Shown here: one piece after another, positions 1 to 64,000 of the stretch
Numbering within the stretch: the first letter of the stretch is position 1
How the letters are laid out: the number at the start of each line of letters is the position of its first letter
DNA from: an uncultured Poribacteria bacterium
GTDB lineage: Bacteria; Poribacteria; WGA-4E; WGA-3G
Length of the DNA: 64,000 nucleotides
Direction of reading: 5' to 3'
NCBI GenBank assembly: GCA_951812525.1
Contig: OX638316.1
Location: 4,904,608 to 4,968,607 of the forward strand
Notes under the pieces: generated by a model
Told to the model about the DNA's origin: nothing
Seen by the model: only the letters and a program-made list of their open reading frames with translations
Databases searched by the model: none
Made by a program: the position numbers and the translations under genes

Positions 1-1746
1 CATCTCGCAACCCCAACGCCCAAGCATCGAAGTCGAGAGCACCCGCCGGCATTTTTACATAGATACGACCTAATCCTACCCGCTCACCGTAAATGCACGG
101 GAAGTCAGTCTCACCGCTGATTCGCGTGCGAAAGCCACAATTGAGAGTATGATACCAGATATTCAACTCCCATATAGCCGGGGTGTCTACTGTAGAAATG
201 AAATCAACAGCATCGTGTACTACGTCCACGATGTACTCATTCGCACCGATACCATCAAAAGGTGGCATATTGTAATTGGGCAGTTCGTCTCCGTCTACTT
301 TCAACCCCCAACCGCTGTGGCTAAAGCCCGTCACAGCACCCTGTTCCTTTGCCCACTGAAGCACCGGTAGATCCCAACTCGGCCACTCCTCGATGCGTTC
401 AACGCCTCTGTAGTCGTCCTCCGTAAGTTTAAGTATCGAGAGGTGACCAGCATGCGAAGAAGGGAAGCCTGAAACCTCCACATCGTAGCGCATTACGTAA
501 TCATCGGTCGAAAGTTCGTGAACCTTACCGTCGAAATACTGTTTCTGGGAATACCAGCAAGGTCCCCAAGAGAGTACACAACCTACATTGAGGTCCTCTC
601 CGAGAATGTGGCGCATCATGTCCTCGGGTGTAACGCCCTCCGTAGGGCTTTCATAATGCGCACAACCGGCGGCGTGTACATGATGATCTCCAGAACGCCA
701 ACCTTCCGCTGCGATATGAATCCATCTTTCCAGATGAAATGTCTCCTGATGCGTCTCGGCATTCGGCACAGTAATGGTTTGGGTCTTTATCTGATATTCC
801 GGTCCACGTGTGTACTCAACAGCATAGTTGCCGGGCGGGAGGAGAACGGATTCGCCGCTGTGTCGATAAATCTGATTGTGAAAGAAGAAATCTGGGGCGA
901 GTCTGCGTCCTCGGGACGGGTATACTCGGTTCAATTCATCGCGAATGATAAAAGCAGCCGTTGTGGGTTTTCCGTTGAAGTCCAACACTTCTAAGGTTAC
1001 GTCTACCGCTGGCACACAATGAAATAGGATAGGCACTTGACTACGGAAGCCGATGTCCTGCGTGCCTTGACCGACGTTGAAACCGAGCGTCGCTTCTCGT
1101 TTCCCAGCATCACGGCTGTAAAGTTGAACGATACGATACTCCAGTTCCAGTCCTGATAGATCCGCCTTCAGGGGTGGGTTGGCATAGATTTCGATATCAA
1201 GAAACCGATGCGGGATGTCGCTTTTAGGTACGGTCACCTGTGGATCAGGACTGCCAGTAGAACGCTTATAGAGGGGTGCTGCATTTTCGCTTTCTGCTAC
1301 TAAAGGTGCAGTTACACCAGCCTCGTTGTGTACCTTTACCAAAAAGGTACGCCAGCCTTGTTGCATCAACTCTTTATTTACCGGACCTTCCTTAACTTTG
1401 ACCCGGCTTTCAGGGTTGATATTGACCCCGACCAGACAGTATGGATCCAGCGACTGTTGAATGTCAGCAGTTGCTTGTTGATGATCATCGGAGACCAAAG
1501 CTTTGTTGATTGCTGAGAGGTCGTCTTCAGATAAGGGTGAGCCGAGATAATCCAGAGCCTCAATGAGCCGCTGAGTCGCTGACGCTAAAGGTTGAAATTC
1601 CACTTTAGTCACCAGAGCAAGTTCATCGGCATCTACTACTGAAGCGAAAGTGAGGAGCAACATGCAGCCAATGCATATCACGTAAAATTGTCTGTTGGAT
1701 CCGTTTCTGATAAGAGTGTTATATCGATTTGTTTTTCGTTGCATGG
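1..1746 (-). CDS. Secreted hypothetical protein, putative metal-dependent hydrolase (N-terminal signal/TM region, HHVHAAGCAHY motif). The C-terminal part runs off the window start.
   Basis: An open frame with no stops runs on the minus strand from the ATG at 1746 (RBS AGGAGGAG 6 nt upstream) to position 1. The N-terminus is hydrophobic (ICIGCMLLLTFASVV). The plus-strand ORFs in the track inside this span look spurious. Confidence 0.5.
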
Positions 1747-2034
1747 CGACTCCTCCTAATAGTTGAAGTGATACGTTTTCGGTTAATCTAAAATTCACTC
1801 GCTCCATAATCTACCATAATGTGGAGCAGGTGTCAAGATTACGATGATTGGAATCAGAGTCATTTATGGTAGATATTAGAATTAACCCAAGTTGCTACTA
1901 ACAGTTTTTTCATTGTAGACAGGGTTTTTAGTCCCTTTCTCCACCCCAGAGGGGTGATATGTCTATAGAAAAATGTTATTTCAAGGCAGTGCACTCCAGC
2001 GGAGTGCTATATCTATAAATACTGGCAACTTGCG

Positions 2035-2146
2035 TTAGAATTAATTGGACATTCTTAAAGAGTGTGAATACCACTAATGAGCATTCACAGAGGCACAAAC
2101 TAACAGTTTATGCTACAAAGATGTCCATTTATTTGTAGGTTTTACC
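2035..2146. repeat. Copy A of a 110-bp inverted-repeat pair. Its partner is at 10849-10958 in the opposite orientation.
   Basis: The reverse complement of 2035-2146 matches 10849-10958 with 3 differences in about 110 bp. It contains an internal palindrome TGTGAAT-N13-ATTCACA. Confidence 0.8.
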
Positions 2147-2149
2147 ATA

Positions 2150-2345
2150 GTTTATATTTGTGAATATTTTCCACCCTTTTTTCCTCATCCAACCCGGTAG
2201 GCACGGTTTTGCGGCGTACTCGACCCGACGAATGCCACACGCGCATTCGGCGTTGATTCATGCGACCTGCATTCCAACCGTGCCGGATACGAGAAAAAGG
2301 TGTCAAACTCCATATATTCTTAAAACTAAATGCCCTTATATTGGA
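2150..2345 (+). repeat. REP/MITE-like element. An AT-rich 5' flank is followed by a GGTAGG-headed hairpin (2196-2286) whose loop carries a 65-nt insertion. It is homologous to 49866-50010.
   Basis: It aligns with 49866-50010 over the 5' flank (tttatatYtgtgaatatttt...aacccggtaggcacggttt) and the 3' flank (aaccgtgccgga...attcttaaaactRaatg.ccctata). The segment 2211-2275 is present only in this copy. Confidence 0.7.
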
Positions 2346-2522
2346 CTATGTGAAAATAGTTTGTTAATTGTCTGAATCGCGGGTGACGCAGATTTCGCGG
2401 ATTAGCAGGATTCAATGATTTTCAGGATTCGTTGGCTGCTGAAAGCCAGAATCGGAAAATGATGTGTAGTAGAGAAGATAGGTGCGGAATGAAAAGCTAA
2501 GCCAAATTGTGCTTTGCACATA

Positions 2523-3233
2523 TCATGTTACATGATAGTCCACGCCATACTGCACCAAGCCCAACCGTCGTGCAACACCTTGAGAAGCAACATTGTCCCA
2601 CGAAGTACTGTAGAGCGGAATAAGGTTCAGGGCACGGATCGCGAGTGCCCAAGCAGCGATAACCGATGATGCATATCCACGCCGCCGATAACCAGCCAGC
2701 GTTTCAACACCAGCTTCATGGGCGCGTGCTGAGACACGAACACTTCGACAAATTGACACCACCTGCGAATCCTCTATGATTGCTAAACAGAGGTGCGGAC
2801 TATTTAATTCCGGTCCTATGTCGGCTAAATCTCCCTTTAGAAGTCCTGCATCCTCACGTGATAGCCGGATAACATTCGTCGGTGGTGTAATGTGTTCAGA
2901 AAAGCGGTAGGCAGGACCAACCCCGACGCGGTCAATTGGTGCATGACTTTGAAGGATATCCTCAAATTGCCTATGGTACTTTGGAATCTTATGGGAATTC
3001 ATAGAGACCGGTTCAGCAGCGATTTCTTTCAGTTGTGCAACCACATTGTCGGGAAGGTCATGCCGGAATTTACATATTGAACCTTCGTTGGTGTATCCAA
3101 AGAAGAAACGAGGTGCTGGTTTCATACCATCCCAAGGCTCGTTGATATGTCGCAGGCTTCCATTCTCATCCTGTGTGAATAGCGCCTCAACCTGAATTTT
3201 CATGAGTTCAATATCGGTGTGATGGATATTCAC
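2523..3233 (-). CDS. GNAT family N-acetyltransferase
   Basis: The C-terminal acetyl-CoA binding region reads GVETLAGYRRRGYASSVIAAWA. It is a 236-aa ORF. Confidence 0.6.
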   Translation of the reverse strand: MNIHHTDIELMKIQVEALFTQDENGSLRHINEPWDGMKPAPRFFFGYTNEGSICKFRHDLPDNVVAQLKEIAAEPVSMNSHKIPKYHRQFEDILQSHAPIDRVGVGPAYRFSEHITPPTNVIRLSREDAGLLKGDLADIGPELNSPHLCLAIIEDSQVVSICRSVRVSARAHEAGVETLAGYRRRGYASSVIAAWALAIRALNLIPLYSTSWDNVASQGVARRLGLVQYGVDYHVT

Positions 3234-3316
3234 GTTCTATACTCGCTGTAACGGAGGGTGAATTTTCCTATTTATATTTCTGGCAGCCTTTTGTTCTTAC
3301 TCTATAGGCTTTACGG

Positions 3317-4522
3317 TTACCCATCTTTAAATTCACAGTAACTCTGATACCGAAACTCTGAGATGTCTCCTGTTTTCAGGGCAGGCTGCACCGCACAACC
3401 TGTCTCATGCGTATGCGTGCAGGCACCTTTCACGCAACGCTCTCGGAGTGAATTCATTTCTGGAAAATACCGGTCCATCAAGCGAGGATCGATGTCCGAA
3501 AAGTGTAACTCGCGAAGTCCCGGTGTGTCGGCGATAAAACCACCGAAATCTAAGTGGTACAGTTGGGTTGCCACGGTTGTGTGTCTTCCACCGCGTTTCG
3601 GATTTACTTCGTTTGTTTTCAACTTCAAACCGGGTTGAATGGCGTTCAAGAGCGAAGATTTACCCACGCCAGACAATCCAGATAGCACCGAAATCTTTCC
3701 TTTCATCCACGCTTTCAAATCCTCGATTCCTTCACCGGTCGTTGCACTCGTAAAAATTGTCCGATAACCGACTTTCTGGTAAACTGTGGCTATCGTACCC
3801 ACTTCGGATCGGTCTTCGAGCATGTCAATTTTATTGAAACAAACAAGTGGCTCAATCCCTGATGTTTCAGCGATAACGAGGAATTTGTCCAGCATTCGCT
3901 GCCAGATGGGAGGCTCTTTTACAGAAGAAACGATGATGAGTCCATCGAGATTTGGAATGAGAATTACCCTTTTAGACTGCGTTCCTCGCCGTTTATATTG
4001 ACTCTTACGCCGCATAATGGATGCAATAGTGCCATGTCTGTCATCAATTAGGTGAATTTTGACGCGATCCCCAACATAAACCTGCTGATTTTTGCTAAAG
4101 GCATCGCGTTTTCCCCGCAGCGAACATTGATACCGATCCGCGGCACATTGCACAACGTAAACACCATTGCTTGCCCGCATCACGATGCCCTCGGGAAGTC
4201 CGACCAATTTTTCGTTATCGAAGAGGTAACCTGTCCGTTTGAGAAGTTCCGCGTCCGGTATAATTCGGGCAGTTTTTATGGCACTGAGACGCCTGACTCG
4301 GTTTTTGACAAGCATTTTCTCTGATTTGAGGAGCAATGCGATAACGACGGGTTTGTCCTCGTCACTGCCAAGCGCATTCTCGGCATCTCGAATCGCTGGA
4401 TCCATACCAAGATAAACCCTACAATAGATGGGACGGTTCCTCCAATCAAAAACCGAGTAATCGCCTCCGAGAATTTTTTGTGCTTCTATTAAAGTTGTGC
4501 CTGCGTAAACGGACATTGCCAT
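3317..4522 (-). CDS. rsgA: Ribosome small-subunit-dependent GTPase A (RsgA/YjeQ) with an N-terminal extension of about 110 aa. The start is uncertain; alternative Met codons lie at 4315 and 4180.
   Basis: It has an OB-fold, the G-motifs GLSGVGKSSLLN, GRHTT and DTPG, and a C-terminal zinc finger C-x-C...H-x-H-E-x-G-C. Confidence 0.8.
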   Translation of the reverse strand: MAMSVYAGTTLIEAQKILGGDYSVFDWRNRPIYCRVYLGMDPAIRDAENALGSDEDKPVVIALLLKSEKMLVKNRVRRLSAIKTARIIPDAELLKRTGYLFDNEKLVGLPEGIVMRASNGVYVVQCAADRYQCSLRGKRDAFSKNQQVYVGDRVKIHLIDDRHGTIASIMRRKSQYKRRGTQSKRVILIPNLDGLIIVSSVKEPPIWQRMLDKFLVIAETSGIEPLVCFNKIDMLEDRSEVGTIATVYQKVGYRTIFTSATTGEGIEDLKAWMKGKISVLSGLSGVGKSSLLNAIQPGLKLKTNEVNPKRGGRHTTVATQLYHLDFGGFIADTPGLRELHFSDIDPRLMDRYFPEMNSLRERCVKGACTHTHETGCAVQPALKTGDISEFRYQSYCEFKDG

Positions 4523-4848
4523 AGGCTTCGATTACCTCTGTTTTGTCTCCGACGAATCGATACGAACTTTCGCGAATGATTCAAAGATATAGGCGTTAAG
4601 ATACGATAAGACATGAGAATCTTTCACCGACACATAATTTCGGATGCACTTTTAGAGGCATGGCGTAAAGGAATAATCCAGTAATTGACGGACGATGAAT
4701 CTCCCACTACGAACAGAGCTGCTTGTAGGAGTCCAATTTTTTCTTGACGTGTTTTATGAAAGTGATTATGCTTTTAGTAAGTGAGGAATTGATCGAATGC
4801 GGTAGAAGGATCCATCAAATCATTTTATTCAGGACAAGGAGAATACCG

Positions 4849-5928
4849 ATGAAAACGTATCGTGCCGCTGTTATTGGTTGTAGCCGGATGGGTGCATTTA
4901 TTGATAACGAAGTCCCCGATTACGAAGCGATTAAGTTGCCTTATTCCCACGCTGCAGGCTTTTTTGCCGAAGAACGCACTGATCTTGTCGCATGTGCTGA
5001 TCTCCGTCCAGAAGTAATGGAACATTTTGGAAACCGATATAATGTCCCGAAAGCGAATCAATACACCGATTATCGTGAGATGCTAGAAAAAGAACAGCCC
5101 GATATTGTGAGTGTTGCCACACAACCAGAGCATCGCGCAGAAATTGTTATTTACGCAGCAAGGCACGGTGTGAAAGCCATCTATGCAGAAAAGGCGATGG
5201 CAGCTTCTATGGACGAAGCGGCAGCTATGGTATCCGCGGTAGAAGAAAACAATGTCGCCTTTAACCTCGGCACGAATCGCCGGTGGCATACAGGTTTTGA
5301 CAAGATGAAAGAGGTCATCGACAGTGGTGAAATTGGCAATCTACAAACCTTGATTATCTACTCAAACGGTACACTTTTCAACACAGCCAGCCATAACCTC
5401 GACCTAATTTTACGTTTGAATAGCGATGCACCTGCCAGTTGGGTCACAGGTTATCTCCCACAAGGCGATTCGGTTTTTGATGGGGATGAGTTGCGAGCTG
5501 ACCCGTCCGGTGGTGGAACAATCCAATTTGAAAATGGTGTGATGACACATGCCCTGCTAACGCCACGTGGTAGTGAATGGGAAGCAATTTGTGATGGCGG
5601 AACCGTTACATGCTGGAACAACGGTTGGCAGTGGCATCTCCGTAAACGGCAAGATATACCGGGATGGAGGACATGTCAAGTCCCTGAAACCTTTCCTGCG
5701 TTTGAACGCACCAGTAGCACAGCAAACTTGATTAAAGACCTTGTTCACGCATTAGATACTAGGGAACCGACCCGAGGCGGCGTCCGGTGTGCGTATGCCA
5801 GCACTGAACTGATTTTTGGCATCATTGAATCACATCTACACAACGGCGCACGTATTGAACTTCCATTGAAAGACTCAAAAGTCCGTTTACAAAGAAATCC
5901 ATCTGCAAGGCAACCACGGACCGAGTAA
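4849..5928 (+). CDS. Gfo/Idh/MocA family NAD(P)-dependent oxidoreductase
   Basis: The N-terminal Rossmann motif reads MKTYRAAVIGCSRMG and the start is preceded by an AAGGAG RBS. The upstream part of the track ORF (4744-) is probably not translated. Confidence 0.8.
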   Translation: MKTYRAAVIGCSRMGAFIDNEVPDYEAIKLPYSHAAGFFAEERTDLVACADLRPEVMEHFGNRYNVPKANQYTDYREMLEKEQPDIVSVATQPEHRAEIVIYAARHGVKAIYAEKAMAASMDEAAAMVSAVEENNVAFNLGTNRRWHTGFDKMKEVIDSGEIGNLQTLIIYSNGTLFNTASHNLDLILRLNSDAPASWVTGYLPQGDSVFDGDELRADPSGGGTIQFENGVMTHALLTPRGSEWEAICDGGTVTCWNNGWQWHLRKRQDIPGWRTCQVPETFPAFERTSSTANLIKDLVHALDTREPTRGGVRCAYASTELIFGIIESHLHNGARIELPLKDSKVRLQRNPSARQPRTE

Positions 5929-5940
5929 CCATTTTGGGTA

Positions 5941-6897
5941 TCAATCAAGGGCTTCAAGTGACGCACGCCGAATATCGTCTAACTCCTGCGCGCTGAAAAC
6001 GCCTGCTTGGTAGAGATTCCGATACTCTTCAGAGACGCTCTGACCGAATATCATCAAATCGTCTGTGTTAATCGTTACTGGCACGCCGTTGTCATATAAG
6101 ATACGAATCGGATGTGCGGCAAGATCCGACACAGCATCTAACATCACGTTACTCGTTGGACATATATTTAATTGGATCTGATTTTCAGAGAGCCATCGCA
6201 TAACGTCTGCCGATTCTGCGGCACCGATGCCATGCTGTACCTCGTCTAAGTCAAGGACTTCAACGGTTCGTTGGACTTCTTCCGCACCCCCGAACTCCCC
6301 AATGTGTGCTTTGAGTTTCATTCCCGCAGCGCGTGCCTTTTTGTATAAAGGCTGGACGGCTTCTGGAGGGCACGCTTCTTGATGGCTATACAAATCGATT
6401 GATCGATACACACCTGACTCTATTGCCTCATGCGCCAAGCGCATAAGTTTAGAATCATCGGCACACTCCCGCGCAAACCCGAGTTCTGGACGCAAATTAA
6501 TCTGCTCCCGATACCGCTCAACTAACGCATCAAGAAATGAGCGAAGTTCAGTCAACCCATCTGGATAGAACTTAACCAACCGGATATCGAAACTCATCTC
6601 AAGCATAACAACACCATCTTGAACTGCATCATCCATCGCTGACACAGCAACGCGCTCAAAACCTTGGCGGTGTTCTAAGTGAGGTGCTAAGACTTCATCT
6701 ATATAGACATGCATCCCGTCAAGTCCTTTCATTTTGAGAGGCGGTTTGGTTAGGGAGTGTCCCAGCCAACGTTCCATATTCTCTCGTCGTGTACTCAAAA
6801 AGGCATGACAGTGAACATCAGTTTTAGGGACCGCTTTTATAGCTCCCAAGTTATTTGCGGAGAGTGCTTCAATGAAATCTATAGACATAATATCCAA
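5941..6897 (-). CDS. add: Adenosine/adenine deaminase family amidohydrolase
   Basis: Metal-ligand motifs are VHCHAF, HIGEFGG, ICPTSN and TINTDD. Confidence 0.7.
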   Translation of the reverse strand: MDIMSIDFIEALSANNLGAIKAVPKTDVHCHAFLSTRRENMERWLGHSLTKPPLKMKGLDGMHVYIDEVLAPHLEHRQGFERVAVSAMDDAVQDGVVMLEMSFDIRLVKFYPDGLTELRSFLDALVERYREQINLRPELGFARECADDSKLMRLAHEAIESGVYRSIDLYSHQEACPPEAVQPLYKKARAAGMKLKAHIGEFGGAEEVQRTVEVLDLDEVQHGIGAAESADVMRWLSENQIQLNICPTSNVMLDAVSDLAAHPIRILYDNGVPVTINTDDLMIFGQSVSEEYRNLYQAGVFSAQELDDIRRASLEALD

Positions 6898-6957
6898 TTA
6901 TACTCAACTACGAATCTACCAACTCTAATTCATAATTCCAACGCCCAGTTTCCAGTT

Positions 6958-7407
6958 TTATTCAGTCATTTTTTTCATCTGAAAGTGCGTGGTAGTTTCA
7001 CCAACAATTGTAAATCCCAGTCTTTGATAGAAGATGACGCCGCGGGTGTTGACTTTTAGCACTTGAAGCACTACAGGTTTCTGCCGAAGACTGGCATCAT
7101 CAAGAATACGCGCCATGCACGCCGAACCGATGCCTCTTCCTTGGTATTCAGGCAAAATATAGAGTTGATTCACCTTAAGTGTAGCACGCGTACGAGACGT
7201 TGCTAAGAAACCGACATCCGTCCCACAAAACTGAATAATGTGTAAATCTTGTGAAGCAAACCGCCTATCGTGTAGCTCCCTTTGATAACTATCATCCCAA
7301 CCCCAAACCTGTTCTACATATTCCCGGAACGCAGCCTTCTTTACGGTAAAAACGAATTCGTTGTCGCTTGCATACGCTTTGCGAATGTTTAACTCCTCCA
7401 CAGCCAT
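6958..7407 (-). CDS. GNAT family N-acetyltransferase. The start was moved to the Met at 7407, which has an AAGGAAG RBS; the track ORF extends to 7494.
   Basis: The acetyl-CoA binding motif QGRGIGSACMARIL is present. Confidence 0.65.
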   Translation of the reverse strand: MAVEELNIRKAYASDNEFVFTVKKAAFREYVEQVWGWDDSYQRELHDRRFASQDLHIIQFCGTDVGFLATSRTRATLKVNQLYILPEYQGRGIGSACMARILDDASLRQKPVVLQVLKVNTRGVIFYQRLGFTIVGETTTHFQMKKMTE

Positions 7408-7433
7408 ATCTTCCTTTCTGAGCGGTACATACC

Positions 7434-8207
7434 CTACATTTCTTTCTGAGCGACAATGGCAAAACTCACATTGTAAGCCATCTGATGCGCCCAACTTCCC
7501 GGTGTAGCTTCAAGGTCTGGTTGGGTCCAAGATCGCTCCTCAACATGCTCAATCCGAAAACCGTTGTCCAAAAGTCCGTTGAATATATCAGTCAAGTAGT
7601 GCCGAAAATCGAACGCTCCGTCTGAATACCTGTAAATGCGCTCAGTGTACGGCATGGAGACGCGATAGTATTCACCATCCCATTCCAAGTAATGGGTGCC
7701 AGGATTGCCAAAATCTACGCGATACTGTCCTCCAGGCCGGATGATCCTTGACACGCCTTTATAGATTTCATGAACGGATGGCACCCAACTCATGGAAGGT
7801 CCCTGGTAAATGAGATCATACGAGGCATCTTCAATTTCAGATAAATCGCGCATGTTGAGGCAAAGCGTTTTTACCTGATAGCCATAATGCTCTGCAGCGG
7901 TCATATCGCCGTCAAGTTGCCCTTGCGTAAAATCAATCACCGTCACACGGGCATCAAGTAGACCGAATACCGCCGTCTGCTGTCCTCCACCAGCTGCGAG
8001 ACACAATACATCCTTGTGGGCGACATCTCTGAGTATATGAGCAGGATAGATTTGGTAGAGATGATACGGAATCGGCTCAAGCCGACCATCAGCATACTTC
8101 AGAATATCATCCCTATCAAGGTCGAGCCAAGGCACGGTAAAGCCGCCTTTCTTTACGACTTCGGCTTCCCACCGCGCTCGATTGGCAATTGTGATTTCGT
8201 CATTCAT
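7434..8207 (-). CDS. Class I SAM-dependent methyltransferase
   Basis: Motif I reads VLCLAAGGGQQTAVFGLLDARVTVIDF. Confidence 0.7.
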   Translation of the reverse strand: MNDEITIANRARWEAEVVKKGGFTVPWLDLDRDDILKYADGRLEPIPYHLYQIYPAHILRDVAHKDVLCLAAGGGQQTAVFGLLDARVTVIDFTQGQLDGDMTAAEHYGYQVKTLCLNMRDLSEIEDASYDLIYQGPSMSWVPSVHEIYKGVSRIIRPGGQYRVDFGNPGTHYLEWDGEYYRVSMPYTERIYRYSDGAFDFRHYLTDIFNGLLDNGFRIEHVEERSWTQPDLEATPGSWAHQMAYNVSFAIVAQKEM

Positions 8208-8239
8208 TGTATTTCACCATATAGGTTTAAGATTTCATT

Positions 8240-8860
8240 TCAACTGGGTGCGCCCATCGATAAATGTGAGGCTTCCCCATTCACAAACAGATCGGCTCTT
8301 TCATGCGGGAGATGCGTTTTGACGTAGCAATCTTCTTTCGGCATCCAATCCTGTTCCCATACCGGGCGTGCCTTTTCTCCATCTCGCGCAATACCTCGTG
8401 CAAGACGGATTGCTCTCGGGCACTCCACCCATATTTTCAAATCGTACAAATCTGTTAACTCGCGCCGCATCGTATAGACGCCTTCAACAAGCACCACACC
8501 AGAATCGGAAATTGTATGCCACTCAGCGAGAACATCCGTTCCCCAATCGTACCGCTGGTAATGGGCTGTGCCTCCCCGTCTAATGGGAAGAAGCACCTGA
8601 TGGCGCAAACGCTCCCAATCAAAGTCACGACCGATTGCCTCTGCTTGCTGGTTTTTGCGTTGATTAGAAGGAAGGTAGAAATCATCATGCTTGACGACTG
8701 CTACGATCCAACCCAAAGTCTTTAGTTGTTGTTCCAAAAGTTGTGCCAAAGTGCTTTTTCCAGCACCGCCAAGCCCATCAATAGCCACAAGCAGACAACT
8801 TCTTTGACATTGGAGGACTTTTAAACAATTTACAATACCTGCAAGCGAAGTGAAACCCAC
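8240..8860 (-). CDS. P-loop nucleoside/nucleotide kinase family protein (uridine-kinase-like)
   Basis: It has the Walker A motif VAIDGLGGAGKSTLAQ and is 206 aa. Confidence 0.55.
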   Translation of the reverse strand: MGFTSLAGIVNCLKVLQCQRSCLLVAIDGLGGAGKSTLAQLLEQQLKTLGWIVAVVKHDDFYLPSNQRKNQQAEAIGRDFDWERLRHQVLLPIRRGGTAHYQRYDWGTDVLAEWHTISDSGVVLVEGVYTMRRELTDLYDLKIWVECPRAIRLARGIARDGEKARPVWEQDWMPKEDCYVKTHLPHERADLFVNGEASHLSMGAPS

Positions 8861-8941
8861 ATCTCCATCCTTTGTTGTTTGAAACCCAGAGAAGTTTGCG
8901 AGGTAGTTACAGGGATTGTGTAGATCTCAGAACTATCACAG

Positions 8942-9373
8942 TCAAAAGAACATCTCTTCCTTGATTCCCCAGATGGCAGGAGAGGTGATTTCTACACTGT
9001 TCCCCGATGGATCACGAAAGTAGATAGACTTGCCATTTTCCCAACAGATTTCTTTCTCAATGCTTACCCCGTGTGCTGTGAGATGTTCCTTCCATTGATC
9101 GACTTCACGATCCTGTACAGCGAAGGCTATGTGTCCCGCCCCTTTCATCCCATGTCCGGGTGCGTCAAGCGGACCGTCTCCAGAATTAATCGTTGCTTCT
9201 GCATTGAAAAGAAGCACCATTCGATGCCCGCACCCGAGAAAAACGTGGCGATCCTCGAATTTTGAATACAGAGAAAGCCCTAAGACCGTTGTATAAAAGT
9301 GTTCAGCGGCAGCCAAGTCTGTTACATATAGAGCGACTTCAAGAATCTCTGTAACTTTTAATGTAGGCATCAT
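8942..9373 (-). CDS. VOC (glyoxalase/bleomycin-resistance/dioxygenase) family protein
   Basis: It has the beta-alpha-beta-beta-beta module pattern with metal-ligand residues H and E. It is 143 aa. Confidence 0.65.
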   Translation of the reverse strand: MMPTLKVTEILEVALYVTDLAAAEHFYTTVLGLSLYSKFEDRHVFLGCGHRMVLLFNAEATINSGDGPLDAPGHGMKGAGHIAFAVQDREVDQWKEHLTAHGVSIEKEICWENGKSIYFRDPSGNSVEITSPAIWGIKEEMFF

Positions 9374-9513
9374 ATCTCACCGAAGGGATGTGTGGTGAAA
9401 CGTTAGGTTTCACTGGGATTTCAGGGAGGTTCAAGCGTGCTAAGCTGCGAAGGGTTCTGTATTGAACAGGTCAATTTCTTGTGTCTCGTTCAACCCAACC
9501 TACGCGTCCAATT

Positions 9514-10680
9514 TTATGCCATCACACTTTCTATCCACGCCTCGTCAATTTCGAGACCGAAACCTGGGGCATCTGAAGGCGCAACATAGCCATCTTTGAT
9601 GACGGAAGTTCCGGGTAACTTGACCATCTCTTCAAGAGGCACACCGGGGGCAGAAACGCCTTCAGAACGTTCACCCCACGTGATGGCAGGCATAGCAAAT
9701 GCGAGATGTTGACCGTACGGATAATTCATTCCTGCGTGCGTAATCACGGAGATACCGTTTGCCTCCGCGATGTGGCAAATTTTGGCAGCAGCGGTAATCC
9801 CACCACACCACAAGACATCAGGCTGGAAGATGTCAACCAATCGTCGTCCTGCAGCTGCTGCAAAAACGGTTGGTAGATACCAGTGTTCACCAGTCGCGAG
9901 CGTTTGCCACGGGAGACGTTGACGCACCGTCTCATAGCCAACAAAATCGTCGGGTGGAATGTAATCTTCCATCCACTTCAAACCGTAAGGTTTCATGGTT
10001 TCGCAGACACGTACGGTATGCTCTATGTCAAACCCCGTCCACGAATCCAACATTAAGTCAACTTTATCGCCAATTGCTTCCCGTGTCGTTGCTACCAATT
10101 CTTCGAGTTTTCGCAAGCCTTCTAACCCGTGTCCTGGACCCCACGGCGTGAAGAGTTTTGTCGCTTTGAATCCGAGTTCCATGTACCATTCCTGATCGAA
10201 ACCGGAGGCGTAACAGAAAATCTTTTCCTTTTGGGGTCCGCCGAGCAATTCGTAAACGGGTCTCTTCAGGATTTTACCTTTGAGGTCCCAGAGTGCACAA
10301 TCAACTGCACTAATGGCGTAACTTGTCAAACCCGTTGCGCCGAAGGCAGCAGACGATCGCACCATCAGATCCCACAATTTTTCAGTCGCCATGCAATTTT
10401 CACCAACGAGGCGTGGGGCAAAATGATCGTTGATGATTCGGGTTACAGGACCACCATAAAGGGAAAGACCGAAGCCCCAAGTGCCGTCTTCTGCTGTTAC
10501 AATGCACGCAGGTCGGCTCCATCCCGAACCGGAGACATGTTCGCCTCTTCTGTCGGCTGCGGCATAACGGGTGACGGGTCGGTTCATCGGAAACGTTCCG
10601 GCTCGACTCGGTGTGCGCGGTGTTGTTGTGGGTTTTGGGTTCAGTTCAATTTCCACGGCGCGAATTTCTTTAATGTTCAT
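9514..10680 (-). CDS. Enolase-superfamily enzyme (mandelate racemase / muconate lactonizing / acid-sugar dehydratase-like)
   Basis: It has an N-terminal capping domain plus a TIM-barrel. The ...AISAVDCALWDLKGK... signature is present. Confidence 0.7.
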   Translation of the reverse strand: MNIKEIRAVEIELNPKPTTTPRTPSRAGTFPMNRPVTRYAAADRRGEHVSGSGWSRPACIVTAEDGTWGFGLSLYGGPVTRIINDHFAPRLVGENCMATEKLWDLMVRSSAAFGATGLTSYAISAVDCALWDLKGKILKRPVYELLGGPQKEKIFCYASGFDQEWYMELGFKATKLFTPWGPGHGLEGLRKLEELVATTREAIGDKVDLMLDSWTGFDIEHTVRVCETMKPYGLKWMEDYIPPDDFVGYETVRQRLPWQTLATGEHWYLPTVFAAAAGRRLVDIFQPDVLWCGGITAAAKICHIAEANGISVITHAGMNYPYGQHLAFAMPAITWGERSEGVSAPGVPLEEMVKLPGTSVIKDGYVAPSDAPGFGLEIDEAWIESVMA

Positions 10681-10848
10681 AGGATCTCCTTGCTACATGG
10701 ATGGGATTTAAACCTAGCAATTCCGTTACTTATGGCAACTTAGGACTTCAAAAGGGTATGATTCTGAAATATCCAAGTTTAATATACACCATCATCGGAG
10801 AAATCGCAACGGAGAAATTTGCGAGCAGGAAGTTTTATTTGTATCATT

Positions 10849-10958
10849 GGTAAAACCTACAAATAAATGGACATCTTTGTAGCATAAACTGTTAGTTTGT
10901 GCCTCTGTGAATGCTCATAGTGGCATTCGCACTCTTTAAGAATGTCCAATTAATTCTA
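10849..10958. repeat. Copy B of the 110-bp inverted-repeat pair (partner at 2035-2146)
   Basis: See copy A. Sequence outside the repeat diverges on both sides. Confidence 0.8.
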
Positions 10959-11032
10959 ATATCTACCAATGATCGACAAATAGATTGGGACAGTGAGACC
11001 TATGGTATTTAGAGTAATCAGGTCAATTAGGA

Positions 11033-11911
11033 TTAATCTACCGAGCTCTTTACCCATCGGTAAGCACGCCCAATTTGAAAAACGAGAAGACCAAACTCAA
11101 TCTTCTCTGTAATCGCAGCATCGTCTGTTTGATAGTACTTCAGAACCGCATCAATAACCCTTTTGGCAACATTACCATCAGGAGGTAAATCTGAGTACAT
11201 CTCTATAGCGAACTCAGATAGATCTACTGCTGGATCGTGCAGCAAGGCATCAGCGAAATCAATAATGGCGAGTTGTGCAAAATCTTCCTGTACAAAAAAC
11301 AGGTGGTTTATTTGGAGATCTGTGTGAACGACAGCCCATCTCTGGTCTAAGCACTCCTGCAGGTTTTCCAGCTTTTCACTCCATCTGTTTGTATAGATTT
11401 CGGCGGTATTTTCTGCAATAAACGCGAGTTTTTGCCTTGTGTCACGAATTGCCACTGCGAAAGGATCGTCAGCGCGCCGGATGTGGTCTAACACCTCATC
11501 TGGAAATTTGTGCCTGTGTAGAAAGGTGAGAGAGGTACCGAGAGATTTGCCAAAGGATTCTAATTCTTTGGCGGTAAATTTCTCCAGTGCTTCTATAGGT
11601 AGTGAAGAACCATTGATTCTTGAAAACATCGCATAGAACCCCTTGTCGTGTGCCATGATCGGTTTAGCCACAGTGAAGGGCATCGATAATGTGTGCAGGT
11701 ATTCTGTGAGTTTAACTTCTTTTAGAAGCCTGGTTCGGTAGGCGTTGCGCGCAATCTTGAGGATAACATCGTCGCGGTAATAGAAGGTAAAACTATCACC
11801 ACCACGGTGACGGTTGGATATAGGTTTTAGGTATTCAACAGATATGCCTGTAGCGAATCTTTTAAGAAAATCGCACACATTCTCTGCTGTAATCTTAGTT
11901 GTTTGATTCAT
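11033..11911 (-). CDS. Phosphotransferase enzyme family protein (APH/choline-kinase-like kinase)
   Basis: It has a Brenner-type HTDLQINHLFF catalytic motif and an IDFADA metal-binding (DFG-like) motif. Confidence 0.65.
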   Translation of the reverse strand: MNQTTKITAENVCDFLKRFATGISVEYLKPISNRHRGGDSFTFYYRDDVILKIARNAYRTRLLKEVKLTEYLHTLSMPFTVAKPIMAHDKGFYAMFSRINGSSLPIEALEKFTAKELESFGKSLGTSLTFLHRHKFPDEVLDHIRRADDPFAVAIRDTRQKLAFIAENTAEIYTNRWSEKLENLQECLDQRWAVVHTDLQINHLFFVQEDFAQLAIIDFADALLHDPAVDLSEFAIEMYSDLPPDGNVAKRVIDAVLKYYQTDDAAITEKIEFGLLVFQIGRAYRWVKSSVD

Positions 11912-12071
11912 CGGAGTATGCGTACATCGAGTAGGTTAAAAACGATCGTTGACATCACGTCTGAATAGCGTTTAACCATTGCGTCCATCAATGAAAAATG
12001 TCTGCTCAAACGTACAGAACATCTTAGATAGCAACTTGCGTTATAAATGGAAAATAACCACGAATATATTG

Positions 12072-12974
12072 TTAGGCATTCGTTAATTCTTTAAGCTCGC
12101 GGTAGGCTTTGAGCAAAGCCTCTTGAACGTTCAGAAACTCAAGATAGCCGGGCGGCAGTGGATACTTTGCAGCGTCAAATGGCTCGAACGGGTTGTCAAT
12201 TTTCCGTCTTGCAAAGGCGTATAGTGCTTTTTGTTGTGTTGTTGCTTCAGCTGCCTGTTCAAATGGAACGCCACAATCATTTCGCCATAATTGAGATTCA
12301 ACCACATCTACCATCGCCTGAATTGGTGAGACCTGATTTCCAAATTTTGCGTTCAGGAAGTCAGCGAGTTTCTCAGCTTGCACACGTGGATTACGGATAA
12401 TATCTTCGTAACTAAGAAAGATTCGGTGTTGTGCATCTTCTGTGTGCTGCAGGATCAACGTCATCATGTGTTGCCAACGTAGCAAATTCATCGCAACAAA
12501 AGAAATAGTGCCTTTCACGTTGGATGGCATAATGAACTTCTGCCATGAGACTGCTGTGTCGAGTGGATTGCGAACCGTGATTATGTAAATCGCATTTCCC
12601 CATACCTGATTCCAAAACGGCAAAAAATGGCTGAGGGCAGGATCTTTCCAAAACCAAGGACCGCCTTTGTGCATTTCAGCCATCAGTTCAGTGGCTTTCT
12701 TTCTATACACAGGATCAGCAGCTTTTTCCTTCATTCGCCGTTGGAAGTCAGAATCCCACCAAGTCGAGCCAGCATCAAAATCTCCTAACTCGGCAAGTAA
12801 ATCCCATAAAGGTAGAAATTCCCAATATCCTCTGGGGGCATGTGCATCAGCCTTGTGTAACTTTTCGGAAGGACCCGCATAGGCACCCCATTTGTGTAAC
12901 ATCTCGGCAACGACTGATGTCCCACTACGTTCTACACCAAGTACGATAATAGGATGACTTTCGGAGTCAATCAT
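12072..12974 (-). CDS. Sulfotransferase family protein
   Basis: The 5'-PSB PAPS-binding loop reads VLGVERSGTSVV. It is 300 aa. Confidence 0.65.
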   Translation of the reverse strand: MIDSESHPIIVLGVERSGTSVVAEMLHKWGAYAGPSEKLHKADAHAPRGYWEFLPLWDLLAELGDFDAGSTWWDSDFQRRMKEKAADPVYRKKATELMAEMHKGGPWFWKDPALSHFLPFWNQVWGNAIYIITVRNPLDTAVSWQKFIMPSNVKGTISFVAMNLLRWQHMMTLILQHTEDAQHRIFLSYEDIIRNPRVQAEKLADFLNAKFGNQVSPIQAMVDVVESQLWRNDCGVPFEQAAEATTQQKALYAFARRKIDNPFEPFDAAKYPLPPGYLEFLNVQEALLKAYRELKELTNA

Positions 12975-13178
12975 TTAAAGGTCCCAAGCGTTCATTTTAT
13001 GACTGGCATTATTAATGTCAATGCCAACCAGTCTACCATTGGCATCATAATCAAGCAGAACACCTTCCGATATTTCCTTGCTCCCTACGCTGGGTTGTTC
13101 AGACAAGTTAATATATAGCGAGTCAGTTTCTGGGTAATAGTTGAGTTTCATAGTATGAATTCGCAAAGCGAACTGCAC
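12975..13178 (-). CDS. DUF2283-like small protein, contiguous with the sulfotransferase gene
   Basis: The 67-aa product MKLNYYPETDSLYINLSE...LVGIDI matches the DUF2283 pattern. Confidence 0.45.
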   Translation of the reverse strand: MQFALRIHTMKLNYYPETDSLYINLSEQPSVGSKEISEGVLLDYDANGRLVGIDINNASHKMNAWDL

Positions 13179-13248
13179 AATTTTTCTTGCCCAAAACCAC
13201 CTTCTACTATATCATAAGGACTTACAAAGATGTGTTTTATTTTTCAAA

Positions 13249-14889
13249 TTGTGCTTATTAAAGTATAGCATCTTTCGCCCTTTTTCTGTAGTAAAAATTG
13301 TGCCTGTTGGACTTGCAAACCACACCCAAATTGAGGAAAATAACGTGAATTCATACACCGTTCACACACTTAACGCCAGTACTGAATTGTTTATTGATGA
13401 TGCACTGATTGCTTCTAAAAGCGGTGTAACGCGCACACTGCATCAATGTGTAAAACATGACACCTCTGTCCTTAAACCTGACCCTGATAACCCCTGGGAA
13501 CACGGAGGTCCCGATCAGTCGAGACGTGTCCATCTCTACGGCACTACGATGTATGACGCGGCGTACGGAAAGTATCGCATGTGGTATATGTGTCGTATGG
13601 GACCACACTGGCGGTTTAAAGCGAACGAGATTCCAGGGCTTTACGTTCCACGTCCAGACCGTAATCCGTCAACATACAGAGGACAAACACACGACGCATA
13701 CGGGCGGAAGTTCGTCGAGAACGATCGCGGTGACCTCACTTGCTATGCTGAGAGTGACGACGGATTGACATGGACGAAACCGAACCTAGGACTCTTTGAA
13801 TTCAACGGAAACCCGAACAATAACATCGTATGGGATCTACACGGTGCGTGTGTATTCCGTGATGACGACGAATCGGATCCACAGAAACGGTATAAGATAA
13901 TCGGTTTTTGCAGACGGTATCGCAACATCTTCCTTCTCACGTCGCCGGACGGTATCCGATGGGACGATTCAGATTATCTGGAACCGGTTGCAGATCGGGA
14001 CAACGAAGGCGCATTCAACGTCATCTGGGATAAAAAAACAGAGATGTTTCGAGCCTACGCACTCATCCGTGGGGACGACAAAGACGCACGACGCATGATC
14101 GCATATACCGAAAGTCCACGTCTGGAGGGACCGTGGGAACCGCTTGTACCGATGTTTGGAGCGACTGAACGGGACGACGAAGTTGCTGTACAGAGATATG
14201 GTGCTGATCGTGCCGAGATTCACAACATGTCAGGTTTCCTTTATGATAATATTTACATCGGTCTCGCTGGGGTGTTGTATGTGACGGGACCGGGTGCAGC
14301 GGAACATGAGATTCCCATTGACGGACCGATTGATGCACAATTGATTTGTAGTCGAGACGGATTTAATTGGGATTATTACACTGACTCGGATCGGACACCG
14401 ATTATTCCACGCGGCGAAAGTGGCGCATTCGACATGGGTATGATTATGGGAACTGCTATAGAGCCAATTATCACTGACGATGAAATCCACTGGTACTACA
14501 CAGGAACGGTTCATACCCACGGTGCCCAGATGAAGGATAGGCACAAGGAGATTGGGCTTGCGAAGTGGCGGTTAGACGGCTTCGTCTCACTTGATGCCGA
14601 TGCGGCGGGTGGCGTCGTTGAAACCGTGCCGTTGCAGATCCCGGATGGTGGACTTGAGATTAATGCGGATGCAAGTGGTGGTCAAGTCAGCGTCGAGGTG
14701 TTGACGGCAGATGGACAGGTTCAACACGGATTTTCGGCTGATGATTGTGTGCCATTGACGGGTGATAATGTCAGGCATTCGGTGCAATGGAAGTCGGCTA
14801 CGTTAGCGAATGCCGAACAACCGCTACGGCTTCGATTTGTCTTGAACGGCACTAAACTTTATGCTTTCCGAGTAGGTATGGATGTCTGA
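13249..14889 (+). CDS. Hypothetical protein, probably a beta-propeller glycoside hydrolase (GH32/43/130-like). The start is uncertain; GTG 13345 with a GAGGA RBS is an alternative.
   Basis: It contains W-Y/D-rich blades (YRMWY, GLTWTKP, DGIRWDD, DGFNWDY) and a C-terminal beta-sandwich. Confidence 0.4.
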   Translation: MCLLKYSIFRPFSVVKIVPVGLANHTQIEENNVNSYTVHTLNASTELFIDDALIASKSGVTRTLHQCVKHDTSVLKPDPDNPWEHGGPDQSRRVHLYGTTMYDAAYGKYRMWYMCRMGPHWRFKANEIPGLYVPRPDRNPSTYRGQTHDAYGRKFVENDRGDLTCYAESDDGLTWTKPNLGLFEFNGNPNNNIVWDLHGACVFRDDDESDPQKRYKIIGFCRRYRNIFLLTSPDGIRWDDSDYLEPVADRDNEGAFNVIWDKKTEMFRAYALIRGDDKDARRMIAYTESPRLEGPWEPLVPMFGATERDDEVAVQRYGADRAEIHNMSGFLYDNIYIGLAGVLYVTGPGAAEHEIPIDGPIDAQLICSRDGFNWDYYTDSDRTPIIPRGESGAFDMGMIMGTAIEPIITDDEIHWYYTGTVHTHGAQMKDRHKEIGLAKWRLDGFVSLDADAAGGVVETVPLQIPDGGLEINADASGGQVSVEVLTADGQVQHGFSADDCVPLTGDNVRHSVQWKSATLANAEQPLRLRFVLNGTKLYAFRVGMDV

Positions 14890-14924
14890 TTGCGGACTGT
14901 GTGATTAGATACGATTTTCTGTAT

Positions 14925-16613
14925 CTATTTTCCGACATTCAGGTCTAGTTCCTTAGCCCTTTTAAGATCCGCCCTCGCTTCTTCGTTTCGTCCAAGTGCT
15001 TCTTTTGCAAGACCGCGCTCGTAGTAGTTTTCGGCAGATTCAGGGTCTATCTCGATAGCCCTATCAAAATCGGGTATCGCTTCTTCAAAGTCGCCAAGCG
15101 CAGCCTTTGCGGCACCGCGCGTATGATAGGCGATGGAAAGATCTGCGTCGAGTTTAATAGCAGTATCACTGTCGATTATTGCGTTTTCGTAGAGTTCTTT
15201 GGCTTCTGCTATGTTTCCTACAGCGGCTTCAGACTTCCCAAGCAGATATTGCGTCCATCCCCGATTGTGGTAAGCGAGAGTGTGTTCAGAATTCAGTATA
15301 ATGGCTTGCGTGCTATCTTCAATAGCATCCTGATAGTGCTGTTGTGCATCGGATATATTCCCTTGTTTTGCTTTAAGTTCACCGAGATTCGCCTTTGCAG
15401 CCCCAAGGTTAATGTAGCGTTCAGCATTTTCTGAATCGAGTTGGAGCATTTGCGTCCAATCCGAAATAGCACCCTGATAGTGCTGCTGTGCTGCCGTTAT
15501 ATTCCCCTGATTCACTCTAAATTCACCAAGGCGGAACCGACTCAACGCGCGATTGTGATAGGAATCAGGATCTTCTGGGTCGAGTTTAATGACTTGCGTA
15601 CAATCTTCTATTGTCGCTTCAAATAAATCCTGTGCCTTCTCCACGTTTCCTTTTTCAAATTCAGAGTCTCCAAGCTTAGCTTTTGCAAACCCACGATTGT
15701 AGTACACCCAAGCAGAACCTGAGTTTAACTTAATGCATTGTGTATAATCCTCTATTGCCCCTTCATAGTCATCAAGGGTCAATTTCATAGTTGCTCGCTT
15801 CCTGTAGGCATCAGCATACTCAGGGTTTAATTCGATAGCTTTGTCATAGGCATCAATAGCCTCTTCATACTGTCCTTCTCTCCAATTTTGATCGCCCAAC
15901 TCGCAGCTGACAAAGGCACGTATTCGTGTCTTTTTTTGCCACTGTGCCAAAGGAACCGTTAGCCTCGGTCGAGAGAGCAGTCTCTTGAGCGTGTTCGAAG
16001 GGATAGCATAACTGTAAGTACTATCTCTGTCGGCTAAGATCCCGACAACTTGTGCCTCGCTGTTTAGTACAGGACTGCCACTGTTACCGCTAGCAGGATT
16101 GACTGCCGTTCGGATCCACTTATCGCTGTCCCGAATGCTATGTATAACCCCTTCCATGATTTTTTTATGTCCAAGTCGGGTGTATCCAACGACAGAAACA
16201 GATTCGCTATTCTTGACAGCATCGCTGTTACCAATCGGAAATGGCATCCCTTCACCCGATATTTTTAGGATGACGAGATCATTTTTCACGTCATACGCCG
16301 TGACACCTCGGATAGACCAGGTTATACGGTGTCCTCTTACGTGTGCGGAAATAGGGTCAGCAGTAGCAATAAGGTGAATGTTCGTGGCTATCTTGTCAGG
16401 TGCCACGAAGAAACCGTTGCCCACAACTCTATTTCCCGGCGGACTCACGATGCGGACGATAGAGATGCGTACATTTTCAGGTGTTAAAGGCACTAATTTT
16501 TTTTCTTCAATCTCTTGGGGAACACGGGCACAGGAGAAAAGAATCACAAAAACCAATGAGCCGAATAAAAATCTTTTGTTTGTTTTCATGACTGGTAGGT
16601 AGTGGTTGTCCAT
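14925..16613 (-). CDS. Trypsin-like serine protease domain fused to about 9 TPR repeats, with a lipoprotein-type signal peptide
   Basis: It has an S1 domain with GNSGSPVL. The TPR units recur in tandem and show as ~102-bp DNA periodicity at 15120-15640. Confidence 0.75.
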   Translation of the reverse strand: MDNHYLPVMKTNKRFLFGSLVFVILFSCARVPQEIEEKKLVPLTPENVRISIVRIVSPPGNRVVGNGFFVAPDKIATNIHLIATADPISAHVRGHRITWSIRGVTAYDVKNDLVILKISGEGMPFPIGNSDAVKNSESVSVVGYTRLGHKKIMEGVIHSIRDSDKWIRTAVNPASGNSGSPVLNSEAQVVGILADRDSTYSYAIPSNTLKRLLSRPRLTVPLAQWQKKTRIRAFVSCELGDQNWREGQYEEAIDAYDKAIELNPEYADAYRKRATMKLTLDDYEGAIEDYTQCIKLNSGSAWVYYNRGFAKAKLGDSEFEKGNVEKAQDLFEATIEDCTQVIKLDPEDPDSYHNRALSRFRLGEFRVNQGNITAAQQHYQGAISDWTQMLQLDSENAERYINLGAAKANLGELKAKQGNISDAQQHYQDAIEDSTQAIILNSEHTLAYHNRGWTQYLLGKSEAAVGNIAEAKELYENAIIDSDTAIKLDADLSIAYHTRGAAKAALGDFEEAIPDFDRAIEIDPESAENYYERGLAKEALGRNEEARADLKRAKELDLNVGK

Positions 16614-17033
16614 TTATATCTTTAGTGTGAACCACTCTACTTTTCTTGAAAAAAATGTGAATTTTTCTGAAAACTGAAGGTTAAATGTTCTTAGAACCAT
16701 AAAATGATTTGACATCTATTCACAGCGTGTGTTATACTACTTAACATACATAAATTTCAAGCAGGATTATCGAATGTTTTATCTGTCGCTAACCAAATTG
16801 ATGCATGAGAATTACCTTAGCACAGCCACTGGCTTTGGTGCTATGCTGCTCGCTATTCCCATGTATCGACAGGAATGGGCTTATAATTAGCAGATAAAAC
16901 GTTGACCGAGTTACAAATATAACGCCCATCACTGAACGTCATGAAAACGAGATTTCGGTGGGGGTGTTTCTTTTTTAAGACGACAACAAATAATCACATT
17001 TGCAGGCAAGAAACCCTTAAATGAGGAGAAGAG

Positions 17034-19187
17034 ATGCGTTACAGAATCGTTCTTATTGTATTCCTAGCGATCGCTGTGATCAATTTAAATGCCGAAGCCA
17101 GCAAAGAAATCAGACCGTTGTTGACGCAAGAGACAATCGAGATTGATGGACATCTCAATGAGGAAGCCTGGGTAGAGGCACAAGTTATTGACGATTTTAT
17201 TCAACAAAGCCCGGATGAAGGGCAACCGACTACCGAACGTACAGAAGTGCGTATGGTGTATGACGCAGAGAACCTGTACATTGGGTTTGAGTGCTCCGAC
17301 TCCGAACCCGAGAAAGTTGTTGCAAACGAGATGCGGCGTGATGGGCAGCTTTGGCAAAATGATAATGTTTACGTGATGCTCGACACTTACGGAGATAAAC
17401 GACAGTGCTTCTTTTTTCGTACGAACGCCCTAGGTGCTCTATCAGATACTGCGGTCACTGACGGCGGTGAAAACCTTAACGGGAGTTGGGACTGTATCTG
17501 GGAGGCTGCAGGACGACGACACGATAAAGGCTGGACGGTCGAAATCGCAATCCCCTTTAATCAACTGCGTTTCAAAAAGAGCGATTCGATGGTATGGGGT
17601 GTGAATTTCGGGCGAAATATAGCACGGAAGAATGAAACAACACAATGGATTCAAGTGCCGCGAAGTGAGAGTTGGCCCGGTACTTATCACCCGACGTATC
17701 AAGGTAAACTGACTGGGCTACAAGGTATTGCATCGCCATCCTATTTTGATGTCAAACCCTACCTACTCGGCGGTCTGGCGAGGAATCTCAACGACGCAGA
17801 TTGGGAACGCACTACCGAAGGTGACGCTGGACTCGACATGAAATACGGCGTAACATCGAATCTGACTTTAGATTTGACGCTGAATACCGATTTCGCACAG
17901 GTAGAGGCAGATCAGGAGGAGGTGAATCTCACACGTTTCAGTCTTTTCTTCCCAGAGCGACGCGAATTCTTCCTTGAAGGCAGTGGTCTGTTTACCTTTG
18001 GTGCAGGCATTGGCGAATTCGGTCCGCCGCCGCTGTCCGTTTTTTATAGTCGCCGCATCGGTATCGAAGACGATAAACAGGTTCGGCTGCTTGGCGGTGG
18101 TAAACTGACAGGGAAGGTTGGACCTTACAGTGTGGGCGCGCTCAACATGACAACCGCAGCCTCATCGGAAACGCCCTTGAGGAATTTCTCTGTCCTGAGA
18201 ATGCAACGCGATATTCTCAGTGATTCAAGCGTCGGTTTCATTCTCACAAACCGACAAAGCGATGCCAATGGCGATTACCATCGCAACGGCGGGGTAGATC
18301 TGTTTTTTAGACCTCACGATCAATGGCGGATGCGTGCAATGACCGTTGGGAGTTGGTCGCCGTATCCTGATGAAAACGATTTCGCCTGGTATCTCTCAAA
18401 TGATTGGCGCAACGACCACTTTCACATCAATGCATCTTACCTCGACATCGGTCCCGAATTCACGAGTAAGATGGGATTCATGCACCGTACGGACATCCGT
18501 TCGTTGATGTTGAACGCCGATTATGAAGTCCAAATTAGGCGGTATGGGGTACGAAACGCCGGTGCAATGTTCACCAGTAATTACCTACTCGACCACGATA
18601 ACAACCTCATCGGTTGGGATGTAGGAACTGGCGTCGATATACTTTCGGAATCCGACGACGGTTTCAATCTCGATTTTCGCCGGTTCTATGACCGCGTTGA
18701 GGAACCTTTCAGCATCAGTGATGCTGAGATTCCTGCTGGCGATTACCAGATGAACCAGGTCTCCCTAACCGTTTTCACAGAAACCAGTCGTCCATTTGCC
18801 GTATTTGGTGGCGTGGACGTTGGAGATTACTTTCACGGCAACCGCCTAAGCATCGACATTGACGGTCAGTGGCGGATGACCTATCAGCTTGCTATCGAGA
18901 CGCGATACCAACGTAACTGGATCAAGATGCCTGAAATCGACCTTTTCACGACAAACGTCGTCGGCACACGTATTAGTTATGCGTTGAACACCCGTTTCTT
19001 TACCAAATTGTACGCACAATGGAACGATACAGCAGAACGCCTAAGCGCGAATTTTTTGCTCAATTACATCTATCGTCCGGGCAGTGATTTCTACCTCGTG
19101 TACGACCAAGGATGGGATACATCGGACGACTTGAACAGGGCTGAATGGACGGTTCTGAGCAAATTTACCTATTTATTTACCTTATAG
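17034..19187 (+). CDS. DUF5916 / CBM9-like carbohydrate-binding domain protein with a C-terminal beta-barrel-like region. It is secreted.
   Basis: It has a signal peptide, and the N-terminal sequence IDGHLNEEAWVEAQVIDDF...YIGFECSD is typical of this family. Confidence 0.6.
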   Translation: MRYRIVLIVFLAIAVINLNAEASKEIRPLLTQETIEIDGHLNEEAWVEAQVIDDFIQQSPDEGQPTTERTEVRMVYDAENLYIGFECSDSEPEKVVANEMRRDGQLWQNDNVYVMLDTYGDKRQCFFFRTNALGALSDTAVTDGGENLNGSWDCIWEAAGRRHDKGWTVEIAIPFNQLRFKKSDSMVWGVNFGRNIARKNETTQWIQVPRSESWPGTYHPTYQGKLTGLQGIASPSYFDVKPYLLGGLARNLNDADWERTTEGDAGLDMKYGVTSNLTLDLTLNTDFAQVEADQEEVNLTRFSLFFPERREFFLEGSGLFTFGAGIGEFGPPPLSVFYSRRIGIEDDKQVRLLGGGKLTGKVGPYSVGALNMTTAASSETPLRNFSVLRMQRDILSDSSVGFILTNRQSDANGDYHRNGGVDLFFRPHDQWRMRAMTVGSWSPYPDENDFAWYLSNDWRNDHFHINASYLDIGPEFTSKMGFMHRTDIRSLMLNADYEVQIRRYGVRNAGAMFTSNYLLDHDNNLIGWDVGTGVDILSESDDGFNLDFRRFYDRVEEPFSISDAEIPAGDYQMNQVSLTVFTETSRPFAVFGGVDVGDYFHGNRLSIDIDGQWRMTYQLAIETRYQRNWIKMPEIDLFTTNVVGTRISYALNTRFFTKLYAQWNDTAERLSANFLLNYIYRPGSDFYLVYDQGWDTSDDLNRAEWTVLSKFTYLFTL

Positions 19188-19249
19188 GGTTTGTAGGTAT
19201 GAACGCGTATGGGTATTTATGGTGAATTGTGAAAATACATTTACATTTC

Positions 19250-19345
19250 AGATGCTCTTCTGTAGGACGGATTTCCGAATCCCGACGTATGCTCGCTCTC
19301 CTGTAGGACGGATTTCCGAATCCCGACGTATGCTCGCTCTTCTGT
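19250..19345 (+). repeat. Tandem repeat, about 2.3 copies of a 41-bp unit GCTCGCTCTYCTGTAGGACGGATTTCCGAATCCCGACGTAT
   Basis: It can be read directly. Related copies occur at 37905-37950 on the minus strand and at 43738-43760. Confidence 0.8.
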
Positions 19346-19480
19346 TGGTGGTTGTCAGCGGTTGGCGATTGGCAGTTGGCAATTGGCTGGAAACCGCCTT
19401 GATATTCTCACTTAGATCGTTTACAATGATATAGACTATGACACCCACTTAATTTTAAAGCTTAATGGAGATGCCGAAAT

Positions 19481-20059
19481 ATGATACAGCCAGATAACTT
19501 TGCCTGCCACAATATCCATTTGGAAACTGAACGACTGAAACTTCGACCGTTTATGGATGCCGATTTTGATATTGCGGTCCCCTTTTACCAAGATCCAGAA
19601 TTTCTAAATGCGATCGAAGATGAACCGCCCGACGAACCTGTGACAAAGGAATATCTCAAAAGTGCTGGCAAATACATGAGGAAAGATGGTTATCTATTTA
19701 CGATTGTAGAAAAGGCGAGTGGACGAGCGATTGGCGAAGTATGTTTGCAATGGATGAATTTGGAACGGGCGAAAATTGAGGGCGAGAAAATAATGCGCCT
19801 ACCCATTGCGATTTGGGATAAGACCTTGTGGGGCAAAGGCTATGGAAAAGAAGTCGTGCAATGTTTGATGGCGCACGCATTTGAGAAATTGGGAATTGAC
19901 CGATTTTGTCCGGTGGATGTTCCTGTTGACAATGTCCGTTCACAAGCGTTGTGGGAGTCGCTTGGACTAACTGTCTCACGAGAAGCAGATGATGGGAAGA
20001 TGTTGGACTATGAAATCACACGGGCAGACTATGAAAAAATCAATCGAAAAACTCGTTGA
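19481..20059 (+). CDS. GNAT family N-acetyltransferase (RimJ/RimL-like)
   Basis: It is 192 aa and has the acetyl-CoA motif WGKGYGKEVV. Confidence 0.7.
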   Translation: MIQPDNFACHNIHLETERLKLRPFMDADFDIAVPFYQDPEFLNAIEDEPPDEPVTKEYLKSAGKYMRKDGYLFTIVEKASGRAIGEVCLQWMNLERAKIEGEKIMRLPIAIWDKTLWGKGYGKEVVQCLMAHAFEKLGIDRFCPVDVPVDNVRSQALWESLGLTVSREADDGKMLDYEITRADYEKINRKTR

Positions 20060-20087
20060 ATAGTATCCTAAATCAGAGGAATCTTGT

Positions 20088-21440
20088 ATGTTTAGTACAC
20101 AACTTGCCCAGCGTGCAGCGGAAAATAATCCGATTCACGTCGGCATCATAGGTGCCGGAAAATTTGGTGCTGGATTGGTGGCGCAGCTTTCACAGATGCA
20201 AGGCATGATCACGAGTGCGATTGCTGACATCGATTTGGCACACGCCACAGGCGCATACACTGTCAGCAACGTTCCACCCGACGCAATCTCACATGTTCAG
20301 AGTGTTGGCACGCTGAACGATGCTATCCGCTGCGGGAAACGTGCCATCACCGAAGATGGCATGCATATTATTCAGTCAGATTTAATCGATGTAGTTGTGG
20401 AAGCGACCGGTATTCCCGAAGTCGGTGCCCGAATGGCTTACCAGACGTTGATGCACAAAAAGCATCTCGTGATGGTTAACGTTGAAACAGACGTGACTGT
20501 CGGTGCTCTTCTCAGGCGATTGGCAGATAATGCCGGTGTGGTTTATACACTCGTTGATGGCGACCAACCCGGTGTGACGATGAACATAGTTGAGTGGTCA
20601 AAAACGCTCGGTTTCGAGATTGTTGCTGCGGGTAGAGGTACGATGTTTTACGATGATGACCGCGTCGGGATACCCGACACCATTCCACAACGGTTCGGGT
20701 TCAGTGAAGAGCTAATCGAGCGTCGCACGATTAATTTCAAGATGTTCAATTCGTTTCGAGATGGGTCAAAGGCACAGATTGAGATGACCTCTTTGGCGAA
20801 CATGGCAGGACTTCCGCCAGATGTTCGTGGTATGCACGAACCGTCTGTGAATATTGCCGACATTGCGCAAGCCTTCAGTTTAAAAGAAGAAGGCGGCATT
20901 TTGAGCCGCCACGGTGTCGTCGAACTCGCAAATAGTGTTGCGACTGATGGCAAGACGATGTTAGACGATCCACTTCGGATGGGGGTATTCGTGGTTATTC
21001 GGACAGATCACCCATTTACACAAGAAGATCTCGCTAGTTACAACCTGCATCCCGGTGGTGACGGCAAAAACTACCTTCTCTACCGTCCGTACCACCTTGT
21101 GGCTGTCGAAGCCCCAATTTCGATTGCGAAAGCTGCCCTTTACGGACAACCGACAGGCACACCACTGCCAACACCTGTCGCCGATGTGATCGCGGTTGCC
21201 AAACGCGACCTGAAAGCAGGAGAAATCCTCGACGGAAGCGGTGGGTATACCGTTAACGGCTTGATTGAAAAGGCGGAAATTGGGCGTGCTGAGAATCTAC
21301 TTCCCCTCGGTCTGGCTTACGGTGTAAAATTGAAATGCGATGTTTCCCAAGAGGAAGCGATTTCCTACGATATGGTAGAATTAGACGAGGATTCCTTCGT
21401 TCTCAAACTGCGCCGTCTCCAAGACACAACTGTTTGGTAA
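20088..21440 (+). CDS. NAD(P)-binding oxidoreductase with a SAF domain (COG4091, predicted homoserine-dehydrogenase-like)
   Basis: It has the N-terminal motif VGIIGAGKFGAG and a C-terminal SAF-like region. Confidence 0.5.
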   Translation: MFSTQLAQRAAENNPIHVGIIGAGKFGAGLVAQLSQMQGMITSAIADIDLAHATGAYTVSNVPPDAISHVQSVGTLNDAIRCGKRAITEDGMHIIQSDLIDVVVEATGIPEVGARMAYQTLMHKKHLVMVNVETDVTVGALLRRLADNAGVVYTLVDGDQPGVTMNIVEWSKTLGFEIVAAGRGTMFYDDDRVGIPDTIPQRFGFSEELIERRTINFKMFNSFRDGSKAQIEMTSLANMAGLPPDVRGMHEPSVNIADIAQAFSLKEEGGILSRHGVVELANSVATDGKTMLDDPLRMGVFVVIRTDHPFTQEDLASYNLHPGGDGKNYLLYRPYHLVAVEAPISIAKAALYGQPTGTPLPTPVADVIAVAKRDLKAGEILDGSGGYTVNGLIEKAEIGRAENLLPLGLAYGVKLKCDVSQEEAISYDMVELDEDSFVLKLRRLQDTTVW

Positions 21441-21463
21441 ATGCTATGTGCAGGCTTAGTTGA

Positions 21464-22480
21464 CTAATTCCACGGATGTAAGACGACCTTACCGCATTCT
21501 CCAGTCGCTTGAAGTTCCCACGCCTGTTGCACGTCGCGCATTGGGAAAGTATGTGTGATAAAGGTGTCTATCTGGTCGGACACAGACTGAATCACCTGCA
21601 TTAATCTGGGGTAACTACCGAGGTTGTAGTGCCAATTCCCGCGTAGGACGATCCCCTTCCGAATCATATCGCGACTTGCCCCCAGCGGAAAATCCCCGCC
21701 TTCACCGACGAACGTAACCTGCCCTTTCCTACGAGCCGCATCAACCATTAACCGATGTGCAGCAGATGCCCCGGAACAGTCCACAGCCTTGTCAACCCCA
21801 ACACCATCCGTAAAGTCAAGAATTTGGTCAAGAACATCCGAATCAGTTGGATTGAATACAACTTCTGCACCCAACTTCTTGGCGAGTTCAGCACGATACG
21901 GATGACTCTCTACACCTATGACCCGTGCCCCGCGGTAGTGTGCATTGATAATACCGCCTAACCCGACGGGACCTAAGCCGGTAACCATGACTGTATCCAA
22001 CGCATTGACCTCCATCTGCTCCATTGCCCCGAAGGTCGGTCCGAGTCCACAGCACGCCATTCCGGCGTGTTCATAACTGACTCCATCTGGAATAGGCGAT
22101 AGTAAACTATCTATCTTGTGCAAGTACTGTGCATAAGTTGCCGAAGCTGGATCTGTCCCGATGATTTCCCGAATGTTACGTCCATTCTGGCAGTGAATAT
22201 GCTCACCAACGGCACACAATGAACACTTGCCGCACCCGTTCTGGGGTTGGACGACCACGCGGTCCCCTACTTTGACACGACCGGGCTGCGCGACTTCAAC
22301 GACCTCACCAGCGGCTTCGTGTCCAAAACGGTCACCCGTCCCGCCACCTATGAATCCTTTATACTCCGTACACATTGGAACAGCGTGAATCTTGACGACG
22401 ACGACATCCCCTGCTGGGCGAGGATCTGGTTTTTCCACCACGCCCCCTTTACCTTCACCAAACATTGCTGCAACTTGCAT
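21464..22480 (-). CDS. Zinc-dependent alcohol dehydrogenase (MDR family, threonine/sorbitol dehydrogenase-like). The start was moved to the ATG at 22480, which has a GGAGG RBS.
   Basis: It has the catalytic zinc site GHEAAGEVVEV, the structural zinc site CGKCSLCAVGEHIHC, and a GLGPVGLG Rossmann motif. Confidence 0.8.
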   Translation of the reverse strand: MQVAAMFGEGKGGVVEKPDPRPAGDVVVVKIHAVPMCTEYKGFIGGGTGDRFGHEAAGEVVEVAQPGRVKVGDRVVVQPQNGCGKCSLCAVGEHIHCQNGRNIREIIGTDPASATYAQYLHKIDSLLSPIPDGVSYEHAGMACCGLGPTFGAMEQMEVNALDTVMVTGLGPVGLGGIINAHYRGARVIGVESHPYRAELAKKLGAEVVFNPTDSDVLDQILDFTDGVGVDKAVDCSGASAAHRLMVDAARRKGQVTFVGEGGDFPLGASRDMIRKGIVLRGNWHYNLGSYPRLMQVIQSVSDQIDTFITHTFPMRDVQQAWELQATGECGKVVLHPWN

Positions 22481-22737
22481 AAAAACTACAACCAAACCTC
22501 CCGACCAAAAGTGGCGTGGAGTGAAAGGTTTTCCTCCTTGAAAAAAGTATTGATTCGGATAGAATAGCACAGGTTACTGGAATGGGTCAAGAGATATCTT
22601 AATGGCGGTCAGCAGTCAGTGGTCAGCGATCAGGAGTTATAAGCGATTGAGAATTTGACAACGGAAATACAATCGTGATAGAATTATTCAGATTTAGTCA
22701 CCATAAACAAACATGGCATATTGATGAAGGAGAAAAG

Positions 22738-23493
22738 ATGGCATCTGAACAGACAGGCTTAACTCCTGCGCAAAAAGCGTTCTATCAGGAAAATGGGTAT
22801 CTCGTCCTTGAAAGCGTCCTCTCGGCAGAGGAATGTCAACGCTTTGTTGCCCACATGGAAGATCTTCACACCGGACGTAAGGAGCTTGAAGGATTCTTTC
22901 AACAGGATAAATACGGCGATCGAACTTTTAATCAGCATTTATACGATCCGTGGGTATTGAATTTGCTCATCGACGCTCGTTTGCACAAACCGCTCGCAGC
23001 CTGTTTCGGTGGCGAACCCGAAGGCATTCAGACGATGCACTTTTACGAAGGGTCGGAGCACCCGTTTCATCAAGACCAGTACTACTTACCTGATTGTATG
23101 TCTGCATGGATCGCGATGGTCAATGTCAATGAAGATAACGGTCCTCTTTTGGTCCAGCCCGGCTCACACAACGGTCGATTGGTTACGAAAAAGGATGTGC
23201 CGATGAAGTTGCTACCAGGAGAGACGTACGAATTACAACAACACAACCGTTATTTTCCGGCAGTCAAACAGGTTTTTCAAGAAAATGGGGTCGACGCGTT
23301 TCAGGTGATGGTAAACGCTGGAGATGTAATCCTATTTGACGGAAAGTTAATCCACGGTGGCGCGCAGATTTTGAAGCCCGGCACACGTAGACATGCGTTG
23401 GCATGCCATTATATCCCTTACGCCTCCGAGAACTGGGAACGGGATTGGCCTCGGTTCTCATTTGATGGCAGTCAGCGGATTCTCTATCAGTAA
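22738..23493 (+). CDS. Phytanoyl-CoA dioxygenase (PhyH) family Fe(II)/2OG oxygenase
   Basis: It has HQD...H iron ligands (PFHQDQYY, LIHGG). The start is the ATG at 22738, which has an RBS. Confidence 0.7.
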   Translation: MASEQTGLTPAQKAFYQENGYLVLESVLSAEECQRFVAHMEDLHTGRKELEGFFQQDKYGDRTFNQHLYDPWVLNLLIDARLHKPLAACFGGEPEGIQTMHFYEGSEHPFHQDQYYLPDCMSAWIAMVNVNEDNGPLLVQPGSHNGRLVTKKDVPMKLLPGETYELQQHNRYFPAVKQVFQENGVDAFQVMVNAGDVILFDGKLIHGGAQILKPGTRRHALACHYIPYASENWERDWPRFSFDGSQRILYQ

Positions 23494-23848
23494 GATGCGT
23501 ATAGGCACTATATAGATACCATCTTTATGTGTTGATGCCAGTTTTCTGGAGCATTCGTCTAACGCAACTTATGTGCCTAAGCCGAATTCACATTTTACTT
23601 TTTGCAATTATGCAACCTTTCAATTCTAAAACAGCGTCTTTAATATAGGCGGGCTTTCCTTGGTCAAACCTACGTTAGTGTAGATTTAACAATCAACGAT
23701 ACACGAGGTTTGTAGATACCCCCAAGGAATGTCCCGCTCTTATTTGCTGAAAATATTTATGCCTTTTCCAAGTGCAGTTGAAAATACAGCAATCCGTGGC
23801 GAGAAATGTCAGATTAATACGCTTAAATAAGACTAAGGAGAAAATACA

Positions 23849-26473
23849 ATGCGACCGCATCCAACTTTTTGGATCTGTTTAATCCTAATAAGTTTTTATT
23901 CTCTTCCTCTATTCGCGCAGGAAGCGACACCCGCTGCAAAACCAGCGACGACGGAAACACCCGCAAAAAAGAAAAAAGAGTTTGAAGACTTCTCAAAAGT
24001 TATTGAAGATAGTAAAAGTTACGAGGGCTTTTTCAAACTATATCAGAAAAAAGAGAACCTCTATTGCGAAATACAACCCTCACAAATGGACAAGCCATTT
24101 TTATGCATGATTAGCGTTGCCCGCGGTCTGGGGAGCGGATTTCTGCTCTCAGGGATGACTTTGGAAGAGTGGATGCTCGTATGGCGGCGTGTTGGCGACA
24201 ACGTGCATCTGGTGCGAAAAAATGTGCGTTTTCGTGCTAAGGAAGGGTCACCCATCGCAGAAGCAGTTGACTTAGGGCATAATGACTCCGTGTTGTTCTC
24301 TCTGAAGATTGAAAGTATCCATCCGCAACGGAAGAGCTTGTTGGTGAATATCTCTCCCGTTTTTATATCCGACCTGCCGCCGTTGGCACGCAGTATTGCC
24401 CGTGATGCCCGCTTTGACAAAACGCGCAGTACTTGGGGAACAATCAAAGCGTTTCCGAAGAACGTCGAATTAAAAGTTCAAGCAGTGTACGCATCAGAAA
24501 CATCTATGACAGCCATCCCGGACAGTCGCGGTATCCAGTTGACACTACACTACAGCCTCGCTAAACTTCCAGAAAACAATTATCGTCCTCGGTTGGCTGA
24601 CGATCGCGTTGGGCACTTTATGACGGCGGTAAAAGACTATTCGTCCAAAACCAGCGATGAACCCTTTATCCGCTATGTCAACCGGTGGCATCTGGAGAAA
24701 GCAGACAAAGATACTAAGCTTTCACCGCCGAAAGAACCCATTATCTTTTACATCGAGAAAACGGTACCACATCGGTATCGTCACTATGTCCGACAGGGCA
24801 TTCTGGAATGGAACAAGGCGTTTGAAAAAATAGGCTTTGCTGACGCGATTGAAGCGCGGATTCAGCAGGAGCACGAGGACTGGGACCCCGAGGATGCGCG
24901 TTATAACACGATTCGCTGGATTGTCGGTGCGGGTTTCGCTATTGGTCCATCCCGCGTAAATCCGTTGACGGGGCAGATCCTAGACGCTGATATCCTTATC
25001 GGTGAGAGTTGGATCCGATATTGGCAGCGAGAGTATATGACGTTTTTTGACGAAGTTGCGCGAGAGCGCGATCACCCGATGGATCATTCTTCACGGTTCC
25101 AATGTGATATGGCATCTGGATTGGCGCGTCAGATGGGTTTCATGGCGAGTGTCTTGCAGGCACGTGGCCTGACTGATGAAGACGGCGAACTACCAGAAGA
25201 GTTCATTGGGCAAGCACTCAAAACATTAACTATGCACGAAGTCGGACATACGTTGGGATTCCGGCACAACTTCAAAGCAAGTACAATATTTACCCTTGAC
25301 GACTTGAACAACAAAAGTGGCGAACCACTGATCGGCTCCGTCATGGAATACGATGCCGTGAATATTGCACCTGAAGGTCAGGAACAGGGAGATTACTACA
25401 CAAAGACAATCGGACCTTGGGATTACTGGGTGGTCGAATACGCCTATAAACCGATCGATGCCAGCAAACCGGAAGGTGAATTGGAAGCCTTGGGAAAAAT
25501 CGCTTCCCGTGTAGCAACATCAGACCTAACCTATGGTACAGATGAGGATGCTTCTTGGTATCGTTTCCGAGATTTAGATCCATTGGTAAATCGCTGGGAT
25601 CTCGGCGCTGACCCACTTGCCTTTGCCAAACAACGGCGCGAGATCGTTGTAGGACTCTGGGATAAGATTTCAGACAAGGTCACAAAAGACGGAATGGGCT
25701 ATCAGCGTGTCAGGCGGGCATTCGGAAACTTGCTTTATGAACACGCCTATACAATGTACCTTGCAAGTCGGTATATCGGTGGACAGTACCACCACCGCGA
25801 TCATCGTGGTGATGAAAATGCGCGTTTACCGTTTGTGCCGGTGCCAGCGGCAAAACAACGCGAAGCACTTCAATTCCTCAGAGAACATGCACTCTCGGAC
25901 AACGCCTTTGATTTTCCAGCTGACCTGCTCAACAGTTTGGCAATCACACGTTGGAGTGACTGGGGAAGAGCTAGTTGGAATTCCTCACGTTTCGATTATC
26001 CGGTGCATGATATCATTCTGCGCAATCAAACTCTCATTCTGGAACGACTGCTTTATCCGAATGTTCTGGCGCGTGTTCAGGACACAGAACTTAAGTTTGC
26101 TAAGGGTGAGGACGCATTCACAATGCCAGAACTCTTTTCAGGCATTACGGATGCGGTTTGGGTAGAACTCAAACAGGGTGCTGGTGAAAAACAGTGGTCG
26201 AACACGGATGCGTACATCTCCAGTTTCCGTCGCGGTCTGCAACGTGAACACTTGAAGCAGCTTATCAAACTGGTGCTGGAAGCCGATAGTGGTACCCCAG
26301 AGGATGCGAGATCGCTTGCACGACACCATCTTGGGATAATTAACAGTCGGATACAAAATGTGCTTCAGAACGCCAGAGGTAGGCTTGACGATTATAGCTT
26401 GGCACATCTCCAAGAATCACAGGTTCGAGTCGCGAAGGCTCTGGATGCCAATTTCCAAGTCGAGACGCGCTAA
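23849..26473 (+). CDS. Secreted zinc-dependent metalloprotease (DUF5117/DUF5118-type, HEXXH)
   Basis: It has a signal peptide and the active-site motif LTMHEVGHTLGFRHNF. It is 874 aa. Confidence 0.7.
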   Translation: MRPHPTFWICLILISFYSLPLFAQEATPAAKPATTETPAKKKKEFEDFSKVIEDSKSYEGFFKLYQKKENLYCEIQPSQMDKPFLCMISVARGLGSGFLLSGMTLEEWMLVWRRVGDNVHLVRKNVRFRAKEGSPIAEAVDLGHNDSVLFSLKIESIHPQRKSLLVNISPVFISDLPPLARSIARDARFDKTRSTWGTIKAFPKNVELKVQAVYASETSMTAIPDSRGIQLTLHYSLAKLPENNYRPRLADDRVGHFMTAVKDYSSKTSDEPFIRYVNRWHLEKADKDTKLSPPKEPIIFYIEKTVPHRYRHYVRQGILEWNKAFEKIGFADAIEARIQQEHEDWDPEDARYNTIRWIVGAGFAIGPSRVNPLTGQILDADILIGESWIRYWQREYMTFFDEVARERDHPMDHSSRFQCDMASGLARQMGFMASVLQARGLTDEDGELPEEFIGQALKTLTMHEVGHTLGFRHNFKASTIFTLDDLNNKSGEPLIGSVMEYDAVNIAPEGQEQGDYYTKTIGPWDYWVVEYAYKPIDASKPEGELEALGKIASRVATSDLTYGTDEDASWYRFRDLDPLVNRWDLGADPLAFAKQRREIVVGLWDKISDKVTKDGMGYQRVRRAFGNLLYEHAYTMYLASRYIGGQYHHRDHRGDENARLPFVPVPAAKQREALQFLREHALSDNAFDFPADLLNSLAITRWSDWGRASWNSSRFDYPVHDIILRNQTLILERLLYPNVLARVQDTELKFAKGEDAFTMPELFSGITDAVWVELKQGAGEKQWSNTDAYISSFRRGLQREHLKQLIKLVLEADSGTPEDARSLARHHLGIINSRIQNVLQNARGRLDDYSLAHLQESQVRVAKALDANFQVETR

Positions 26474-26491
26474 AACATTCCCCCTCAATTC

Positions 26492-26522
26492 AAAAGGAGC
26501 GAGCATCGCTCGCTCCTTTTGG
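26492..26522. terminator. Bidirectional intrinsic terminator between convergent genes
   Basis: An AAAA tract is followed by the stem GGAGCGAG / CTCGCTCC and then TTTT. Confidence 0.55.
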
Positions 26523-26616
26523 ATACAACCTATTCAAACCCATCCAACCAATTAGCATAACCTTAACCGCAGCATCTCACTACCCCAAGGTACAATGTCT
26601 TTGTAATGGAAATTCA

Positions 26617-27660
26617 CTATTGCACAGCTCCAGCATTGACTTGTTGCAGAACTGCTGCTGCTCGTTGTGCCAATTCGGTCGTGGCATCACGTTTGATAGA
26701 CCGGTTTAAGTGTAAGATGGCGCGTTCATCTCCTTCTCTCGCCAATTCCAAAGCTTCCTCAAACCCTTTGTTTCCGTAACTGAAATCCCTTGGCAGGACA
26801 GTCAGGTCAAGATCCTTCCAATAATACTGCAGTTCATCAGACTCCCAATTACGGTAGACATGCTCCCACGTAAGGGAGTTAAAAAGGTTCAGGTGCGGTT
26901 CAAGCATGTGCTCAGCGATGGGGTCATCGACAGCTTGATAACGGTTGTCGAGCGAGACGCGAAGCCGGTCTTCGGTCAAGTTCGGCAACGCCTTGTGGAT
27001 AGTCAAAGCAGGGAAAATTAACGTATCGCCAACTTCATAGTTTGTGGAATGCCATTCGCCAGACAACTCGTCCTCGTTAACACACAGACTGCCAGCACCG
27101 AGCGAAAAGTGGTGTTCCATGACCTTATTGACCTTATGCGAACCCGGTATAACTGCTAAGCCACCCAACTCAATCGGGCAATCCCCGATGGGTGCCCAAC
27201 AGGTGTAGGTTTGGAAATTCCCTTGGAAGTGGACGAAGTCTTGGTGTATCGGTGTGGTATGTGCCGTGTACTTAGGAAACCAGAGGCGCGCAATTTTCTG
27301 GGGATGGGGTAGTACCTCTCTACCGAGAATTTTTCCCACCATATCGACAACTTCGGGCCAGTGTCCGGAACGGTGAAACGCTTCTAACTTATATACTTGA
27401 TGATATACATCTGTGTATTCGGGATCGCCCTCAGTACACTGCGTGGAAATATCGGCAATACCGTCCATTGGGTCGGTTCCCGCGACAAGCCAACCGCCTT
27501 CTTGCATAGTCGTCAGCATCTCTCGCCGCAACGCCCAGAGTTTGTCGGGATCTTGTAGCCGCTTGAAGAAGAGATAGCCCTCTTCTGAGATCCGGTGACG
27601 CAATTCTTCCGGATCATTCATCGCGTCGTTGGATATGCGAAGTTCTTTTAGTTCTTCCAT
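26617..27660 (-). CDS. PhyH-like Fe(II)/2OG oxygenase family protein
   Basis: Motifs PIHQDFVHF, TIHKALP and RLRVSLDNRY are present. Confidence 0.55.
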   Translation of the reverse strand: MEELKELRISNDAMNDPEELRHRISEEGYLFFKRLQDPDKLWALRREMLTTMQEGGWLVAGTDPMDGIADISTQCTEGDPEYTDVYHQVYKLEAFHRSGHWPEVVDMVGKILGREVLPHPQKIARLWFPKYTAHTTPIHQDFVHFQGNFQTYTCWAPIGDCPIELGGLAVIPGSHKVNKVMEHHFSLGAGSLCVNEDELSGEWHSTNYEVGDTLIFPALTIHKALPNLTEDRLRVSLDNRYQAVDDPIAEHMLEPHLNLFNSLTWEHVYRNWESDELQYYWKDLDLTVLPRDFSYGNKGFEEALELAREGDERAILHLNRSIKRDATTELAQRAAAVLQQVNAGAVQ

Positions 27661-27812
27661 CTAACTTTCTCCTTGGATCTACCTATGTCCCAAAACTGTT
27701 GTTGAAAGCTTAATCTCTGGTGAAAATTTTTACCAATATAGTTATTTGCAGTATAACATATACGGAATAAAAAATCAAGGATTTTATGGGTTTTCAATGA
27801 ACCGATACACTC

Positions 27813-28634
27813 CTACACTCTATTTTTTTCAAACCAATCAACAGCGAAGTCTACAATAGAGCGTTGGGGCATGAGTTGGCAGTCTGCGATGGCAACTTTG
27901 CCGTGCTGGACTAACTTCTTGTCATCAGAACGTAAAAAATCTGCACCGAGACGATCGAAATCCGAATCGTCCACGTTGATATCTTCAAAGGTTGTCCATG
28001 TCCTCGAACCGGCTTGTGATATTGGGGCACCCTCCTGTACAACGCACTTGGTTAGAAAGTCTGCTCGGTATTCGGCAAGGTGTATGGACGTATTACTTGA
28101 ATGTCCGACACCGAGAAGCAAGACAAAACCGTTCAAATCGTAGATTCTGGCAAGTGGTGAATGTTCACCAAAGCCAAATGCCAAGGAATGGTTACTGACG
28201 ATGTGTGATGCTTGCGGACCGATTGCGCAAAACGAACTCTGCGGATGGGCACTGCGGAGAACACCTTTTTGCTTTCGGAACGTTTCGACGATTTTTCCCA
28301 TCGAGCGGGTAGGCGTTAAATCGGGATCGTAGGCAGGCATGGTCTCCCGTATTGTTTGCCACCACGATTCGGGGACAGGTGGATTCTCCCACTGGCTTGG
28401 GTCGCTTAAATCGGTTGAGTGGGTCGGCATCACCAGCGTCCCAGTTTCACCTAAGACCTTCTGAAGGGCGATGATGACAGCGACAGGACCGCCACAGACC
28501 CATCCGATCGTACTTAGAGAGGAGTGGACTAATAAGACCATCCCCTTCTTGATACCGAGTGCTTTAAAATCGGCTTGTAGCGATTCAACTGTCGCGAGTG
28601 TTTTTGTTTTGCCAACGACCTGACCTTCAGGCAT
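27813..28634 (-). CDS. Aminoglycoside N(3)-acetyltransferase family protein (AAC(3)/Antibiotic_NAT)
   Basis: It reads LLVHSSLSTIGWVCGGPVAVIIAL...GTLVMPTHS...RSAHPQSSF...LLLGVGH, which is collinear with AAC(3) enzymes. Confidence 0.75.
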   Translation of the reverse strand: MPEGQVVGKTKTLATVESLQADFKALGIKKGMVLLVHSSLSTIGWVCGGPVAVIIALQKVLGETGTLVMPTHSTDLSDPSQWENPPVPESWWQTIRETMPAYDPDLTPTRSMGKIVETFRKQKGVLRSAHPQSSFCAIGPQASHIVSNHSLAFGFGEHSPLARIYDLNGFVLLLGVGHSSNTSIHLAEYRADFLTKCVVQEGAPISQAGSRTWTTFEDINVDDSDFDRLGADFLRSDDKKLVQHGKVAIADCQLMPQRSIVDFAVDWFEKNRV

Positions 28635-28761
28635 TATTAATTCCCCCTATTCCTGCATATCTGACAGATATTCCTACATGCCACCCTGACAGGGTTGAAG
28701 ACGGAATGAAGCGCGTTTCTATAAACATACCGTCCCTACGGGACTCAAATATGCAATTGTT

Positions 28762-29601
28762 TTATTTTCTCCCTATTGCAAGGATATGCGCACTCATACC
28801 GAGCAGTGAGGGTTCTGCTTCAACTTTGCGAACCAAATCTAAGACTACAGCACGTAGATCGGGATCTGTCCAATAATTTCTAAACGACTCAAAAAGCCAT
28901 GCGGGTCCCTGCACAGCAAGCGTTGCTTGATGCTGAAAACCGGCTTCGATCACTTCAGAACTGAGTTCTTCAGGGCGGTGAAGGTACGCGTCTGTAAAGT
29001 ACTTAAGATCCTCAGTTGGATTGCGATGGTAACCCGTCTCAAGGTCGTTTTGAACGATGTCCATGTGAACAGGATTCCTGAATCGATCCTCAAAAAAACT
29101 GTCGAGCATAGACGCAAAGCGTGAGATACCGGCGGCAACCATAACGCCGCCGTTTCTTAGGACACGATATGCTTCTCCGAGTGCAAGCAGTCGTTCACTT
29201 TTATCGATGAGGTGATAGAGCGGTCCTAATAGCAGAACGGCATCCGCAGACTCAGCGGAAAAACGCAGTTGACGTGCATCGCCAAGCGATACACTGGCTA
29301 TTGGATGCTCTGGTTGTCGATCCGATGCTTCTTTCGCCTGTTCAATATGCAAGTCTACGGGATCCACGAGGTGTACCTCATACCCCGCTTTTGCTAACCA
29401 ACAGGCATACGGACCCGAACCGCCACCGATGTCTAAAACGACTGCCGGTGGCGCGGGTAAATAGCGCGTAACGATCTCTTGGGTACGTAGGAATTCCAAC
29501 TGACCTTTGGCATTAGTTGTAAGTCTGTTTGCCTCTTCCGTTTGTTTATAGAACGAAAAGATCTTATCTGAAAACTGATACAATTTATTATTCCTCATCA
29601 A
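28762..29601 (-). CDS. Class I SAM-dependent methyltransferase
   Basis: Motif I reads VVLDIGGGSGPYACWLA. Confidence 0.7.
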   Translation of the reverse strand: MMRNNKLYQFSDKIFSFYKQTEEANRLTTNAKGQLEFLRTQEIVTRYLPAPPAVVLDIGGGSGPYACWLAKAGYEVHLVDPVDLHIEQAKEASDRQPEHPIASVSLGDARQLRFSAESADAVLLLGPLYHLIDKSERLLALGEAYRVLRNGGVMVAAGISRFASMLDSFFEDRFRNPVHMDIVQNDLETGYHRNPTEDLKYFTDAYLHRPEELSSEVIEAGFQHQATLAVQGPAWLFESFRNYWTDPDLRAVVLDLVRKVEAEPSLLGMSAHILAIGRK

Positions 29602-29606
29602 ACATC

Positions 29607-30374
29607 TTAATATTTAGCAACATAGACAGCACCTGCCGAAGGGTGGCTCCACGTAAGTTGCACCTCAGAGAATCCCGCCTCACGAAGAATACCGGATTGT
29701 GTCTCTGGCGACAGTGTGATATCGTAATTCCACTCAGCATTGTCTCCACCAGGTAACTTCGCTATCCACCTGTTGTACCAATAGAGTATACTTTTCTCCC
29801 CTTCAACCGTGGTGGATTGATCGCCTTCCACATAGATGCCCGTGGTTCTTAAAGCCTTTCTTACCTCCTTGTAGACGGCGACCTTTCGTTGTGGAAGGAA
29901 ATGATGCATGGTTAGCGTGGAAATAGCGTAGTCATACGTATGATGCCCAAACGTAAGCTCCAACAGAGAGCCTTGCTGCAATCTCAACTGTTCAGTTTTA
30001 TTGGAGAATTTCGAGCGAAGCTGCTTTAGCATGTTCGGTGCCCTATCAATCGCTGTAACTTTGGCATTAGGTGCCCTTTCAAAAACGAATTCAAGTTGAA
30101 TTCCCGTACCACAACCGAGGTCCAAAATATCAATCGGTTCATCTGTCTGTGGTATCTGAAGCGCAACAGCCTGATAGAAAGGATCGTCAGGTTCAGCACC
30201 AAACTTCTGATCCCAGATGTCAGCAGTAGAATTGAAGAACTCCGGAAGTTCCTCAATACCATCGGTTGTCCATTCGGGGACATCACCCGACGGTCCGGGA
30301 GCGATTCGTAGTTGCTCCACTCGCCGCAGAAATTCATCGTTTATGGATTGAATTTGACGTTTGTCCTTAGGCAT
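29607..30374 (-). CDS. Class I SAM-dependent methyltransferase
   Basis: Motif I reads ILDLGCGTGIQLEF. Confidence 0.7.
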   Translation of the reverse strand: MPKDKRQIQSINDEFLRRVEQLRIAPGPSGDVPEWTTDGIEELPEFFNSTADIWDQKFGAEPDDPFYQAVALQIPQTDEPIDILDLGCGTGIQLEFVFERAPNAKVTAIDRAPNMLKQLRSKFSNKTEQLRLQQGSLLELTFGHHTYDYAISTLTMHHFLPQRKVAVYKEVRKALRTTGIYVEGDQSTTVEGEKSILYWYNRWIAKLPGGDNAEWNYDITLSPETQSGILREAGFSEVQLTWSHPSAGAVYVAKY

Positions 30375-30512
30375 GTTAGCAATCTTGTCCAGTTTTGTGT
30401 GCCAAAGAGGATCCTTTAATCTTGTTTAATGAGTTTAAGAGACAAATTTCGTCAACACACTCCAGTTATCTCGAAATTATGATAGATTTTAGAATTACTA
30501 TATACCTTGCCC

Positions 30513-30537
30513 AGCGAGGTTAGGAAACCTCACCTAC
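30513..30537 (-). repeat. Instance of the REP-like hairpin family (GGTAGG head on the minus strand)
   Basis: The minus strand reads GGTAGGTGAGGTTTCCTAACCTCGC. Confidence 0.6.
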
Positions 30538-30558
30538 CGAGTAGAGAGCGTTAATTAA

Positions 30559-31317
30559 TCATCGGGTCTTTTTGACCCATGCCCAGGTTGTCGTCAACTT
30601 ATCTCCTGGCTCGACAGAAAGTGGCTGGAGGTCGAGGTCCTTGGAGACATCAACATAATTCGGTTTTCCAAATCCACCGTCACCATCATTTCCATTTTTG
30701 GTATTATCGTCGGCGTTGCCTTCATCAAAAGTGTAGTGGGCATTTAGGTCTGGCTCATCGCCGTTGAGGATCTTCATCATGAATTCATTGATCTCTGCTT
30801 CGGTGCGAGCGACACTCCAGATGCGGATTTCATCAATGAACCCCAAACAGAACCAAGCCTGACTATCACCAACACCGATATACAGCGAAGCGTCGGTTGC
30901 CGCTAATTCCTTTACGCCGAAGTCCAGTTTTCCCATCTCTTTCCCATCAATATAGGAGCGCATCTCTTTACCGTCCCAGACCCCTGCGACATGCTGCCAC
31001 TCCTTCGGTTTTAATCCAGGGACATCAAGGATTTTCGCGCCGGGCCAGAGGACAAATCGTAATCCGTTTCCACCTTGAACAATCTCTGGAAAGATGTAGT
31101 CCCTGCTGTTTGCCCAGTCCTTCGCGAGGCATTCACCAACCGGTTTGCTCATGTTCATCCACGCCTCTATGGTTATCGCATTTTTGGGGTTTAAGCTATC
31201 ACTGTTTGGGATTTCGATAGCGGTTTCACCATCTAACTCCAGTGCCAGATTTTGTGCCCAAAGCGTGCTTGGAATTATCAGACTGACAACGAAAGCTATA
31301 AAAAATAGAATTTTCAT
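30559..31317 (-). CDS. Secreted LamG/concanavalin-A-like lectin domain protein
   Basis: It has a signal peptide and the jelly-roll pattern ...ITIEAWMN...WQHVAGVWDGKEMRSYIDG. Confidence 0.5.
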   Translation of the reverse strand: MKILFFIAFVVSLIIPSTLWAQNLALELDGETAIEIPNSDSLNPKNAITIEAWMNMSKPVGECLAKDWANSRDYIFPEIVQGGNGLRFVLWPGAKILDVPGLKPKEWQHVAGVWDGKEMRSYIDGKEMGKLDFGVKELAATDASLYIGVGDSQAWFCLGFIDEIRIWSVARTEAEINEFMMKILNGDEPDLNAHYTFDEGNADDNTKNGNDGDGGFGKPNYVDVSKDLDLQPLSVEPGDKLTTTWAWVKKTR

Positions 31318-31362
31318 ACTCTTTCTCCTGTGTTACTAATTTCGATTAGGGCTAGAAATTGC

Positions 31363-32121
31363 TTACTTTGCTCCTGGATTTGGCTTTCTACCGCCGAAGA
31401 TGGCGTGTCCAGCCTTCATCCAGAATACATCAACACCAATAAATCCGGCTTCATCAAGCCATTTAAGTTGATCGAACAGGGATGAGGGTTTATCAATTGA
31501 ATCTGGATCGGGTTCGGATTGGGCGTAATGATTCCAGCCAAGCTCGCAGAAGTAGTCATAACCTTTCAGATCACCATCCAGATCGAGTGAACGCTGACGC
31601 ACCACTTCATCCCATGCTTGTGCCGCGAGTTTTTTCCCAAACTGGTCCATTGGCTCAGTCAGATCGGCGATAATTAAACTCCCACCCGGCATAAGGAGAG
31701 ACACCATATCTTTGAATAAAGCCTGTTTTTCTGTGCCATCTAAGTGATGAATCGCGAGAGAAGATACAACAGCGTGAATAGGGAACGGTAATTCGCGCCA
31801 ATCCGTCGCAGCCAAATCGAATTGGCGTGTTTTAATACGTTCTCCATAATCGGCGAGGGATTCTTCTACGTGCGCCAGCATTTTTGGAGAACCATCTAAA
31901 CCATAAACGTGGCATTCAGGGAACTTATCTAACAGTGCACGCGTGAGGAGACCCTCCCCACAACAGAGATCCAGAATATAGGCAGGTTTGGACGGAGGGG
32001 GAATCACCTCGCAAATACAATTGATTTGGACCTCCCGATCCGGGACGAAGTATTTTCCGTAGTCAATAAAATCTTGGGAATTGTCCTCTTCCCATTGAGG
32101 TTTAGTAACAGCATCTTGCAT
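31363..32121 (-). CDS. Class I SAM-dependent methyltransferase. The start is probably the ATG at 32121; the track ORF extends to 32196.
   Basis: Motif I reads ILDLCCGEGLLTRAL. Confidence 0.7.
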   Translation of the reverse strand: MQDAVTKPQWEEDNSQDFIDYGKYFVPDREVQINCICEVIPPPSKPAYILDLCCGEGLLTRALLDKFPECHVYGLDGSPKMLAHVEESLADYGERIKTRQFDLAATDWRELPFPIHAVVSSLAIHHLDGTEKQALFKDMVSLLMPGGSLIIADLTEPMDQFGKKLAAQAWDEVVRQRSLDLDGDLKGYDYFCELGWNHYAQSEPDPDSIDKPSSLFDQLKWLDEAGFIGVDVFWMKAGHAIFGGRKPNPGAK

Positions 32122-32149
32122 AATATGAATCTTACAGAAACATTCTAAT

Positions 32150-33046
32150 CTATGATGCCAAATCGTCAAGCATTTGGCGGATGTTGTGCTCACCACTATC
32201 GATAAACAGTGGGGCTAAGGGACCTCTGCCGTGTAGCGTTTGAAGTAACGTATCAATCTGTATCATGCGCGCTTGTGGCGTGCGACACTTGAGCCATCTT
32301 GTAAGGAAATCACGCGCTGGCTTTGGATTGCCGGTTCTTAGTGAACGGACACTTTTACGCCACGCTTGCCATCTGAAGGAATGCCCACAATTCAGACATT
32401 CGAGTTTTTCATCCTTCTTTTTTAAACTCTTGCGGTAATCCCGCCATCGACGTTTATAACCGCAGACTGTGCACTCGATATTGCCGTGCTGATGGTGTGC
32501 AACCTCTTGACACTTGGGACATTGCAACTTAGGCTCGGATCGACGATTTTTAGTGGTTCGATCTCTTGGCGGCGGATCCGGTCTGCGGACGAGGTCAAGA
32601 CAGTGAGGACACGGTAAGAGGACACGGGTCCTCACCGATTGCTTATAGGCTTCTTGGGACCATGTTTTACCACAGGTACAACGCAACACCACCTCTTTCT
32701 GTAGAACAGAACGACAGTCAAAACATCGCGGTGCGTCTCGGAGTGCTTGACGGCAGTCGCGCCAGAGCAACCGTTCGGTGCAGTGTGGGCAGCGAAACCA
32801 GTTTTCATGAGTTCCACCCTCTCCTTTGCTAAAGAGTGGATCAATCCGGCGTGTGATTTTTGTACTGCACTTTGGACACGGCACACGTCCCTCTCGATAT
32901 ACGTCAGCGACTGTGGCGATGTCTTTACAGCGAGCGTAGAGCTCCCAACCGACATCGTGTAGCAAGGTATCCTCGTAGATACCGAGTCGCGCATACCGGT
33001 AAAGCCGACGAATTTTGATAGGTTTCACACGTGGAGACCAGTCCAT
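32150..33046 (-). CDS. Hypothetical basic protein with four CxxC...CxxC zinc-ribbon motifs
   Basis: The pairs are CPKC...CPHC, CFDC...CTCG, CPHC...CPKC and CTVCG...CLNCG. The protein is rich in Arg and Lys. Confidence 0.5.
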   Translation of the reverse strand: MDWSPRVKPIKIRRLYRYARLGIYEDTLLHDVGWELYARCKDIATVADVYREGRVPCPKCSTKITRRIDPLFSKGEGGTHENWFRCPHCTERLLWRDCRQALRDAPRCFDCRSVLQKEVVLRCTCGKTWSQEAYKQSVRTRVLLPCPHCLDLVRRPDPPPRDRTTKNRRSEPKLQCPKCQEVAHHQHGNIECTVCGYKRRWRDYRKSLKKKDEKLECLNCGHSFRWQAWRKSVRSLRTGNPKPARDFLTRWLKCRTPQARMIQIDTLLQTLHGRGPLAPLFIDSGEHNIRQMLDDLAS

Positions 33047-33068
33047 AGTGTTCTCTTACTTCTACAGG

Positions 33069-34109
33069 TTAGGCAGGAATTTTAACAACCTCTCCAGTTT
33101 CAATGCTACGACTGATTGCTTCCAAAACGCGCATGTTCTGATATGAGTCCTCAAGACTTGCGTGCGGTTGGGTCCCATCTTGCAATGACTTCGCCCAATG
33201 TTGCATCTCTTCCAGATACCCGGGTCTGCCGATACTGTGGAGTGCGGTGTTGAGGTCCCATTCTTCAGTGGGTGTATCGGCATAACCACCGCCTTCGCCA
33301 AGCCACGTTGGGACACGGTACCGACGTAATTTGCGGGTCTCTAACACCTGAATTGCCTGATGGTTCGTGCCTTTGACGAAAACCATCGCTTCCAAGATAG
33401 GACCGGTACCGAGCGTCATAGTGCCGATACCGCCGTTTTCGTAGCGCAGGTTCACAGACATTGACACGTTGCTTGATGCGGCATCAACCGTTCCCATAGC
33501 AAATACTTCACTCACCTGTCCCATAAAGAACCGCATGCAATCGGTGGGATGGATCGACTGATCGAGCATAAAGGGCCACGCGAAGGGTGATCCTGCCTCC
33601 TGAAGGCGCGGACCGGGAGCGAGGTAGCGCGTATGATACTGGCATGCCTCACCGAACTCCGCTTCGTTCATCAACTGCTTTGCAATTTGGTGTGCCGGGG
33701 CATGTCGCCACATTGTACCGACCATGCCTGTTTTGTCAGCTTCAATTGACGCATCTACAAGCTTCTTTGCGCCTTCAGCGGTTGTTGCGGGCGGCTTTTC
33801 GGTGTAGATATGATACCCCCGTTGGAGACACTCAATACCGATGTCTCGATGCAGCTTATCCTCTGGTCTGCCGACGACAGCCACTGCGTAGAGATCTTCA
33901 TGTGCGAACATCTCGTTGTAATCGGTATAGTGACGAAGAGCACCGAATCTTCGGGCATTTGATTCTGCCTTTTCTTCAACGAGGTCGCAGGTCGCGACGA
34001 ATTCAAATTCCGGGACCATCGGTATGCACTGTTGCAATTGCGATGACATCCCACCACAACCGATAAAAGCAATTCGGATTTTATCCATAACGTGTTCTTC
34101 TCCAATCAA
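33069..34109 (-). CDS. Gfo/Idh/MocA family oxidoreductase
   Basis: The N-terminal motif reads IRIAFIGCGGMSS. Confidence 0.8.
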   Translation of the reverse strand: MIGEEHVMDKIRIAFIGCGGMSSQLQQCIPMVPEFEFVATCDLVEEKAESNARRFGALRHYTDYNEMFAHEDLYAVAVVGRPEDKLHRDIGIECLQRGYHIYTEKPPATTAEGAKKLVDASIEADKTGMVGTMWRHAPAHQIAKQLMNEAEFGEACQYHTRYLAPGPRLQEAGSPFAWPFMLDQSIHPTDCMRFFMGQVSEVFAMGTVDAASSNVSMSVNLRYENGGIGTMTLGTGPILEAMVFVKGTNHQAIQVLETRKLRRYRVPTWLGEGGGYADTPTEEWDLNTALHSIGRPGYLEEMQHWAKSLQDGTQPHASLEDSYQNMRVLEAISRSIETGEVVKIPA

Positions 34110-34146
34110 ATTTAGCGTATCAGGATTCAGAGATTGTCTCTACGGC

Positions 34147-34866
34147 TTATTCCACACCCAACAGATCTGCCAGTTCATTAAAATCGCTGGCGACGATGTC
34201 AGACGGATGCGCCGTGACTTCTTGAACTCTACCGGGTCCATACTCCAATGGACGTGGCACGAGTGCTGTTTGAAAACCGACAGCCTGTGAAGCTCGGAGA
34301 TCGCCAGGGTGTGCAGCTACCATCATAACTTCGTTGGGCGACAAACCGAGTAGGGCTGCAGCGATCTCGTAAACTTCGGGATCCGGTTTATAATGATGCG
34401 TTAATTCGGCAGAGAGGATACAATCCCAGGGTAGCCCTCCGAATTTCGCCATGTTCGTTAGTAGTGCGACATTACCGTTAGAGAGTGTAGCGATAATGTA
34501 TTGTTTGCGGAGTCGTTTTAAGCCGCTGACAGCATCCGGCCACGGCGTGAGTCGATGCCAAACCCGATTCAGATGATCCGTATCAGTTTCACTCAAATCC
34601 GTAATATTATACTCATCAAGGAGGTCATCCAAAATCAGTCGATGCAGTGCGTCAATGTTCTGCCACGGCAATTCGCCATGTCGAACCTTGTTCATTGCCG
34701 GTCCGTATCCAGCGCGCCAGTTCAAGGCGAATTGTGTCCAATCAATATCAATACCGTGGGTATCTCCAAACTTTTTACCTTCGGCAACAATTGAACTATA
34801 CCAATCTACAACCGTACCGAAAACATCAAAGGTAAGTGCTTTGACTTCAAGGGAGGCGTTTTGCAT
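34147..34866 (-). CDS. HAD-superfamily hydrolase (haloacid dehalogenase type II-like)
   Basis: It has the DxF/DxxGT-type N-terminal motif LTFDVFGTVVDW. Confidence 0.7.
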   Translation of the reverse strand: MQNASLEVKALTFDVFGTVVDWYSSIVAEGKKFGDTHGIDIDWTQFALNWRAGYGPAMNKVRHGELPWQNIDALHRLILDDLLDEYNITDLSETDTDHLNRVWHRLTPWPDAVSGLKRLRKQYIIATLSNGNVALLTNMAKFGGLPWDCILSAELTHHYKPDPEVYEIAAALLGLSPNEVMMVAAHPGDLRASQAVGFQTALVPRPLEYGPGRVQEVTAHPSDIVASDFNELADLLGVE

Positions 34867-35022
34867 GGTGTTATATCCTTTTGTGTTGTCTGGAGGTTCA
34901 AAAGAAAAGTGGTTGGTTTTCCTTATTAATCTACCTCACATCATACACAAATTTACTGCAATTGTCCACTGAATTGTTTTGGGAGCGATCCGCTATCAGC
35001 AGTCAGGTGTGGATAGTAAAGT

Positions 35023-35412
35023 CTACAAAAACGGGTTGTGTGCGACTTCCCAATAGAAACCGTCAGGGTCCTTGAAATAACCTGAATAACCGCCCCAGAA
35101 TGCGTCTTGTCCCGGTTTAACAAGCTCAGCTCCTGCAGCGACCGCCTCTGCTAAAGTCAAATCTACCTCTTCTGGAGAGGCAACGTTATGGGCAAGCGTA
35201 AACCCTTGAAAGCCTGTGCCTTCGGGCGAGATTGTAATATCCTCAGCCAGTTCGTCTCTCGGATAGAGGGCAAGTATCGTTCCAGTCATCTCGAAAAATG
35301 CGATACTCTTCGATTCATCCTTTCGGGGCAACCCTAATCCCTTCTCATAAAAATCAATGGAGCGTTGCAAGTCCGCAACACCAAGTGTAATGATAGTAAT
35401 ATGTGGTTTCAT
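35023..35412 (-). CDS. VOC/glyoxalase family protein
   Basis: It is 129 aa and reads ITIITLGVADLQRSIDFYEKGLG. Confidence 0.7.
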   Translation of the reverse strand: MKPHITIITLGVADLQRSIDFYEKGLGLPRKDESKSIAFFEMTGTILALYPRDELAEDITISPEGTGFQGFTLAHNVASPEEVDLTLAEAVAAGAELVKPGQDAFWGGYSGYFKDPDGFYWEVAHNPFL

Positions 35413-35472
35413 ACTGATTTCCTCAAAAAATTTGCAGTAAAGTTTCGATTTTCAATTTGAATGACGTATGAA

Positions 35473-35502
35473 GAAAAACTGGCGAGGTTAAAACCTCGCC
35501 AG
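35473..35502 (-). terminator. Intrinsic terminator downstream of the ECF sigma gene. It is a REP-related hairpin.
   Basis: The minus strand carries the 11-bp stem CTGGCGAGGTT / AACCTCGCCAG followed by TTTTT. Confidence 0.55.
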
Positions 35503-35576
35503 CAAAATGAATTTATAGTGATGGCGGACCTACCCATCCGCCATCGATTGGTTTAGGCAAAGAAACCCGCGTAATT

Positions 35577-36170
35577 TTAGAAACTTGCGCGGTATGGTGC
35601 CAAAAACTTTCGGAGTTGCCGAATCGCAGCATTTTTACGGGAGGCAACGGTACCAATCGGACATTCGACAATTTCAGCGACCTCTTGATACGACAATCCC
35701 TGCAGTTCTGTTAGCTGAAACACTACTTGGTGTTCTTTCGACAGTTTATTGATCGCAGCTTGAATCGCTTCGTAAGTCTCTTTGGCAATGAGCAGTGCCT
35801 CTGGTGAATAGTCTGTATTTGCAATAGCGACAACGATTGGGTTAAAACATTCATCTTCATCTCCATAGTGTACATCCAGTGATTCCATCTTGGGTGTCCT
35901 TTGCTCTTTCGCCAACTGTTTCAAACAGAGATTTTTGGCGATGTGATAAAGAAATGTTCTGAATTTTGCGATTGGGCGGTACGTTGGTACGCAGCGCCAT
36001 AATCGTAGGAACGTTTCCTGGCAAAGATCTTCCGCAAGTGGTCGATTCTTAACAAATCGATAGATAAAGTTCAAAGTGTTTGTATAATGACGTTCGGTTA
36101 GGATTTGGAATGCGTCTCTGTTTCCATCCTTCACAGAGAGCATCAACTGCTCATCAGTCTGTGTCATGCT
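35577..36170 (-). CDS. ECF-subfamily RNA polymerase sigma-70 factor. The start was moved to the Met at 36170.
   Basis: Region 2 reads FQILTERH...LCQETFLRLW, and region 4 reads LSYQEVAEIVECPIGTVASR. Confidence 0.8.
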   Translation of the reverse strand, partial: SMTQTDEQLMLSVKDGNRDAFQILTERHYTNTLNFIYRFVKNRPLAEDLCQETFLRLWRCVPTYRPIAKFRTFLYHIAKNLCLKQLAKEQRTPKMESLDVHYGDEDECFNPIVVAIANTDYSPEALLIAKETYEAIQAAINKLSKEHQVVFQLTELQGLSYQEVAEIVECPIGTVASRKNAAIRQLRKFLAPYRASF

Positions 36171-36615
36171 TGTCTCCTCAAAGAGGAGCATTTCAAGCGA
36201 AGGCGCGTATCCCTCCTTTTGAATAGCGGAGGATGCCTGCTTGTTCACTCCTCGGTCTGTGCCTTCTCCATAATCGAGTCCTAATCCAACAACGGAACAC
36301 ACCGGTAGTTTTAGATACCTGGGCTCTCAAGGAAGTGTGATCTGCTAAATTGCAGCCTCGTTCACCTCCGCGGGTTCCGTTATCCCGGACGCTTCTGATA
36401 ATCGTCCAAGCGTGAGGCATAGCCTCCGTTAAACACAAAATGTTTTGATACATTATACAATCTATCCTCCATAGGTTAGTTATCAGTTAGGGGTAGTATT
36501 TGATGTTCCTTTTTTTGACTATAAAAAACTCTTAATGGTTTAATCCATACATTGAAAAAAAATCATTTAAAATTAAAAAAATAGTAGATTTTATAATTTC
36601 TTAGCGTCACGAATC

Positions 36616-36641
36616 GGCGAGGTTGGGAAACCTCGCCTACC
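36616..36641 (-). repeat. Instance of the REP-like hairpin family
   Basis: The minus strand reads GGTAGGCGAGGTTTCCCAACCTCGCC. Confidence 0.6.
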
Positions 36642-36697
36642 AAATTACAGTAGAAAGAGCGAAGTTAGAAACCTATCCTACCAGCAGAGGGATTTCC

Positions 36698-37834
36698 TTA
36701 TATGCCAACTGGCTGAAAGGGTTCCAGTGCCAACGAAGGTTTCCCAGATGTGAGGAGTTCAGCTATGAGCTGCCCTGTGATTGGTGCGAGGAGAATCCCG
36801 TTTTTGAAATGTCCTGATGCTAAAACAACGTTGTCACACCCTGGCAGATAGCCGAGGAGGGGACCCTTTCTGGTATACGGACGCAAACCTGCCCATGTTT
36901 GCACAAAAGTACTGTGGGCAAGTTGGGGAGCAATGGCGATACCTGCGTCAATCATCTGCTTAGTTCCTTCAACCGTTGTGCTTTTGTCATAACCGACAAA
37001 TTCAACCGTCGCGCCGAGTAGGATCTTGCCATCTGCTCTGGGTACGATGTAGATACCGAGTCCGTCAACGATATGCTGAAAAGGTGACGGCATCGCTTCG
37101 ACGAGAACGATCTGACCTTTTGCAGGTCCAATCTCCATCGGCGCATCAAGTTGGGTAGTGAGTTCGCCTGCCCAACACCCGTTGGCAATCACAAAGGCAT
37201 CAGCATATAAGATTTCGCCATTTACGACGACTCCCGTAACGCGCCCGTTCTCTCGAAGGAAACCAGTGACAGGATTACCCAGTTGGAATGTTGCCCCGAA
37301 TTTTGCTGCTCCTTTTGCGAGTGCTTTCACCATCTTGGGGTTGCGGACCTGTGCGTCTTCAGGAAATAGGACTGCACCGACAATAGATTTTGAAAGGGCG
37401 GGTTCTAATTCCCAGGCTTCCTCGGCTGTCAAGACTTCGGTTGAAAAGCCTTTTTTTACGCGCCGGTCTGCGAGACCGATGAGTCCCGCTGCTTCAGCAG
37501 CATTAAAGAATACCGACAGTGTGCCGGATTGAATATATTCAACATCTATCTGCGTCTCTGCGCGGAGTTCTTCTGCCAACGATGGGTAGAGCGCAAGACT
37601 AGCGCGACACAACTCAGGATAAGGCTCATGCGTTGAGGCGTGTGAGGTTAGAATTCCCGCGCCTGCCCACGAGGCTTCTGTGCCGACGGTAGTGGCTCTG
37701 TCAATGAGATGCGTTTGAACATTGCGTTTAGCCAAGTTGTAAGCGATAGCACATCCGATAATGCCGCCGCCGATAATGATAATATCCGCGTGATTCCGAC
37801 TCAAGTTGTCCTCCGATTTAGGTAAGTGTTGCAT
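36698..37834 (-). CDS. FAD-dependent oxidoreductase (DadA / glycine-oxidase ThiO-like)
   Basis: The FAD-binding motif reads DIIIIGGGIIGCAIAYNLA. Confidence 0.75.
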   Translation of the reverse strand: MQHLPKSEDNLSRNHADIIIIGGGIIGCAIAYNLAKRNVQTHLIDRATTVGTEASWAGAGILTSHASTHEPYPELCRASLALYPSLAEELRAETQIDVEYIQSGTLSVFFNAAEAAGLIGLADRRVKKGFSTEVLTAEEAWELEPALSKSIVGAVLFPEDAQVRNPKMVKALAKGAAKFGATFQLGNPVTGFLRENGRVTGVVVNGEILYADAFVIANGCWAGELTTQLDAPMEIGPAKGQIVLVEAMPSPFQHIVDGLGIYIVPRADGKILLGATVEFVGYDKSTTVEGTKQMIDAGIAIAPQLAHSTFVQTWAGLRPYTRKGPLLGYLPGCDNVVLASGHFKNGILLAPITGQLIAELLTSGKPSLALEPFQPVGI

Positions 37835-38171
37835 TGGGAAAGAGGGTTGTAAAGATTACAATTTTAACAGTTTAACATATTAGATGTCGGTTTTCAATTT
37901 CAGTTGATTAGTTGTCAGTTGTCGGGATTCGGAGATCCCTCCTACAGTGGAGTCAAGGGATGACTTTACTGTTTATACATATTTTTGGATGCACTTTATT
38001 GAGACATAGGGATTATACCTAACTAACAGTGTTTATGGATTATGCTTGAAATTTCAGCGAATTTCGCGTATAATTATCATAAATAGGCTAAAGCGAACTA
38101 TCTCAAACGGTGATGCAAGAAAAAGTGGCGAGGAACAAAGACCGCGCCTCATACGAAAGGTTTTTAACTAA

Positions 38172-38459
38172 ATGATCCTTGGAAAAGTTACAGGGACAGT
38201 CGTCGCGACGCAGAAAGATGAAAAACTGATCGGAAGTAAGTTGATGATTGTCCAAGATGTGGATCTGAATGGCGAAGTTGAACGGAAATACACTGTTGCT
38301 GTGGATGCAGTCGGTGCTGGTATCGGTGAGATTGTGCTTGTTGCAACAGGTAGCTCGGCGCGGCAGACGCAAGTGACAAGCAACAAACCGGTTGATGCTG
38401 TAATCATGGCGATTGTTGATACCGTAGAAGTTGGTGGACAAGTGCAGTATCACAAGTAG
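38172..38459 (+). CDS. EutN/CcmL/PduN-family bacterial microcompartment vertex (pentamer) protein, present without other shell genes
   Basis: The 95-aa product is collinear with EutN: MILGKVTGTVVATQK...GSKLMIVQDV...AVDAVGAGIGEIVLVATGSSAR...PVDAVIMAIVDTVEV. Confidence 0.7.
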   Translation: MILGKVTGTVVATQKDEKLIGSKLMIVQDVDLNGEVERKYTVAVDAVGAGIGEIVLVATGSSARQTQVTSNKPVDAVIMAIVDTVEVGGQVQYHK

Positions 38460-38487
38460 CCAATCAACTGGAACCGAGGAATGAAAA

Positions 38488-39054
38488 ATGGAACGGGAAC
38501 GCGTCCGCACCGAAACGCTCCACCATCGCGATGGACTCACAGCGGAAGTCCGAACCAAACTCAGTCGAAGGATCGCCAATTCCGCCGCAAGTTGGATAAA
38601 AAGTAAAGGTTTCGATGCTGTGATGCTCTATCTGAGTATGAGAAGTGAAGTGGAAACGGACGGTTTGCTCGACATCTTACTTCACCAAGAAAAGGTAGTC
38701 TGTGCGCCTGTTGTAGATACACATCAGTTAGAACTCACACCCCATCAGATTCAAAACCCCAAAACAGAACTCGTTCGGCACCGTTACGGTATGTTAGAAC
38801 CGGGTGCAACATCTCCCATCTTTCCAACCGACCAGCTACAACTTATTATTGTCCCCGGTATCGCTTTCGATTCCAACGGCTATCGTCTCGGATATGGCAA
38901 GGGTTTCTACGACAAGTTCCTCGCGAAGTGTCCACACGCTGTTAGCGTTGGCTTGGCGTATCAGATACAAGTTGTCGAAAATACATTTCCCCAAGCATGG
39001 GATGTCCCGGTGCAGCACATTTTCACAGAGAACAGTCGAATAGATATTCCGTAA
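38488..39054 (+). CDS. 5-formyltetrahydrofolate cyclo-ligase
   Basis: Motifs GYGKGFYD and IIVPGIAFD are present. It is 188 aa. Confidence 0.8.
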   Translation: MERERVRTETLHHRDGLTAEVRTKLSRRIANSAASWIKSKGFDAVMLYLSMRSEVETDGLLDILLHQEKVVCAPVVDTHQLELTPHQIQNPKTELVRHRYGMLEPGATSPIFPTDQLQLIIVPGIAFDSNGYRLGYGKGFYDKFLAKCPHAVSVGLAYQIQVVENTFPQAWDVPVQHIFTENSRIDIP

Positions 39055-39064
39055 AAGAGCCAAT

Positions 39065-39463
39065 CTATCTAGTATCAACAAAAGGTCTCAACTTGTCTAT
39101 GGTCTTCGGACCGATACCTTTGACCTTTTGGAGGGCATCGACACTGACAAAATCGCCGTGCTGTATGCGATAGTCGATAATCCTTTTTGCCATTCGTTCA
39201 CCGATGTTGGGCAGGGTCTGGAGTTCTTCTGTGGAGGCGGTATTGATATTAAGAAGTACGGGTTTGTTCGATACGACAGATTCTGTTGTGTTATCTTGTG
39301 AACTTCCCGTGTCCGGCACAGCAATCAGATCGGGTTCTCCGAGAAACAGTGTAGGGGCATAGCGTCGTATACCCCAAAAACCGGTGCCAGCTAAGATCAG
39401 TATCACAAGAAAAGTTACTGCTTTCCAATAGTGGCGTTCAAGAGCATCCCCGGCGTTACTCAT
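39065..39463 (-). CDS. comEA: ComEA-family helix-hairpin-helix DNA-binding protein
   Basis: It reads INTASTEELQTLPNIGERMAKRIIDYR...GIGPKTIDKL and has an N-terminal TM segment. Confidence 0.75.
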   Translation of the reverse strand: MSNAGDALERHYWKAVTFLVILILAGTGFWGIRRYAPTLFLGEPDLIAVPDTGSSQDNTTESVVSNKPVLLNINTASTEELQTLPNIGERMAKRIIDYRIQHGDFVSVDALQKVKGIGPKTIDKLRPFVDTR

Positions 39464-41138
39464 TTCTGTTTTCCTTAAGAGAAATCACCTGATTTGCAGC
39501 TATACCTCTAATTGACTGTTCCATCCCGTTTTGCCACCGTACGACGATACTGTCTACCTGTTCATAGTCCCCAATCCCAAAATGGAGAGTGAGATCCCGT
39601 TGTGAGAGATAGCCGTCTCCACTCCTCACCTCACGTGTCTGTGTGAGTTCACCGGTGGTTACCTTAACGCGCGTTCCGATTGCATCCGTGGAACCGCTCG
39701 ATCCGATCACTCGAATTTGCAGCCAGTTTTTTCGGTTCCCGCCATCGTTGCGTAAAAGCCGAGGCGGCGTGTTGGAATTCGTTACTAGAATGTCAATGTC
39801 CCCATCTAAATCGTAGTCTGCAAAGGTAGCCCCACGACTTACATCCTCAAGTTTCATACCAGCACCGAGGGTTTCAGAGGACTCGGTAAAGGTGCCATCA
39901 CGGTTATTTCTGAAAAGGAGATTGCGTTGCCCGTATGTGCCCTCCTGTCCAAGTTCGGCGAGGTTCTCGTGCAGATGTCCGTTGGCGACGAAGAGATCCT
40001 GATACCCATCGTTATCGTAATCAATAAATGCGGTTGCCCAACCGAGGTACGGGTAAGTGATCTGTGCGGTTTTTGTAGTAGTGGTTGCGTCTGTGAAAAA
40101 GCCGTCCGCATCGTTATGATAGAGGGTGTTGGTCTGATCGGCATAATTGGTGACGGTGAGATCGAACCACCCATCGTTGTTCCAATCGCCAAACGCTGTC
40201 CCCATACCGTTTTCAGCAGCCCCATCTTCGCTGAGTGCCACTCCGACCATGAAACCGATCTCTTCAAAAGTGCCGTCGCCGTTATTACGGTAAAATAGAT
40301 TTTCCGTAGAATCGTTGGCGACGTAGATGTCGGGTGCTCCGTCGTTATTATAGTCCCCCCAGACAACACCTAATCCCTTGCCAGTCGTATTGTAAACGCC
40401 TGCTGATTTGGTAACGTCGGTAAACGTGCCATCGCCGTTATTGCGAAAGAGGGTATCTGACTGCGCGGGAAAATTATCGGGTTCACAATAGGCACGGAGA
40501 TCCTTCTCTTTAAGTCCACACCACGGATTTTCAGCAATGTCAAAGACGATGTAGTTGACGACGTAGAGATCAAGGTCGCCATCAGCGTCGTAATCAGCGA
40601 AAGCACAACTGCTACTCCAACGCGGTTCGGTCACACCTGCAGCTTCGGCGACATCCGTAAACGTACCATCGCCGTTATTGTGATAGAGACGATTGGTGCC
40701 GTAGTTCGTGACATAAAGGTCCAGTTGACCGTCGTTATTGTAATCGCCAACGGCGCACCCGTGCCCGTAACCGGTATCTCCGACACCAGCTATTTCAGTG
40801 ACATCAGTGAAGGTGGCATCGCCATTGTTGCGATAGAGACGATTGGTTGGGATTTCCTGTGAGACGTAGCCGGGGAGCGGCGCGCCGTTAACGAAATACA
40901 AATCAGCATCGCCATCAGCATCGTAATCAAAAAAAGCAGCACCGGAACCGAGCGTCTCCATAAAATATTTTTGTCCGCTGCGTCCATCCATGTGTTTCCA
41001 GTGGATACCAGCATCCTGCGTTACATCAACGAAATGAATATCGGCATCCGACACTGTAGAAGGAAGGATGATATTTGGAAAAAAAAGGGCAACGAAGATA
41101 AGGAAGCAGATGCTTATACTGCTATTTCGTCTTTTCAT
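39456..41138 (-). CDS. CRTAC1/ASPIC-UnbV family protein with FG-GAP/VCBS repeats
   Basis: It has repeated FRNNGDGTFTDVT...GVVWGDYNNDG units and a C-terminal ASPIC/UnbV segment. Confidence 0.75.
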   Translation of the reverse strand: MKRRNSSISICFLIFVALFFPNIILPSTVSDADIHFVDVTQDAGIHWKHMDGRSGQKYFMETLGSGAAFFDYDADGDADLYFVNGAPLPGYVSQEIPTNRLYRNNGDATFTDVTEIAGVGDTGYGHGCAVGDYNNDGQLDLYVTNYGTNRLYHNNGDGTFTDVAEAAGVTEPRWSSSCAFADYDADGDLDLYVVNYIVFDIAENPWCGLKEKDLRAYCEPDNFPAQSDTLFRNNGDGTFTDVTKSAGVYNTTGKGLGVVWGDYNNDGAPDIYVANDSTENLFYRNNGDGTFEEIGFMVGVALSEDGAAENGMGTAFGDWNNDGWFDLTVTNYADQTNTLYHNDADGFFTDATTTTKTAQITYPYLGWATAFIDYDNDGYQDLFVANGHLHENLAELGQEGTYGQRNLLFRNNRDGTFTESSETLGAGMKLEDVSRGATFADYDLDGDIDILVTNSNTPPRLLRNDGGNRKNWLQIRVIGSSGSTDAIGTRVKVTTGELTQTREVRSGDGYLSQRDLTLHFGIGDYEQVDSIVVRWQNGMEQSIRGIAANQVISLKENRNE

Positions 41139-42429
41139 TTGCCTCCTTCATCTTTGCCAATGTCTGTCGAAAAGCCTCATTTTCGGGTTCCATTTCGATT
41201 GCGGTCTGAATTGCTTTTAGGGCATCCTCACGTTTGCCTGCTTGAAAATAAGTCAAAGCGAGCGTCTGCAGGTATCGCGGTGCTTGTGTCAAGCGGAACG
41301 CTTTTTCGGCGTGTGCGATGGCATCTTGTAACCGGACACCTTGCAGCATATAGAGTCGTGCTAAGGCATTCATAGCATAGTGTGCGTTGGCATCCAACTC
41401 TAAGGCTGCCTGAAACGCTGAGATTCCGTCGTCAATCTTTCCATATTTCGCGTAAACAAGCCCAAGTTGGTATTGCTTCAGTGGATTGTTAGGTTCTATG
41501 AGCGTCGCGCGTTCACGGTCATCAATCTCCTGCGCGATTGCGTTGAGCCGGCGGTAGATTTCCATTGCGCGTTTACCCTCTTCAGGCTTTTTGAGTCGGA
41601 AGAGTGCTTGCGCGAGGTTATAGTATGCCCCGACGTGGTCGTTCTGCTGTGCGATAACGTGTTGATACTCCACAGCGGCGCGTTGAAAATCACGTTTCTT
41701 TGTGAGGACTAAGCCGAGGCAATAGCGGGCAGCAGTAAATTGTGGATCGTAACGGATAGCTTTTTCTAAAAGTGGAAGTGCCTTGTCTAACTCGCCCTGA
41801 TTTTGGTAGATAGCACCTAAGTTGCCGTTCGCCATGGGTAGGTTTGGCTCTTGGGCTAATGCGGCTTTGTAGTACTGGATCGCCTTCTCCTGCTGTTTGA
41901 CGGCTTCATAGCAGGAGGCGAGATTGGTCATCACGGCGGTCTGGTTGCGGGAACGCTTGAGGCTCTCGTGATAGGCTTCGATTGCCTCCTCAAAGCGGTC
42001 AGCTTTCTGATAGGCAGATGCAATACCGAGCCATATCTGTAGTGAATCGGGATGTTTTTGGATAAGGTTTTGATACACTCGGATAGCGTCATCAAAACGT
42101 TCGGTGTTGGCGTAGAGCAAAGCGAGGTTGGATTCAGCCTGCATCAGATCTGGGGCTATATTCAAGGCGCGTGTAAGTGCTTCTTCGGACGCAGGAAAAT
42201 TACCAAGCTGGAGGTAAATTGTGCCTAAGCCGGCGTGTGCTTTGGCAAAATCAGGATGCAAATCAATGGCACGGTGAAGATCCTGAAGTGCCTTTGGGTA
42301 TTCGCCTCGACGTGCGGCTTGCATCCCGCGTGTGTAGAGTTCTTGGGACGTTTGTGCAATAGCGTCCCACGCGATGCTAACGAAAATGATCAGGAAATAG
42401 GCAACGAACGATACGCCTTTTTGCGACAT
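41122..42429 (-). CDS. Tetratricopeptide-repeat protein with a signal peptide
   Basis: It carries TPR units throughout (AxxxLGxxYxxxGxxxxA). Confidence 0.7.
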   Translation of the reverse strand: MSQKGVSFVAYFLIIFVSIAWDAIAQTSQELYTRGMQAARRGEYPKALQDLHRAIDLHPDFAKAHAGLGTIYLQLGNFPASEEALTRALNIAPDLMQAESNLALLYANTERFDDAIRVYQNLIQKHPDSLQIWLGIASAYQKADRFEEAIEAYHESLKRSRNQTAVMTNLASCYEAVKQQEKAIQYYKAALAQEPNLPMANGNLGAIYQNQGELDKALPLLEKAIRYDPQFTAARYCLGLVLTKKRDFQRAAVEYQHVIAQQNDHVGAYYNLAQALFRLKKPEEGKRAMEIYRRLNAIAQEIDDRERATLIEPNNPLKQYQLGLVYAKYGKIDDGISAFQAALELDANAHYAMNALARLYMLQGVRLQDAIAHAEKAFRLTQAPRYLQTLALTYFQAGKREDALKAIQTAIEMEPENEAFRQTLAKMKEANEKTK

Positions 42430-42499
42430 GACTGTTTATCCTCCGCTGCTCATTTTAGCCAAAACAGCACATCACGTCAAGGGTTTATTGGTTTCACTA

Positions 42500-43147
42500 T
42501 TATACGTGCTCTTTAGATTGCCACATCGGAATAGCCATTGTCAATTCGTTTCGCAAGACTTCAATCTCTTGGGACAGAAACGAGAGTAGACGCTGCATTG
42601 TCACTGTTGCCTCATCTGTCGGTCGCTCTTGAATAACATGTTTAAGTTCATCCCGCAATTGATAGGCTTCATTGAGTCGTGTCCACTTCTGAGTTCGGTC
42701 GCGACGGTGCTGCTGCAGCCACGAGCGATTGAGACGGAGTGTAGCAATATGGTATTCACCACACGGCGTAAGCGGTTGAAGTAAACCGTTGTCGGATTCG
42801 ATGAAATGAACACCGGCATCCTGCTCACGACAGGGATCTGCAAAGCGATATCCTCGACGCAGTTGTTCGCTCGTCGGCCATTTATTATGTTTTATTATAT
42901 TGCAAGGGATGCAGACCCAGTACAGGTTGGTATAGTCATTGATAGGTCCGCCTTTGCTTTGTGGTTTGAAATGGTCAATACAAAAGGCTTGGGAACCACC
43001 CTTTGTTTGCTCATGAACACCGCAATAAGCACAACGAAAACCGAAGTCCCTGCGAAGATAAGGTTCAGCATTCCGATAACCTGTTCTGCCTCGCATCACA
43101 GGTGGCGATTCCCGTCGTCGGATACGCGCGGAAGTTCTTTGATTCAC
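42500..43147 (-). CDS. HNH endonuclease with a helical C-terminal extension of about 100 aa. Its GTG start overlaps the stop of the upstream gene.
   Basis: The HNH motif reads CAYCG...IDHFKPQSKGG...NLYWVCIPCNIIKHNKW, preceded by YRNAEPYLRR. Confidence 0.75.
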   Translation of the reverse strand: MNQRTSARIRRRESPPVMRGRTGYRNAEPYLRRDFGFRCAYCGVHEQTKGGSQAFCIDHFKPQSKGGPINDYTNLYWVCIPCNIIKHNKWPTSEQLRRGYRFADPCREQDAGVHFIESDNGLLQPLTPCGEYHIATLRLNRSWLQQHRRDRTQKWTRLNEAYQLRDELKHVIQERPTDEATVTMQRLLSFLSQEIEVLRNELTMAIPMWQSKEHV

Positions 43148-43563
43148 ATCAATTCTCTTAATTCACGCAGTTTGGTAACAATCTCCTCAAATCTCTGTTC
43201 CCAATTTTCATCTCGCAGTGCTGCATGCTTCTGCATCGATTGTATAAGTGGTTGCGCTGCTTCCGCGTCGTTAAGGTGTTGGTCCAACTGGGTCAATTCA
43301 ACTTCCTCTTGCGGCGTTAATCCGGTAGAGAATTTCTTATCTACCAATTTATGATACGCCTCAAGTAGATCTGTTGGGAGTTCATATTCAAAGGCATTTT
43401 CACCTTCGTCTGGATGCCATTTGCGATACTCATCCATCGGGACAATCGCTGCTACAGGCTTTCCATTGTGTTCAAGAACAAGACTCTCATGACCCTCCCA
43501 ACTTGCCCGCAGTAAGTTTTCAATTTGAGGTGGAAGTTGGTCTAATGAAATTGTTTTATTCAT
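43144..43563 (-). CDS. Phd/YefM-family antitoxin-like protein with a helical C-terminal extension of about 85 aa
   Basis: The N-terminus MNKTISLDQLPPQIENLL...LVLEHNGKPVAAIVPMDEYRKW is collinear with Phd/YefM. A GTGA overlap joins it to the HNH gene. Confidence 0.65.
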   Translation of the reverse strand: MNKTISLDQLPPQIENLLRASWEGHESLVLEHNGKPVAAIVPMDEYRKWHPDEGENAFEYELPTDLLEAYHKLVDKKFSTGLTPQEEVELTQLDQHLNDAEAAQPLIQSMQKHAALRDENWEQRFEEIVTKLRELRELM

Positions 43564-43804
43564 GGTCAGTATCCTTCTTAACTAAGGTCTTCATTCATCA
43601 TTATACCATATTCTTTGGAATATCTGCCACATCTTTTGCAATGCACAAGATCATTTAGCCTTAGGTTATTGGTTATAAGTTGTTGGTTAATGGTGGTTGG
43701 CAATTGGCAGTTGGCGGAAGGAATAAATCGCGATCGGGAGATCGCTCCTACAGGAAGTCATTAGTACACAGTAGACTGTAGATAGAGATCGTTCCTACAG
43801 CAAC

Positions 43805-44371
43805 TCAATTAAAATACTCGTCTTCCCGAAATTCTGTCCACGACTCAAATATCGGGAATGGACGCGGAAAATCGTCATTGCTAATGTTCAATTTGAATCT
43901 AATTTTCTCGCTATCGAAAAGATCTCGTATTGAAATGGAGATACCCGATGTTTCAATGCAGTTGTGGCACTGTCTCGGAAGTATTTGTTCTGAGCGTGGT
44001 GCCTGAAAGTAAATTCTGTATTCCGAACCGGCTTTTTCAATACGATAATCCTCCGCTGTGATTGACCATTCACTTAGGGCAGTCTCACCTTCAGCATACT
44101 GTGCCCAGAGTTCAACGCCGCTAAAGAAATTAAGGATAACGCCTTTTCTCTTATTAGCGTCTACAGAAGGATCAAATTGGCGAAATGAGCGACCCTTCAA
44201 CTCTGCTTTTACCTGTTCTTCCTCTTCGAGACTGATGGGTACCAACGGATTGGCACACGCAAAGAAGGTTAAACATGAGCAGATAAGAATAAGAAGCATA
44301 ACGGACATTAGGATGTCCGTTGTGTTTGGCTTTAGGGCAAACAATTGGGTGAGCAAGTCGAGTTTTATCAT
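43805..44371 (-). CDS. Hypothetical membrane-anchored or lipoprotein
   Basis: It has an N-terminal hydrophobic segment with a cysteine-rich lipobox-like ICSCLTFFAC. Confidence 0.4.
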   Translation of the reverse strand: MIKLDLLTQLFALKPNTTDILMSVMLLILICSCLTFFACANPLVPISLEEEEQVKAELKGRSFRQFDPSVDANKRKGVILNFFSGVELWAQYAEGETALSEWSITAEDYRIEKAGSEYRIYFQAPRSEQILPRQCHNCIETSGISISIRDLFDSEKIRFKLNISNDDFPRPFPIFESWTEFREDEYFN

Positions 44372-44643
44372 GTATATTTCCTTCCGGTTGTTTCTTTATG
44401 GATTAAATTTTTAGATAATATGTTGGGTTTCACTCATCCTTGGGTAATTTCAGGTTTCTTAATGAATTCAAAAGTCATTTCTCTGTGTGATTTTTTTACA
44501 ACTCCCGTTCAACCCAACCTACACGCTGAGTAAATTGTAGTATTAAACGAGCAAAATCTTCAAAAGAAACAAAAGGACACTTTGGCAAAATTGGATTATG
44601 CTTGATCCATAACGCCTTCTCTGCTAAAATGGGCAGATAATTC

Positions 44644-45687
44644 ATGATTGGAGAGAATGTTATGGAAATTGTGGTAGATTCAGCGAAGTTACACGATTTC
44701 GCTCGAACGCTTTGTGAGAAAGCCGGACTGCGTTCAGAAGACGGAGAGACGATTGCGAAACATCAGGTGCTAACCGATTTGCGCGGTGTGCATTCACACG
44801 GTACACGCGCCTTGCCGGGCTACCTTAATCTCGTTCTTGACGGAAAAATGAACCCACAACCCGATCTCAGCATTGCGACAGAGGGACCGAGTTTCGCTGT
44901 TGTTGATGGTGACAATGGGATGGGACATCTGGCGAGCACGCTGGCAATGGAAATAGCAATAGAGAAAGCCAAGACAACCGGCATCGCTGCGGCGGGGGTT
45001 CGCAACGCCGGACATTTTGGTGCAGCTGCATGCTACTCAATTATGGCGGCATCGAATCAGATGATTGGGTTTTCGACGACGAACACAGGGGGTGCCTCTA
45101 TTGTAGCACCGGGGGGTGCGGAGGCTGTGGTTGCTAACAATGCCATGAGTTACGCCTTGCCTACTGGCGAAGGACATCCGGTCGTATTGGATATGGCGTG
45201 CGGTGTTTCGGCGTGGGGAAAAATCGGCACACTACGGATGTATGGTAAACCGATCCCAGAAGGGTGGCTCATTGATGAGACGGGGCAACCGACAAACGAC
45301 CCGGAAAAGGGACGTTTTCTCGCACCCGCTGCGGGACCTCGGGGTTACGGCTTGGCATTCGTTATGGGTATCCTGGCAGGTCCGCTGAGCGGTGGTTTGA
45401 TGGCTTTGAATAAATCGGGCGATCCATCTGAACATTTCTTTTTCGCGATGAACGTTGCGAGTTTTACAGATTACGAGGGTTATGTCGAGGAAATCCAGCG
45501 GGGTATCGGCAAAATTCATACCTCGAAAACGGCGGAGGGTGTGGAGCAAGCCTATCTTCCAGGTGAAATCGAGTGGAATAACTACGATAACTACCTTGAG
45601 AATGGCATTCCGATCCACGTAGATCATTTACGAGGGCTTGCTGGCATCGCTGATAAGTTAGATATCCCCATCTGTTGGGAGTGGTAG
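44644..45687 (+). CDS. Ldh_2 family (malate/L-lactate/sulfolactate dehydrogenase type 2) oxidoreductase
   Basis: It reads LRGVHSHGTRALPGY...GDNGMGHLA...RNAGHFGAA. Confidence 0.75.
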   Translation: MIGENVMEIVVDSAKLHDFARTLCEKAGLRSEDGETIAKHQVLTDLRGVHSHGTRALPGYLNLVLDGKMNPQPDLSIATEGPSFAVVDGDNGMGHLASTLAMEIAIEKAKTTGIAAAGVRNAGHFGAAACYSIMAASNQMIGFSTTNTGGASIVAPGGAEAVVANNAMSYALPTGEGHPVVLDMACGVSAWGKIGTLRMYGKPIPEGWLIDETGQPTNDPEKGRFLAPAAGPRGYGLAFVMGILAGPLSGGLMALNKSGDPSEHFFFAMNVASFTDYEGYVEEIQRGIGKIHTSKTAEGVEQAYLPGEIEWNNYDNYLENGIPIHVDHLRGLAGIADKLDIPICWEW

Positions 45688-45753
45688 AAGAGGTTAACAA
45701 GGCGTCGATGCCTCAATCCGTAATCAAAATCTGAGGAGGGAAGGGGTAACAAT

Positions 45754-47250
45754 ATGGCAGAAACCAAAGAAACTGTATCAGGCGGAACACTTCCCGACTG
45801 GGAGGTCGATGATTTACCTGCACCGCCTCCGTATCAATTTGGAAAAGCATTTCGGAATATCTTAGGTCCTGGCATCATTGCGTTAGGTGGATCGATTGGA
45901 AGTGGTGAATGGTTGCTGGGTCCGGCGATTACCGCACAATACGGAGGTAGACTGCTCTGGATTGCGACAATCGCCATTCTGCTTCAGGTGATCCTGAATA
46001 CAGAGGCGATCCGCTATACACTTTACACCGGCGAACCGATGATGAGCGGTTACATGCGGTGTAAGCCGGGTGCACCTTTCTGGATGACTTTCTATTCAGG
46101 TATCAACTTTTTCGGGATCTGGCCGGGTTGGGCGATGACGGCTGCGACGGCACTAGCTGCGGCGTGGCTCGGGTATATGCCCCAGGATGCGGATGGCGGG
46201 ACGGTCCGTATATTCGCATATCTTATCTTTTTTAGCTGCTTAGGGATTGTGCTATTCGGTGGGAAGATTTACAACTCGCTTGAGAAAGTACAACTCTTTA
46301 TGGTGATTTGGATCATCAGCTACCTAGTCGTGATCGATCTGTTTATGGTGTCGCCGAAAGTGTGGTGGGCTGTTATCAAAGGCTTCTTTAGTTTCGGAGC
46401 ACTCCCGACCGCAGGCGCAGATGGGACGGTAAATTGGTTGTTGGTTGGAGCGTTCGCTGCATACGCAGGAAGTGGTGGCTTGGGCAATGTCGGAATTACC
46501 CATTACGTACGCGATAAAGGATGGGGCATGAGCAGTCTCGTCGGTGCAATTCCGTCCATGATTGGTGGACAGCACGTAACACTCTCACACTGGGGCAAAG
46601 TGTTTCGGATTACGCCAGAGAACCTCCAACGGTTCAAGGAATGGTGGAAATACGTCCGATTTGAACAGTATTATATTTGGATGATCGGGTGTTTCATCGG
46701 TATTGCGTTGCCCGCAATGCTGACCTTGGAGTTTGTGCCGCAAGGACAAGAGATGGAACAGTGGTCGGCAGCAGCAATCCAAGCGGATGGACTTGAGGAA
46801 AAAGGCGGTAGAAGTCTATGGTATCTCACACTGCTCTGCGGCTTCTGGGTGCTGTTTTCGACACAACTCGGTGGCGTAGATGGTGTGCCACGCGGTTTTA
46901 CCGATATTATTTGGACGGGAGTGAGGCGTGCGCGAAATTTGGGTGAAAATAGCGCAAAATGGATTTACTATCCAATACTCGCTGTCTACATTGTATGGGG
47001 GGTTATCGCGATGTATCTCGCCAAGCCGTTCTTTATGATCTTGGTATCGGCAACGATTGGCGGGTACCTACTTGTATTTTCGGCGTTACATACGCTTTAT
47101 GTAAACCGTAAGTTCTTACCTGCGGAGATACAAGCACCGTTGTGGAAACAGATCGGACTGGTGTTGTGTGCTGGGTATTATTCGATTTTCGGGACGATCA
47201 CTGTTTATCAAAAGGTGCTTGTGCCTTATGTATTCCCGATTTTTGGGTAG
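45754..47250 (+). CDS. Polytopic membrane transporter, distantly Nramp/MntH-like
   Basis: It is predicted to have about 11 TM segments. The N-terminal pattern GPGIIALGGSIGSGEWLLGPA...LLW...Q...E..RY.L.TG resembles the Nramp signature. Confidence 0.5.
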   Translation: MAETKETVSGGTLPDWEVDDLPAPPPYQFGKAFRNILGPGIIALGGSIGSGEWLLGPAITAQYGGRLLWIATIAILLQVILNTEAIRYTLYTGEPMMSGYMRCKPGAPFWMTFYSGINFFGIWPGWAMTAATALAAAWLGYMPQDADGGTVRIFAYLIFFSCLGIVLFGGKIYNSLEKVQLFMVIWIISYLVVIDLFMVSPKVWWAVIKGFFSFGALPTAGADGTVNWLLVGAFAAYAGSGGLGNVGITHYVRDKGWGMSSLVGAIPSMIGGQHVTLSHWGKVFRITPENLQRFKEWWKYVRFEQYYIWMIGCFIGIALPAMLTLEFVPQGQEMEQWSAAAIQADGLEEKGGRSLWYLTLLCGFWVLFSTQLGGVDGVPRGFTDIIWTGVRRARNLGENSAKWIYYPILAVYIVWGVIAMYLAKPFFMILVSATIGGYLLVFSALHTLYVNRKFLPAEIQAPLWKQIGLVLCAGYYSIFGTITVYQKVLVPYVFPIFG

Positions 47251-47300
47251 ATGGATAGGATAGAGATTTAGCAGAAACTAAACGGTTGCCAGAGACAACT

Positions 47301-47332
47301 GGCGAGGTTGAGAAACCTCGCCTACCTTTTTT
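47301..47332 (+). terminator. Intrinsic terminator after the transporter gene. It is also a REP-family hairpin.
   Basis: It reads GGCGAGGTTGAGAAACCTCGCC-TACC-TTTTTT. Confidence 0.65.
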
Positions 47333-47377
47333 AATGGAGAACGGGTGAGGTTAGATTAGGATACCCCACACCACAAA

Positions 47378-48895
47378 TTATGCCTCAAGGATTGCTTCAA
47401 CAAGGTCCTCTACGGAGGCTTCTTTCGCAACTACATCAACTTTCACACCGCATTCCGCTGCCGTCTTTTGTGTTGTGGGACCGATTACTGCGACTTTGAC
47501 ATCAGCGAGTAACATTGCAGGTGACTGTGTGGGGAACATCTCTAAGAAGTTGGTAACCGTTGAAGAACTAGTGAACGTGACGAAATCAATTCTGCCGTTC
47601 AAGAGGTCAGCTTCGATTTCACCTCGATTTTCGCTTGCCACCTTGACGGTATCGTAGAGGGGAATATCATCGACAAGTGCGCCTTTCTCACGCAAACCGT
47701 TCGGTAGATCGGCAGTGGCAATTTTGGCGCGCGGTAGAAGGACTTTCTTGCCATGTACATCCTCCATTTCAGCGGCGATGGCACTTCCGCGGGAGTGCGA
47801 CGGGACGAAATCAGGGTGGATACCGATGCGGTTTAGTGCTTCAACTGTTTTTGGACCAACTGCACAGATTTTGCTCATGCCGAACGCTCGTACATCCTTC
47901 CCGTTTTCTCGTAAGCGTTCATAGAAAATTTCTACGGCATTGACGCTCGTAAAAACAATCCAATCGTATTCGTTTGTGGCGTGTATATACGCGCTGTCCA
48001 CATCGATTGGTTGAATTTTTATAGTAGGGAATTGGATAACTTGGGCACCGTTGGCTTCCAAAAGGTCAGCGAATTCACTGGCTTGTGCGCGTGCGCGCGT
48101 AACAAGGATTCGCTTTCCAAAAAGTGACTTAGTGTCAAACCATCGGAGTTGCTGGCGTAGTCGATTAACCTCACCGACGACAATCACTGCGGGACTTTTC
48201 AGTTGGGATGCCTCCACCTTTTGGACAATATCTTCGAGTGTGCCTTGGACGACTTGCTGTTGTGGTGTCGTTCCGACGCGGACTAAACTAACAGGGGTCT
48301 GTGGATGTCTGCCGTGTGTCATCAGGCGTTCGGCGATTTGGCGGAGATGCGCAACCCCCATGTAGACGACAAGCGTATCTACTGCTGTAGCGAGACTCTC
48401 CCAATTGATGTTTGAATCCGGGCGCAACGCAGCGGAATGCCCCGTAACGAACGCTACTGATGAGGCGTAGTCGCGATGGGTGACTGGGATGCCTGCATAA
48501 GCAGATGCGGCAATCGCCGAAGTGATACCTGGAACTATCTCAAATGGAATGCCTGCTTCAGTGAGGGCAACTGCTTCTTCGCCACCTCTCCCAAAGATGT
48601 ACGGATCACCGCCTTTGAGACGAACGACGATTTTACCGGCTTTGGCATGCTCAATAAGCAGTTGATTGAGTTCAGTCTGGCGTGTTGTTCGGATTCTTGG
48701 GTCGGGCGCCTGGATTTTATCGGTGTGTGCGGGACAATGTTCGAGGAGTGCATCGTTGAGTAGCAGATCGTAGATGACAACATCGGCGCGTTGAAGGCAC
48801 TCTATCCCTTTAAGTGTGATAAGCTTTCGATCGCCGGGACCTGCACCTACAATGTAAACGATCCCGCCGCTCGGTTTGTTTGGAGATGCGTTCAT
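47378..48895 (-). CDS. cobA-hemD: Bifunctional uroporphyrinogen-III C-methyltransferase / uroporphyrinogen-III synthase (CobA-HemD fusion)
   Basis: The N-terminal part reads [18 protein letters not shown]..., and the C-terminal half is HemD-like. Confidence 0.85.
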
Positions 48896-48905
48896 CAGAA
48901 TTTAC

Positions 48906-49817
48906 CTATAATCTTAACAGTTCAGTTGCCCCACTACTTTGAAGTTTTTCGGCTACGATACTACCCAAGTGTTCTGCTGCGTCTGGCATTCCAGTGGCAG
49001 TCTCCACGATACGATGGATTCCCTCAGGATGGCACACAGCAGCGATAAGAGAAAGTTCACCATTAACATGCCAAGCATACGCCCCAATCGGTACTTGGCA
49101 TCCACCACCGAGCCTTTTCAATACCGTTCTCTCAGCAGTAACCTCAGCGACCGTCTCAGAATCGTTTAGCGGTGCAAGCAGCGTTTCGACAGTGCTATCT
49201 CCTTCCCGCACCTCAACCGCAAGCGCGCCCTGCCCAACAGCGGGGACCATGCGTTCGGTATCAAAATACTGTGTGATAATTTCCGGTTCAAGGAGGCGTT
49301 TGATGCCGGCTGCGGCGAGGATAATTCCGTCGAGGTCGGTTTCTTGAAGTTTGCGTAACCGTGTATCAATGTTCCCTCGGACATCAACGACTCGCAGATT
49401 CGGACGTATATGAAGGAGTTGCGCTTTTCGACGTGGACTTGTGGTACCAATCTTTGCACCACCGAGTAAATCTTCCAACGGAAAACCTGTAGCAGTGATA
49501 AGCACGTCACGTGGGTCTTCCCGCTCCAGAATAGCGGCAATGCAGAGTCCAACCGGCAATTCTGTCGGCAGATCCTTTAGGCTATGGACAGCGAGGTCGA
49601 TGTCGCCTGTTAAGAGTGCGTTTTCTATTTGTTTGGTAAAGACCCCCTTACCGAGTCCAACGAGCGAACGGTCTTGAATGGTGTCCCCAGTGGTTTTGAT
49701 AACTTTTAGGTGTACCTCAAGATATGGAAAATGGGATTCCAATCGACTCTTAACAAACTCCGCCTGCCAGAGCGCGAGTTGACTACCACGTGTGCCGATT
49801 GTGAGCGAGTTGTGCAT
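48906..49817 (-). CDS. hemC: Hydroxymethylbilane synthase (porphobilinogen deaminase)
   Basis: It reads LTIGTRGSQLALWQA...; the dipyrromethane cofactor cysteine region GGCQVPIG is present. Confidence 0.9.
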   Translation of the reverse strand: MHNSLTIGTRGSQLALWQAEFVKSRLESHFPYLEVHLKVIKTTGDTIQDRSLVGLGKGVFTKQIENALLTGDIDLAVHSLKDLPTELPVGLCIAAILEREDPRDVLITATGFPLEDLLGGAKIGTTSPRRKAQLLHIRPNLRVVDVRGNIDTRLRKLQETDLDGIILAAAGIKRLLEPEIITQYFDTERMVPAVGQGALAVEVREGDSTVETLLAPLNDSETVAEVTAERTVLKRLGGGCQVPIGAYAWHVNGELSLIAAVCHPEGIHRIVETATGMPDAAEHLGSIVAEKLQSSGATELLRL

Positions 49818-49865
49818 TAAAATTCCTGTGATTTAAAGGGGAGTATAGAGACTGCAGGGGCATTT

Positions 49866-50010
49866 AGTTTATATATTTACTTTATATCTGTGAATATTTT
49901 TCGTCCTTTTTACCCATCTAACCCGGTAGGCACGGTTTCCTAACCGTGCCGGAAACAAAAAAAAAGGCGTAAAACCTAATAAATTCTTAAAACTGAATGA
50001 CCCTATAGAG
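49866..50010 (+). repeat. REP/MITE-like element between hemA and hemC, homologous to 2150-2345. Its hairpin is 49926-49952.
   Basis: It reads GGTAGG-CACGGTT-TCCTAA-CCGTGCC-GG with conserved flanks. Confidence 0.7.
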
Positions 50011-50027
50011 ACTGAGATATAGGATTC

Positions 50028-51329
50028 CTACACTTCCGAATTATCATCGTTAACATCCAGTGCGAATAATTCCTGTAATGCTTCGACATATTGTGCGTGA
50101 TCAATACTACCATCGTTGACAGCACAGCGGAGATTCTGCATAGGATGGTGAAGCAGTTTTTTGACAATCGCCTGGGTCATGGAAGTAACGGCAGCTTCCT
50201 GCTGATCGGAGAGTGTTGCTTTGTAGAAGCATGCTTGCAATTCGGTGTCGGCTATCTGTTGAAACTGCTGATGGAGTGCCTTAATTGTAGGATTAACCTG
50301 AAAAGTTTGTAATTGGCTGTAGAACCCTTTGGCTTCTTCGGAGACGATCTGTTCTGCCCTGACTGCTTCGTGTTGCCTATCTTTGAGGTTGGAGGCGACA
50401 ACGGCTTCGAGATCGTCAATATTGTAGAGGAAAGCGTGGTCAATTTTACTCACGTCCGGATCAATGTCGCGTGGGACTGCGATGTCGATAAGGAACATGT
50501 ATCGATGCCTACGTTTCCGCATGATGTCAACGAGAGGCTTCCGTTTGATGAGGTAATCGGGGGCATTGGTAGAACTGATGACGATATCGGCATCAACGAG
50601 AAATCCGAGATCGCTATCATAAGGGTGTGGTGTTCCGTTAAACTTCTCGGCAATTGTGACAGCACGTTCATAAGTGCGATTTGCAACAATTACGTTAGCG
50701 GCACCATTGGCGACGAGATGTTTTGCGGTAAGTTCGCTCATTTCACCCGCGCCGATAATAGCGACAGTCTTTCCCTCAAGTGTATTGAAAATCTTTTTGG
50801 CGAGTTCAACGGCAGCGTAACTTATAGAGACAGCACCGGTAGTGATTGTCGTCTCGGAGCGGATGCGTTTGCCGACACTGAAAGCTTTGGCGAAAAGCCG
50901 ATTGAGAACAACCCCAACGCTCCCTGCTGAACGCGAAAGATCGTAAGCGGATTTGACTTGACCCAGTATTTGGGACTCACCGACCACCATAGAATCAAGA
51001 CTCGATGTTACTCTGAAGAGATGCTGGATCGTCTCCAAGTTACGATGAAGATAACACCACTTCTTGAGCGAATCCACACCAATCCGATGGTAGCGAGCGA
51101 GGAATTCGACCAACATTTTGGCAGCTGCGTCGGCATTCTGCACTGAATGTGCAAGTGCATAAACCTCTACCCGGTTACAGGTAGAGAGGACTACTGCCTC
51201 TTGAACCTGATCAGATTCATGCAAACGCTGGAGGAATTCAATAAGTTGTTCATCGGAAAACGCCAATTTTTCCCTAAATTCAATGGGAGCAACATGGTGA
51301 CTGGTTCCGACGGAGACAATCTGGTTCAT
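50028..51329 (-). CDS. hemA: Glutamyl-tRNA reductase
   Basis: It has the catalytic Cys region STCNRVEVY and the NADPH motif IIGAGEMSEL. Confidence 0.9.
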   Translation of the reverse strand: MNQIVSVGTSHHVAPIEFREKLAFSDEQLIEFLQRLHESDQVQEAVVLSTCNRVEVYALAHSVQNADAAAKMLVEFLARYHRIGVDSLKKWCYLHRNLETIQHLFRVTSSLDSMVVGESQILGQVKSAYDLSRSAGSVGVVLNRLFAKAFSVGKRIRSETTITTGAVSISYAAVELAKKIFNTLEGKTVAIIGAGEMSELTAKHLVANGAANVIVANRTYERAVTIAEKFNGTPHPYDSDLGFLVDADIVISSTNAPDYLIKRKPLVDIMRKRRHRYMFLIDIAVPRDIDPDVSKIDHAFLYNIDDLEAVVASNLKDRQHEAVRAEQIVSEEAKGFYSQLQTFQVNPTIKALHQQFQQIADTELQACFYKATLSDQQEAAVTSMTQAIVKKLLHHPMQNLRCAVNDGSIDHAQYVEALQELFALDVNDDNSEV

Positions 51330-51467
51330 TTTTCCTCAAGAGAATTCAAAATGGGTGAACACACATGCTTTGAATAAATTATATCACATATTATACGCTG
51401 TGTCAAATTTACAGTTCAGCCTGTTACCAAAATCTGGACTTTTGACCAAATGGACTATTTTTTCACA

Positions 51468-52310
51468 TCACCGGTATGTATGCATGCTGTCTAAAAAGAG
51501 ATCTACGCCAACGTAGGTACAGAGGACAGCAACAAAGCCGACAATTGCAGCATACGCTGCTCTGCGTCCATGCCAGCCCCAAAACTGGCGGAAACCTACT
51601 TGGAGGACATAGATAAACAAGGTAACAAAGGTGGAAATTACTTTCGCATCAACCCATCTCCAAGGCACATCTCGAATATATTGGGTCCAGAGGCTTCCAA
51701 CAATAACTCCCATCGTGAGCAGAATCACACCGAGGATCGTGCAACGGTATCCAAGCTCATCAGAAATACCGAGGGAAGGGAGGAGATTGTCAAGGAGTGC
51801 GTCCGCTTTTTTGCGAATTTTTCGCTCTGCCATCAGGTACATTAACCCAAATCCAAATGCAGCGATGAAAGCAGCATAAGCAAGAAAAATGAGTGCAGTG
51901 TGTGCCAGAAGCCAGTAGTTTTGCAGTGGCTTTGGGAGTGCAGCGGTATGCGATGCGAAACTATATGAAATAAGTATTGCAATGAACGCAGCGGGCATAA
52001 CAAAACTGCCGAGCGTTCGGAGATGCGTCAAACGCACAATAAGTAGATAAATCAACGTGATAGCCCACGCAAAAAACGCTATGGAATCGGTCCAGTGTGT
52101 CATTGGAAAATGACCCTGCAGTAGCCACCAGAGTGCAATAAACAGGGTAAGAAACACGAAACCGACGATAGTGCTCCAAAAAGCGATACGCTCAATCGTT
52201 GGACGAATTACTGATCCCTCAGCACGACCGCCTATAGCCAGCGAAAGCGTGTGAAAAATGCTTGCTGCTAAGTATATCAAAAGGGTAAGGAGAAACAAAA
52301 AATTTATCAT
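51468..52310 (-). CDS. Cytochrome c assembly (CcsA/ResC) family membrane protein, HemX-like, in the hem operon
   Basis: It is predicted to have 8 TM segments and has a W-rich region. Its position between sirC and hemA matches Bacillus hemAXCDBL. Confidence 0.65.
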   Translation of the reverse strand: MINFLFLLTLLIYLAASIFHTLSLAIGGRAEGSVIRPTIERIAFWSTIVGFVFLTLFIALWWLLQGHFPMTHWTDSIAFFAWAITLIYLLIVRLTHLRTLGSFVMPAAFIAILISYSFASHTAALPKPLQNYWLLAHTALIFLAYAAFIAAFGFGLMYLMAERKIRKKADALLDNLLPSLGISDELGYRCTILGVILLTMGVIVGSLWTQYIRDVPWRWVDAKVISTFVTLFIYVLQVGFRQFWGWHGRRAAYAAIVGFVAVLCTYVGVDLFLDSMHTYR

Positions 52311-52348
52311 GAAACTATCAGTATCATATACAAAAGATACGCATACAA

Positions 52349-53518
52349 TTATCCAAGACTATCTATGATATGTGCATCCAATAGGTTTGCAGTAAAGGTG
52401 TCAGCGCGTTCCAACTTGCCGTGCCGAATCCAGTTGAACAGGCACTCAGCAGAACATCCAAGATCTGTGAGACCAAGGCAGCATGTCTGTGGTTGCAAAC
52501 TATTCTCTTCAACACTGTCAATGAGTGTCTCAAAAAAGTCGGCACGTTTTTTGGAAGTCGAAAAAGACTTGAGAATCTCAGAACGGTGCGCGCCGAGGAA
52601 TTCGATAAATGCACCATAGCCGTTGTTTTCAAACTGGTTCGCGAGTTTCTTTCGGAGACGTTCTGCCTTTTCAGTTCCTGTGCTGCTGCGGGCAGCAATG
52701 CTAATGATCAGGTTGCGATCTACTATGAGATGTGGTGTGAAATGGGTCCCGGCATGCGGTTCGCCAAGACATTCCCGAATGACCGCTCCCTTATCTTCAC
52801 AAGTCATATCTACAGCAGAAAGTTCGTTTGCAATCACAAGAAATGCGTCTTCGAGATGATGTGGTTTTATTGCATCGGACGCCATACATAACACGGAGGC
52901 ACCGCACTGGTGTAAAAGTGAGATGCGACGTTCAAGCTCTGGGGTTTCCTGTTCATATAAGACAATACACTTGCGATTTTCCAAGAGGAGATAAACAGGA
53001 TATGGAAGTCCTTGATTCTCAATAGGCACCGGTTTTCCAGCCTCATAGCCGAGCGTGTATAACGAAGTCGCGTTTAGTAAACTCTCAAAATATTCACGGA
53101 TGCGACGGCTCGTCGCAGGACTCTTACCACTCGTAGAGATACTGAGCATAAGCTCACCATCGGTTACAACGGAGGCAGCGGCAAAAGTGCATTGCGGGAT
53201 AACGTCTACAACATTGACTAAACGGATTTTGTTCTTTTCGTGTGCTTCCGCGAAGACAGCAGTGTTAATATCTGTAAAATCGGTCGCGGCACATACGAGA
53301 AAGTAGCCTTTGGTATTGCCCACCTCCAATTGCCGTCTGTGCCAGCGAATTGTGCCGTTCTGTGCGAGGAAGGTAAGCAACTCTGTTGCGTCCGGACTGA
53401 TTACGGTGACATCGCCACCGCTGAGGAGCATAGCGACAACTTTTCGTTCGGCAACGGTGCCACCGCCGACAACGAGGCATTTTTTGTTCTGAAGGTTTAT
53501 ATAGGCAGGATAAAACAT
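52349..53518 (-). CDS. Precorrin-2 dehydrogenase / sirohydrochlorin ferrochelatase-like (SirC/Met8 N-domain) protein with an additional C-terminal half
   Basis: The N-terminus reads YINLQNKKCLVVGGGTVAERKV. A second Rossmann-like stretch begins around aa 190. Confidence 0.6.
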   Translation of the reverse strand: MFYPAYINLQNKKCLVVGGGTVAERKVVAMLLSGGDVTVISPDATELLTFLAQNGTIRWHRRQLEVGNTKGYFLVCAATDFTDINTAVFAEAHEKNKIRLVNVVDVIPQCTFAAASVVTDGELMLSISTSGKSPATSRRIREYFESLLNATSLYTLGYEAGKPVPIENQGLPYPVYLLLENRKCIVLYEQETPELERRISLLHQCGASVLCMASDAIKPHHLEDAFLVIANELSAVDMTCEDKGAVIRECLGEPHAGTHFTPHLIVDRNLIISIAARSSTGTEKAERLRKKLANQFENNGYGAFIEFLGAHRSEILKSFSTSKKRADFFETLIDSVEENSLQPQTCCLGLTDLGCSAECLFNWIRHGKLERADTFTANLLDAHIIDSLG

Positions 53519-53568
53519 TTTGTGAGCTGTGAGTTGTCAGTTTGGTTTGTTGGGTTACGTGTTATTCT

Positions 53569-54549
53569 TCATGAATCGCGTGAGACGACGTAATCTGCGA
53601 GTTGCTGTAGTGCGAGACAAGCATCGGCCTGCGGTAGGATCTCCAATGCTGCCTTGGCGCGATCGGCGTAGTCTTGTGCGACTTTCAGACAGTGGGTTTC
53701 GACGCCATATCGCTGGAATAGGGATTCCACAAAGGCGATTGCCTCTGCTTCATCTGTATTAGGATTCAGTACCTTTTCAAGCATCTGCTTCTCATCATCA
53801 TTACAAACAGTTCGGGCATAAATAATTGGAAAAGTGAGTTTTCCTTCACGGAGATCGCCGAACGTATTTTTTCCTAATTTATCTGGATTCTCCGTGAAAT
53901 CGAGCACATCATCGACAATTTGGAAGGCGGTCCCAATTTGTTGTCCATAGACAGTTAGTGCTTCAATCTGCTGTGGATCCGTTGTACCGAGATGTGCACC
54001 GAGGGTACAGGAAGCAGTAATCAGTTTACCGGTCTTGAAACTGATAATTTTGAGGTATTCGGCTTCGGAGATGTCGAAATCGCCACTTTTGTAGGCGTGT
54101 ATAACTTCACCTTCGCACATGGCTTGTGTGGTATCAGCGAGGATTGCCATGGCTGGATCATCGGAGCGACGTGCTACGAGCATAGAGAGAACACGAGCAT
54201 GTAAGTAGTCTCCGACGAGGACTGCGACTTTATTGCCCCACTTTGTGTGTAACGTTTCGCGTCCACGGCGGATGGCAGCTTCGTCAAGTACATCGTCGTG
54301 AACAAGTGATGCAACATGAATGAGTTCAACAACAGCAGCGAGCGTATGTGCGTCATCGCCTTCATATCCAGAGACTTTGGCAGAAAGAACAACCAGAATC
54401 GGGCGGAGACGTTTGCCACCTCCTTCCACGACATGCTGGACTGCCATGTCAACGAAACTGTATTCACTGGCGGTGTTTTCAGTAAGCTTCGCCTCAACGG
54501 CACTGAGATCATCAGCAATCAAATGAACAATTCGATCAAAGTTGGACAT
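53569..54549 (-). CDS. Polyprenyl diphosphate synthase (IspB-like)
   Basis: The first DDxxD motif reads LVHDDVLDE and the second reads FQIVDDVLD. Confidence 0.8.
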   Translation of the reverse strand: MSNFDRIVHLIADDLSAVEAKLTENTASEYSFVDMAVQHVVEGGGKRLRPILVVLSAKVSGYEGDDAHTLAAVVELIHVASLVHDDVLDEAAIRRGRETLHTKWGNKVAVLVGDYLHARVLSMLVARRSDDPAMAILADTTQAMCEGEVIHAYKSGDFDISEAEYLKIISFKTGKLITASCTLGAHLGTTDPQQIEALTVYGQQIGTAFQIVDDVLDFTENPDKLGKNTFGDLREGKLTFPIIYARTVCNDDEKQMLEKVLNPNTDEAEAIAFVESLFQRYGVETHCLKVAQDYADRAKAALEILPQADACLALQQLADYVVSRDS

Positions 54550-54590
54550 AATGTAGGGGCAGCCCTTGTGGCTGCCCTTCCCTTTTCCCT

Positions 54591-55874
54591 TTAGAGATTA
54601 GCCAATGCCTGTGTTGCAGCTTGAACGGTTTTGTTGATATCCTCTTCGGAGTGAACTAAGGAGACAAATCCCGCTTCAAATTGAGAAGGTGCGACGTAGA
54701 CTCCGCCCTCTATGAGTCCCCAGAAGTATTGTTGGAAGCGTTCAGTATCTGCTGTGCGGGCACCATCGGCATCTGTGACAGTCTCCGGCGTGAAATAGAG
54801 CATAAGCATTGAACCGACGCGGCTATGCCAAGCATCAATGCCATGCCTTTGAGTCGCCTCAGCGAGTCCATCTGCAAGGGCAGCAGCAGAACTTTCGAGC
54901 TGTGCGTAGATGCCGGGTTCAGCAAGGCGTTTGAGCGTCGTTATACCTGCCGTAACGGCTAAAGGATTACCGGAAAGTGTTCCTGCCTGATAGACATCAC
55001 CTTCTGGGGCAACACACCGCATGATATCGCGTTTTCCACCGTAAGCTCCAACGGGTAACCCGCCACCAATAATTTTCCCTAAACAGGTCATGTCGGGTGT
55101 GACGTTGTAATAAGACTGCGCTCCACCATACGCCACTCGAAACCCGGTGATGACTTCATCAAAAATGAGCACAATACCGTGCGCCTCAGTAATCTCACGG
55201 AGTTCATCAAGGTAGCCGTCTTGAGGTGGAATGATGCCCATATTGCCCATAATAGGTTCGAGAATGAGGCAGGCAATCTCGTCCGGATTGGCTTCTATCG
55301 CCTCGCGGACAGCATCGGGATTGTTAAATGGCACGGTGAGTGTATTGCGTGCGAAATCCTCTGGTACGCCGCCGCTATCAGAAAGCCCGAACGTTGCGAC
55401 TCCAGAGCCTGCTTTCGCCAAGAGGTAGTCCACATGCCCATGGTAACAGCCGTCAATTTTAATGATTTTATCGCGTCCTGTATACCCACGTGCGACGCGA
55501 ATCGCGGTCATCGTGGCTTCTGTACCGGAGTTGACGAGGCGCACTTGCTCAATCGATGGTACTGCGCTAACAATGGTTTCAGCGAGTTGTGTTTCCAATG
55601 TCGTCGGCGCGCCAAAACTTGTGCCATTCGCTGCTGCCGAACTGACAGCCTCTACAACGCTCGGATGCGCGTGTCCCAAAACCAAGGGACCCCAAGAGGC
55701 AACATAGTCAATATATTCGTTCCCATCAAGGTCATAGATTTTTGAGCCTGCACCGCGGGCGATGAAACGCGGATGGCTACCGACCTTACTGAAGTTTCGG
55801 ACCGGACTGTTAACACCACCCGGGATGAATTGTTGTGATTTTTGCCATGCGGCTAAGGATTTACTGTCCTCCAA
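54591..55874 (-). CDS. hemL: Glutamate-1-semialdehyde 2,1-aminomutase
   Basis: It has the class III aminotransferase fold with the PLP lysine region ...CLGKIIGGGLPVGAYGG. Confidence 0.9.
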   Translation of the reverse strand: MEDSKSLAAWQKSQQFIPGGVNSPVRNFSKVGSHPRFIARGAGSKIYDLDGNEYIDYVASWGPLVLGHAHPSVVEAVSSAAANGTSFGAPTTLETQLAETIVSAVPSIEQVRLVNSGTEATMTAIRVARGYTGRDKIIKIDGCYHGHVDYLLAKAGSGVATFGLSDSGGVPEDFARNTLTVPFNNPDAVREAIEANPDEIACLILEPIMGNMGIIPPQDGYLDELREITEAHGIVLIFDEVITGFRVAYGGAQSYYNVTPDMTCLGKIIGGGLPVGAYGGKRDIMRCVAPEGDVYQAGTLSGNPLAVTAGITTLKRLAEPGIYAQLESSAAALADGLAEATQRHGIDAWHSRVGSMLMLYFTPETVTDADGARTADTERFQQYFWGLIEGGVYVAPSQFEAGFVSLVHSEEDINKTVQAATQALANL

Positions 55875-55977
55875 AGCATTTCCTCCAAATTTCTATAGCT
55901 ACCGGTTATCAGCAGTCGGAAAGAAGTATTTTCATGAATCCGTACCTCTTACTGACCACGGATCGCTGATAGCGAAT

Positions 55978-56949
55978 TTATAACCATTCCACGACAGATT
56001 TGGCAAAGTAGGTTAGAATCATATCTGCGCCTGCGCGTTTGATACTGGTTAATACCTCCAGTGCGACGCGTTTTTCGTCGATCCAGCCGTTTTCCGCCGC
56101 TGCTTTAATCATAGCATACTCACCACTGACGTTATAGGCGGCAACAGGGACCTGAAATTCTGTTTTGACCCGTTGGATTACGTCAAGATAGGCAAGCGCT
56201 GGTTTTACCATGAGAATGTCAGCACCTTCTTCAATATCGAGCGAAACTTCCCGTAACGCTTCTTCAGCATTTGCTGAATCCATTTGATAGGCACGCCGGT
56301 CTCCGAACTGGGGAGTCGATTCCGCTGCTTCACGAAAGGGACCGTAAAAGGCAGATGCGTACTTGGCAGAATACGCCATAATTGGGATGTTTTGGTATCC
56401 GTTTTCATCCAAAGCGGCGCGAATTGCCCCAACACGCCCGTCCATCATGTCCGAGGGTGCGATGACATCAGCACCGGCACGTGCATGCGAAAGACTTTCC
56501 TTAACAAGGAGTTCAAGGGTCGGATCGTTCTGTACTTCACCAGCTTCAATAACCCCACAATGCCCATGATCGGTGTATTCGCAGAGACAAACATCCGTCA
56601 TCACAAGTAGGTCAGGCACTGTATCTTTAATCGCTCGGACGGCTTGTTGAATAATGCCATCATCGGCATACGCCTCTGAACCGATCGGGTCTTTCTCTTC
56701 TGGAATGCCAAACAAGATTGTTCCCGGGATGCCCAGTGCAGCGAGTTCCTTCGCAGCAGTAACGAGAATGTCGACCGAATACTGGTAGCATCCAGGCATT
56801 GCGGAAATTTCAGTTGCGGTATTGTGCCCATGAACGACAAACATCGGGTAAATCAGATCGTCGACGGAAAGTGTTGTTTCGCGAACCAGTCGTCGCAAGT
56901 TTTCATTTGCGCGAAGTCGCCTTGGGCGGTAGATAGGGAAGGTGCTCAT
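55978..56949 (-). CDS. hemB: Porphobilinogen synthase (ALA dehydratase)
   Basis: Signatures are YQVSGEYAM and the active-site lysine region [10 protein letters not shown]. Confidence 0.9.
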
Positions 56950-57911
56950 TCGCTTTCTGAACCTGAAGATTTAATTTCGTATTGTATCAATTCAAAGGTT
57001 TTGTCTTCGGGAGGCTCCAATCCAAGCGCATCAGATGCTTCGTCGTGTTGGTGTTCTTGTGTCATCTTGACAATACCAACGTTAGGTGCCAACCAGAGCG
57101 TCGTGAGGGATGTGCCTTTTTGTTCTTGCACGCCGGGTTGCTGCGGAACTTCCATAGACAGAGCCGTCTCAGATGATGCGTCCGTTCGGTATTCAACTAT
57201 CAAGCAGTCTTCAAAGGTGCCGGCATCCGTATCCACCGTTTCTGTCCCTGTGACGTTCCCTACCTCCACATAAGTCGTGTAAGTTGTGGCAGTTTGCGTC
57301 GAGCCACCCGGTATCTCCATGGGTAAGCCCTTGATATCAATAGTCATGGTCAGGACGACATTTACTTCAATCGCTGTCCATTCTTCATTAAAAGTGGCTG
57401 GTGTCGGTAGGAAATAGAAGTAGTCTTGGGATGTCACATCAACTTCATAACTTATGTCAAATGAGACGTTTAACCCTTCAGGTATCTGGTCCTGCATTGC
57501 CTGACGCATCACGACAAGAGCTTCATCCATCTGTTGTATCATGGATGCCTTAACTGCGTTTTGGACTTCGGTGCCGACAAAGAACGCCACCCAGTCATCG
57601 CCAACTTGATAGTAATAGGGATGCACATAATGCTCAAAGTCTGTCCAATTCTCCAAACCCGGATCATAACTGAAAGCACTATAGGTGTCGCCGTCAATAT
57701 TTTCTGATTCTATTGCATACCGCGTCAATTCATCGCCGTTATGATCCTCGTAGACCCAATAACTTCCGATGGCATCTGGAAAGTAGTAGTTCGCCCATTC
57801 ATTTCCCATCAACGCTGTGCTGCAAGCGAAAACGAGTAACAGGATAAGAACAGACCGGATTTTTTTCACAATGATATTCCTCCAAAATTTTTTACTTCTC
57901 CAATCATCCAT
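56946..57911 (-). CDS. Hypothetical secreted or membrane-anchored protein. Its stop overlaps the hemB start by 4 bp.
   Basis: It has a signal-anchor and is rich in acidic residues and Thr. There are no recognisable motifs. Confidence 0.4.
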
Positions 57912-57983
57912 CTAATAGTATACAGGATTTTACTGGATACGACAAGGAAAATGTGATGCATCCCGCGGTGGTGAAAGTAGTGT

Positions 57984-59069
57984 TTAGCGCGTCTCGTATT
58001 CAAAGGGGAAGGTAACAGGCGCGCCGTTATTTGCCCATGAACGTGCCATAGCGACATCAATCTCGCGGTCCTTACGACCATTGTATGCCCCATACTCAGG
58101 CTCTGTATCGTTGCGAACGGCGTTCACGAGACTCATCAACTCGGATGCGACAGTGATCTCACCATCGCTGAGAGGATAATTTTGCAACGGGTTTTCCCAG
58201 ACCACCTCGGGATCGGTATCTGCGACGAGCGCAGCCAGTGTTTCGTAGCCGTCAACGGCATTGGTTCTGCGGGAGATGTTAACCGGACGTTGTCCATCAG
58301 CAGTTTCGTTCAAGATGACTGCATTATCTCGGAAACACATTCCGCGTTCGGCATAGAACTTTGAACCGTTAAAACCTCGGAGTGGCGAACCGTAAGAGAG
58401 ACTGCTGAAATTGAAGATACCGACAGCACCATCTTCAAATTCGATTACAGCATGCTGCCAATCCTCAGTATCCCGCTTGGGTTGTCCCTGCCGCCAGATG
58501 TGATCCTGGACGTTATATCCCTTTCGGAAACCGTAAACCTGTACCGGCTCATTCTCGAAACCGACGTAGCTGCGGACGAGTCCGATACCGTGGTAACCGT
58601 GTCCCCGGAAATCATTGTAGGCGGCGTTGACTTTGCCAAATACCCCCGCCAGAATCATTTGGCGTTTTATTCGTTCAGTAGGCACCCGATAATAGTTTTC
58701 GTTAACCTCCACCTTCGTGCCGTTTGCCTGTGCGGACGCAATCATCTTATCCGCCCATCCGAGGTCGGTGTCAATAGGTGTTTCGGTGCAATAACTGACA
58801 CCACGTTCAGAGCAGAGAAGTCCGGGAATGTGATTGTTGCTTGGGGTAATGACAATTGAGCAGATATCTGGTTTCACGGTGTCTAACATCTGCTCAGTAT
58901 CTGTATAATGGGGGACGTTGAATTTTTCGCCCTGCTCAGTTACGCTTTCTCCCTGTTGATCACAAACGGCGACTAATTCAAGGTCATCAGTCAATTTCGA
59001 GATAATAGGTAGGTAAGTGCCAGACCCGCGCCTGCCTGTACCGATATGTGCGATTTTGAGCTTATCCAC
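57984..59069 (-). CDS. Gfo/Idh/MocA family oxidoreductase
   Basis: The N-terminal motif reads LKIAHIGTGRRGSG. Confidence 0.7.
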   Translation of the reverse strand: MDKLKIAHIGTGRRGSGTYLPIISKLTDDLELVAVCDQQGESVTEQGEKFNVPHYTDTEQMLDTVKPDICSIVITPSNNHIPGLLCSERGVSYCTETPIDTDLGWADKMIASAQANGTKVEVNENYYRVPTERIKRQMILAGVFGKVNAAYNDFRGHGYHGIGLVRSYVGFENEPVQVYGFRKGYNVQDHIWRQGQPKRDTEDWQHAVIEFEDGAVGIFNFSSLSYGSPLRGFNGSKFYAERGMCFRDNAVILNETADGQRPVNISRRTNAVDGYETLAALVADTDPEVVWENPLQNYPLSDGEITVASELMSLVNAVRNDTEPEYGAYNGRKDREIDVAMARSWANNGAPVTFPFEYETR

Positions 59070-59111
59070 GGTTTTCTCCTTCTGGCTATGCTGGATAGGA
59101 GTTGACCTTTA

Positions 59112-59597
59112 CTATTCTACCCAAAAGATATGGCTCCGTTCAAAGAGGTCATCAAGATAAATATCAACCAACCACTCGCCTGTATCATCGGGTAGGTCTA
59201 TGTAAAACCACGTAATTTTTTCGCCAGTTGTTGATGTGAGCGTTTGTTGTTCGCTCCAGAACGGTGGATCCTCCAAGTCGTCATCTGGCGAGTACCATGA
59301 GACTTCAACGGTGTGTTGTTTCGCGACGCTTGCCCACAAAATCCATAAGTACACCCGCTCATTGACCCCGGCGACGAAGCTTGTAGTGATGCCGTCGGGT
59401 CTGTCCTCAAATACCTCAATCGCTAAAACAGAATCCACTATAGTCGGTTCATCGCGTCCGACATCCGTAAAGCCGCTGCCGCCAGAAGAAGTCTCACTAC
59501 AACCGCTCAACGCGATCATCAACGGCAATAGGACTATCCCTAATGTGGCATACGGACTTGCGAGCGATATCCTGATGAAAGCGTAGGCTTGATGCAT
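59112..59597 (-). CDS. Hypothetical lipoprotein
   Basis: It has a signal peptide with the lipobox LSGC. Confidence 0.4.
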   Translation of the reverse strand: MHQAYAFIRISLASPYATLGIVLLPLMIALSGCSETSSGGSGFTDVGRDEPTIVDSVLAIEVFEDRPDGITTSFVAGVNERVYLWILWASVAKQHTVEVSWYSPDDDLEDPPFWSEQQTLTSTTGEKITWFYIDLPDDTGEWLVDIYLDDLFERSHIFWVE

Positions 59598-59794
59598 GCG
59601 TTATTCTCCTATTTTAGGGTAGGGAATCTGGGTAAAAATTTGGTATAAACCTAATTGCTATTGTAGCAAGCGTCAGATTTTTTGTCAAAGAAAATCGAGA
59701 TGCAAGTCGTGATTCAAAGATCACTCTTGTCCAGATTTCTGTTGACATACACCGCCTTTGTTGATAGGCTAAACCAATAATCAAGGAGCATTCT

Positions 59795-61342
59795 ATGAGA
59801 TTTGATACAATAATTTCTGGCGGAAATATCGTCGATGGAACAGGTAAACAAGCACCGTATATTGCGGACATTGGCATCCAAGATGACCGCATTGCAGCTA
59901 TCGGTGACCTTGGGCAGGCAGAAACACTGGTTCGGATTTCTGCCGAGGGGCAGGTCGTCTGTCCGGGTTTCGTTGATGTGCATGTGCATTCTGAAATCTC
60001 GCTACTCGGTGGACGGGACCAGTTCGCTGCCGTCAGTCAAGGTGTGACGACGCATTTAGCGGCACCAGACGGTTTCGGATGGGCACCGTTATCGCCAGAG
60101 CAAGCACAGGAAATGTGGCACTACACCCAATTCGCATACGGAGACGCTGAAGTTCCGCTCAACTGGAAAACACCAGATGCATATCTGAGCATATTCGAGG
60201 GACGAATCCCTGCGAACCTCTATCCACAGGTGCCGCATTGCGCTGTCCGTCTCGGTGCTATGGGGTGGGACGCACGTCCAGCAACTACCGATGAACTCAA
60301 GGTTATGGAGCGCACGACACGTGAGTGGTTAGAAGCGGGTGCATGTTGTCTCTGCTTGGGGCTAGATTATCAACCCTCAGCGAATGCAGATTTGCGTGAG
60401 TTGGTCTATCTCTCAAAGATCGCTGCGAGTTACGATGCCATCTACGCAGCGCACGTCCGCTATCGCATCCTCGGTAGAAAACAGGCGTGGGAGGAGACAA
60501 TAGAGATTGCCCAAGGTGCTGAAATCCCCGTACATATCTCGCACGAACGCGTTGATGATGAAGCATCTGAAATTCTCGATCGCGTGGAGCGAGAAGATAT
60601 AGATTTGACGTTTGAATCTTATCTCTATCCTGCGGGTATGACCCACCTTGCAATGATGCTCCCGATGGAGTTTCAGAGCGGTGCGCCTGCTGACATGTTA
60701 GCAAATCTGGAAAACCCCGAAGTCCGGGAAAAATCGCTCGCATACCTACAGGGAGAGTTACGCCAAGGCAATCAAATCGTGGGGTACAACCGCTCTGGAA
60801 GGTTTATCGGGATGACACTCGCAGAAGCCGCAAAAAGTGAGGGTAAATCTAATGAAAACTTTGCCTTCGACCTCATTTGCGAAGAAGCGGCGATTGAAAC
60901 CTTTGTGATGCCGTGGGCTACACCTCCTGAAGAAAATGAACACATCTTAAATCGCACCGCAAGCCATCCGCGTATGATGATTGCGAGCGATGGTGTCTAC
61001 AACATTCCACATCCACACCCCCGAAGTTATGGGTGTTTCGTGCAGTATCTGGGTAAGTTCGTGCGTGAGCGTCAGTTAATTTCTCTGCCAGAAGCCATCT
61101 ACAAAATGAGCGGTTTCCCAGCGGAACGTTTCCGATTGTCCGATCGAGGGAGAATTAGCCGTGGGCTTGCCGCAGACATTGTCGTCTTCAACCCAGAGAC
61201 GGTTGCAGACCGCTCCACATGGTTCGATCCGGTACAATCTCCTGTCGGTGTAAACTGGGTGTTCGTTAATGGCGTTTCAGTTGTCGAAAATGGAAACGTG
61301 ACGGGACAGTTGCCCGGCAAAGTGCTACGTCAACAACGATAG
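59795..61342 (+). CDS. Amidohydrolase-family N-acyl-D-amino-acid deacylase (D-aminoacylase)-like
   Basis: It reads IISGGNIVDGTG...VCPGFVDVHVHSE, which is the metal-binding HxH. Confidence 0.75.
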   Translation: MRFDTIISGGNIVDGTGKQAPYIADIGIQDDRIAAIGDLGQAETLVRISAEGQVVCPGFVDVHVHSEISLLGGRDQFAAVSQGVTTHLAAPDGFGWAPLSPEQAQEMWHYTQFAYGDAEVPLNWKTPDAYLSIFEGRIPANLYPQVPHCAVRLGAMGWDARPATTDELKVMERTTREWLEAGACCLCLGLDYQPSANADLRELVYLSKIAASYDAIYAAHVRYRILGRKQAWEETIEIAQGAEIPVHISHERVDDEASEILDRVEREDIDLTFESYLYPAGMTHLAMMLPMEFQSGAPADMLANLENPEVREKSLAYLQGELRQGNQIVGYNRSGRFIGMTLAEAAKSEGKSNENFAFDLICEEAAIETFVMPWATPPEENEHILNRTASHPRMMIASDGVYNIPHPHPRSYGCFVQYLGKFVRERQLISLPEAIYKMSGFPAERFRLSDRGRISRGLAADIVVFNPETVADRSTWFDPVQSPVGVNWVFVNGVSVVENGNVTGQLPGKVLRQQR

Positions 61343-61366
61343 ATAGTGTAGTGTGGAGGGAAAACC

Positions 61367-62797
61367 GTGGATACATACGATTTGACAATCATCGGCGGCG
61401 GAAGCGCGGGGCTCGTGCTTGCCGTGGCGGGGGCAAAGTTAGGCAAAAAAACAGCACTCGTGGAAAAATATCGCATCGGTGGAGATTGCCTCTGGACGGG
61501 ATGTGTTCCGTCCAAAGCACTCCTGAAAGCGGCGAAGGTAGCGAATTATATTCAGAACGCAGAGAAATACGGCATCGCAGCTTCATCACCTATGTCAGAC
61601 TGGCAGCGGGTGATAGGGTATGTGGAAAGCACCCAACACGCGATAGAAGAGGAGCACGACAACCCTGAACGATTCCGCGAGATAGGCGTGGATGTCATCT
61701 TCGGAAACGGGCATTTTGAATCACCCAATACCTTCGTTGTGGAAGACACTGAAAGTGGAGAGACACGTACTCTTAAAAGCAAAAAATTCGTGATCAGCAC
61801 GGGTTCCCGTCCTATTGCGCCACCTATACCCGGATTGGAATCTTGTGGCTACCTGGATAGCGAGACTGTATGGGAATTAGAGGCGTTTCCCAATCGGATG
61901 CTCGTTGTCGGTGCTGGTCCAATCGGAGTTGAACTTGGACAGGCATTTCATCGTCTCGGTGCCGATGTGACAATAGCACAACGCAGCGGACAGATCTTGA
62001 CGAAAGAAGATGCCGATGTCTCTGAACAGATACTGGATTACCTACGCGCAGATGGTCTCACGATCCGACTTAACACAAACATTGCGCAGGTTACACAGGA
62101 CCAAGAAGGCGCAAAGGTGACATTCAATAGCAGTGAAAACGGAAACACTGAACAGACATTCGATAAGATTCTAATCGCTGCGGGGCGCGCACCGAATATC
62201 GATGGTTTAGAGCTTGAACAAATCGGGGTACAGGTTGGTAGACGTGGGATTGAAGTGAATAACAAACTTCAGACGAGCGTCAAAAATATCTACGCCGCGG
62301 GTGATGTTATCGGACACTACCTGTTCACGCATGTTGCAGCATTTCAAGCACAACTGCTCATCCGAAATCTCTTCTTTCCCTTCTCCAAAACGATTAACTA
62401 TGCTGTCGTTCCGTGGACTACCTTCTGTGATCCAGAGGTCGCTCGTTGCGGTCTGACAGAGGCAGAAGCACGCGAGAAGTATGGAGATGTTGATGTGTTT
62501 ACACTCGATCAAGGGGACGTTGACAGAGCGGTCGCGGAAGGCGAGACCCAAGGCTTCACAAAAGTTATCACGAGTCGATGGAACGGAAAAATATTAGGCG
62601 TGCACGTCGTGGGAACCAATGCGGGAGAGGTGATCCATGAGTACGTTCTGGCGATGCAGACCGGAATACCTCTTCGGAAATTGAGTGGTATGATTCACGT
62701 TTATCCGACATTTTCGAGCAGTACGTGGCGTGTGGCAGGGAAATGGTTTTCGGAGAGCACGATGATTCAGACGTTACGGAAACTAATTGGGAAGTGA
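61367..62797 (+). CDS. Class I pyridine nucleotide-disulfide FAD oxidoreductase (dihydrolipoamide-dehydrogenase / mercuric-reductase-like)
   Basis: It has the FAD motif LTIIGGGSAGL, the redox disulfide GGDCLWTGCVPSK and a C-terminal dimerisation His. Confidence 0.75.
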   Translation: MDTYDLTIIGGGSAGLVLAVAGAKLGKKTALVEKYRIGGDCLWTGCVPSKALLKAAKVANYIQNAEKYGIAASSPMSDWQRVIGYVESTQHAIEEEHDNPERFREIGVDVIFGNGHFESPNTFVVEDTESGETRTLKSKKFVISTGSRPIAPPIPGLESCGYLDSETVWELEAFPNRMLVVGAGPIGVELGQAFHRLGADVTIAQRSGQILTKEDADVSEQILDYLRADGLTIRLNTNIAQVTQDQEGAKVTFNSSENGNTEQTFDKILIAAGRAPNIDGLELEQIGVQVGRRGIEVNNKLQTSVKNIYAAGDVIGHYLFTHVAAFQAQLLIRNLFFPFSKTINYAVVPWTTFCDPEVARCGLTEAEAREKYGDVDVFTLDQGDVDRAVAEGETQGFTKVITSRWNGKILGVHVVGTNAGEVIHEYVLAMQTGIPLRKLSGMIHVYPTFSSSTWRVAGKWFSESTMIQTLRKLIGK

Positions 62798-62856
62798 AAC
62801 TCAGAAGCGTGACAAACTAACAGATTGCGGTACAAGCCCGCTTCATCGAACTCACG

Positions 62857-63558
62857 TTATACGTTTAGTATTACAGCCTTAACTATTTTGCCACTGTATT
62901 TATCAGGACTGGCGAACTCTCTCAGATTCGAATTAGCAATATTCTGATTGATCTCTGAAGAGGTTTTAGATTTTAATTCCAAACCTTCGTCCGGATCATA
63001 GTGGTAATCTTCCAATGCGAGTTCCAAGAGTTCATAAGCTACGAAGAACTCGCGAAACGCTTCCTCTAACGCTTGACGCGAAGCATGTTGTCTGAGCAAA
63101 GTGACCACCCGTGGACGCACGGTAAAGAGATCTTCAGCAATAAGTGTCCAGATAAGTTCGCGAAACTCCTCTGGTGATAACTCGGAGATTTTCTTGTTAG
63201 GCATTGGATCACTTGGTAGATAGCGACTGTTCAGTCGGCGTTGCTTCCGTTCTTCAAGTGTTGTTCTCCGATTAGCGAGTATATAGTCCCGCTGTCGTCT
63301 TAGTTTTTTGGCGAGTGGTGTGTTCGATTCTAAACCATCAAGCGGGTCTTCCTCGTATTTTTCAAACCAAAAGGCGAGGCTCTCATAACCACAGAAAAAT
63401 AAGCGGAACTCTACCTCTAATTCCTCTGTTTTCTCTGCTGAATCAGGGGTGCTAAGCAATGTGATAAGGCGTCCACGCACATCAAAAATGTCATCGTCAG
63501 CAATATACTGGAGCAATTCAGCGATTTCGTCGCAAGACATATTGGCAAGTTTTTTCAC
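62857..63558 (-). CDS. Hypothetical acidic protein composed of two homologous halves
   Basis: There is an internal duplication: EIAELLQYIADDDIFDVRGRLITLL...EFRLFF matches EFRELIWTLIAEDLFTVRPRVVTLL...AFREFF. Confidence 0.4.
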   Translation of the reverse strand: MKKLANMSCDEIAELLQYIADDDIFDVRGRLITLLSTPDSAEKTEELEVEFRLFFCGYESLAFWFEKYEEDPLDGLESNTPLAKKLRRQRDYILANRRTTLEERKQRRLNSRYLPSDPMPNKKISELSPEEFRELIWTLIAEDLFTVRPRVVTLLRQHASRQALEEAFREFFVAYELLELALEDYHYDPDEGLELKSKTSSEINQNIANSNLREFASPDKYSGKIVKAVILNV

Positions 63559-63576
63559 GATTTCTCCGTTACGGTT

Positions 63577-63840
63577 GGAAATTTTAAATGTCTGCTTATT
63601 TTTATTAGGACTTACGCACTTCCCCGGTAGGTGCGGTTTCCTAACCGCACCGATTGCGTCATGTGGAAATTTTAAATGTCTGCTTGTTTTTATTAGGACT
63701 TACGCACTTCCCCGGTAGGTGCGGTTTCCTAACCGCACCGATTGCGTCATGTGGAAATTTTAAATGTCTGCTTATTTTTATTGGGACTTACGCACTTCCC
63801 CGGTAGGTGCGGTTTCCTAACCGCACCGATTGCGTCATGA
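63577..63840 (+). repeat. Three tandem direct copies of an 88-bp unit, each containing a GGTAGG-headed REP-like hairpin (CCCCGGTAGGTGCGGTTTCCTAACCGCACCG). It sits 19 bp upstream of the start of the 62857-63558 gene.
   Basis: Copies begin at 63577, 63665 and 63753 and differ by 1-3 substitutions. An inverted fragment of the unit (TGCGTAAGTCC) follows at 63861. Confidence 0.85.
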
Positions 63841-64000
63841 TAGACTTAATTCTCTGATTTTGCGTAAGTCCTGTTTATAATTCACAATAAAAAGGGTTAG
63901 AGGGAAATGCGGGAATTGTGAAACGGGATGGAAAGTACGGGATGCGATTGCGTATCTCCGATCAGTTCGAGAATCAAGTGTTCCTCCCTCTCCTGTAAAC

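Follow-up and report, generated by a model that had tools for sequence, protein, structure and literature searches.

Inverted repeats around a nine-gene block in a Poribacteria genome are very probably two separate insertions of one small MITE

Nine genes in the genome of an uncultured Poribacteria bacterium are bracketed by two near-identical repeats in inverted orientation. The question raised by this locus is whether repeats and genes form one mobile or invertible unit, or whether the repeats came separately to genes that were already in place. The first-pass annotation of the window (the whole stretch of DNA analysed, 64 kb) favoured a composite mobile element or an invertible segment, and mentioned two independent MITE insertions as an alternative. 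It is this alternative that gains support from separate target duplications, empty sites and independent polymorphism of the two copies. Very probably the two arms arose by separate insertion of the same 121-bp non-autonomous MITE, referred to as element A, whose family is widespread in Candidatus Poribacteria. The block and the elements at its edges are as follows.

2523-10680, no strand assigned: nine-gene block (Pfam) of GNAT, RsgA, Gfo/Idh/MocA, adenosine-deaminase-like, GNAT, methyltransferase, PRK-like kinase, VOC and enolase-superfamily genes
1867-1885, plus strand: outer end (19 bp) of element A copy 1, within the left terminal inverted repeat, TGGTAGATATTAGAATTAA; identical to the first 19 positions of copy 2
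1886-2034, plus strand: nested element B, 149 bp, with termini CCCAAGTTGCTAC.../...GGCAACTTGCG, which represents a second family of small repeats
2035-2147, plus strand: element A copy 1, remaining 113 bp, with right terminus ...TTTGTAGGTTTTACCA, 110/113 against copy 2
2150-2326, plus strand: element D, a small degenerate repeat of older date, which adjoins copy 1 across a shared TA (left-spacer alignment; BLAST against the window)
10848-10968, minus strand: element A copy 2, an intact 121-bp MITE, detected as a terminus pair and cleanly absent from L042 and L045

The near-identical inverted repeats are real. In a BLAST alignment of 2035-2147 with 10848-10959, reverse-complemented, 110 of 113 positions are identical, with one gap (E=4e-52), and a repeat search divides the pair into arms of 71 nt (2077-2147/10848-10918, 100%) and 42 nt (2035-2076/10918-10959, 95%). 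The first 14 kb of the window has no second pair comparable to the A copies. The limits first given for the repeats (2035 and 10958, 110 bp, with nothing related outside) are too narrow, as the right copy reaches 10968, the left copy has 19 bp more at 1867-1885, and the unit measures 121 bp. The left copy as a whole spans 1867-2147, and its outer 19 bp are separated from the remainder by element B. A 10-bp direct duplication, TTAGAATTAA, flanks element B at 1876-1885 and 2035-2044, so that the second copy of this duplication lies within the 2035-2147 arm. A copy 2 and the A-like copies in L027 and L006 lack element B and serve as its empty sites; B entered copy 1 after that copy was in place. 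A B-like element with the same terminus occurs in L001 at 8003-8101.

Bacterial MITEs are typically shorter than 200 bp and have terminal inverted repeats and TA ends (PMC2229807). Element A is small and non-coding; it has internal hairpins but no ORF of its own, and only trivial ORFs overlap it. Its terminal inverted repeats are imperfect and about 27 bp long (TGGTAGATATTAGAATTAATTGGACAT / ATGTCCATTTATTTGTAGGTTTTACCA), with 19 of 27 positions matching between the ends. Each copy has its own 2-bp duplication. Copy 1 is flanked by TA at 1865-1866 and 2148-2149, and copy 2 by AT at 10846-10847 and 10969-10970. The duplication at copy 2 can be checked against an empty site. Copy 2 lies 64 bp downstream of the stop codon of an APH gene and 167 bp upstream of the start codon of the enolase-superfamily gene, and the corresponding place in L042 and L045, from other species, is clean and has the AT once (GGATC-AT-AATACA, against GATC-AT-[121 bp]-AT-GATACA in the window). 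The search for target-site duplications suggested by the first-pass annotation is thus answered in favour of one insertion event per copy. The empty site is not as clean for copy 1 as for copy 2, the inner flank of copy 1 being another repeat, element D. BLAST of D against the window finds a further copy at 49867-49993.

The strains differ at both places. Copy 1, including B, is present in strains L043 and L044, while L040 has a different family member there. This is an intact 175-bp member of the A family that occupies the position aligned to D, and its 40-bp core is 90% identical to D. L001, which comes from the same assembly as L044 and abuts it, is without the copy 2 region.

10821-11911, minus strand: segment of about 1,090 bp missing from L001, with the APH gene (11033-11911) and A copy 2 (junction in L001)

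The preferred reading of this absence is a deletion in L001, given that the adjacency of APH and enolase is ancestral; in L041, L042 and L045 APH is next to enolase or is preceded by NUDIX-DHDPS. Copies 1 and 2 are present or absent independently of each other among strains. Window positions 2342-2455 were considered as another insertion and rejected, since L045 has them too, as ancestral spacer that L040 has lost by deletion. Contigs end at window position 10820 (L003, L004) and at 4689-4713 (L001, L044), near strain-variable or repeat-bearing sites, and small repeats may contribute to assembly breaks.

The nine gene assignments made at first are all correct according to Pfam. The genes are metabolic or ribosome-associated, and 0 of the 9 is a transposase or recombinase. 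The order of APH, nine-gene block and a 778-aa gene is found with unchanged orientation in L045 and nearly so in L041, which belong to two other species and have neither A copy. In L001, L040, L041, L043 and L045 the block keeps its neighbours whether or not either repeat is there, and it is bounded by A repeats only in the window's strain. The suggestion that it might come and go as a unit is not borne out by this synteny. Its identity to strains L001 and L040 is 98.5-98.7%, similar to that of the flanks (97.7-99.5%), the GC content shows no step at the block, and no tRNA genes were found. As judged from gene order, the block is old, vertically inherited chromosome with ancestral synteny and not cargo. 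It follows from a dispersed-MITE origin of both arms that the proper annotation for the nine genes is core chromosome. Enolase and GNAT proteins identical to those of the window are encoded on a contig of more than 1 Mb; exact protein look-ups for APH, the sulfotransferase and RsgA gave no match.

The A family extends well beyond this locus. A reference-genome scan finds the 18-mer terminus at 17 loci in 15 Poribacteria genomes, and the other 16 matches, in unrelated taxa, agree with a chance expectation of about 17. In 260 kb of Poribacteria DNA there are 11 complete pairs of left and right termini, 98-281 bp long, and 124 kb of control loci have none. Consensus sequences of the left and right terminus were built from 10 elements, and the family termini that bound an element are TGGTAGATATTAGAATTA... 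and ...TTAGGATTCACCA. An HMM of the ends detects 36 ends in the Poribacteria loci, and in the controls only the seeded 18-mers. The 11 complete members are flanked by TA on both sides in 10 cases and by AT in one, with a preference for YTA before and TAR after the element. Members at unrelated loci have the same termini and variable interiors. Unrelated loci in L027 (86%) and L006 (75%) harbour full-length A-like copies, a single MAG (L009 and L034) has two copies that are 95% identical with different flanks, and extra family copies are present in L027 and L010. The same scan contains no locus near-identical to the window, and a 20-mer internal to A, CATTCACAGAGGCACAAACT, gives two chance matches and no element A in a metagenome collection without this population. 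Two partial members lie farther along the window.

19220-19345, plus strand: partial family member, with a terminus of the right type, TGGTGAATTGTGAAAATA (3 mismatches), and after it a tandem duplication (41 bp x 2.2) of an internal hairpin
30480-30541, plus strand: truncated third MITE family member, with terminus TGATAGATTTTAGAATTA (2 mismatches) and a GC-rich hairpin, GCGAGGTTAGGAAACCTC, in its interior

The 64 kb contain two A copies and at least two partial family members. A CRISPR reading of 32-bp repeats at 63.6 kb was rejected, as these belong to an 88-bp x 3 tandem repeat. Poribacteria, which are uncultivated sponge symbionts, carry at least three small nested repeat families, A, B and D, and these are polymorphic among strains that are 98-99% identical. 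A full-text literature search found no description of MITEs in Poribacteria; the A family seems to be undescribed, yet of an ordinary kind.

The first-pass annotation found no recombinase or transposase inside the block, and this holds for the 64-kb window too, where the 50 ORFs scanned (covering it to about 61.3 kb) have no Pfam match to either. No IS is present among the 17 Poribacteria loci with the exact terminus, and no terminus pair 1-1.5 kb apart (the length of an IS) occurs in the 260 kb of Poribacteria loci. L022 and L013 were rejected as parent IS, since each has a solo terminus only, beside a lipoprotein gene. Insertion at TA with a 2-bp duplication is characteristic of IS630/Tc1-mariner elements and is found in the A family (10 of 11 at TA, one at AT). 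Element A is a MITE that was probably moved in trans by an IS630/Tc1-like transposase, the type of enzyme being deduced from the 2-bp, mostly TA, duplication alone. A DDE transposase of this type, encoded elsewhere in the genome, would bind the shared termini, and would cut element A out and paste it into TA and rarely into other dinucleotides. Insertion has placed copy 2 in the spacer between APH and enolase, and copy 1 in the repeat-rich spacer upstream of the promoter of the 778-aa gene, with 2 bp of target duplicated each time. The inverted orientation and the 8.7-kb spacing would then be incidental, arising by chance or by local hopping. A recent copy event, as first proposed, is a reasonable inference. 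A pair that is 97% identical within 8.7 kb exceeds what sparse random insertion would give, and needs many genomic copies or local hopping. The cassette-like geometry would thus come from two unrelated insertions of a dispersed MITE, and the A termini could help to mark strains and to trace the cognate transposase.

Domestication of the A copies is very unlikely, although it survives better than the other alternatives. The copies would persist as a cis-regulatory or RNA element that supplies promoter, terminator or RNA-processing signals to adjacent genes, like the Correia elements of Neisseria, and their placement would be functional. Both are intergenic and near 5' regions, copy 2 by its distance to the enolase-superfamily gene and copy 1 by its closeness to the following site.

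1808-1836, minus strand: promoter-like site TTGACA-17-TAGATT with an upstream TG (promoter scan), for the large minus-strand gene starting near 1745

This site is conserved in L040, L041, L043 and L045, and is 31 bp from the outer end of copy 1. The left terminus of A, TTATGGTAGAT, resembles the native -10 region, TTATGGTAGATTATGG, of this promoter, which is that of the 778-aa gene, and A folds somewhat better than shuffled sequences (z = -2.8). Against domestication, promoter and terminator scans predict neither a sigma-70-type promoter nor an intrinsic terminator within A, and Rfam gives nothing credible at gathering or permissive thresholds. The orthologous spacers function without A in the sister species and in other strains, and the interiors of the family vary freely. 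The palindrome TGTGAAT-N13-ATTCACA, first described as a plausible protein-binding site, is indeed present in the left copy at 2063-2089, and is imperfect in the right copy (TGCGAAT-N12-ATTCACA). It belongs to an internal hairpin, which is perfect in a sister-species copy. Because both substitutions between the two window copies fall in this hairpin, strong constraint on the palindrome as a binding site is argued against here.

Among the sponge symbionts, the A pair might in practice let the 8.7-kb block invert reversibly, and more broadly the family, with a terminus that mimics the native TGGTAGATT extended -10 region, might have been co-opted to rewire the expression of adjacent genes, by analogy with Correia elements in Neisseria; this is a long shot. 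The narrower proposal, in which the 113-bp inverted copies recombine through RecA or through a site-specific recombinase acting in trans, so that the block flips and its expression changes, is highly improbable. Inverted copies with 97% identity over 113 bp are a possible substrate for homologous recombination, but the window has no recombinase gene and its orientation is the ancestral one of L041 and L045, which is shared by 4 of 4 informative contigs (L001, L040, L043, L044). Rather than a conserved switch, the repeats are members of a dispersed family that inserted recently and in particular strains, and the two hairpin substitutions give no sign of constraint. Least credible of all is an 8.9-kb composite transposon mobilised in trans with the A copies as ends and the nine genes as cargo, which the inverted, near-identical, terminal-repeat-bearing elements around the block would suggest, but which conflicts with the conserved neighbours and orientation in two species without either repeat, outer flanks of TA (1865-1866) and AT (10969-10970) with no common duplication, strains that have one copy without the other, equal sister-strain divergence inside and outside the block with no GC step, and non-coding arms without a transposase in the block or elsewhere in the 64 kb.

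Two separate MITE insertions, the preferred reading, are in line with known systems. The Correia/NEMIS MITEs of Neisseria share with the A family a length of about 100-155 bp, terminal inverted repeats of about 24-26 bp, TA termini with target duplication, intergenic location, size variants in internal modules and no identified host transposase (PMC2229807, PMC2649163). They are unrelated to it in sequence and phylum, and the Poribacteria interiors are far more heterogeneous. Promoter, IHF-site and RNase III functions have been shown for Correia elements, whereas the A family is known from sequence alone. RUP of Streptococcus pneumoniae and MITEs mobilised by IS630/Tc1-mariner elements, such as the ISY100 family, also insert at TA with a 2-bp duplication and, like the A family, tend to insert into other repeats. 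For ISY100, an IS630/Tc1 element, 39 insertions include 34 at TA and 2 at AA/TT (PMC2170065), and this occasional use of non-TA sites matches the 10 TA and one AT of the A family. A parent IS with matching termini, IS630-Spn1, is known for RUP, whereas the IS630 assignment of the A family comes from the duplication. Composite transposons with the architecture of Tn5 and Tn10 resemble the window in layout, with several kb of genes lying between two copies of a mobile element in inverted orientation. In contrast, the window has 121-bp non-coding MITEs in place of IS as its flanks, lacks a common outer duplication, and encloses ancestral genes that are syntenic in repeat-free relatives.

The near-identical inverted repeats that the first-pass annotation placed on both sides of a nine-gene block are real. 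A repeat search gives two arm pairs, 2077-2147/10848-10918 (71 nt, 100%) and 2035-2076/10918-10959 (42 nt, 95%), which BLAST joins with 110/113 identities, one gap and E=4e-52. The first 14 kb of the window contain no other comparable inverted pair. The pair stands, but its reported length does not, since similarity goes on beyond both ends: the right copy reaches 10968, and the corresponding 19 bp of the left copy (TGGTAGATATTAGAATTAA) lie at 1867-1885. The unit, a MITE termed element A, is thus 121 bp long. It has imperfect terminal inverted repeats (19/27 positions match), two small hairpins and no ORF. Folded as single-stranded DNA, it has -14.5 kcal/mol (z = -2.8), modestly better than shuffled sequence. 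The features of the window are as follows.

Start near 1745, running off the window, minus strand: left neighbour of the block, a long gene (778 aa in relatives)
1865-66 and 2148-49: TA...TA flanks of A copy 1
1886-2034: element B, a 149-bp insertion between 1885 and 2035 with its own inverted termini CCCAAGTTGCTAC... / ...GGCAACTTGCG
10846-47 and 10969-70: AT...AT flanks of A copy 2 (minus)
11033-11911: right neighbour, an APH-family phosphotransferase
19220: partial family member
30480: truncated family member

A check for target-site duplications thus finds one pair at each repeat, TA for copy 1 and AT for copy 2. Copy 2 inserted precisely and duplicated 2 bp: contigs of two other species, L042 and L045, read ...GGATC AT AATACA..., and the window reads ...GATC AT [121 bp] AT GATACA.... 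The same spacer of L042 holds another member of the family about 70 bp beyond this point. Element B, in turn, lies between the direct copies of a 10-bp duplication, TTAGAATTAA, and A copy 2, being uninterrupted, provides the empty site for B; the Poribacteria contig L001 has a B-like element that shares the terminus. The A-plus-B architecture of copy 1 is also present in strains L043 and L044 (98.7-99.2% identical). Strain L040/L002 (98.4-98.7%) has in its place an intact 175-bp family member with a different interior, which aligns with the degenerate element D of the window (2150-2326). A, B and D are all missing from L045 and L041 at this site, an empty site that is only approximate, as another repeat forms its inner flank. 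L001, which abuts L044 in the same assembly, has neither APH nor copy 2, a stretch of about 1,090 bp; since the APH-enolase adjacency is ancestral (L041, L045), L001 has lost this stretch by deletion. Among close strains, the two copies therefore vary independently.

Contigs L003 and L004 start at window 10820, where the L001 deletion has its junction next to copy 2, and L001 and L044 have contig ends at one point inside the block (window 4689-4713). Independent metagenome contig ends there would fit short-read assemblies broken by strain heterogeneity.

Element A belongs to a family in Poribacteria. Its 18-mer terminus, scanned once against a species-representative genome collection, gave 33 matches, 17 of them from 15 Candidatus Poribacteria genomes and 16 from unrelated taxa, the latter in line with a chance expectation of ~17. 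Homologues of APH and GNAT are also Poribacteria proteins. The Poribacteria copies of the 18-mer terminate short elements (98-281 bp) with common left (TGGTAGATATTAGAATTAaTTgnACA) and right (TGGTgAATCcTAAAAATAAaTngACA, reverse-complemented) consensus termini. Their interiors vary, often with GC-rich hairpins, and flanking DNA is different for every element. A terminus-pair scan of 260 kb of Poribacteria DNA found 11 complete elements, 10 with TA...TA flanks; 124 kb of control loci yielded none. An end HMM found 36 ends in Poribacteria DNA; controls gave only seeded 18-mers. Full-length A-like copies occur at unrelated sites in L027 (86%) and L006 (75%), and a single MAG has two family copies, 95% identical, with different flanks. 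Further copies, named by the first-pass annotation as support for a MITE, exist as related family members in the window and other Poribacteria. An A-specific metagenome scan gave only chance matches; neither scanned collection contains the source genome. Within the partial member, hairpin GTAGGACGGATTTCCGAATCCCGAC is duplicated in tandem (41-bp unit, 2.2 copies; 19254-19345), in the spacer between a CBM9/DUF5916 gene and a GNAT gene.

Element A is small, has terminal inverted repeats, is polymorphic among strains and tends to land in other repeats. Each insertion duplicates 2 bp, TA in nearly all cases, and the flanks follow the pattern YTA...TAR. An IS630/Tc1-mariner-type DDE transposase would cut and paste element A in trans, a route to which we give an even chance. 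ISY100 duplicates TA, with other dinucleotides in 2/39 events (PMC2170065), and the single AT case here fits this occasional non-TA use. No parent IS was found among the Poribacteria loci examined, so the transposase step stays a proposal. That two 97%-identical copies lie so near each other is most simply put down to local hopping or high copy number.

Pfam bears out the families named earlier for the nine enclosed genes, as well as the absence of a transposase or recombinase among them. The order in L045 is NUDIX, DHDPS, APH, enolase, VOC, PRK, methyltransferase, GNAT, ADA, Gfo, RsgA, GNAT and the 778-aa gene, with order and orientation exactly as in the window; L041 comes close to this arrangement. 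Compared with L001/L040, the block is 98.5-98.7% identical and the DNA around it 97.7-99.5%, and GC content has no step at the block. The nine-gene block belongs to the core chromosome. Pfam found no transposase or recombinase in 40 further ORFs (window to ~61.3 kb); the sole nuclease-like protein is an HNH endonuclease-domain ORF (42500-43147, minus strand), which showed no connection with the repeats.

A site-specific invertible segment, flipping the block, is expected to have a nearby recombinase and orientation heterogeneity. It is not supported: a nearby recombinase is absent, and the window orientation is ancestral and the same in 4/4 informative contigs. A composite transposon, as the first-pass annotation also proposed, is expected to have coding IS arms, one outer-end duplication and a block present or absent as a unit; all three predictions were tested and failed. 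Polarised against L027, the differences comprise one derived substitution in copy 1 and, in copy 2, one derived substitution plus a 1-bp deletion. Hairpin TGTGAATGCC...GGCATTCACA, perfect in L027, is weakened by either substitution. The palindrome once considered a plausible protein-binding site is part of this hairpin and seems decaying, not conserved, in these copies.

Gene content beside the block is polymorphic: the window, at 11911-11992, has no NUDIX or DHDPS, which lie between sulfotransferase and APH/enolase in L001 (7995-9779), L042 and L045, and L001 has no APH. When the window is compared with L001, the APH ATG and the DHDPS stop codon are among the breakpoints. The 778-aa gene has a conserved promoter-like site (1808-1836, minus; TTGACA-17-TAGATT, TG upstream) holding TTATGGTAGATTATGG, with 11 consecutive bases common with the MITE left end plus flank (TTATGGTAGATATTAG).

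Element D, a third small-repeat family, has window copies at 2150-2326 and 49867-49993, termini GTTTATAT.../...TTCTTAAAAC and hairpin CCGGTAGGCACGG...CCGTGCCGG. Half-sites GGGNCATT-TA-AATGNCCC surround it in both window copies and in L040, an arrangement suggestive of nested insertion, either into a palindromic target or into an older element. The short palindromic motif GCAAACTAACAGTTTGC (core ACTAACAGTTT) has many occurrences in Poribacteria loci (several sites in L027; L009, L034) and lies inside both A and B (window 2099-2109, 10886-10896, 1897-1907); it may be a REP-like module shuffled among small repeats. The region 63576-63839 was rejected as a CRISPR array and is an 88-bp unit in 3.0 tandem repeats (98% matches). 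It carries the GC-rich hairpin GGTGCGGTTTCCTAACCGCACC, a module also inside many MITE-family members, and a 32-bp stretch is 100% identical to locus L036 (3735-3766).

The bracketing of a gene block by these repeats is incidental. Full-text literature searches turned up no account of MITEs in Poribacteria; the kind of element is already well known, and the member is new. Element A works like the Correia/NEMIS and RUP elements (PMC2229807), to which it has no sequence relationship.

Follow-up and report, generated by a model that had tools for sequence, protein, structure and literature searches.

GTAG-tagged hairpins of a Candidatus Poribacteria genome as probable REP elements associated with RAYT genes

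The window, a 64-kb stretch of a Candidatus Poribacteria genome analysed at its full length, contains a dispersed family of hairpins that are very probably REP elements of the GTAG super-family, presumably spread by RAYT. The REP-RAYT kind is known, and this sponge symbiont is a new example of it. The features of the hairpins match the definition of GTAG REP (Di Nocera et al. 2013, PMC3733652) and support the reading proposed in the initial annotation. An unpaired GTAG tag precedes a 9-bp palindrome and the stems form complementary sub-families; the copies are extragenic, present in both orientations, arranged also as inverted doublets and tandem clusters, and found in many genomes. The reading is further supported because RAYT genes of related genomes are flanked by the same hairpins.

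The window was searched with the pattern GGTAGG-N5-TTTCYYAA-N5-CC, allowing up to two mismatches, and seven of the eight matches are members of the family. The remaining one, at 25483 on the minus strand, lies within an ORF and was dropped as a chance match. The family pattern GGTAGG-N3-GGTT-TCYY-AACC-N3'-CC has seven clean copies in the window, where shuffled sequences lead one to expect 0.08. With a covariance model built on 136 copies, all seven obtain 37-54 bits (E 1e-8 to 1e-13); the model also recovers the 5' half of a long-loop copy (2192-2234), a decayed copy (36654-36686, minus strand) and a headless relative (35481-35500). Pattern search and covariance model together give 8-10 copies per 64 kb, all of them intergenic, and the GGTAGG hairpin architecture first recognized in the window is therefore confirmed by the clean, long-loop, decayed and headless members (Table 1). 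A candidate extra copy near 47340-47367 received no support from the model. The copy originally placed at 49926-49952 is genuine, but its coordinates are corrected to 49925-49950. The decayed copy and the 36616 copy have the same orientation, the former being 41 nt upstream. The headless hairpin follows a sigma-factor gene (35577-36302, minus strand).

Table 1. Hairpin copies and composite units in the window
Feature	Position	Strand	Details
Putative REP copy with long loop	2196-2286	+	GGTAGGCACGGTT...AACCGTGCC, ~65 nt in loop, then AACCGTGCCGG
Putative REP copy, stem TGAGG/CCTCG, two wobble pairs	30513-30538	-	42.7 bits; pattern + fold
Headless relative CTGGCGAGGTTTTAACCTCGCCAG, then T run	about 35478-35503	-	partial model match, 14 bits, E 0.05
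Putative REP copy, stem CGAGG/CCTCG, loop TCCC	36616-36641	-	43.1 bits; pattern + fold
Decayed copy GGTAGGATAGGTTTCTAACTTCGCT	36654-36686	-	11 bits, E 0.4; fold lost
Putative REP copy, stem CGAGG/CCTCG, convergent spacer	47301-47326	-	37.1 bits; pattern search
Putative REP copy, stem CACGG/CCGTG, hemA-hemC spacer	49925-49950	+	48.5 bits; pattern search
Three tandem 88-nt units, one putative REP copy each	63576-63839	+	stem TGCGG/CCGCA; 54.4 bits each
Array copies	63626-63651, 63714-63739, 63802-63827	+	within the 88-nt x3 array
Composite (mosaic) unit enclosing the 2196 copy	2148-2340	+	full-length homology to 49878-50007 (direct-repeat families D10, D13, D14)
Composite unit with the 49925 copy	49878-50007	+	11-nt direct repeat TATAGAGACTG brackets the unit: 49844-49854, 50004-50014

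Folded as single-stranded DNA, the unit consists of a 5' GGTA tag that is left unpaired in every fold, a 9-bp stem (GG-NNN-GGTT) and a TCYY tetraloop. The fold energy is -11 kcal/mol as DNA, with z of -3.8 to -6.6. The TTTCYYAA loop of 8 nt described at first is not retained, since the flanking TT and AA pair with each other and leave a 4-nt loop on a 9-bp stem. The combination of GTAG and a hairpin occurs 318 times in 968 kb, against 41-114 times for scrambled tetramer heads. The invariance of the head in the collected set is no independent evidence, because the head belonged to the search pattern; the variants seen are GTAGA and the headless form.

The complementary stem variants listed in the initial annotation are real (CACGG/CCGTG, TGCGG/CCGCA, CGAGG/CCTCG and TGAGG/CCTCG), although the TGAGG stem of the 30513 copy has two wobble pairs and not a single G·T. 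The stem versions TGC, TTC, CGA, CAC, TGA, AGC and AGA each occur with the matching complement, and the sub-families TGCGG, TTCGG, CGAGG and CACGG count 63, 41, 20 and 3 copies, respectively. Once 136 distinct copies are aligned, stem pairing amounts to 96.6% and the three central pairs display 20, 36 and 24 double changes. Covariation scores 0.229, above all 500 shuffles (0.116) and all slid registers (at most 0.073). Its source is the amplification of a few sub-families and not a large number of independent compensatory changes. The pattern shows the hairpin to be important and leaves selection at the DNA level undistinguished from selection at the RNA level; the proposed selection on the hairpin, in DNA or RNA, is upheld as to the importance of the structure and not as to numerous independent compensations.

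Outside the window the motif is present in at least 115 genome stretches, all those listed being Candidatus Poribacteria MAGs, and in at least 120 metagenome stretches, sponge metagenomes included. Hairpin loci were also found in OX638351.1 and OZ244821.1. If the density of the window is typical, a genome of 5-6 Mb would carry several hundred copies. Of 161 copies, 158 fall outside every ORF of 110 aa or more; such ORFs cover about 80% of the sequence. Among pairs within 300 nt, 13 are direct and 10 inverted, the latter all with the heads outside and none tail-to-tail. Besides the array at 63576-63839 of the window, tandem arrays are found in the loci L080, L177, L241 and L243. A viral collection yielded one match only, in a high-G+C contig.

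Enzymes that may act on these hairpins are encoded in related genomes. No RAYT gene was detected among all ORFs of the window, as already noted from its sequence, or of 905 kb of Poribacteria loci (L001-L115) with an HUH...YxxxNP regular expression and phmmer with the E. coli RayT; this absence is uninformative because an estimated number of fewer than one gene would be expected in such a sample. A protein-database search with the same E. coli protein returned Enterobacteriaceae alone among the 120 matches listed. In related Poribacteria contigs, ORFs of the loci L213 and L177 reach 116 bits against the NCBIfam model NF047646 (cut-off 80), with a further match to Pfam Y1_Tnp (PF01797). The same enzymes score 46-50 bits against the IS200 transposase model, below its cut-off of 55. 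The HUH, WQ and YxxxNPV motifs are conserved in the poribacterial RAYTs. Homologues form 193 clusters; of the 120 listed, all that carry a name belong to Candidatus Poribacteria. They are located on MAG chromosomes of 5-6.8 Mb and also in sponge metagenome contigs.

The RAYT genes flanked by the repeat, whose search had been suggested from the window, are found in these related contigs. In seven of the seven loci examined (L177, L213, L238/239, L241, L242, L243 and L244), the RAYT gene has family hairpins on both sides, no more than about 100 nt away. Inverted hairpins abut the start and stop codons in L238 and L242, and the headless GCTGGCGAGGTT...AACCTCGCCAGC form stands directly beside the gene in L238. 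The orientation around the gene varies, being inverted in L213, L238 and L242 and on a single strand in L177 and L244. In L241 a TnpB-type gene immediately precedes the RAYT. The RAYT of a second clade (L240) has a different GTAG repeat (GTAGGAGCGAGC) at its sides, as expected for cognate RAYT-REP pairing. The arrangement GTAGG-N3-GGTTTCCYAACC-N3'-CC also flanks RAYT genes in the unrelated high-G+C metagenome contigs L197 and L169, whose enzymes have just 21-30% identity to those of Poribacteria. It is conceivable, though rather unlikely, that the GGTTTCCYAACC core is an ancient recognition module that co-travels with divergent RAYTs across phyla, or that a conserved host factor keeps it instead of the transposase; the lineage sub-families would then be defined by the three free stem positions alone.

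Many copies lie inside longer composites with their own inverted ends, and some of the spread may therefore be of larger units. Several distinct units of 100-190 nt share the central hairpin, joined with various other motifs. The right-arm motif ...AATAATTTCTTAAAAC of the 2148-2340 unit recurs in L027, L100, L092, L159, L165 and L171, and the array at 63576-63839 represents a AGGACTTACGCA...TGCGTAAGTCCT unit type found also in L008, L051, L076 and L105. The hairpin of the 30513-30538 copy is followed by a type A right arm (AATTCTAAAATCTAYCATA). In the 2196-2286 copy the 9-bp outer stem folds around a loop that begins with TTGCGGCGTAC, ends with ATGCGACCTGCATTCC and holds a nested dispersed repeat. 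The insert occupies the same loop position in L137, L177, L185, L017 and L203, and its inner part is present in L085, L021, L082 and L012.

The central place of the hairpin in these units, the recurrence of a specific short insert at one loop position and the direct repeat that brackets the hemA-hemC unit would all suit a MITE-like composite with TATAGTGAAT...ATCTACTATA inverted ends as the mobile unit, moved by a DDE transposase, with the hairpin as an internal module or a preferred target. This explanation is nevertheless improbable. The hairpin is the only part common to all unit types, bare hairpins and hairpin doublets devoid of arms are common, and it is bare hairpins that flank the RAYT genes. 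Clustering of 1301 locus ORFs reveals no recurrent DDE or other transposase near the copies, the clusters being sigma-factor fusions, sulfatases, TPR and WD40 proteins, which are usual Poribacteria paralogues. Between oppositely oriented copies 0.3-3 kb apart no transposase is encoded, ordinary genes only.

The hairpin may instead act mainly as RNA (a terminator, an mRNA stabiliser or a protein-binding site), be selected in the transcript and spread incidentally. Same-direction and convergent spacers indeed hold most of the copies, the headless variant and one copy have the look of intrinsic terminators, and the tag strand has more G.T wobbles than A.C mismatches (33 vs 12, counts that are not independent because they are shared among related copies). 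The wobbles, however, fit a hairpin of single-stranded DNA equally well. Orientation relative to the flanking genes is near random, with 55 sense and 38 antisense copies in same-direction spacers (p ~ 0.1, normal approximation), and copies are present in divergent spacers and in long tandem arrays too. Together with the tight clustering of copies around RAYT genes, these observations make a primary role in RNA very improbable.

The terminator-like sites of the window are the headless hairpin (about 35478-35503, minus strand), which is the top site, and 47301-47322 on the plus strand, where the hairpin, downstream of the gene 45754-47250, is followed by TACCTTTTTT with a 4-nt gap before the T run. 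A T run is absent after the other six window copies and after most copies of the family, which therefore do not show the G+C-rich hairpin directly before a T run that characterizes an intrinsic terminator. The proposal that several copies double as terminators accordingly holds for these two sites and fails for all others. The 49925-49950 copy lies inside the hem operon, between hemA (50028-51329, minus strand) and hemC (48906-49817, minus strand), as had been reported. It corresponds to an insertion, since the orthologous spacer of the syntenic operon in L108 measures about 25 nt and is empty, which again argues against an RNA function. The spacer orthologous to that of the 47301 copy carries a different GTAG hairpin in L108. 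Single copies may have secondary effects on transcripts, for example termination after 45754-47250 or a hairpin in the hemA-hemC mRNA.

Searches for known RNA families gave no Rfam match in the whole window at gathering thresholds, or in 900-2600 at E up to 1, and no tRNA or tmRNA gene in the window. A tRNA-like or anticodon-arm reading was discarded on account of the 4-nt loop and the lack of any ARAGORN prediction. The tandem arrays are not CRISPR, because the whole unit, 'spacer' included, is repeated. Chance or local duplication inside the contig has practically no likelihood left: three copies do form a local tandem triplication, but the number of clean copies far exceeds the shuffle expectation and the genome and metagenome stretches listed above already refute confinement to this contig.

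The REP-RAYT reading implies a mechanism drawn from the established RAYT/TnpA-REP and IS200/IS605 enzymes. The hairpin would form in single-stranded DNA, where an HUH/Y1 RAYT, encoded by one or few gene copies elsewhere in the genome, would bind the tag and the hairpin shape. Cutting and rejoining by the enzyme would then spread and maintain the copies. Binding and cleavage of REP single-stranded DNA are extrapolated from two reports on the E. coli TnpA-REP (PMC3479197, PMC8266576), and by this analogy RAYT is the putative mover of the poribacterial copies.

As in the GTAG REPs surveyed previously (PMC3733652), which include E. coli REP/BIME and Pseudomonas REP/REPIN, an unpaired terminal GTAG lies beside a palindrome of 6-13 bp, complementary stem changes distinguish the sub-families, G.T pairs being frequent, and the elements are extragenic, chiefly in same-direction or convergent spacers. 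Both are found singly, as head-outside dimers and in tandem clusters combined with other short motifs (mosaics), with several REP families per genome and the cognate repeat flanking RAYT genes. That survey does not list Candidatus Poribacteria among its phyla, and a literature search found no papers describing REPs in it. In contrast to those REPs, the poribacterial head has the longer form GGTAGG, and many species share an unchanging loop-proximal core, GGTTTCCYAACC, with variation at only three stem positions. Direct pairs, which the survey calls rare, are as common as inverted ones (13 vs 10), and tail-to-tail pairs are missing from the Poribacteria sample.

The REPIN-RAYT system (Bertels and Rainey 2011, PMC3116915) shares with Poribacteria the repeats flanking RAYT genes and the inverted doublets, 19-45 nt apart with the tags outside, as in GGTAGGTTCGG...CCGAACC-20 nt-GATGCGGTTAGGAAACCGCATCTA. 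It differs in that most sampled poribacterial copies are singlets or tandem, not doublets, and the doublet halves often come from different stem sub-families. With IS200/IS605 transposons and PATEs, the miniature derivatives of these that end in hairpins, the similarity is a Y1 HUH enzyme (PF01797) acting on DNA hairpins; unlike IS200/IS605, the Poribacteria enzymes pass the RAYT model and fall below the IS200 transposase cut-off, and the repeats are 26-nt units without distinct left and right ends.

Candidatus Poribacteria, uncultivated sponge symbionts, joins the lineages that carry REP-RAYT, with both components given: RAYT genes, in two clades at least, and the repeat particular to each clade. 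The present picture of REP biology is unchanged by this finding. Many of the long intergenic spacers and short tandem arrays of Poribacteria genomes are accounted for by the repeats, which are likely breakpoints in MAG assembly and may serve as strain-typing markers. The constant head and loop across species and their reappearance beside divergent RAYTs of other environments constitute a data set on what the enzyme reads.

Eight matches to the motif GGTAGG-N5-TTTCYYAA-N5-CC, with up to two mismatches, occur in the window against 0.08 expected. Seven of them are clean members of one dispersed hairpin family, as the initial annotation had held, and the eighth, 25483(-), was rejected as it lies within an ORF and folds unlike the other copies. 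A covariance model of 136 distinct copies (R1) scores the clean copies at 37-54 bits and also recovers a decayed copy (36654-36686(-)) and a headless hairpin (35481-35500). All window copies are intergenic. The three clean copies between 63626 and 63827 are contained in a tandem array of three 88-nt units (63576-63839). The long-loop copy 2196-2286 has the head and the CACGG/CCGTG stem of the 49925 copy with a loop of ~65 nt, and the region around it (2148-2340) is homologous over its full length to 49878-50007.

Hairpin copies, transposase genes and associated repeats (bare coordinates refer to the window)
Feature	Location	Strand	Remarks
Clean copy	30513-30538	-	motif match
Clean copy	36616-36641	-	motif match
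Clean copy	47301-47326	-	motif match
Clean copy	49925-49950	+	motif match
Clean copies	63626-63651, 63714-63739, 63802-63827	+	motif matches, one per tandem unit
REP copy	between hemA (50028-51329) and hemC (48906-49817)		same copy as 49925-49950; minus-strand host operon, order ccsA-like, hemA, hemC, cobA/hemD
Small-repeat cluster	1780-2340		type A arms (ATCTACCATAA / TTATGGTAGAT), two short G+C hairpins, GTAGCATAAAC hairpin, long-loop REP
RAYT ORF	L213 249-722	-	Poribacteria-type contig; NF047646 116.8 bits
RAYT ORF	L177 3681-4154	+	Poribacteria-type contig; NF047646 116.4 bits
Hairpin, gene, hairpin	L242 2406-2438, 2501-2977, 2978-3010	hairpins +, -	model R1
Head-less CGAGG hairpins	L238, abutting start and stop codons		inverted orientation
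GTAGGAGCGAGCTGTGCTCGCGAT copies	L240 3640-3870		five tandem 60-nt units, upstream
GTAGGAGCGAGCTGTGCTCGCGAT copies	L240 4530-4560, 4800-4825		inverted, downstream
Non-Poribacteria-like high-G+C contigs	L118, L156, L160, L161, L193, L234, L236 and others		GGTAGGACGGGTTTCCTAACCCGTCC, perfect inverted doublets with 9-12 nt between halves

Folded as single-stranded DNA, the clean copies form a 9-bp stem (GG-NNN-GGTT / AACC-NNN-CC) capped by a 4-nt TCYY loop, leaving the 5' GGTA unpaired. Four of the five copies folded reach ~-11 kcal/mol (z -3.8 to -6.6), and the wobble-containing 30513 copy is weaker (-5.7 kcal/mol, z -2.3). The proposed complementarity of the stem variants is confirmed: over the 136 distinct sequences, 96.6% of the long helix is paired, and the covariation score is 0.229, compared with 0.116 +/- 0.007 for shuffles and no more than 0.073 with the pairing register slid. 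Double (compensatory) changes number 20, 36 and 24 at the three central stem pairs. They go back to a few amplified lineages and not to many independent events, yet they demonstrate that a perfect stem was retained in each lineage that spread. Mismatches are more often G.T (33) than A.C (12). This excess shows that the hairpin of one strand matters and is equally compatible with single-stranded DNA and with RNA.

The family extends beyond the window. In a scan that took a single genome for each bacterial and archaeal species, at least 115 stretches have the motif, and every one of the 115 listed belongs to Candidatus Poribacteria MAGs, from dozens of assemblies. The window and these loci (968 kb) contain 159-161 copies, 130 of them with a perfect 5/5 variable stem, in discrete sub-families (TGCGG/CCGCA 63, TTCGG/CCGAA 41, CGAGG/CCTCG 20, CACGG/CCGTG 3, and rarer ones), and have several other repeat families in common. 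Nearly all copies (158 of 161) fall outside ORFs of 110 aa or longer, which make up ~80% of the sequence. In same-direction spacers the tag is on the sense strand 55 times and on the antisense strand 38 times; convergent spacers hold somewhat more copies than their length would predict, and divergent ones fewer. Neighbouring copies within 300 nt form 13 direct pairs, 10 inverted pairs with tags outside and none with tags inside. Several copies had been said to double as terminators; only the 47301 copy, in its + strand reading, and the headless hairpin 35478-35503 are terminator-like. The orientation to transcription is near random, and RNA-level roles are secondary at best.

At least five distinct longer units have the hairpin in their middle, and the motif CCATAGGYGTCAATTTAG often follows it, a mosaic organisation resembling the enterobacterial BIMEs. 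A long-loop insert, TTGCGGCGTAC...ATGCGAYCTGCATTCC, occupies the identical loop position in six loci (L137, L177, L185, L017, L203 and window 2196-2286, loop 2210-2274). Further insertions are tolerated in the middle of this insert; the one in the window is a dispersed repeat of 30 nt, CGACGAATGCCACACGCGCATTCGGCG. The surrounding 1780-2340 is a dense, ORF-free cluster of varied small repeats, and 1883-2046 matches L017 and L105 at 76-86%. The window is itself of poribacterial origin, and its positions 45753-51329 are collinear with the Poribacteria locus L108 (67-72% nucleotide identity). Between hemA and hemC, the syntenic operon of L108 has a spacer of ~25 nt and no element, whereas in the window the spacer has 210 nt with a composite unit; this empty and filled pair is evidence for insertion. 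An 11-nt direct repeat, TATAGAGACTG (49844-49854 and 50004-50014), brackets the unit; it may have arisen as a target-site duplication or belong to the ends of the unit. Where the window has the 47301 copy, in the convergent spacer that follows cobA/hemD, another GTAG-headed hairpin, GTAGGCACATTCCGTGTGCC, is present in L108.

Y1 transposase genes are encoded neither in the window, in agreement with the initial annotation, nor in the 115 Poribacteria stretches, a sample for which fewer than one is expected by estimate. A metagenome scan added at least 120 stretches, many from contig sets prefixed MKWU, LXNI and LXNJ with Poribacteria-type flanks, and RAYT-like ORFs adjoin hairpins in four of the 120 listed. 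The L213 and L177 ORFs match Pfam Y1_Tnp and NCBIfam NF047646 ('REP-associated tyrosine transposase', cut-off 80) and score under the cut-off of the IS200 transposase model. Their HUH, WQ and YxxxNPV tyrosine motifs align with E. coli RayT. A search with the L213 protein gave 193 homologue clusters, and all named ones among the 120 listed are Candidatus Poribacteria. Clusters of this type are located on 5-6.8 Mb MAG chromosomes; hairpin loci L040 and L037 come from OX638351.1 and OZ244821.1.

The sought arrangement of a RAYT flanked by hairpins was found in these relatives. With model R1, all seven L213-clade loci examined (L177, L213, L238/239, L241, L242, L243, L244) have family hairpins ~100 nt or less from the gene on both sides, often as arrays of 3-15. 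In-frame read-through of the L213 upstream hairpins gives GRFGFLTEP. In L241, the RAYT (4001-4465) is immediately preceded by a TnpB-type gene (2711-3829; OrfB_IS605 and Cas12f1-like TNB domain), within a large hairpin array. A second RAYT clade (P0234; locus L240), at 55-58% identity, has another repeat on its flanks, GTAGGAGCGAGCTGTGCTCGCGAT in tandem and inverted copies, which resembles Pseudomonas REPs and was not found in the window. Such a pairing of each RAYT with its own cognate REP is what is expected.

Other small repeats accompany the family. A second GTAG-headed hairpin, GTAGCATAAACTGTTAGTTTGTGC, is identical at 2093-2116(-) and 10879-10902(+), with relatives (GTAGCACAAAC...GTTTGTG) in several Poribacteria loci. 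A third, GTAGGACGGATTTCCGAATCCCGAC, forms a 41-nt x2.2 tandem at 19254-19345(+) and recurs at 37925-37945(-), with similar units scattered through L015, L082, L049, L001 and L085. At 44419-44522(-), GTAGGTTGGGTTGAACGG (head also at 9492-9503(-)) is followed by ~80 variable nt and GAGTGAAACCCAAC, and the same ends enclose ~80 nt in L004, L043, L137 and L231. Rfam has no match for this element, which represents either a REP type with a long loop or a structured small RNA. TTGG-rich short-repeat runs (GTTGGCAATTGGC, GGTTGTTGGTTGTTGG) adjoin REP clusters in the window (19339-19387, 43660-43722) and in L240 (3518-3560).

In sequence the Poribacteria elements conform to GTAG-tagged REPs as defined in the literature (PMC3733652), and on the genetic side a RAYT is flanked by the repeat in the relatives; together these support the REP reading of the first annotation. 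By analogy with the E. coli system, the RAYT would most likely cut and join the hairpin in single-stranded DNA. A literature search turned up no published account of REPs or RAYTs in Poribacteria.

Among the metagenome stretches (at least 120), about 35 are high in G+C (0.55-0.72). Their hairpins keep the head and core and differ in the stem (ACGGG, GTGGG, ACAGG, CCGGG), and most of them form perfect doublets with the heads outside, at a distance of 9-12 nt. The viral contig collection gave one match, GGTAGGGTGGGTTTCCTAACCCACC at L237 377-401(-), on an 18-kb high-G+C contig that also has a 1161-aa ORF. Same-core hairpins flank the RAYTs of the remaining two of the four RAYT-bearing stretches, L197 (high G+C, 0.58; 182 bits) and L169 (0.47, not high; 123 bits), enzymes only 21-30% identical to the Poribacteria RAYTs. 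The core shared beyond Poribacteria, whose breadth is to be read within a search pattern that selected for it, is the sole aspect that goes past a routine new REP family.

Follow-up and report, generated by a model that had tools for sequence, protein, structure and literature searches.

Neither MITEs nor REPs nor nested insertions are new in themselves. ERIC/IRU, BOX and Correia elements are imperfect palindromes of about 100-150 bp that occur within operons, are co-transcribed with them and fall into size classes resulting from indels at fixed positions. The inserted segments of ERIC, unlike the poribacterial units described below, are to our knowledge not found as independent dispersed repeats. 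IS200/IS605 elements are moved by Y1 (HUH) transposases acting on single strands; they carry hairpins near their ends and insert 3' of a target of 4-5 nt. REPs are defined by a GT(A/G)G head and, after it, a palindrome whose middle is unpaired (PMC2817692), are preferred targets of full-length insertion sequences (PMC1525189; for ISPpu9, PMC12288879) and resemble the subterminal hairpins of IS200/IS605 elements (PMC3333891). A full-text literature search returned no paper tying Poribacteria to MITEs or discussing their REPs, and the MITE family and micro-units that we present here appear to be undescribed.

We analyzed a stretch of 64,000 nt from an uncultured Poribacteria bacterium (GCA_951812525.1, OX638316.1:4904608-4968607; hereafter the window), in which a preliminary description had reported two homologous elements at 2150-2345 and 49866-50010, the first with an insertion in a hairpin loop. 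Very probably, both intervals are copies of one MITE family of Candidatus Poribacteria, and the first, copy A, has been hit twice by nested insertions. These are mobile elements of an ordinary class, if with one unusual habit of nesting, rather than a regulatory RNA. The homology is borne out by formal alignment, which yields two conserved arms around a single large gap: the left arms of copies A and B are 88% identical over 59 nt (BLAST E=1.6e-9), and the right arms 80% identical over 71 nt (E=3e-10), the reference for the latter being the same-species copy of B in L001. This 5-Mb contig is from a near-identical strain; it overlaps part of the window and is not sequence-identical to it. The flank motifs quoted initially (a 20-mer, a 17-mer and a 15-mer) are all found in the two copies, with a number of matches that was never reached in 100 shuffles; the similarity of the intervals is real. 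The boundaries first drawn were too short: copy B extends over 49855-50005 (151 bp) and copy A over 1855-2338.

Members of the family measure about 140-155 bp, contain no ORF, end in 16-nt terminal inverted repeats with the consensus 5'-CAGRGNCATTTAGTTT, are flanked by a 9-bp target duplication and have at their center a REP-type palindrome with a GTAG head. A scan for terminal inverted repeats found CAGRGNCATTTAGTTT inverted at both ends of 10 elements. Direct repeats of 9 bp surround six elements: copy B (TAGAGACTG) and those in L038 (TAAAAGATT), L093 (CCCTACGCT), L041 (TGCTTGAAT), L084 (TCGATAAAG) and L054:1214-1356 (TCATAAAAC). Copy B is intact and lies on the plus strand (full-length nhmmer match, E=5e-43). 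The same scan places its left terminal repeat, CAGGGGCATTTAGTTT, at 49855-49870 (plus strand) and its right one, which reads TAGGGTCATTCAGTTT on the minus strand, at 49990-50005; the exact 9-mer TAGAGACTG stands on either side, at 49846-49854 and 50006-50014. It aligns end to end with five copies of about 152 bp in OZ242349.1, which are about 80% identical to it over their full length. Four of these five are nearly identical to each other, only a few bases apart, and probably stem from recent bursts. In all, we counted two copies in the window (141 and 151 bp without nested inserts) and five in the examined parts of OZ242349.1. Scanning species-representative genomes with a 20-mer from the left arm located further copies in four other Poribacteria chromosomes; other matches to this 20-mer were mostly chance hits in unrelated AT-rich genomes, and only the Poribacteria loci are real copies. 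A scan of viral contigs with the right MITE end gave no match. No ORF of at least 50 aa lies inside copy B; two short ORFs overlap copy A.

Copy B sits between hemA and hemC, as stated in the preliminary description and as Pfam matches agree: hemA occupies 50028-51329, hemC 48906-49817 and a cobA/hemD fusion 47378-48895, all on the minus strand. Homologues of hemA and of a GNAT protein bear the name Candidatus Poribacteria, and the genome loci used for comparison belong to Poribacteria chromosomes. The element starts 22 nt past the hemA stop codon (50028-50030) and ends 37 nt ahead of the hemC ATG (start at 49817), so that the AGGA ribosome-binding site is undisturbed. The spacer between the two genes is 210 nt long in the window and in L001, versus 51 nt in L002/L004, whose hemA is 96% identical. 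The extra nucleotides of the long spacer, about 160, correspond to the 151-bp element plus a second 9-mer TAGAGACTG, of which the empty site in L002/L004 has a single one. Copy B is a recent insertion into the hemA-hemC spacer of this lineage. Terminal inverted repeats, a 9-bp duplication, small size, absence of ORFs, multiple copies and this filled/empty polymorphism identify the elements as MITEs; in being about 150 bp long and devoid of ORFs, with inverted ends, a duplication fixed at 9 bp, near-identical copies and filled and empty sites, they resemble the MITEs derived from DDE insertion sequences. What had appeared to be an RNA motif embedded in an operon becomes a datable insertion event; between two genes of its hem operon, hemA and hemC, this lineage tolerates a passenger of 160 bp.

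Unlike typical MITE-IS pairs, this family comes with no full-length partner that we could find with the same ends, and its interior is modular, the subfamilies differing in their REP-type hairpin. Across about 380 kb of poribacterial DNA, no full-length insertion sequence was found between terminal repeats, pairs of which bracket MITE-sized elements only. Pfam detected no transposase domain among the 40 window ORFs scanned or among the Pfam hits of L001 genes, and a solitary terminal repeat at L093:621 is not followed by a transposase-like ORF. The MITE ends, CAGGGGC and CAGAGCC, and the 9-bp duplication agree with the ISAs1 family, which we take, from the ISfinder family table, to have CAGGG ends and duplications of 8-10 bp. 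We may hypothesize that a DDE transposase of this type mobilizes the MITE in trans. The ends of ISArsp11, an ISAs1 member, are CAGGGCTG, and its duplication measures 10 bp (PMC6305408); the poribacterial ends similarly begin with CAGGG or CAGAG. Since no full-length partner was found, the assignment to ISAs1, suggested by the ends and the duplication length alone, is only a lead.

Copy A (1855-2338, plus strand) is 484 bp long with its two nested insertions and 141 bp long without them. An nhmmer profile of intact copies matches it in two pieces, 2148-2210 and 2272-2336, leaving the first 23 profile positions unmatched; insertion 1 interrupts the left terminal repeat. Once 1867-2149 and 2211-2271 are excised (the loop unit itself maps to 2209-2272), the remaining 141 bp, left terminal repeat included, align end to end and colinearly with copy B; the first 12 nt of this repeat, CAGAGTCATTTA, stand detached at 1855-1866 (plus strand). 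The right terminal repeat, found by the scan at 2323-2338, reads TAAGGGCATTTAGTTT on the minus strand. A degenerate target duplication, GATTGGAAT at 1846-1854 and TATTGGACT at 2339-2347, surrounds the whole, and copy A is older than copy B because this duplication is kept at only seven of nine positions.

Nested insertion 1 (1867-2147, minus strand, 281 bp) is itself composite. It consists of a 122-bp sequence of the form TGGTA...TACCA, here called element 2, which is 97% identical to 10848-10959 and carries a further element 3. A free copy of element 2 occupies 10848-10968 in the window. The target of element 2 is the TA of CATT-TA-GTTT, and this TA is duplicated at 1865-1866 and 2148-2149. 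Element 3 (149 bp, 1886-2034) has inverted ends CNCAAGTTGC and lies inside element 2 with a 10-bp duplication, TTAGAATTAA, at 1876 and 2035. The structure of copy A, insert in the loop included, recurs in L107/L108, where the adjacent GNAT protein is 99% and the DNA 98-99% identical. L109, a relative with 86-89% identity, is without the copy A region and carries instead another element, 88 bp long, whose ends are of the same type. We had considered L109 as one side of a filled/empty pair for the loop insert and dropped it, the whole region being absent there; it is the nearest relative that differs at the copy A locus, and no such pair was found.

The center of copy B folds into a hairpin, GTA-GGCACGGTT-tcct-AACCGTGCC (49926-49950, plus strand), with a predicted energy of -16.5 kcal/mol, covariation within the family and the loop TCCT at 49938-49941. 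This hairpin is one of 13 distinct sequences that we found to share the consensus GGTAGG-NNN-GGTT-tcyn-AACC-NNN-CC, with a loop of 3-4 nt. In the 11 that were tested, representing six central triplets of the 5' arm, pairing holds for 99% of the cells and three pairs have changed on both sides; the covariation score was reached by none of 500 shuffles and by none of the slid controls. Uninterrupted copies number about 20 in 380 kb, all in intergenic DNA. Several lie in the window without MITE arms: solitary hairpins, all on the minus strand, at 36616-36640 (GGCGAGGTT tccc AACCTCGCC, outside any MITE), at 47301-47325 (GGCGAGGTT tctc AACCTCGCC) and at 30517, and three tandem 88-bp units at 63576-63839 (plus strand), each containing the variant GGTGCGGTT tcct AACCGCACC.

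When set against Table 1 of PMC2817692, these hairpins have both the head and the palindrome of a REP. They resemble REPs, BIMEs and REPINs in their GT(A/G)G head, their palindrome with a short unpaired middle, their compensatory changes and their occurrence alone, in tandem and in both orientations (PMC2817692). Unlike REPs or REPINs accompanied by a RAYT, the poribacterial hairpin forms part of an element that has terminal repeats and is flanked by target duplications. The scan of window ORFs revealed no rayt gene flanked by the hairpins and no Y1_Tnp match. The ORF at 62857-63558, beside the 88-bp array, was considered as a RAYT candidate and rejected: it has no Pfam hit and encodes a repetitive acidic sequence.

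In copy A, the arms of the same hairpin, GGCACGGTT at 2200-2208 (preceded by GGTA) and AACCGTGCC at 2276-2284, both on the plus strand, are separated by 67 nt (2209-2275). The preliminary description had correctly seen that both stem halves are retained around an insert where copy B has the loop TCCT; the insert, given there as 65 nt, is in fact a unit of about 64 nt at 2209-2272 (plus strand; unit62, TTGCGGCG...CCTGCAT; full-length nhmmer match, E=3e-19), followed by a leftover loop TCC. The hairpin attributed to the insert, CGAATGC-cacacgc-GCATTCG, was located at 2229-2249 (plus strand); it is followed by GCGTTGATTC, and L054 as well as metagenome loci contain this core too. Since all other subfamily-1 copies (six to seven, in two genomes) have a loop of 3-4 nt, the long form of the loop in copy A is derived.

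The insert is a separate dispersed repeat, which we call the 64-nt micro-unit. Scanning metagenomes with its 19-nt core returned 27 loci, of which seven distinct ones, the window copy among them, were left after removal of duplicates and of GC-rich chance matches; because a 19-mer of the unit itself served as the query, their contexts are no census. The chance matches (L114, L117, L119, L121 and L135) show no flanking similarity. All seven loci come from the window or from sponge-type metagenomes, and the nhmmer profile of the micro-unit was built from the window copy and the six others. The copies are 88-100% identical to the consensus TTGYGGCGTACTCGMCCCGGTGAATGCCACACGCGCATTCATACCGTTGATTCATGCGAYGTGCAT, the window copy standing at 88%. 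Three small hairpins make up the unit. A shorter core, consisting of the central hairpin followed by GTTGATTC, also occurs alone, including in other MITEs of the superfamily (L054:1954-2135, L118), and the outer positions of its stem covary. Viral contigs scanned with the insert core gave no match.

At four of the seven loci, the micro-unit occupies the loop of a GTAG hairpin, each time a different one and always in one orientation relative to the GTAG head. The host arms are GGCACGGTT/AACCGTGCC in the window (stem CAC), GGTGCGGTT/AACCGCAC in L122 (= L130; stem TGC), GGCGAGGTT/AACCTCGCC in L132 (stem CGA) and GGGCAAT/ATTGCCC in L129 (= L136); the CAC, TGC and CGA variants also exist uninterrupted. 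The three remaining loci (the L116 group, L134 and L124) lie outside loops. An RRTT motif forms the left flank at all seven (GGTT five times, GATT and AATT once each), and in the four loop cases the unit comes immediately after the closing GGTT or AATT of the 5' arm. On the right side, the flanks of the seven loci, several of which lie in related host repeats, are variable. Neither target duplications nor terminal inverted repeats were found at the junctions of the seven loci, with the ends of the unit ambiguous by 1-3 T residues. The insert is thus a discrete unit with constant ends that does not merely recur as part of unrelated sequence, and the suggestion that the loop serves as an insertion target has held up: the unit of about 64 nt is dispersed and found in loops of differently stemmed GTAG hairpins as well as in non-hairpin contexts.

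A second unit behaves in the same way. The TGTAGGAGCGAG...GCTCGCGAT hairpin of a MITE of the sister subfamily, in L012, has 47 nt in its loop. This sequence is unrelated to the 64-nt unit and is also dispersed: it lies in L122 in the loop of the hairpin type seen in L012, beside uninterrupted copies of that hairpin, in L111 at the center of a CTGTAGG/CCTACAG palindrome, and elsewhere in non-palindromic contexts. Because the 47-nt unit provides a second example, loop occupation is a recurring habit in these genomes and not a single accident. A potential third loop insertion, L051:2432-2700, more plausibly consists of two MITE fragments meeting head to head at the hairpin and was not counted.

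We know of no description of a 64-nt non-coding occupant of a REP. Mobile sequences lying in defined orientation inside REP palindromes are known from IS1397, ISKpn1, IS621 and ISPpu9/10 (PMC1525189, PMC12288879); those are of 1-2 kb and encode a transposase, whereas the poribacterial occupant is a non-coding unit of 64 or 47 nt. Discrete units have been inserted repeatedly here, in fixed orientation, next to a fixed sequence and without duplication. As such insertions are the product of HUH/Y1 transposases, we infer and favor as the mover of the micro-units a single-strand-specific enzyme of this class, of the IS200/IS605-RAYT kind. The RRTT motif, at the top of the 5' arm of the REP stem and beside the unpaired loop, would then be an exposed and accessible target. 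Like IS200/IS605 elements and PATEs, the micro-unit has no terminal inverted repeats or duplication, carries hairpins near its ends and is inserted in one orientation 3' of RRTT, a flank conserved at all seven loci. Unlike in IS608, the spacing between end and hairpin is much shorter, and no TnpA partner was identified; in the DNA examined, neither the MITE nor the micro-unit has an autonomous partner that we could find. The 64-nt unit is also shorter than any non-autonomous IS200/IS605 derivative known to us. We propose only tentatively that the 64-nt and 47-nt units may be ultra-small non-autonomous elements, mobilized by an HUH/Y1 enzyme and homing to REP-type loops 3' of RRTT. If so, the 64-nt unit would rank with the smallest mobile DNAs known, REP loops would act as safe landing pads, and the repeats of Poribacteria (REPs, MITEs, micro-units) would make up a layered ecosystem. 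The recurrent, oriented occupation of REP loops by a 64-nt unit offers a testable example of how targets might be chosen in single-strand-specific transposition.

The main rival to HUH/Y1 mobilization is that the micro-units entered the loops through break repair or template switching, for instance an SbcCD-type cut healed with filler DNA, or through gene conversion that uses other interrupted hairpins as donors. Palindromes are known fragile sites, two unrelated units of 64 and 47 nt are both found in loops, and the lack of any target duplication, terminal inverted repeat or transposase among our findings would suit such an origin. Furthermore, the 47-nt unit occupies a single hairpin type in both L012 and L122, which conversion through common arms could explain. 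However, consensus-type copies of the 64-nt unit are 97-100% identical to one another between the differing arms CAC, TGC, CGA and GGGCAAT, and arms that differ around so uniform a unit cannot have supplied the homology. Filler DNA would be expected to differ each time, yet the unit keeps a fixed orientation and a constant RRTT flank on its left, at sites outside loops as well. With one unit sitting between differing arms, with constant ends and orientation, repair or conversion at fragile palindromes is weakened as an explanation, and we regard it as unlikely.

Very little credit goes to the idea that the element acts as a structured RNA regulating the heme operon, such as an attenuator, a riboswitch-like leader or a small RNA, whose helix the 65 nt would extend. 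Copy B does sit within the hemA-hemC-cobA/hemD operon and would be part of its transcript, its hairpin is stable (-16.5 kcal/mol, z=-2.6), the stem shows compensatory changes across copies, and in the minimum-energy fold of copy A the ends of the insert pair and prolong the stem. Against this, the spacer of the relative with 96% identical hemA is empty and a 9-bp duplication brackets the element; other copies lie at unrelated loci, and the same type of hairpin occurs alone and in tandem arrays elsewhere. Because close relatives do without the element, copy B has no conserved role in regulating heme synthesis. A terminator scan of 49750-50100 found none, with no U-tract after the hairpin in the direction of the operon, and the attenuator proposed in the preliminary description finds no terminator-like feature to act through. 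Nor did Rfam yield a real match, either at gathering score in the window or at E<=10, where 1750-2520 gave chance-level matches alone. On the minus strand, the sense strand for the downstream gene, the extended fold of copy A is at shuffle level (z=-0.3); on the plus strand it is only marginally better (z=-2.0). The insert alone has z=-1.3 on the plus and +0.7 on the minus strand. As these energies are not clearly better than those of shuffles, we make no claim of RNA structure for the center of copy A or its insert; together with the terminal inverted repeats and target duplications, they also leave the expandable stem-loop suggested at the outset unsupported.

Copy B is likely a passenger, which its position predicts to be co-transcribed with hemA and hemC. 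Its left end contains an outward-facing, sigma-70-like site, TTCACA-17-TAAACT (49866-49894, minus strand), that matches the consensus only, points toward hemC and is kept in sequence in the OZ242349.1 copies. This putative promoter-like site and the hairpin could affect hemC expression.

Very improbable, too, is that the long form seen in copy A is ancestral, the 65 nt having been deleted precisely from the loop in copy B and its relatives: long palindromes are prone to deletion and two sequences alone cannot decide the direction of an indel, but seven of eight subfamily-1 copies, from two genomes, have a loop of 3-4 nt, the 64-nt unit is also found in hairpins with other stems and outside hairpins, in contexts that otherwise have nothing in common with the MITE, and slippage mediated by the hairpin would be expected to take the stem too.

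Several repeat families are thereby documented in an uncultivated phylum of sponge symbionts: a MITE, REP-type hairpins and two micro-units. As modular or size-variant intergenic repeats, they are comparable to ERIC/IRU, BOX and Correia elements, to which they have no sequence relationship. For the annotation of Poribacteria genomes they carry a warning, as nested repeats yield spurious ORFs and apparent structured RNAs. The MITEs of L084 and L054, which are related to those described above, contain a second poribacterial hairpin, TGTAGGAGCGAGCtgtGCTCGCGAT, and this is nearly identical to a REP of Pseudomonas entomophila, TGTAGGAGCGGATTCATCCGCGAT (PMC2817692).

MITE A, the old MITE at window 1855-2338, is interrupted by a 122-bp element with the ends TGGTA...TACCA, of which the window holds two copies (10848-10968 and 1867-2147) at 97% identity; its internal GTAG hairpin reads GCATAAACT-gtt-AGTTTGTGC. 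A TA duplication brackets the copy within MITE A, as in MITEs of the IS630/mariner type. Nested in this copy, in turn, is a 149-bp element (1886-2034) with inverted ends CNCAAGTTGC, which is flanked by a 10-bp duplication, TTAGAATTAA, and contains two more small hairpins (CACCCCagaGGGGTG and GCACTCCagcGGAGTGC). Its end sequence recurs in loci L054 and L115.

An 88-bp element with the same end type as the MITE (CAGGGTCATTCC...AAATGACCCTA) occupies L109:6881-6968, in a relative of 86-89% identity, within about 10 nt of the position that MITE A holds in the window. Either this is an orthologue that has diverged, or the same spot was hit independently. Downstream of the repeat nest lies a 778-aa ORF (window 1-1744, minus strand) that continues past the window's left edge and has no Pfam match; this ORF is known solely from the gene calls of L109 and of L107, another relative.

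The arrangement at L051:2432-2700 is complex: the left half of a MITE, which ends in GGTAGGTGCGGTTT, adjoins MITE fragments in inverted orientation. This suggests that elements recombined at the REP-like hairpin, the GTAG-headed palindrome central in the MITE. The inverted fragments hold two further copies of the GGTAGGTGCGGTTT-type hairpin. At L054:1150-2140, three elements bounded by the same terminal repeats lie inside 1 kb, two of them just 14 nt apart and both followed by TATAAAAC. This pattern suggests that insertion has a hot spot here or prefers TA-rich targets.

The REP-like hairpin also occurs in tandem. Three copies of an 88-bp unit in exact register (window 63576-63839) each include the hairpin GGTGCGGTT-tcct-AACCGCACC, and the array stands immediately 5' of a 233-aa ORF (62857-63558, minus strand) whose sequence is acidic, with internal repeats, and has no Pfam match. 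A 41-bp tandem repeat of 2.2 copies (19254-19345) contains a weak GTAGG-headed hairpin (GTAGGACGGATTTCCGAATCCCGAC) and is followed by a G/T-rich low-complexity stretch of the TTGGC type, which recurs at 43660-43722.

Hairpins of the form GTAGGTTGGGTT...AAACCCAAC(A/G), enclosing about 81 nt, were found on the minus strand of the window at 44420-44525 and 9400-9506, as well as at L001:16808 (in a near-identical strain) and L041:7823. One pair, window 44522 and L041:7823, was examined closely: its loops are equal in length and share the ends GAACGRGA...AGTGA, with different interiors. The arms are similar to the Coxiella REP GTAGGTTGGGC...GCCCAAC. Both window hairpins lie directly 5' of same-strand gene starts (genes 43805-44371 and 8942-9373).

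Finally, a dispersed 47-nt unit (TGTTTTTGCTTGGGGTTTTTGATAGGGTATTTCCTCAATTTC...), unrelated to the 64-nt unit, is present at L012:18-64, L122:160-201 and 307-348, L111:4709-4750, L072:1796-1834 and L129:3860-3913. Hairpins with the arms TGTAGGAGCGAG/GCTCGCGAT carry this unit in their loops, as does a CTGTAGG/CCTACAG palindrome, and its left flank is purine-rich in every case (GAG, GGG or AGG).

Follow-up and report, generated by a model that had tools for sequence, protein, structure and literature searches.

A tandem array upstream of an antitoxin-like gene in Poribacteria probably formed by duplication across the junction of a single MITE insertion

Just upstream of a minus-strand gene in an uncultured Poribacteria bacterium, three copies of an 88-bp sequence, each with a REP-like hairpin, follow one another head-to-tail. 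This locus raises the question of how such an array could have formed, and of what it might mean for the gene beside it. A first-pass annotation of the window (the whole stretch of DNA that was analyzed, 64,000 nucleotides long) proposed the local amplification of a mobile, REPIN- or MITE-like element, with possible use as a contingency switch. Our analysis resolves this striking "perfect tandem array" into more ordinary steps, namely the insertion of a MITE and then a tandem duplication that straddles one of its junctions. We hold it to be highly probable that a single insertion was followed by such a duplication, and that recombination has since moved the array between two and three units. 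Coordinates of the relevant features are listed in Table 1.

Table 1. Features of the array locus, with positions in the window
Feature	Position	Strand	Basis or remark
Array units, 3 x 88 bp	63576-63663, 63664-63751, 63752-63839		Tandem Repeats Finder, repeat search, sequence
REP-like hairpin, GGTGCGGTT-TCCT-AACCGCACC	63630-63651; more copies 63718-63739, 63806-63827	+	Motif search, folding
Local non-element flank, 30 bp	63576-63605 (unit 1); repeats 63664-63693, 63752-63781		Uniqueness, ortholog alignment
Left 58 bp of MITE, truncated copies	63606-63663; second 63694-63751	+	Comparison with 50 dispersed single copies
Complete 92-bp MITE	63782-63873	+	Full-length match to canonical element, TIRs
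Right TSD, TTTAT	63874-63878		Equals 63601-63605, 63689-63693, 63777-63781
233-aa gene, duplicated domain, antitoxin-related	62857-63558	-	GTG start 63556-63558; GGAG 63564-63567
ECF sigma-factor gene, 3' end	63897-64000; stop codon 63897-63899	-	Cut by window end

The array and the element inserted at this locus

Tandem Repeats Finder, whose use had been proposed as a check, reports one strong array in the 64-kb window, at 63576-63839 (period 88, 3.0 copies, 98% matches, 0 indels, score 514). A separate repeat search recovered the identical three units in head-to-tail orientation. Their identity to each other is 99-100%, which bears out the first-pass figure of more than 96%. The coordinates originally assigned to the array (63577-63840) were one base off, and to call the array perfect was slightly too strong: the units are distinguished by two SNPs, both A>G, of which one is in unit 2 (63686) and the other in unit 3 (63783). 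The distance from the array to the GTG start codon of the adjacent gene, first counted as 19 bp, is 17 nt.

Each unit does carry the REP-like GTAG hairpin that had been ascribed to it. The 26-nt GGTAGG hairpin, GGTAGGTGCGGTTTCCTAACCGCACC, occurs exactly three times in the 64-kb window, once per unit, compared with 0.00 occurrences expected from shuffled sequences. It is predicted to fold into a 9-bp GC-rich stem with a 4-nt loop, and the 41-nt core has a predicted energy of -17.9 kcal/mol (z = -3.35). In the first unit, GGTA directly precedes the hairpin at 63630, and the GTAGG motif begins at 63627. The window as a whole has a GC content of 47.6% and is not HIP1-rich.

The unit is composed of two kinds of DNA. 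Its first 30 bp, TGGAAATTTTAAATGTCTGCTTATTTTTAT (TSD included), are local: a 32-mer covering this flank is confined to the array locus in approximately 510 kb of sampled Poribacteria DNA, and the gene-proximal end of the flank, TAAAATTTCCA, together with the next stretch, ACCGTAACGGAGAAATC, aligns with the region upstream of orthologous genes. The remainder, seen as truncated copies in the first two units, consists of the left TIR of a MITE, TAGGACTTACGCA, the GTAGG hairpin, and 12 nt. Judged by these alignments, the 88-bp unit is a composite of 30 bp of local flank and the left 58 bp of a 92-bp MITE, and is not itself mobile. The conserved flank of about 40 bp that was originally counted as part of the element likewise mixes the MITE terminus with local DNA. 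A proposed resemblance between this flank and elements at 2150 and 49866 holds for the shared CCCGGTAGG-hairpin core, but beyond the core it is marginal, with 19 of 32 positions matching at the best shift (p ~0.04 compared with shuffles).

Unit 3 extends past 63839: across this point the sequence reads ...GCGTCATG|ATAGACTTAATTCTCTGATTTTGCGTAAGTCCTG, and the continuation corresponds to the right half of the canonical element, right TIR included, with its last base at 63873. In the resulting complete MITE, the left TIR is at 63782-63794 (TGGGAC..., which holds the SNP) and the right TIR, TGCGTAAGTCCTG, is at 63861-63873. The inverted fragment previously noticed at about 63861 therefore exists and belongs to the element as its right TIR. 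TTTAT, the last 5 nt of the 30-bp flank, precedes each left TIR and serves as the left TSD.

The whole structure has one right end and one TSD pair, and it therefore reflects one insertion event. That the flanks are identical, and that there is only one right TIR and one TSD pair, rules out three independent insertions. A mobile MITE-like element is thus involved, as had been supposed, given the TIRs, the TSD, and the dispersed copies described below. However, the amplified 88-bp unit is not that element. Because the unit mixes local DNA with a truncated element, it was made by segmental tandem duplication and not by transposition or REPIN spread.

Several other types of structured repeat were considered and rejected. 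A CRISPR-like array would have spacers that differ from one another, but all units here have the same 30-bp "spacer". Neither tandem sRNA genes (NsiR1-like) nor an intrinsic terminator would fit, as the array lacks sites resembling promoters or terminators and the hairpin is not followed by a U-tract on either strand. Rfam searches gave no match at the gathering threshold in the 64-kb window, and none at E<=10 in the region 63300-64000.

A MITE family with a REP-like core

To characterize the element, the 24-mer GGACTTACGCACTTCCCCGGTAGG was scanned against one genome per species. Matches were found at 50 loci in 17 assemblies, all of them Candidatus Poribacteria, with a single match per locus and up to 14 per genome. 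When the dispersed copies are aligned, conservation extends from TAGGACTTACGCA through the GTAGG hairpin to TGCGTAAGTCCTG, which is about 92 bp (90-92 bp in the basic form), and flanks are unrelated between loci. The two ends, which are kept at the termini of dispersed copies, are complementary at 12 of 13 positions, and the TIRs of the family can be written as (T/C)AGGACTTACGCA. Of 93 strand-wise calls, 57 have an exact 5-bp TSD, whereas 1.3 would be expected from shuffled pairings; the TSD of some copies is 6-7 bp. The 92-bp element thus combines the properties of a MITE: it has TIRs, makes a TSD, is small and non-coding, and is dispersed with unrelated flanks. A search for an autonomous partner IS, that is, for TIR pairs around a transposase-sized ORF, found none in approximately 510 kb of sampled loci.

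The core of the element has the form of a REP, with a GTAG(G) head and a GC-rich imperfect palindrome, and is extragenic and multi-copy. The pattern GGTAGG-N3-GGTT-N4-AACC-N3-CC has seven matches in the 64-kb window, compared with 0.01 expected, and all are located between ORFs. Across solo copies, the hairpin stems vary with compensatory changes (TGC/GCA, CGA/TCG, CAC/GTG, TTC/GAA). The REPIN label that was first applied does not suit the element, which has one hairpin per copy, has terminal TIRs, and makes a TSD. A tblastn search with E. coli RayT against the window and all sampled loci (approximately 525 kb, which makes this a weak test) gave nothing below E = 0.68. By its sequence organization, the element is classed as a MITE with a REP-like core and not as a REPIN. 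With its TIRs, 5-bp TSD, and REP-like core, it represents a MITE family previously undescribed in Poribacteria, a phylum of uncultivated sponge symbionts; a full-text search of the literature on repeats and MITEs in this phylum yielded nothing specific.

Other repeats with related hairpins were observed in the window and in the sampled loci (L numbers). Solo REP-like hairpins of the form GGTAGG-N3-GGTTTCCnAACC-N3'-CC are present in the window at 30513-30538, 36616-36641, and 47301-47326 on the minus strand and at 49925-49950 on the plus strand. Their stems differ in mutually compensating ways (CGA/TCG, CAC/GTG). All are between ORFs, and three are 20-60 nt past the stop codon of a same-strand gene. 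A second dispersed family, approximately 140 bp in length (window 2148-2340 and 49866-50007; L047 ~6940-7060), has the CCCGGTAGG hairpin core in common with the MITE and has different arms (left ...TTTATATnTGTGAATATTTT..., right ...ATTCTTAAAACTnAATGnCCCTAT...); a clear TIR or TSD was not established from these three copies. Among the non-coding tandem repeats of the sampled loci, the majority contain GTAGG-type hairpins (for example, those in L004, L028, and at 19254 in the window). The repeat at 19254-19345 in the window consists of 2.2 copies of a 41-bp unit with a different GTAGG hairpin (CTGTAGGACGGATTTCCGAATCCCGAC), and is followed at 19361-19387 by TTGGCAA heptamer repeats, with a similar heptamer tract at 43660-43722. 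Further arrays of GTAGG- or ATAGG-type hairpins are found at L028 7820-7997 (33 bp x 5.7), L004 3420-3777 (183 bp x 2.0), and L010 4211-4399 (60 bp x 3.0).

Another observation concerns non-coding modules that reside exactly within the loop of the GTAGG hairpin. Such modules occur at 2196-2275 in the window and at loci L009, L011, L013, L016, L018-L022, L031, L032, L034-L037, L040-L043, L047, L048, and L054. The type A module, AATGTAATACGAGGAATGGA-TTT-GGTCTATTCCCAGACCAAATCC, has a net length of +42, is at times nested in itself, and takes the place of a TTY triplet in three separate hairpin families, itself included. Type B, TTGCGGCGTACTCG...GCGAnnTGCA, adds 32 nt, and type C is CCAGGGTTCCCACCCGTTACTGGGAAGGGACACC. 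Orthologous MITE copies in the genomes of different species, with flanks that are 98-100% identical, differ by clean loop indels. The clean presence/absence pairs are L040/L051 (+32 nt, type B), L013/L047 (+84 nt, corresponding to two nested 42-nt steps of type A), L022/L032 (one further 42-nt step), and L037/L015. We know of no mechanism that fits these non-coding modules of 32-45 nt. Insertion sequences that target REPs have been documented (PMC1525189), and the loop modules differ from them in their small size and lack of coding sequence. Given their presence or absence at orthologous sites, the modules may be of more interest than the array.

The adjacent gene and variation in copy number

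The array is upstream of a correctly placed gene start. A GGAG Shine-Dalgarno sequence is located 5 nt upstream of the GTG codon, and the MKKLA N-terminus is kept in orthologs, whose ATG or GTG start codon coincides with it. An ECF sigma-factor gene is located upstream in the same orientation, across a short and AT-rich spacer. The sequence of one assembly of the same species (L052) is identical to the window at the end of this gene, and the full 210-aa ORF found there matches Sigma70_r2, Sigma70_r4_2, and Sigma70_ECF.

The 233-aa protein encoded downstream is internally duplicated, and its two domain copies are 41% identical (E = 7e-15). A ParE toxin gene comes after it in relatives at 77-78% identity (L053 4697-4951, L054 4697-4951, L055 961-1215), and a match to Unstab_antitox (PF09720) was obtained with the C-terminus of a more distant homolog (P0061, 57% identity). 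The window's species lacks the ParE gene, and its version of the protein is unrelated over the C-terminal ~10%. The protein looks like an orphaned antitoxin that has been remodelled.

Orthologs without the MITE (L053, L054, L057, L058, and L064; 77-86% protein identity) have a near-consensus promoter, TTGACA-N17-GATAAT (11/12), with an upstream TG, approximately 40 nt before the start codon; L057 has the variant TTGATA-N17-GGTAAT. The homology of the window's species to these upstream regions ends at about TAAAAT. A promoter scan that detects the promoter of the relatives found zero promoter-like sites in 62700-64000. The TTGACA-N17-GATAAT promoter has been lost in the window's lineage. When the scan is relaxed, the best site is CTAATA-N16-TAAAAT (8/12), which is on the sense strand in the two proximal units and derives partly from the MITE end and the TSD. 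With the canonical promoter absent and no sigma-70-like site in the array, transcription of the 233-aa gene would most likely come from the sigma gene, by read-through, or start at this weak site carried by the units.

The canonical promoter region is also gone in another lineage of orthologs, at 83% identity (L056). In this case the same spacer contains, at 664-743, a tandem hairpin repeat of 41 bp x 2.0, ATGCCCGGTAAAGCCCACACGGGCTTCATACCGTTGATTTC. Since this hairpin repeat is different from the one in the window, the intergenic region between the sigma gene and the 233-aa gene seems to attract small repeats. The ATGCCCGGTAAAGCCCACACGGGCTTCATACCGTTGATTTC motif is also nested within type B loop inserts, for example at 2215-2255 in the window.

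A further motif, GGAAAC-N19-CGTA, is present on the sense strand of the gene in every unit and in every MITE copy, where it extends from the hairpin loop to the left TIR. ECF promoters typically have a spacing of 16-17. The motif resembles an ECF-type -35/-10 pair whose spacer is 2-3 nt too long, and the upstream gene encodes an ECF sigma factor; coincidence is possible.

Copy number could be compared in seven independent assemblies, comprising the contigs of the six members of the adjacent protein's 90% cluster and L001. Three units are present in the 5.06-Mb contig of the window itself, which is the reference for identity over the neighboring 1.5 kb, and in L060, a "ptg" long-read contig (99.5% identity to the window). 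Two units are present in the scaffolds L052 (99.5%) and L059 (99.4%), in the SPAdes contig L062 (99.3%), and in L061, a 5.02-Mb long-read chromosome (98.3%). The contig of L001, a short-read assembly (99.8%), breaks inside the array after 1.9 units. Therefore, the predicted variation in copy number across related genomes does exist: strains that are 98.3-99.8% identical have alleles of two or three units. Repeat collapse is conceivable in L052, L059, and L062, which are short-read or scaffold assemblies; L061 is long-read, and long-read assemblies back both states. A search of JGI metagenomes with GGAAATTTTAAATGTCTGCTT for further alleles gave 0 matches.

None of the seven assemblies of the window's species has a one-unit or empty-site allele, and the duplication is therefore older than about 1.7% sequence divergence. 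The presence of at least two units in all seven alleles could mean selection rather than neutrality, or simply shared ancestry. SNPs are also informative. L059 carries C@66 in both of its units, the window carries it in the middle one, and L060 and L061 carry it in their distal units. L060 also has A@60 in two units, and both three-unit alleles have C@57 in the distal one. L001 reproduces unit 1 and then the SNP-bearing unit 2 before it breaks. Because SNPs recur among the units of a given strain, the array must be genuine and continue to change; such sharing is the signature that unequal crossing-over or gene conversion would leave.

The suggestion of a contingency switch is not supported, and the array is no contingency locus in the usual sense. 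Copy number does differ among close strains, as in contingency loci, but the unit is 88 bp and not a short repeat that alters reading frame or promoter spacing. In addition, the array has no promoter-like site at the threshold of the scan, and only two states have been seen.

Origin of the array, alternative explanations, and known systems

In the history that we favor, one MITE of ~92 bp, from a Poribacteria-wide family, inserted between the ECF sigma-factor gene and the 233-aa antitoxin-like gene and duplicated TTTAT. An 88-bp segment across the left junction of element and flank would then have been duplicated in tandem; this order of events is a reconstruction from present-day sequences. 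The first duplication may have occurred by illegitimate recombination or by template switching during replication, possibly favored by stalling of the fork at the hairpin. The window sequence contains no microhomology at the novel junction, GCGTCATG|TGGAAATT, and simple slippage is therefore not demonstrated for this first step. Later shifts between two and three units presumably involve the 88-bp repeats themselves, through slippage or homologous unequal exchange.

A comparable duplication is found elsewhere in the phylum. At L032 (OZ246979.1, 3436-3637), an independent tandem duplication of 2.1 x 98 bp extends over the flank/TIR junction of a related MITE, which has the same TIR as the MITE of the array and a different interior. 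In this case, there is a 6-bp microhomology, CTCACA, at the breakpoints, and the orthologous copy in L022 is unduplicated. The L032 locus and the other GTAGG arrays are in support of what may be a general tendency to hairpin-linked tandem duplication.

If the 233-aa gene is transcribed through this region, the transcript would cross a leader with three 9-bp GC hairpins, in which the right TIR could pair with any of the three left-TIR copies. The predicted fold of this leader has an energy of -98.5 kcal/mol (z = -4.5). REPs in E. coli affect mRNA stability and translation. If the array behaves like REPs and Correia MITEs, each added unit would be expected to dampen the downstream message or lead to its processing, and not to act as an on/off switch. 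It is just as possible that the array is close to neutral.

Alternatively, the array could be a product of selection for regulation. By this account, the duplication followed the loss of the promoter and multiplied a weak outward promoter, a protein-binding site, or an RNA-processing site, so that copy number tunes or phase-varies the 233-aa gene. The canonical promoter of the relatives is indeed missing here, at least two units have been kept in all seven alleles (with L001 broken after 1.9), and copy number is polymorphic (2/3). Promoters carried on MITEs are also documented (Correia, BrickBuilt, and others). The candidate sites are less persuasive. CTAATA-N16-TAAAAT, on the sense strand of two units and formed partly by MITE end and TSD, matches at only 8 of 12 positions, which is under the threshold of the scan, and TAAAAT also occurs in a relative, downstream of the real -10. 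GGAAAC-N19-CGTA, read by eye on the sense strand of each unit downstream of an ECF sigma gene, has a spacing above that typical of ECF promoters. Moreover, there are two copy-number states only, the 88-bp period is unlike that of classical contingency loci, and the near-identical junction duplication in L032 has no obvious regulatory context. We therefore regard a selected regulatory array as unlikely.

A bolder proposal would be that the array is a selected leader tunable by copy number and, relatedly, that hairpin-centered tandem amplification is an active, enzyme-assisted route to REP clusters in Poribacteria. If this were true, the MITE end and flank would supply each unit with a weak promoter or ECF-type site (GGAAAC-N19-CGTA) and a REP hairpin, and gain or loss of 88-bp units would set the amount of an orphan antitoxin-like protein downstream of an ECF sigma factor. 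We find this distinctly unlikely.

It is also conceivable that the element drove its own amplification, by transposition or through a REP-specific enzyme of HUH/RAYT type acting at the hairpin, for example, in one-ended or rolling-circle-like events. In its GTAGG head and palindrome, the hairpin matches RAYT-associated REPs (PMC2817692, Table 1), and the distal breakpoint is 12 nt 3' of it. Pure tandem arrays of REP hairpins exist in Poribacteria (L028, 33 bp x 5.7; window 19254-19345, 41 bp x 2.2), and Bertels and Rainey suggested "a second mechanism" for ordered clusters (PMC3116915). However, each unit contains the same 30 bp of locus-specific DNA, there are one right TIR and one TSD pair, and the 88-bp unit is found at the array locus only in the ~510 kb sampled. 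The TIRs and TSD point instead to DDE-type mobilization of the whole 92-bp element, and a RAYT homolog was not found in the ~525 kb of sampled Poribacteria DNA, although that test is weak. Amplification by transposition is largely refuted, and an element-driven process of any of these kinds is highly improbable.

Finally, although the break of the short-read contig L001 within the array indicates a region that is hard to assemble, there is next to no chance that the array is an artefact of a spuriously expanded or collapsed repeat, because SNPs tell the three units apart, L001 has the same order of unit 1 and unit 2 with the same SNP, and long-read assemblies support both the three-unit state (the 5.06-Mb window contig and L060) and the two-unit state (L061).

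A single MITE insertion, with later duplication across its junction, thus remains our preferred explanation. The 2/3-copy polymorphism provides a simple strain marker, and also a natural experiment on whether REP-type hairpins in a leader modulate expression. For annotation, the lesson is that the unit boundaries given by Tandem Repeats Finder are not the boundaries of a mobile element, and that dispersed copies in other genomes are needed to locate the latter.

The closest precedent is in P. fluorescens SBW25, whose ordered REPIN clusters are described as tandemly repeated REPINs "including the flanking sequences" and have been explained by a second mechanism distinct from transposition (Bertels & Rainey 2011, PMC3116915). 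Common to both systems are head-to-tail copies of a REP-containing element plus flank, an intergenic location, and attribution to a process other than transposition. In contrast to the SBW25 clusters, the Poribacteria repeat holds only the left 58 bp of its element, the element is a MITE with TIRs, a TSD, and a single REP-like hairpin rather than a REP doublet, and the host is an uncultivated Poribacteria symbiont.

The target-site duplication of Correia elements is TA. The Poribacteria element differs from them in this respect, with a TSD of 5 bp, as well as in its TIR sequence, in having no promoter-like site that scores, and in the tandem amplification of its junction. The two are alike in being non-coding elements of ~100 bp, bounded by TIRs and flanked by a TSD, just upstream of a gene (for Neisseria, PMC10969869). 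In Correia and similar MITEs, promoters, IHF sites, and cleavage by RNase III at the TIRs of co-transcribed elements have been reviewed (PMC10969869). As with co-transcribed Correia elements, TIR duplexes and hairpins would be expected in the mRNA.

With REP/BIME sequences and their RAYTs (Nunvar 2010, PMC2817692; Ton-Hoang 2012, PMC3333891), the element has in common GTAGG followed by a GC-rich imperfect palindrome, extragenic location, multiple copies, and compensatory changes in stems. Unlike these sequences, the Poribacteria hairpin is embedded in an element with TIRs and a TSD, the alternating orientation of REPs in BIMEs is not seen in the array, and no cognate RAYT was detected in the limited ~525 kb that was sampled. 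BrickBuilt of Porphyromonas gingivalis is, like the present case, an intergenic bacterial MITE associated with a tandem repeat, or minisatellite (PMC4596501). However, the 23-nt repeat of BrickBuilt is internal and travels with the element, whereas the 88-bp repeat spans the boundary of element and flank at one locus. The junction-straddling duplication is thus of a kind already described for REPINs; the MITE family in which it occurs is new, and its phylum is under-studied.
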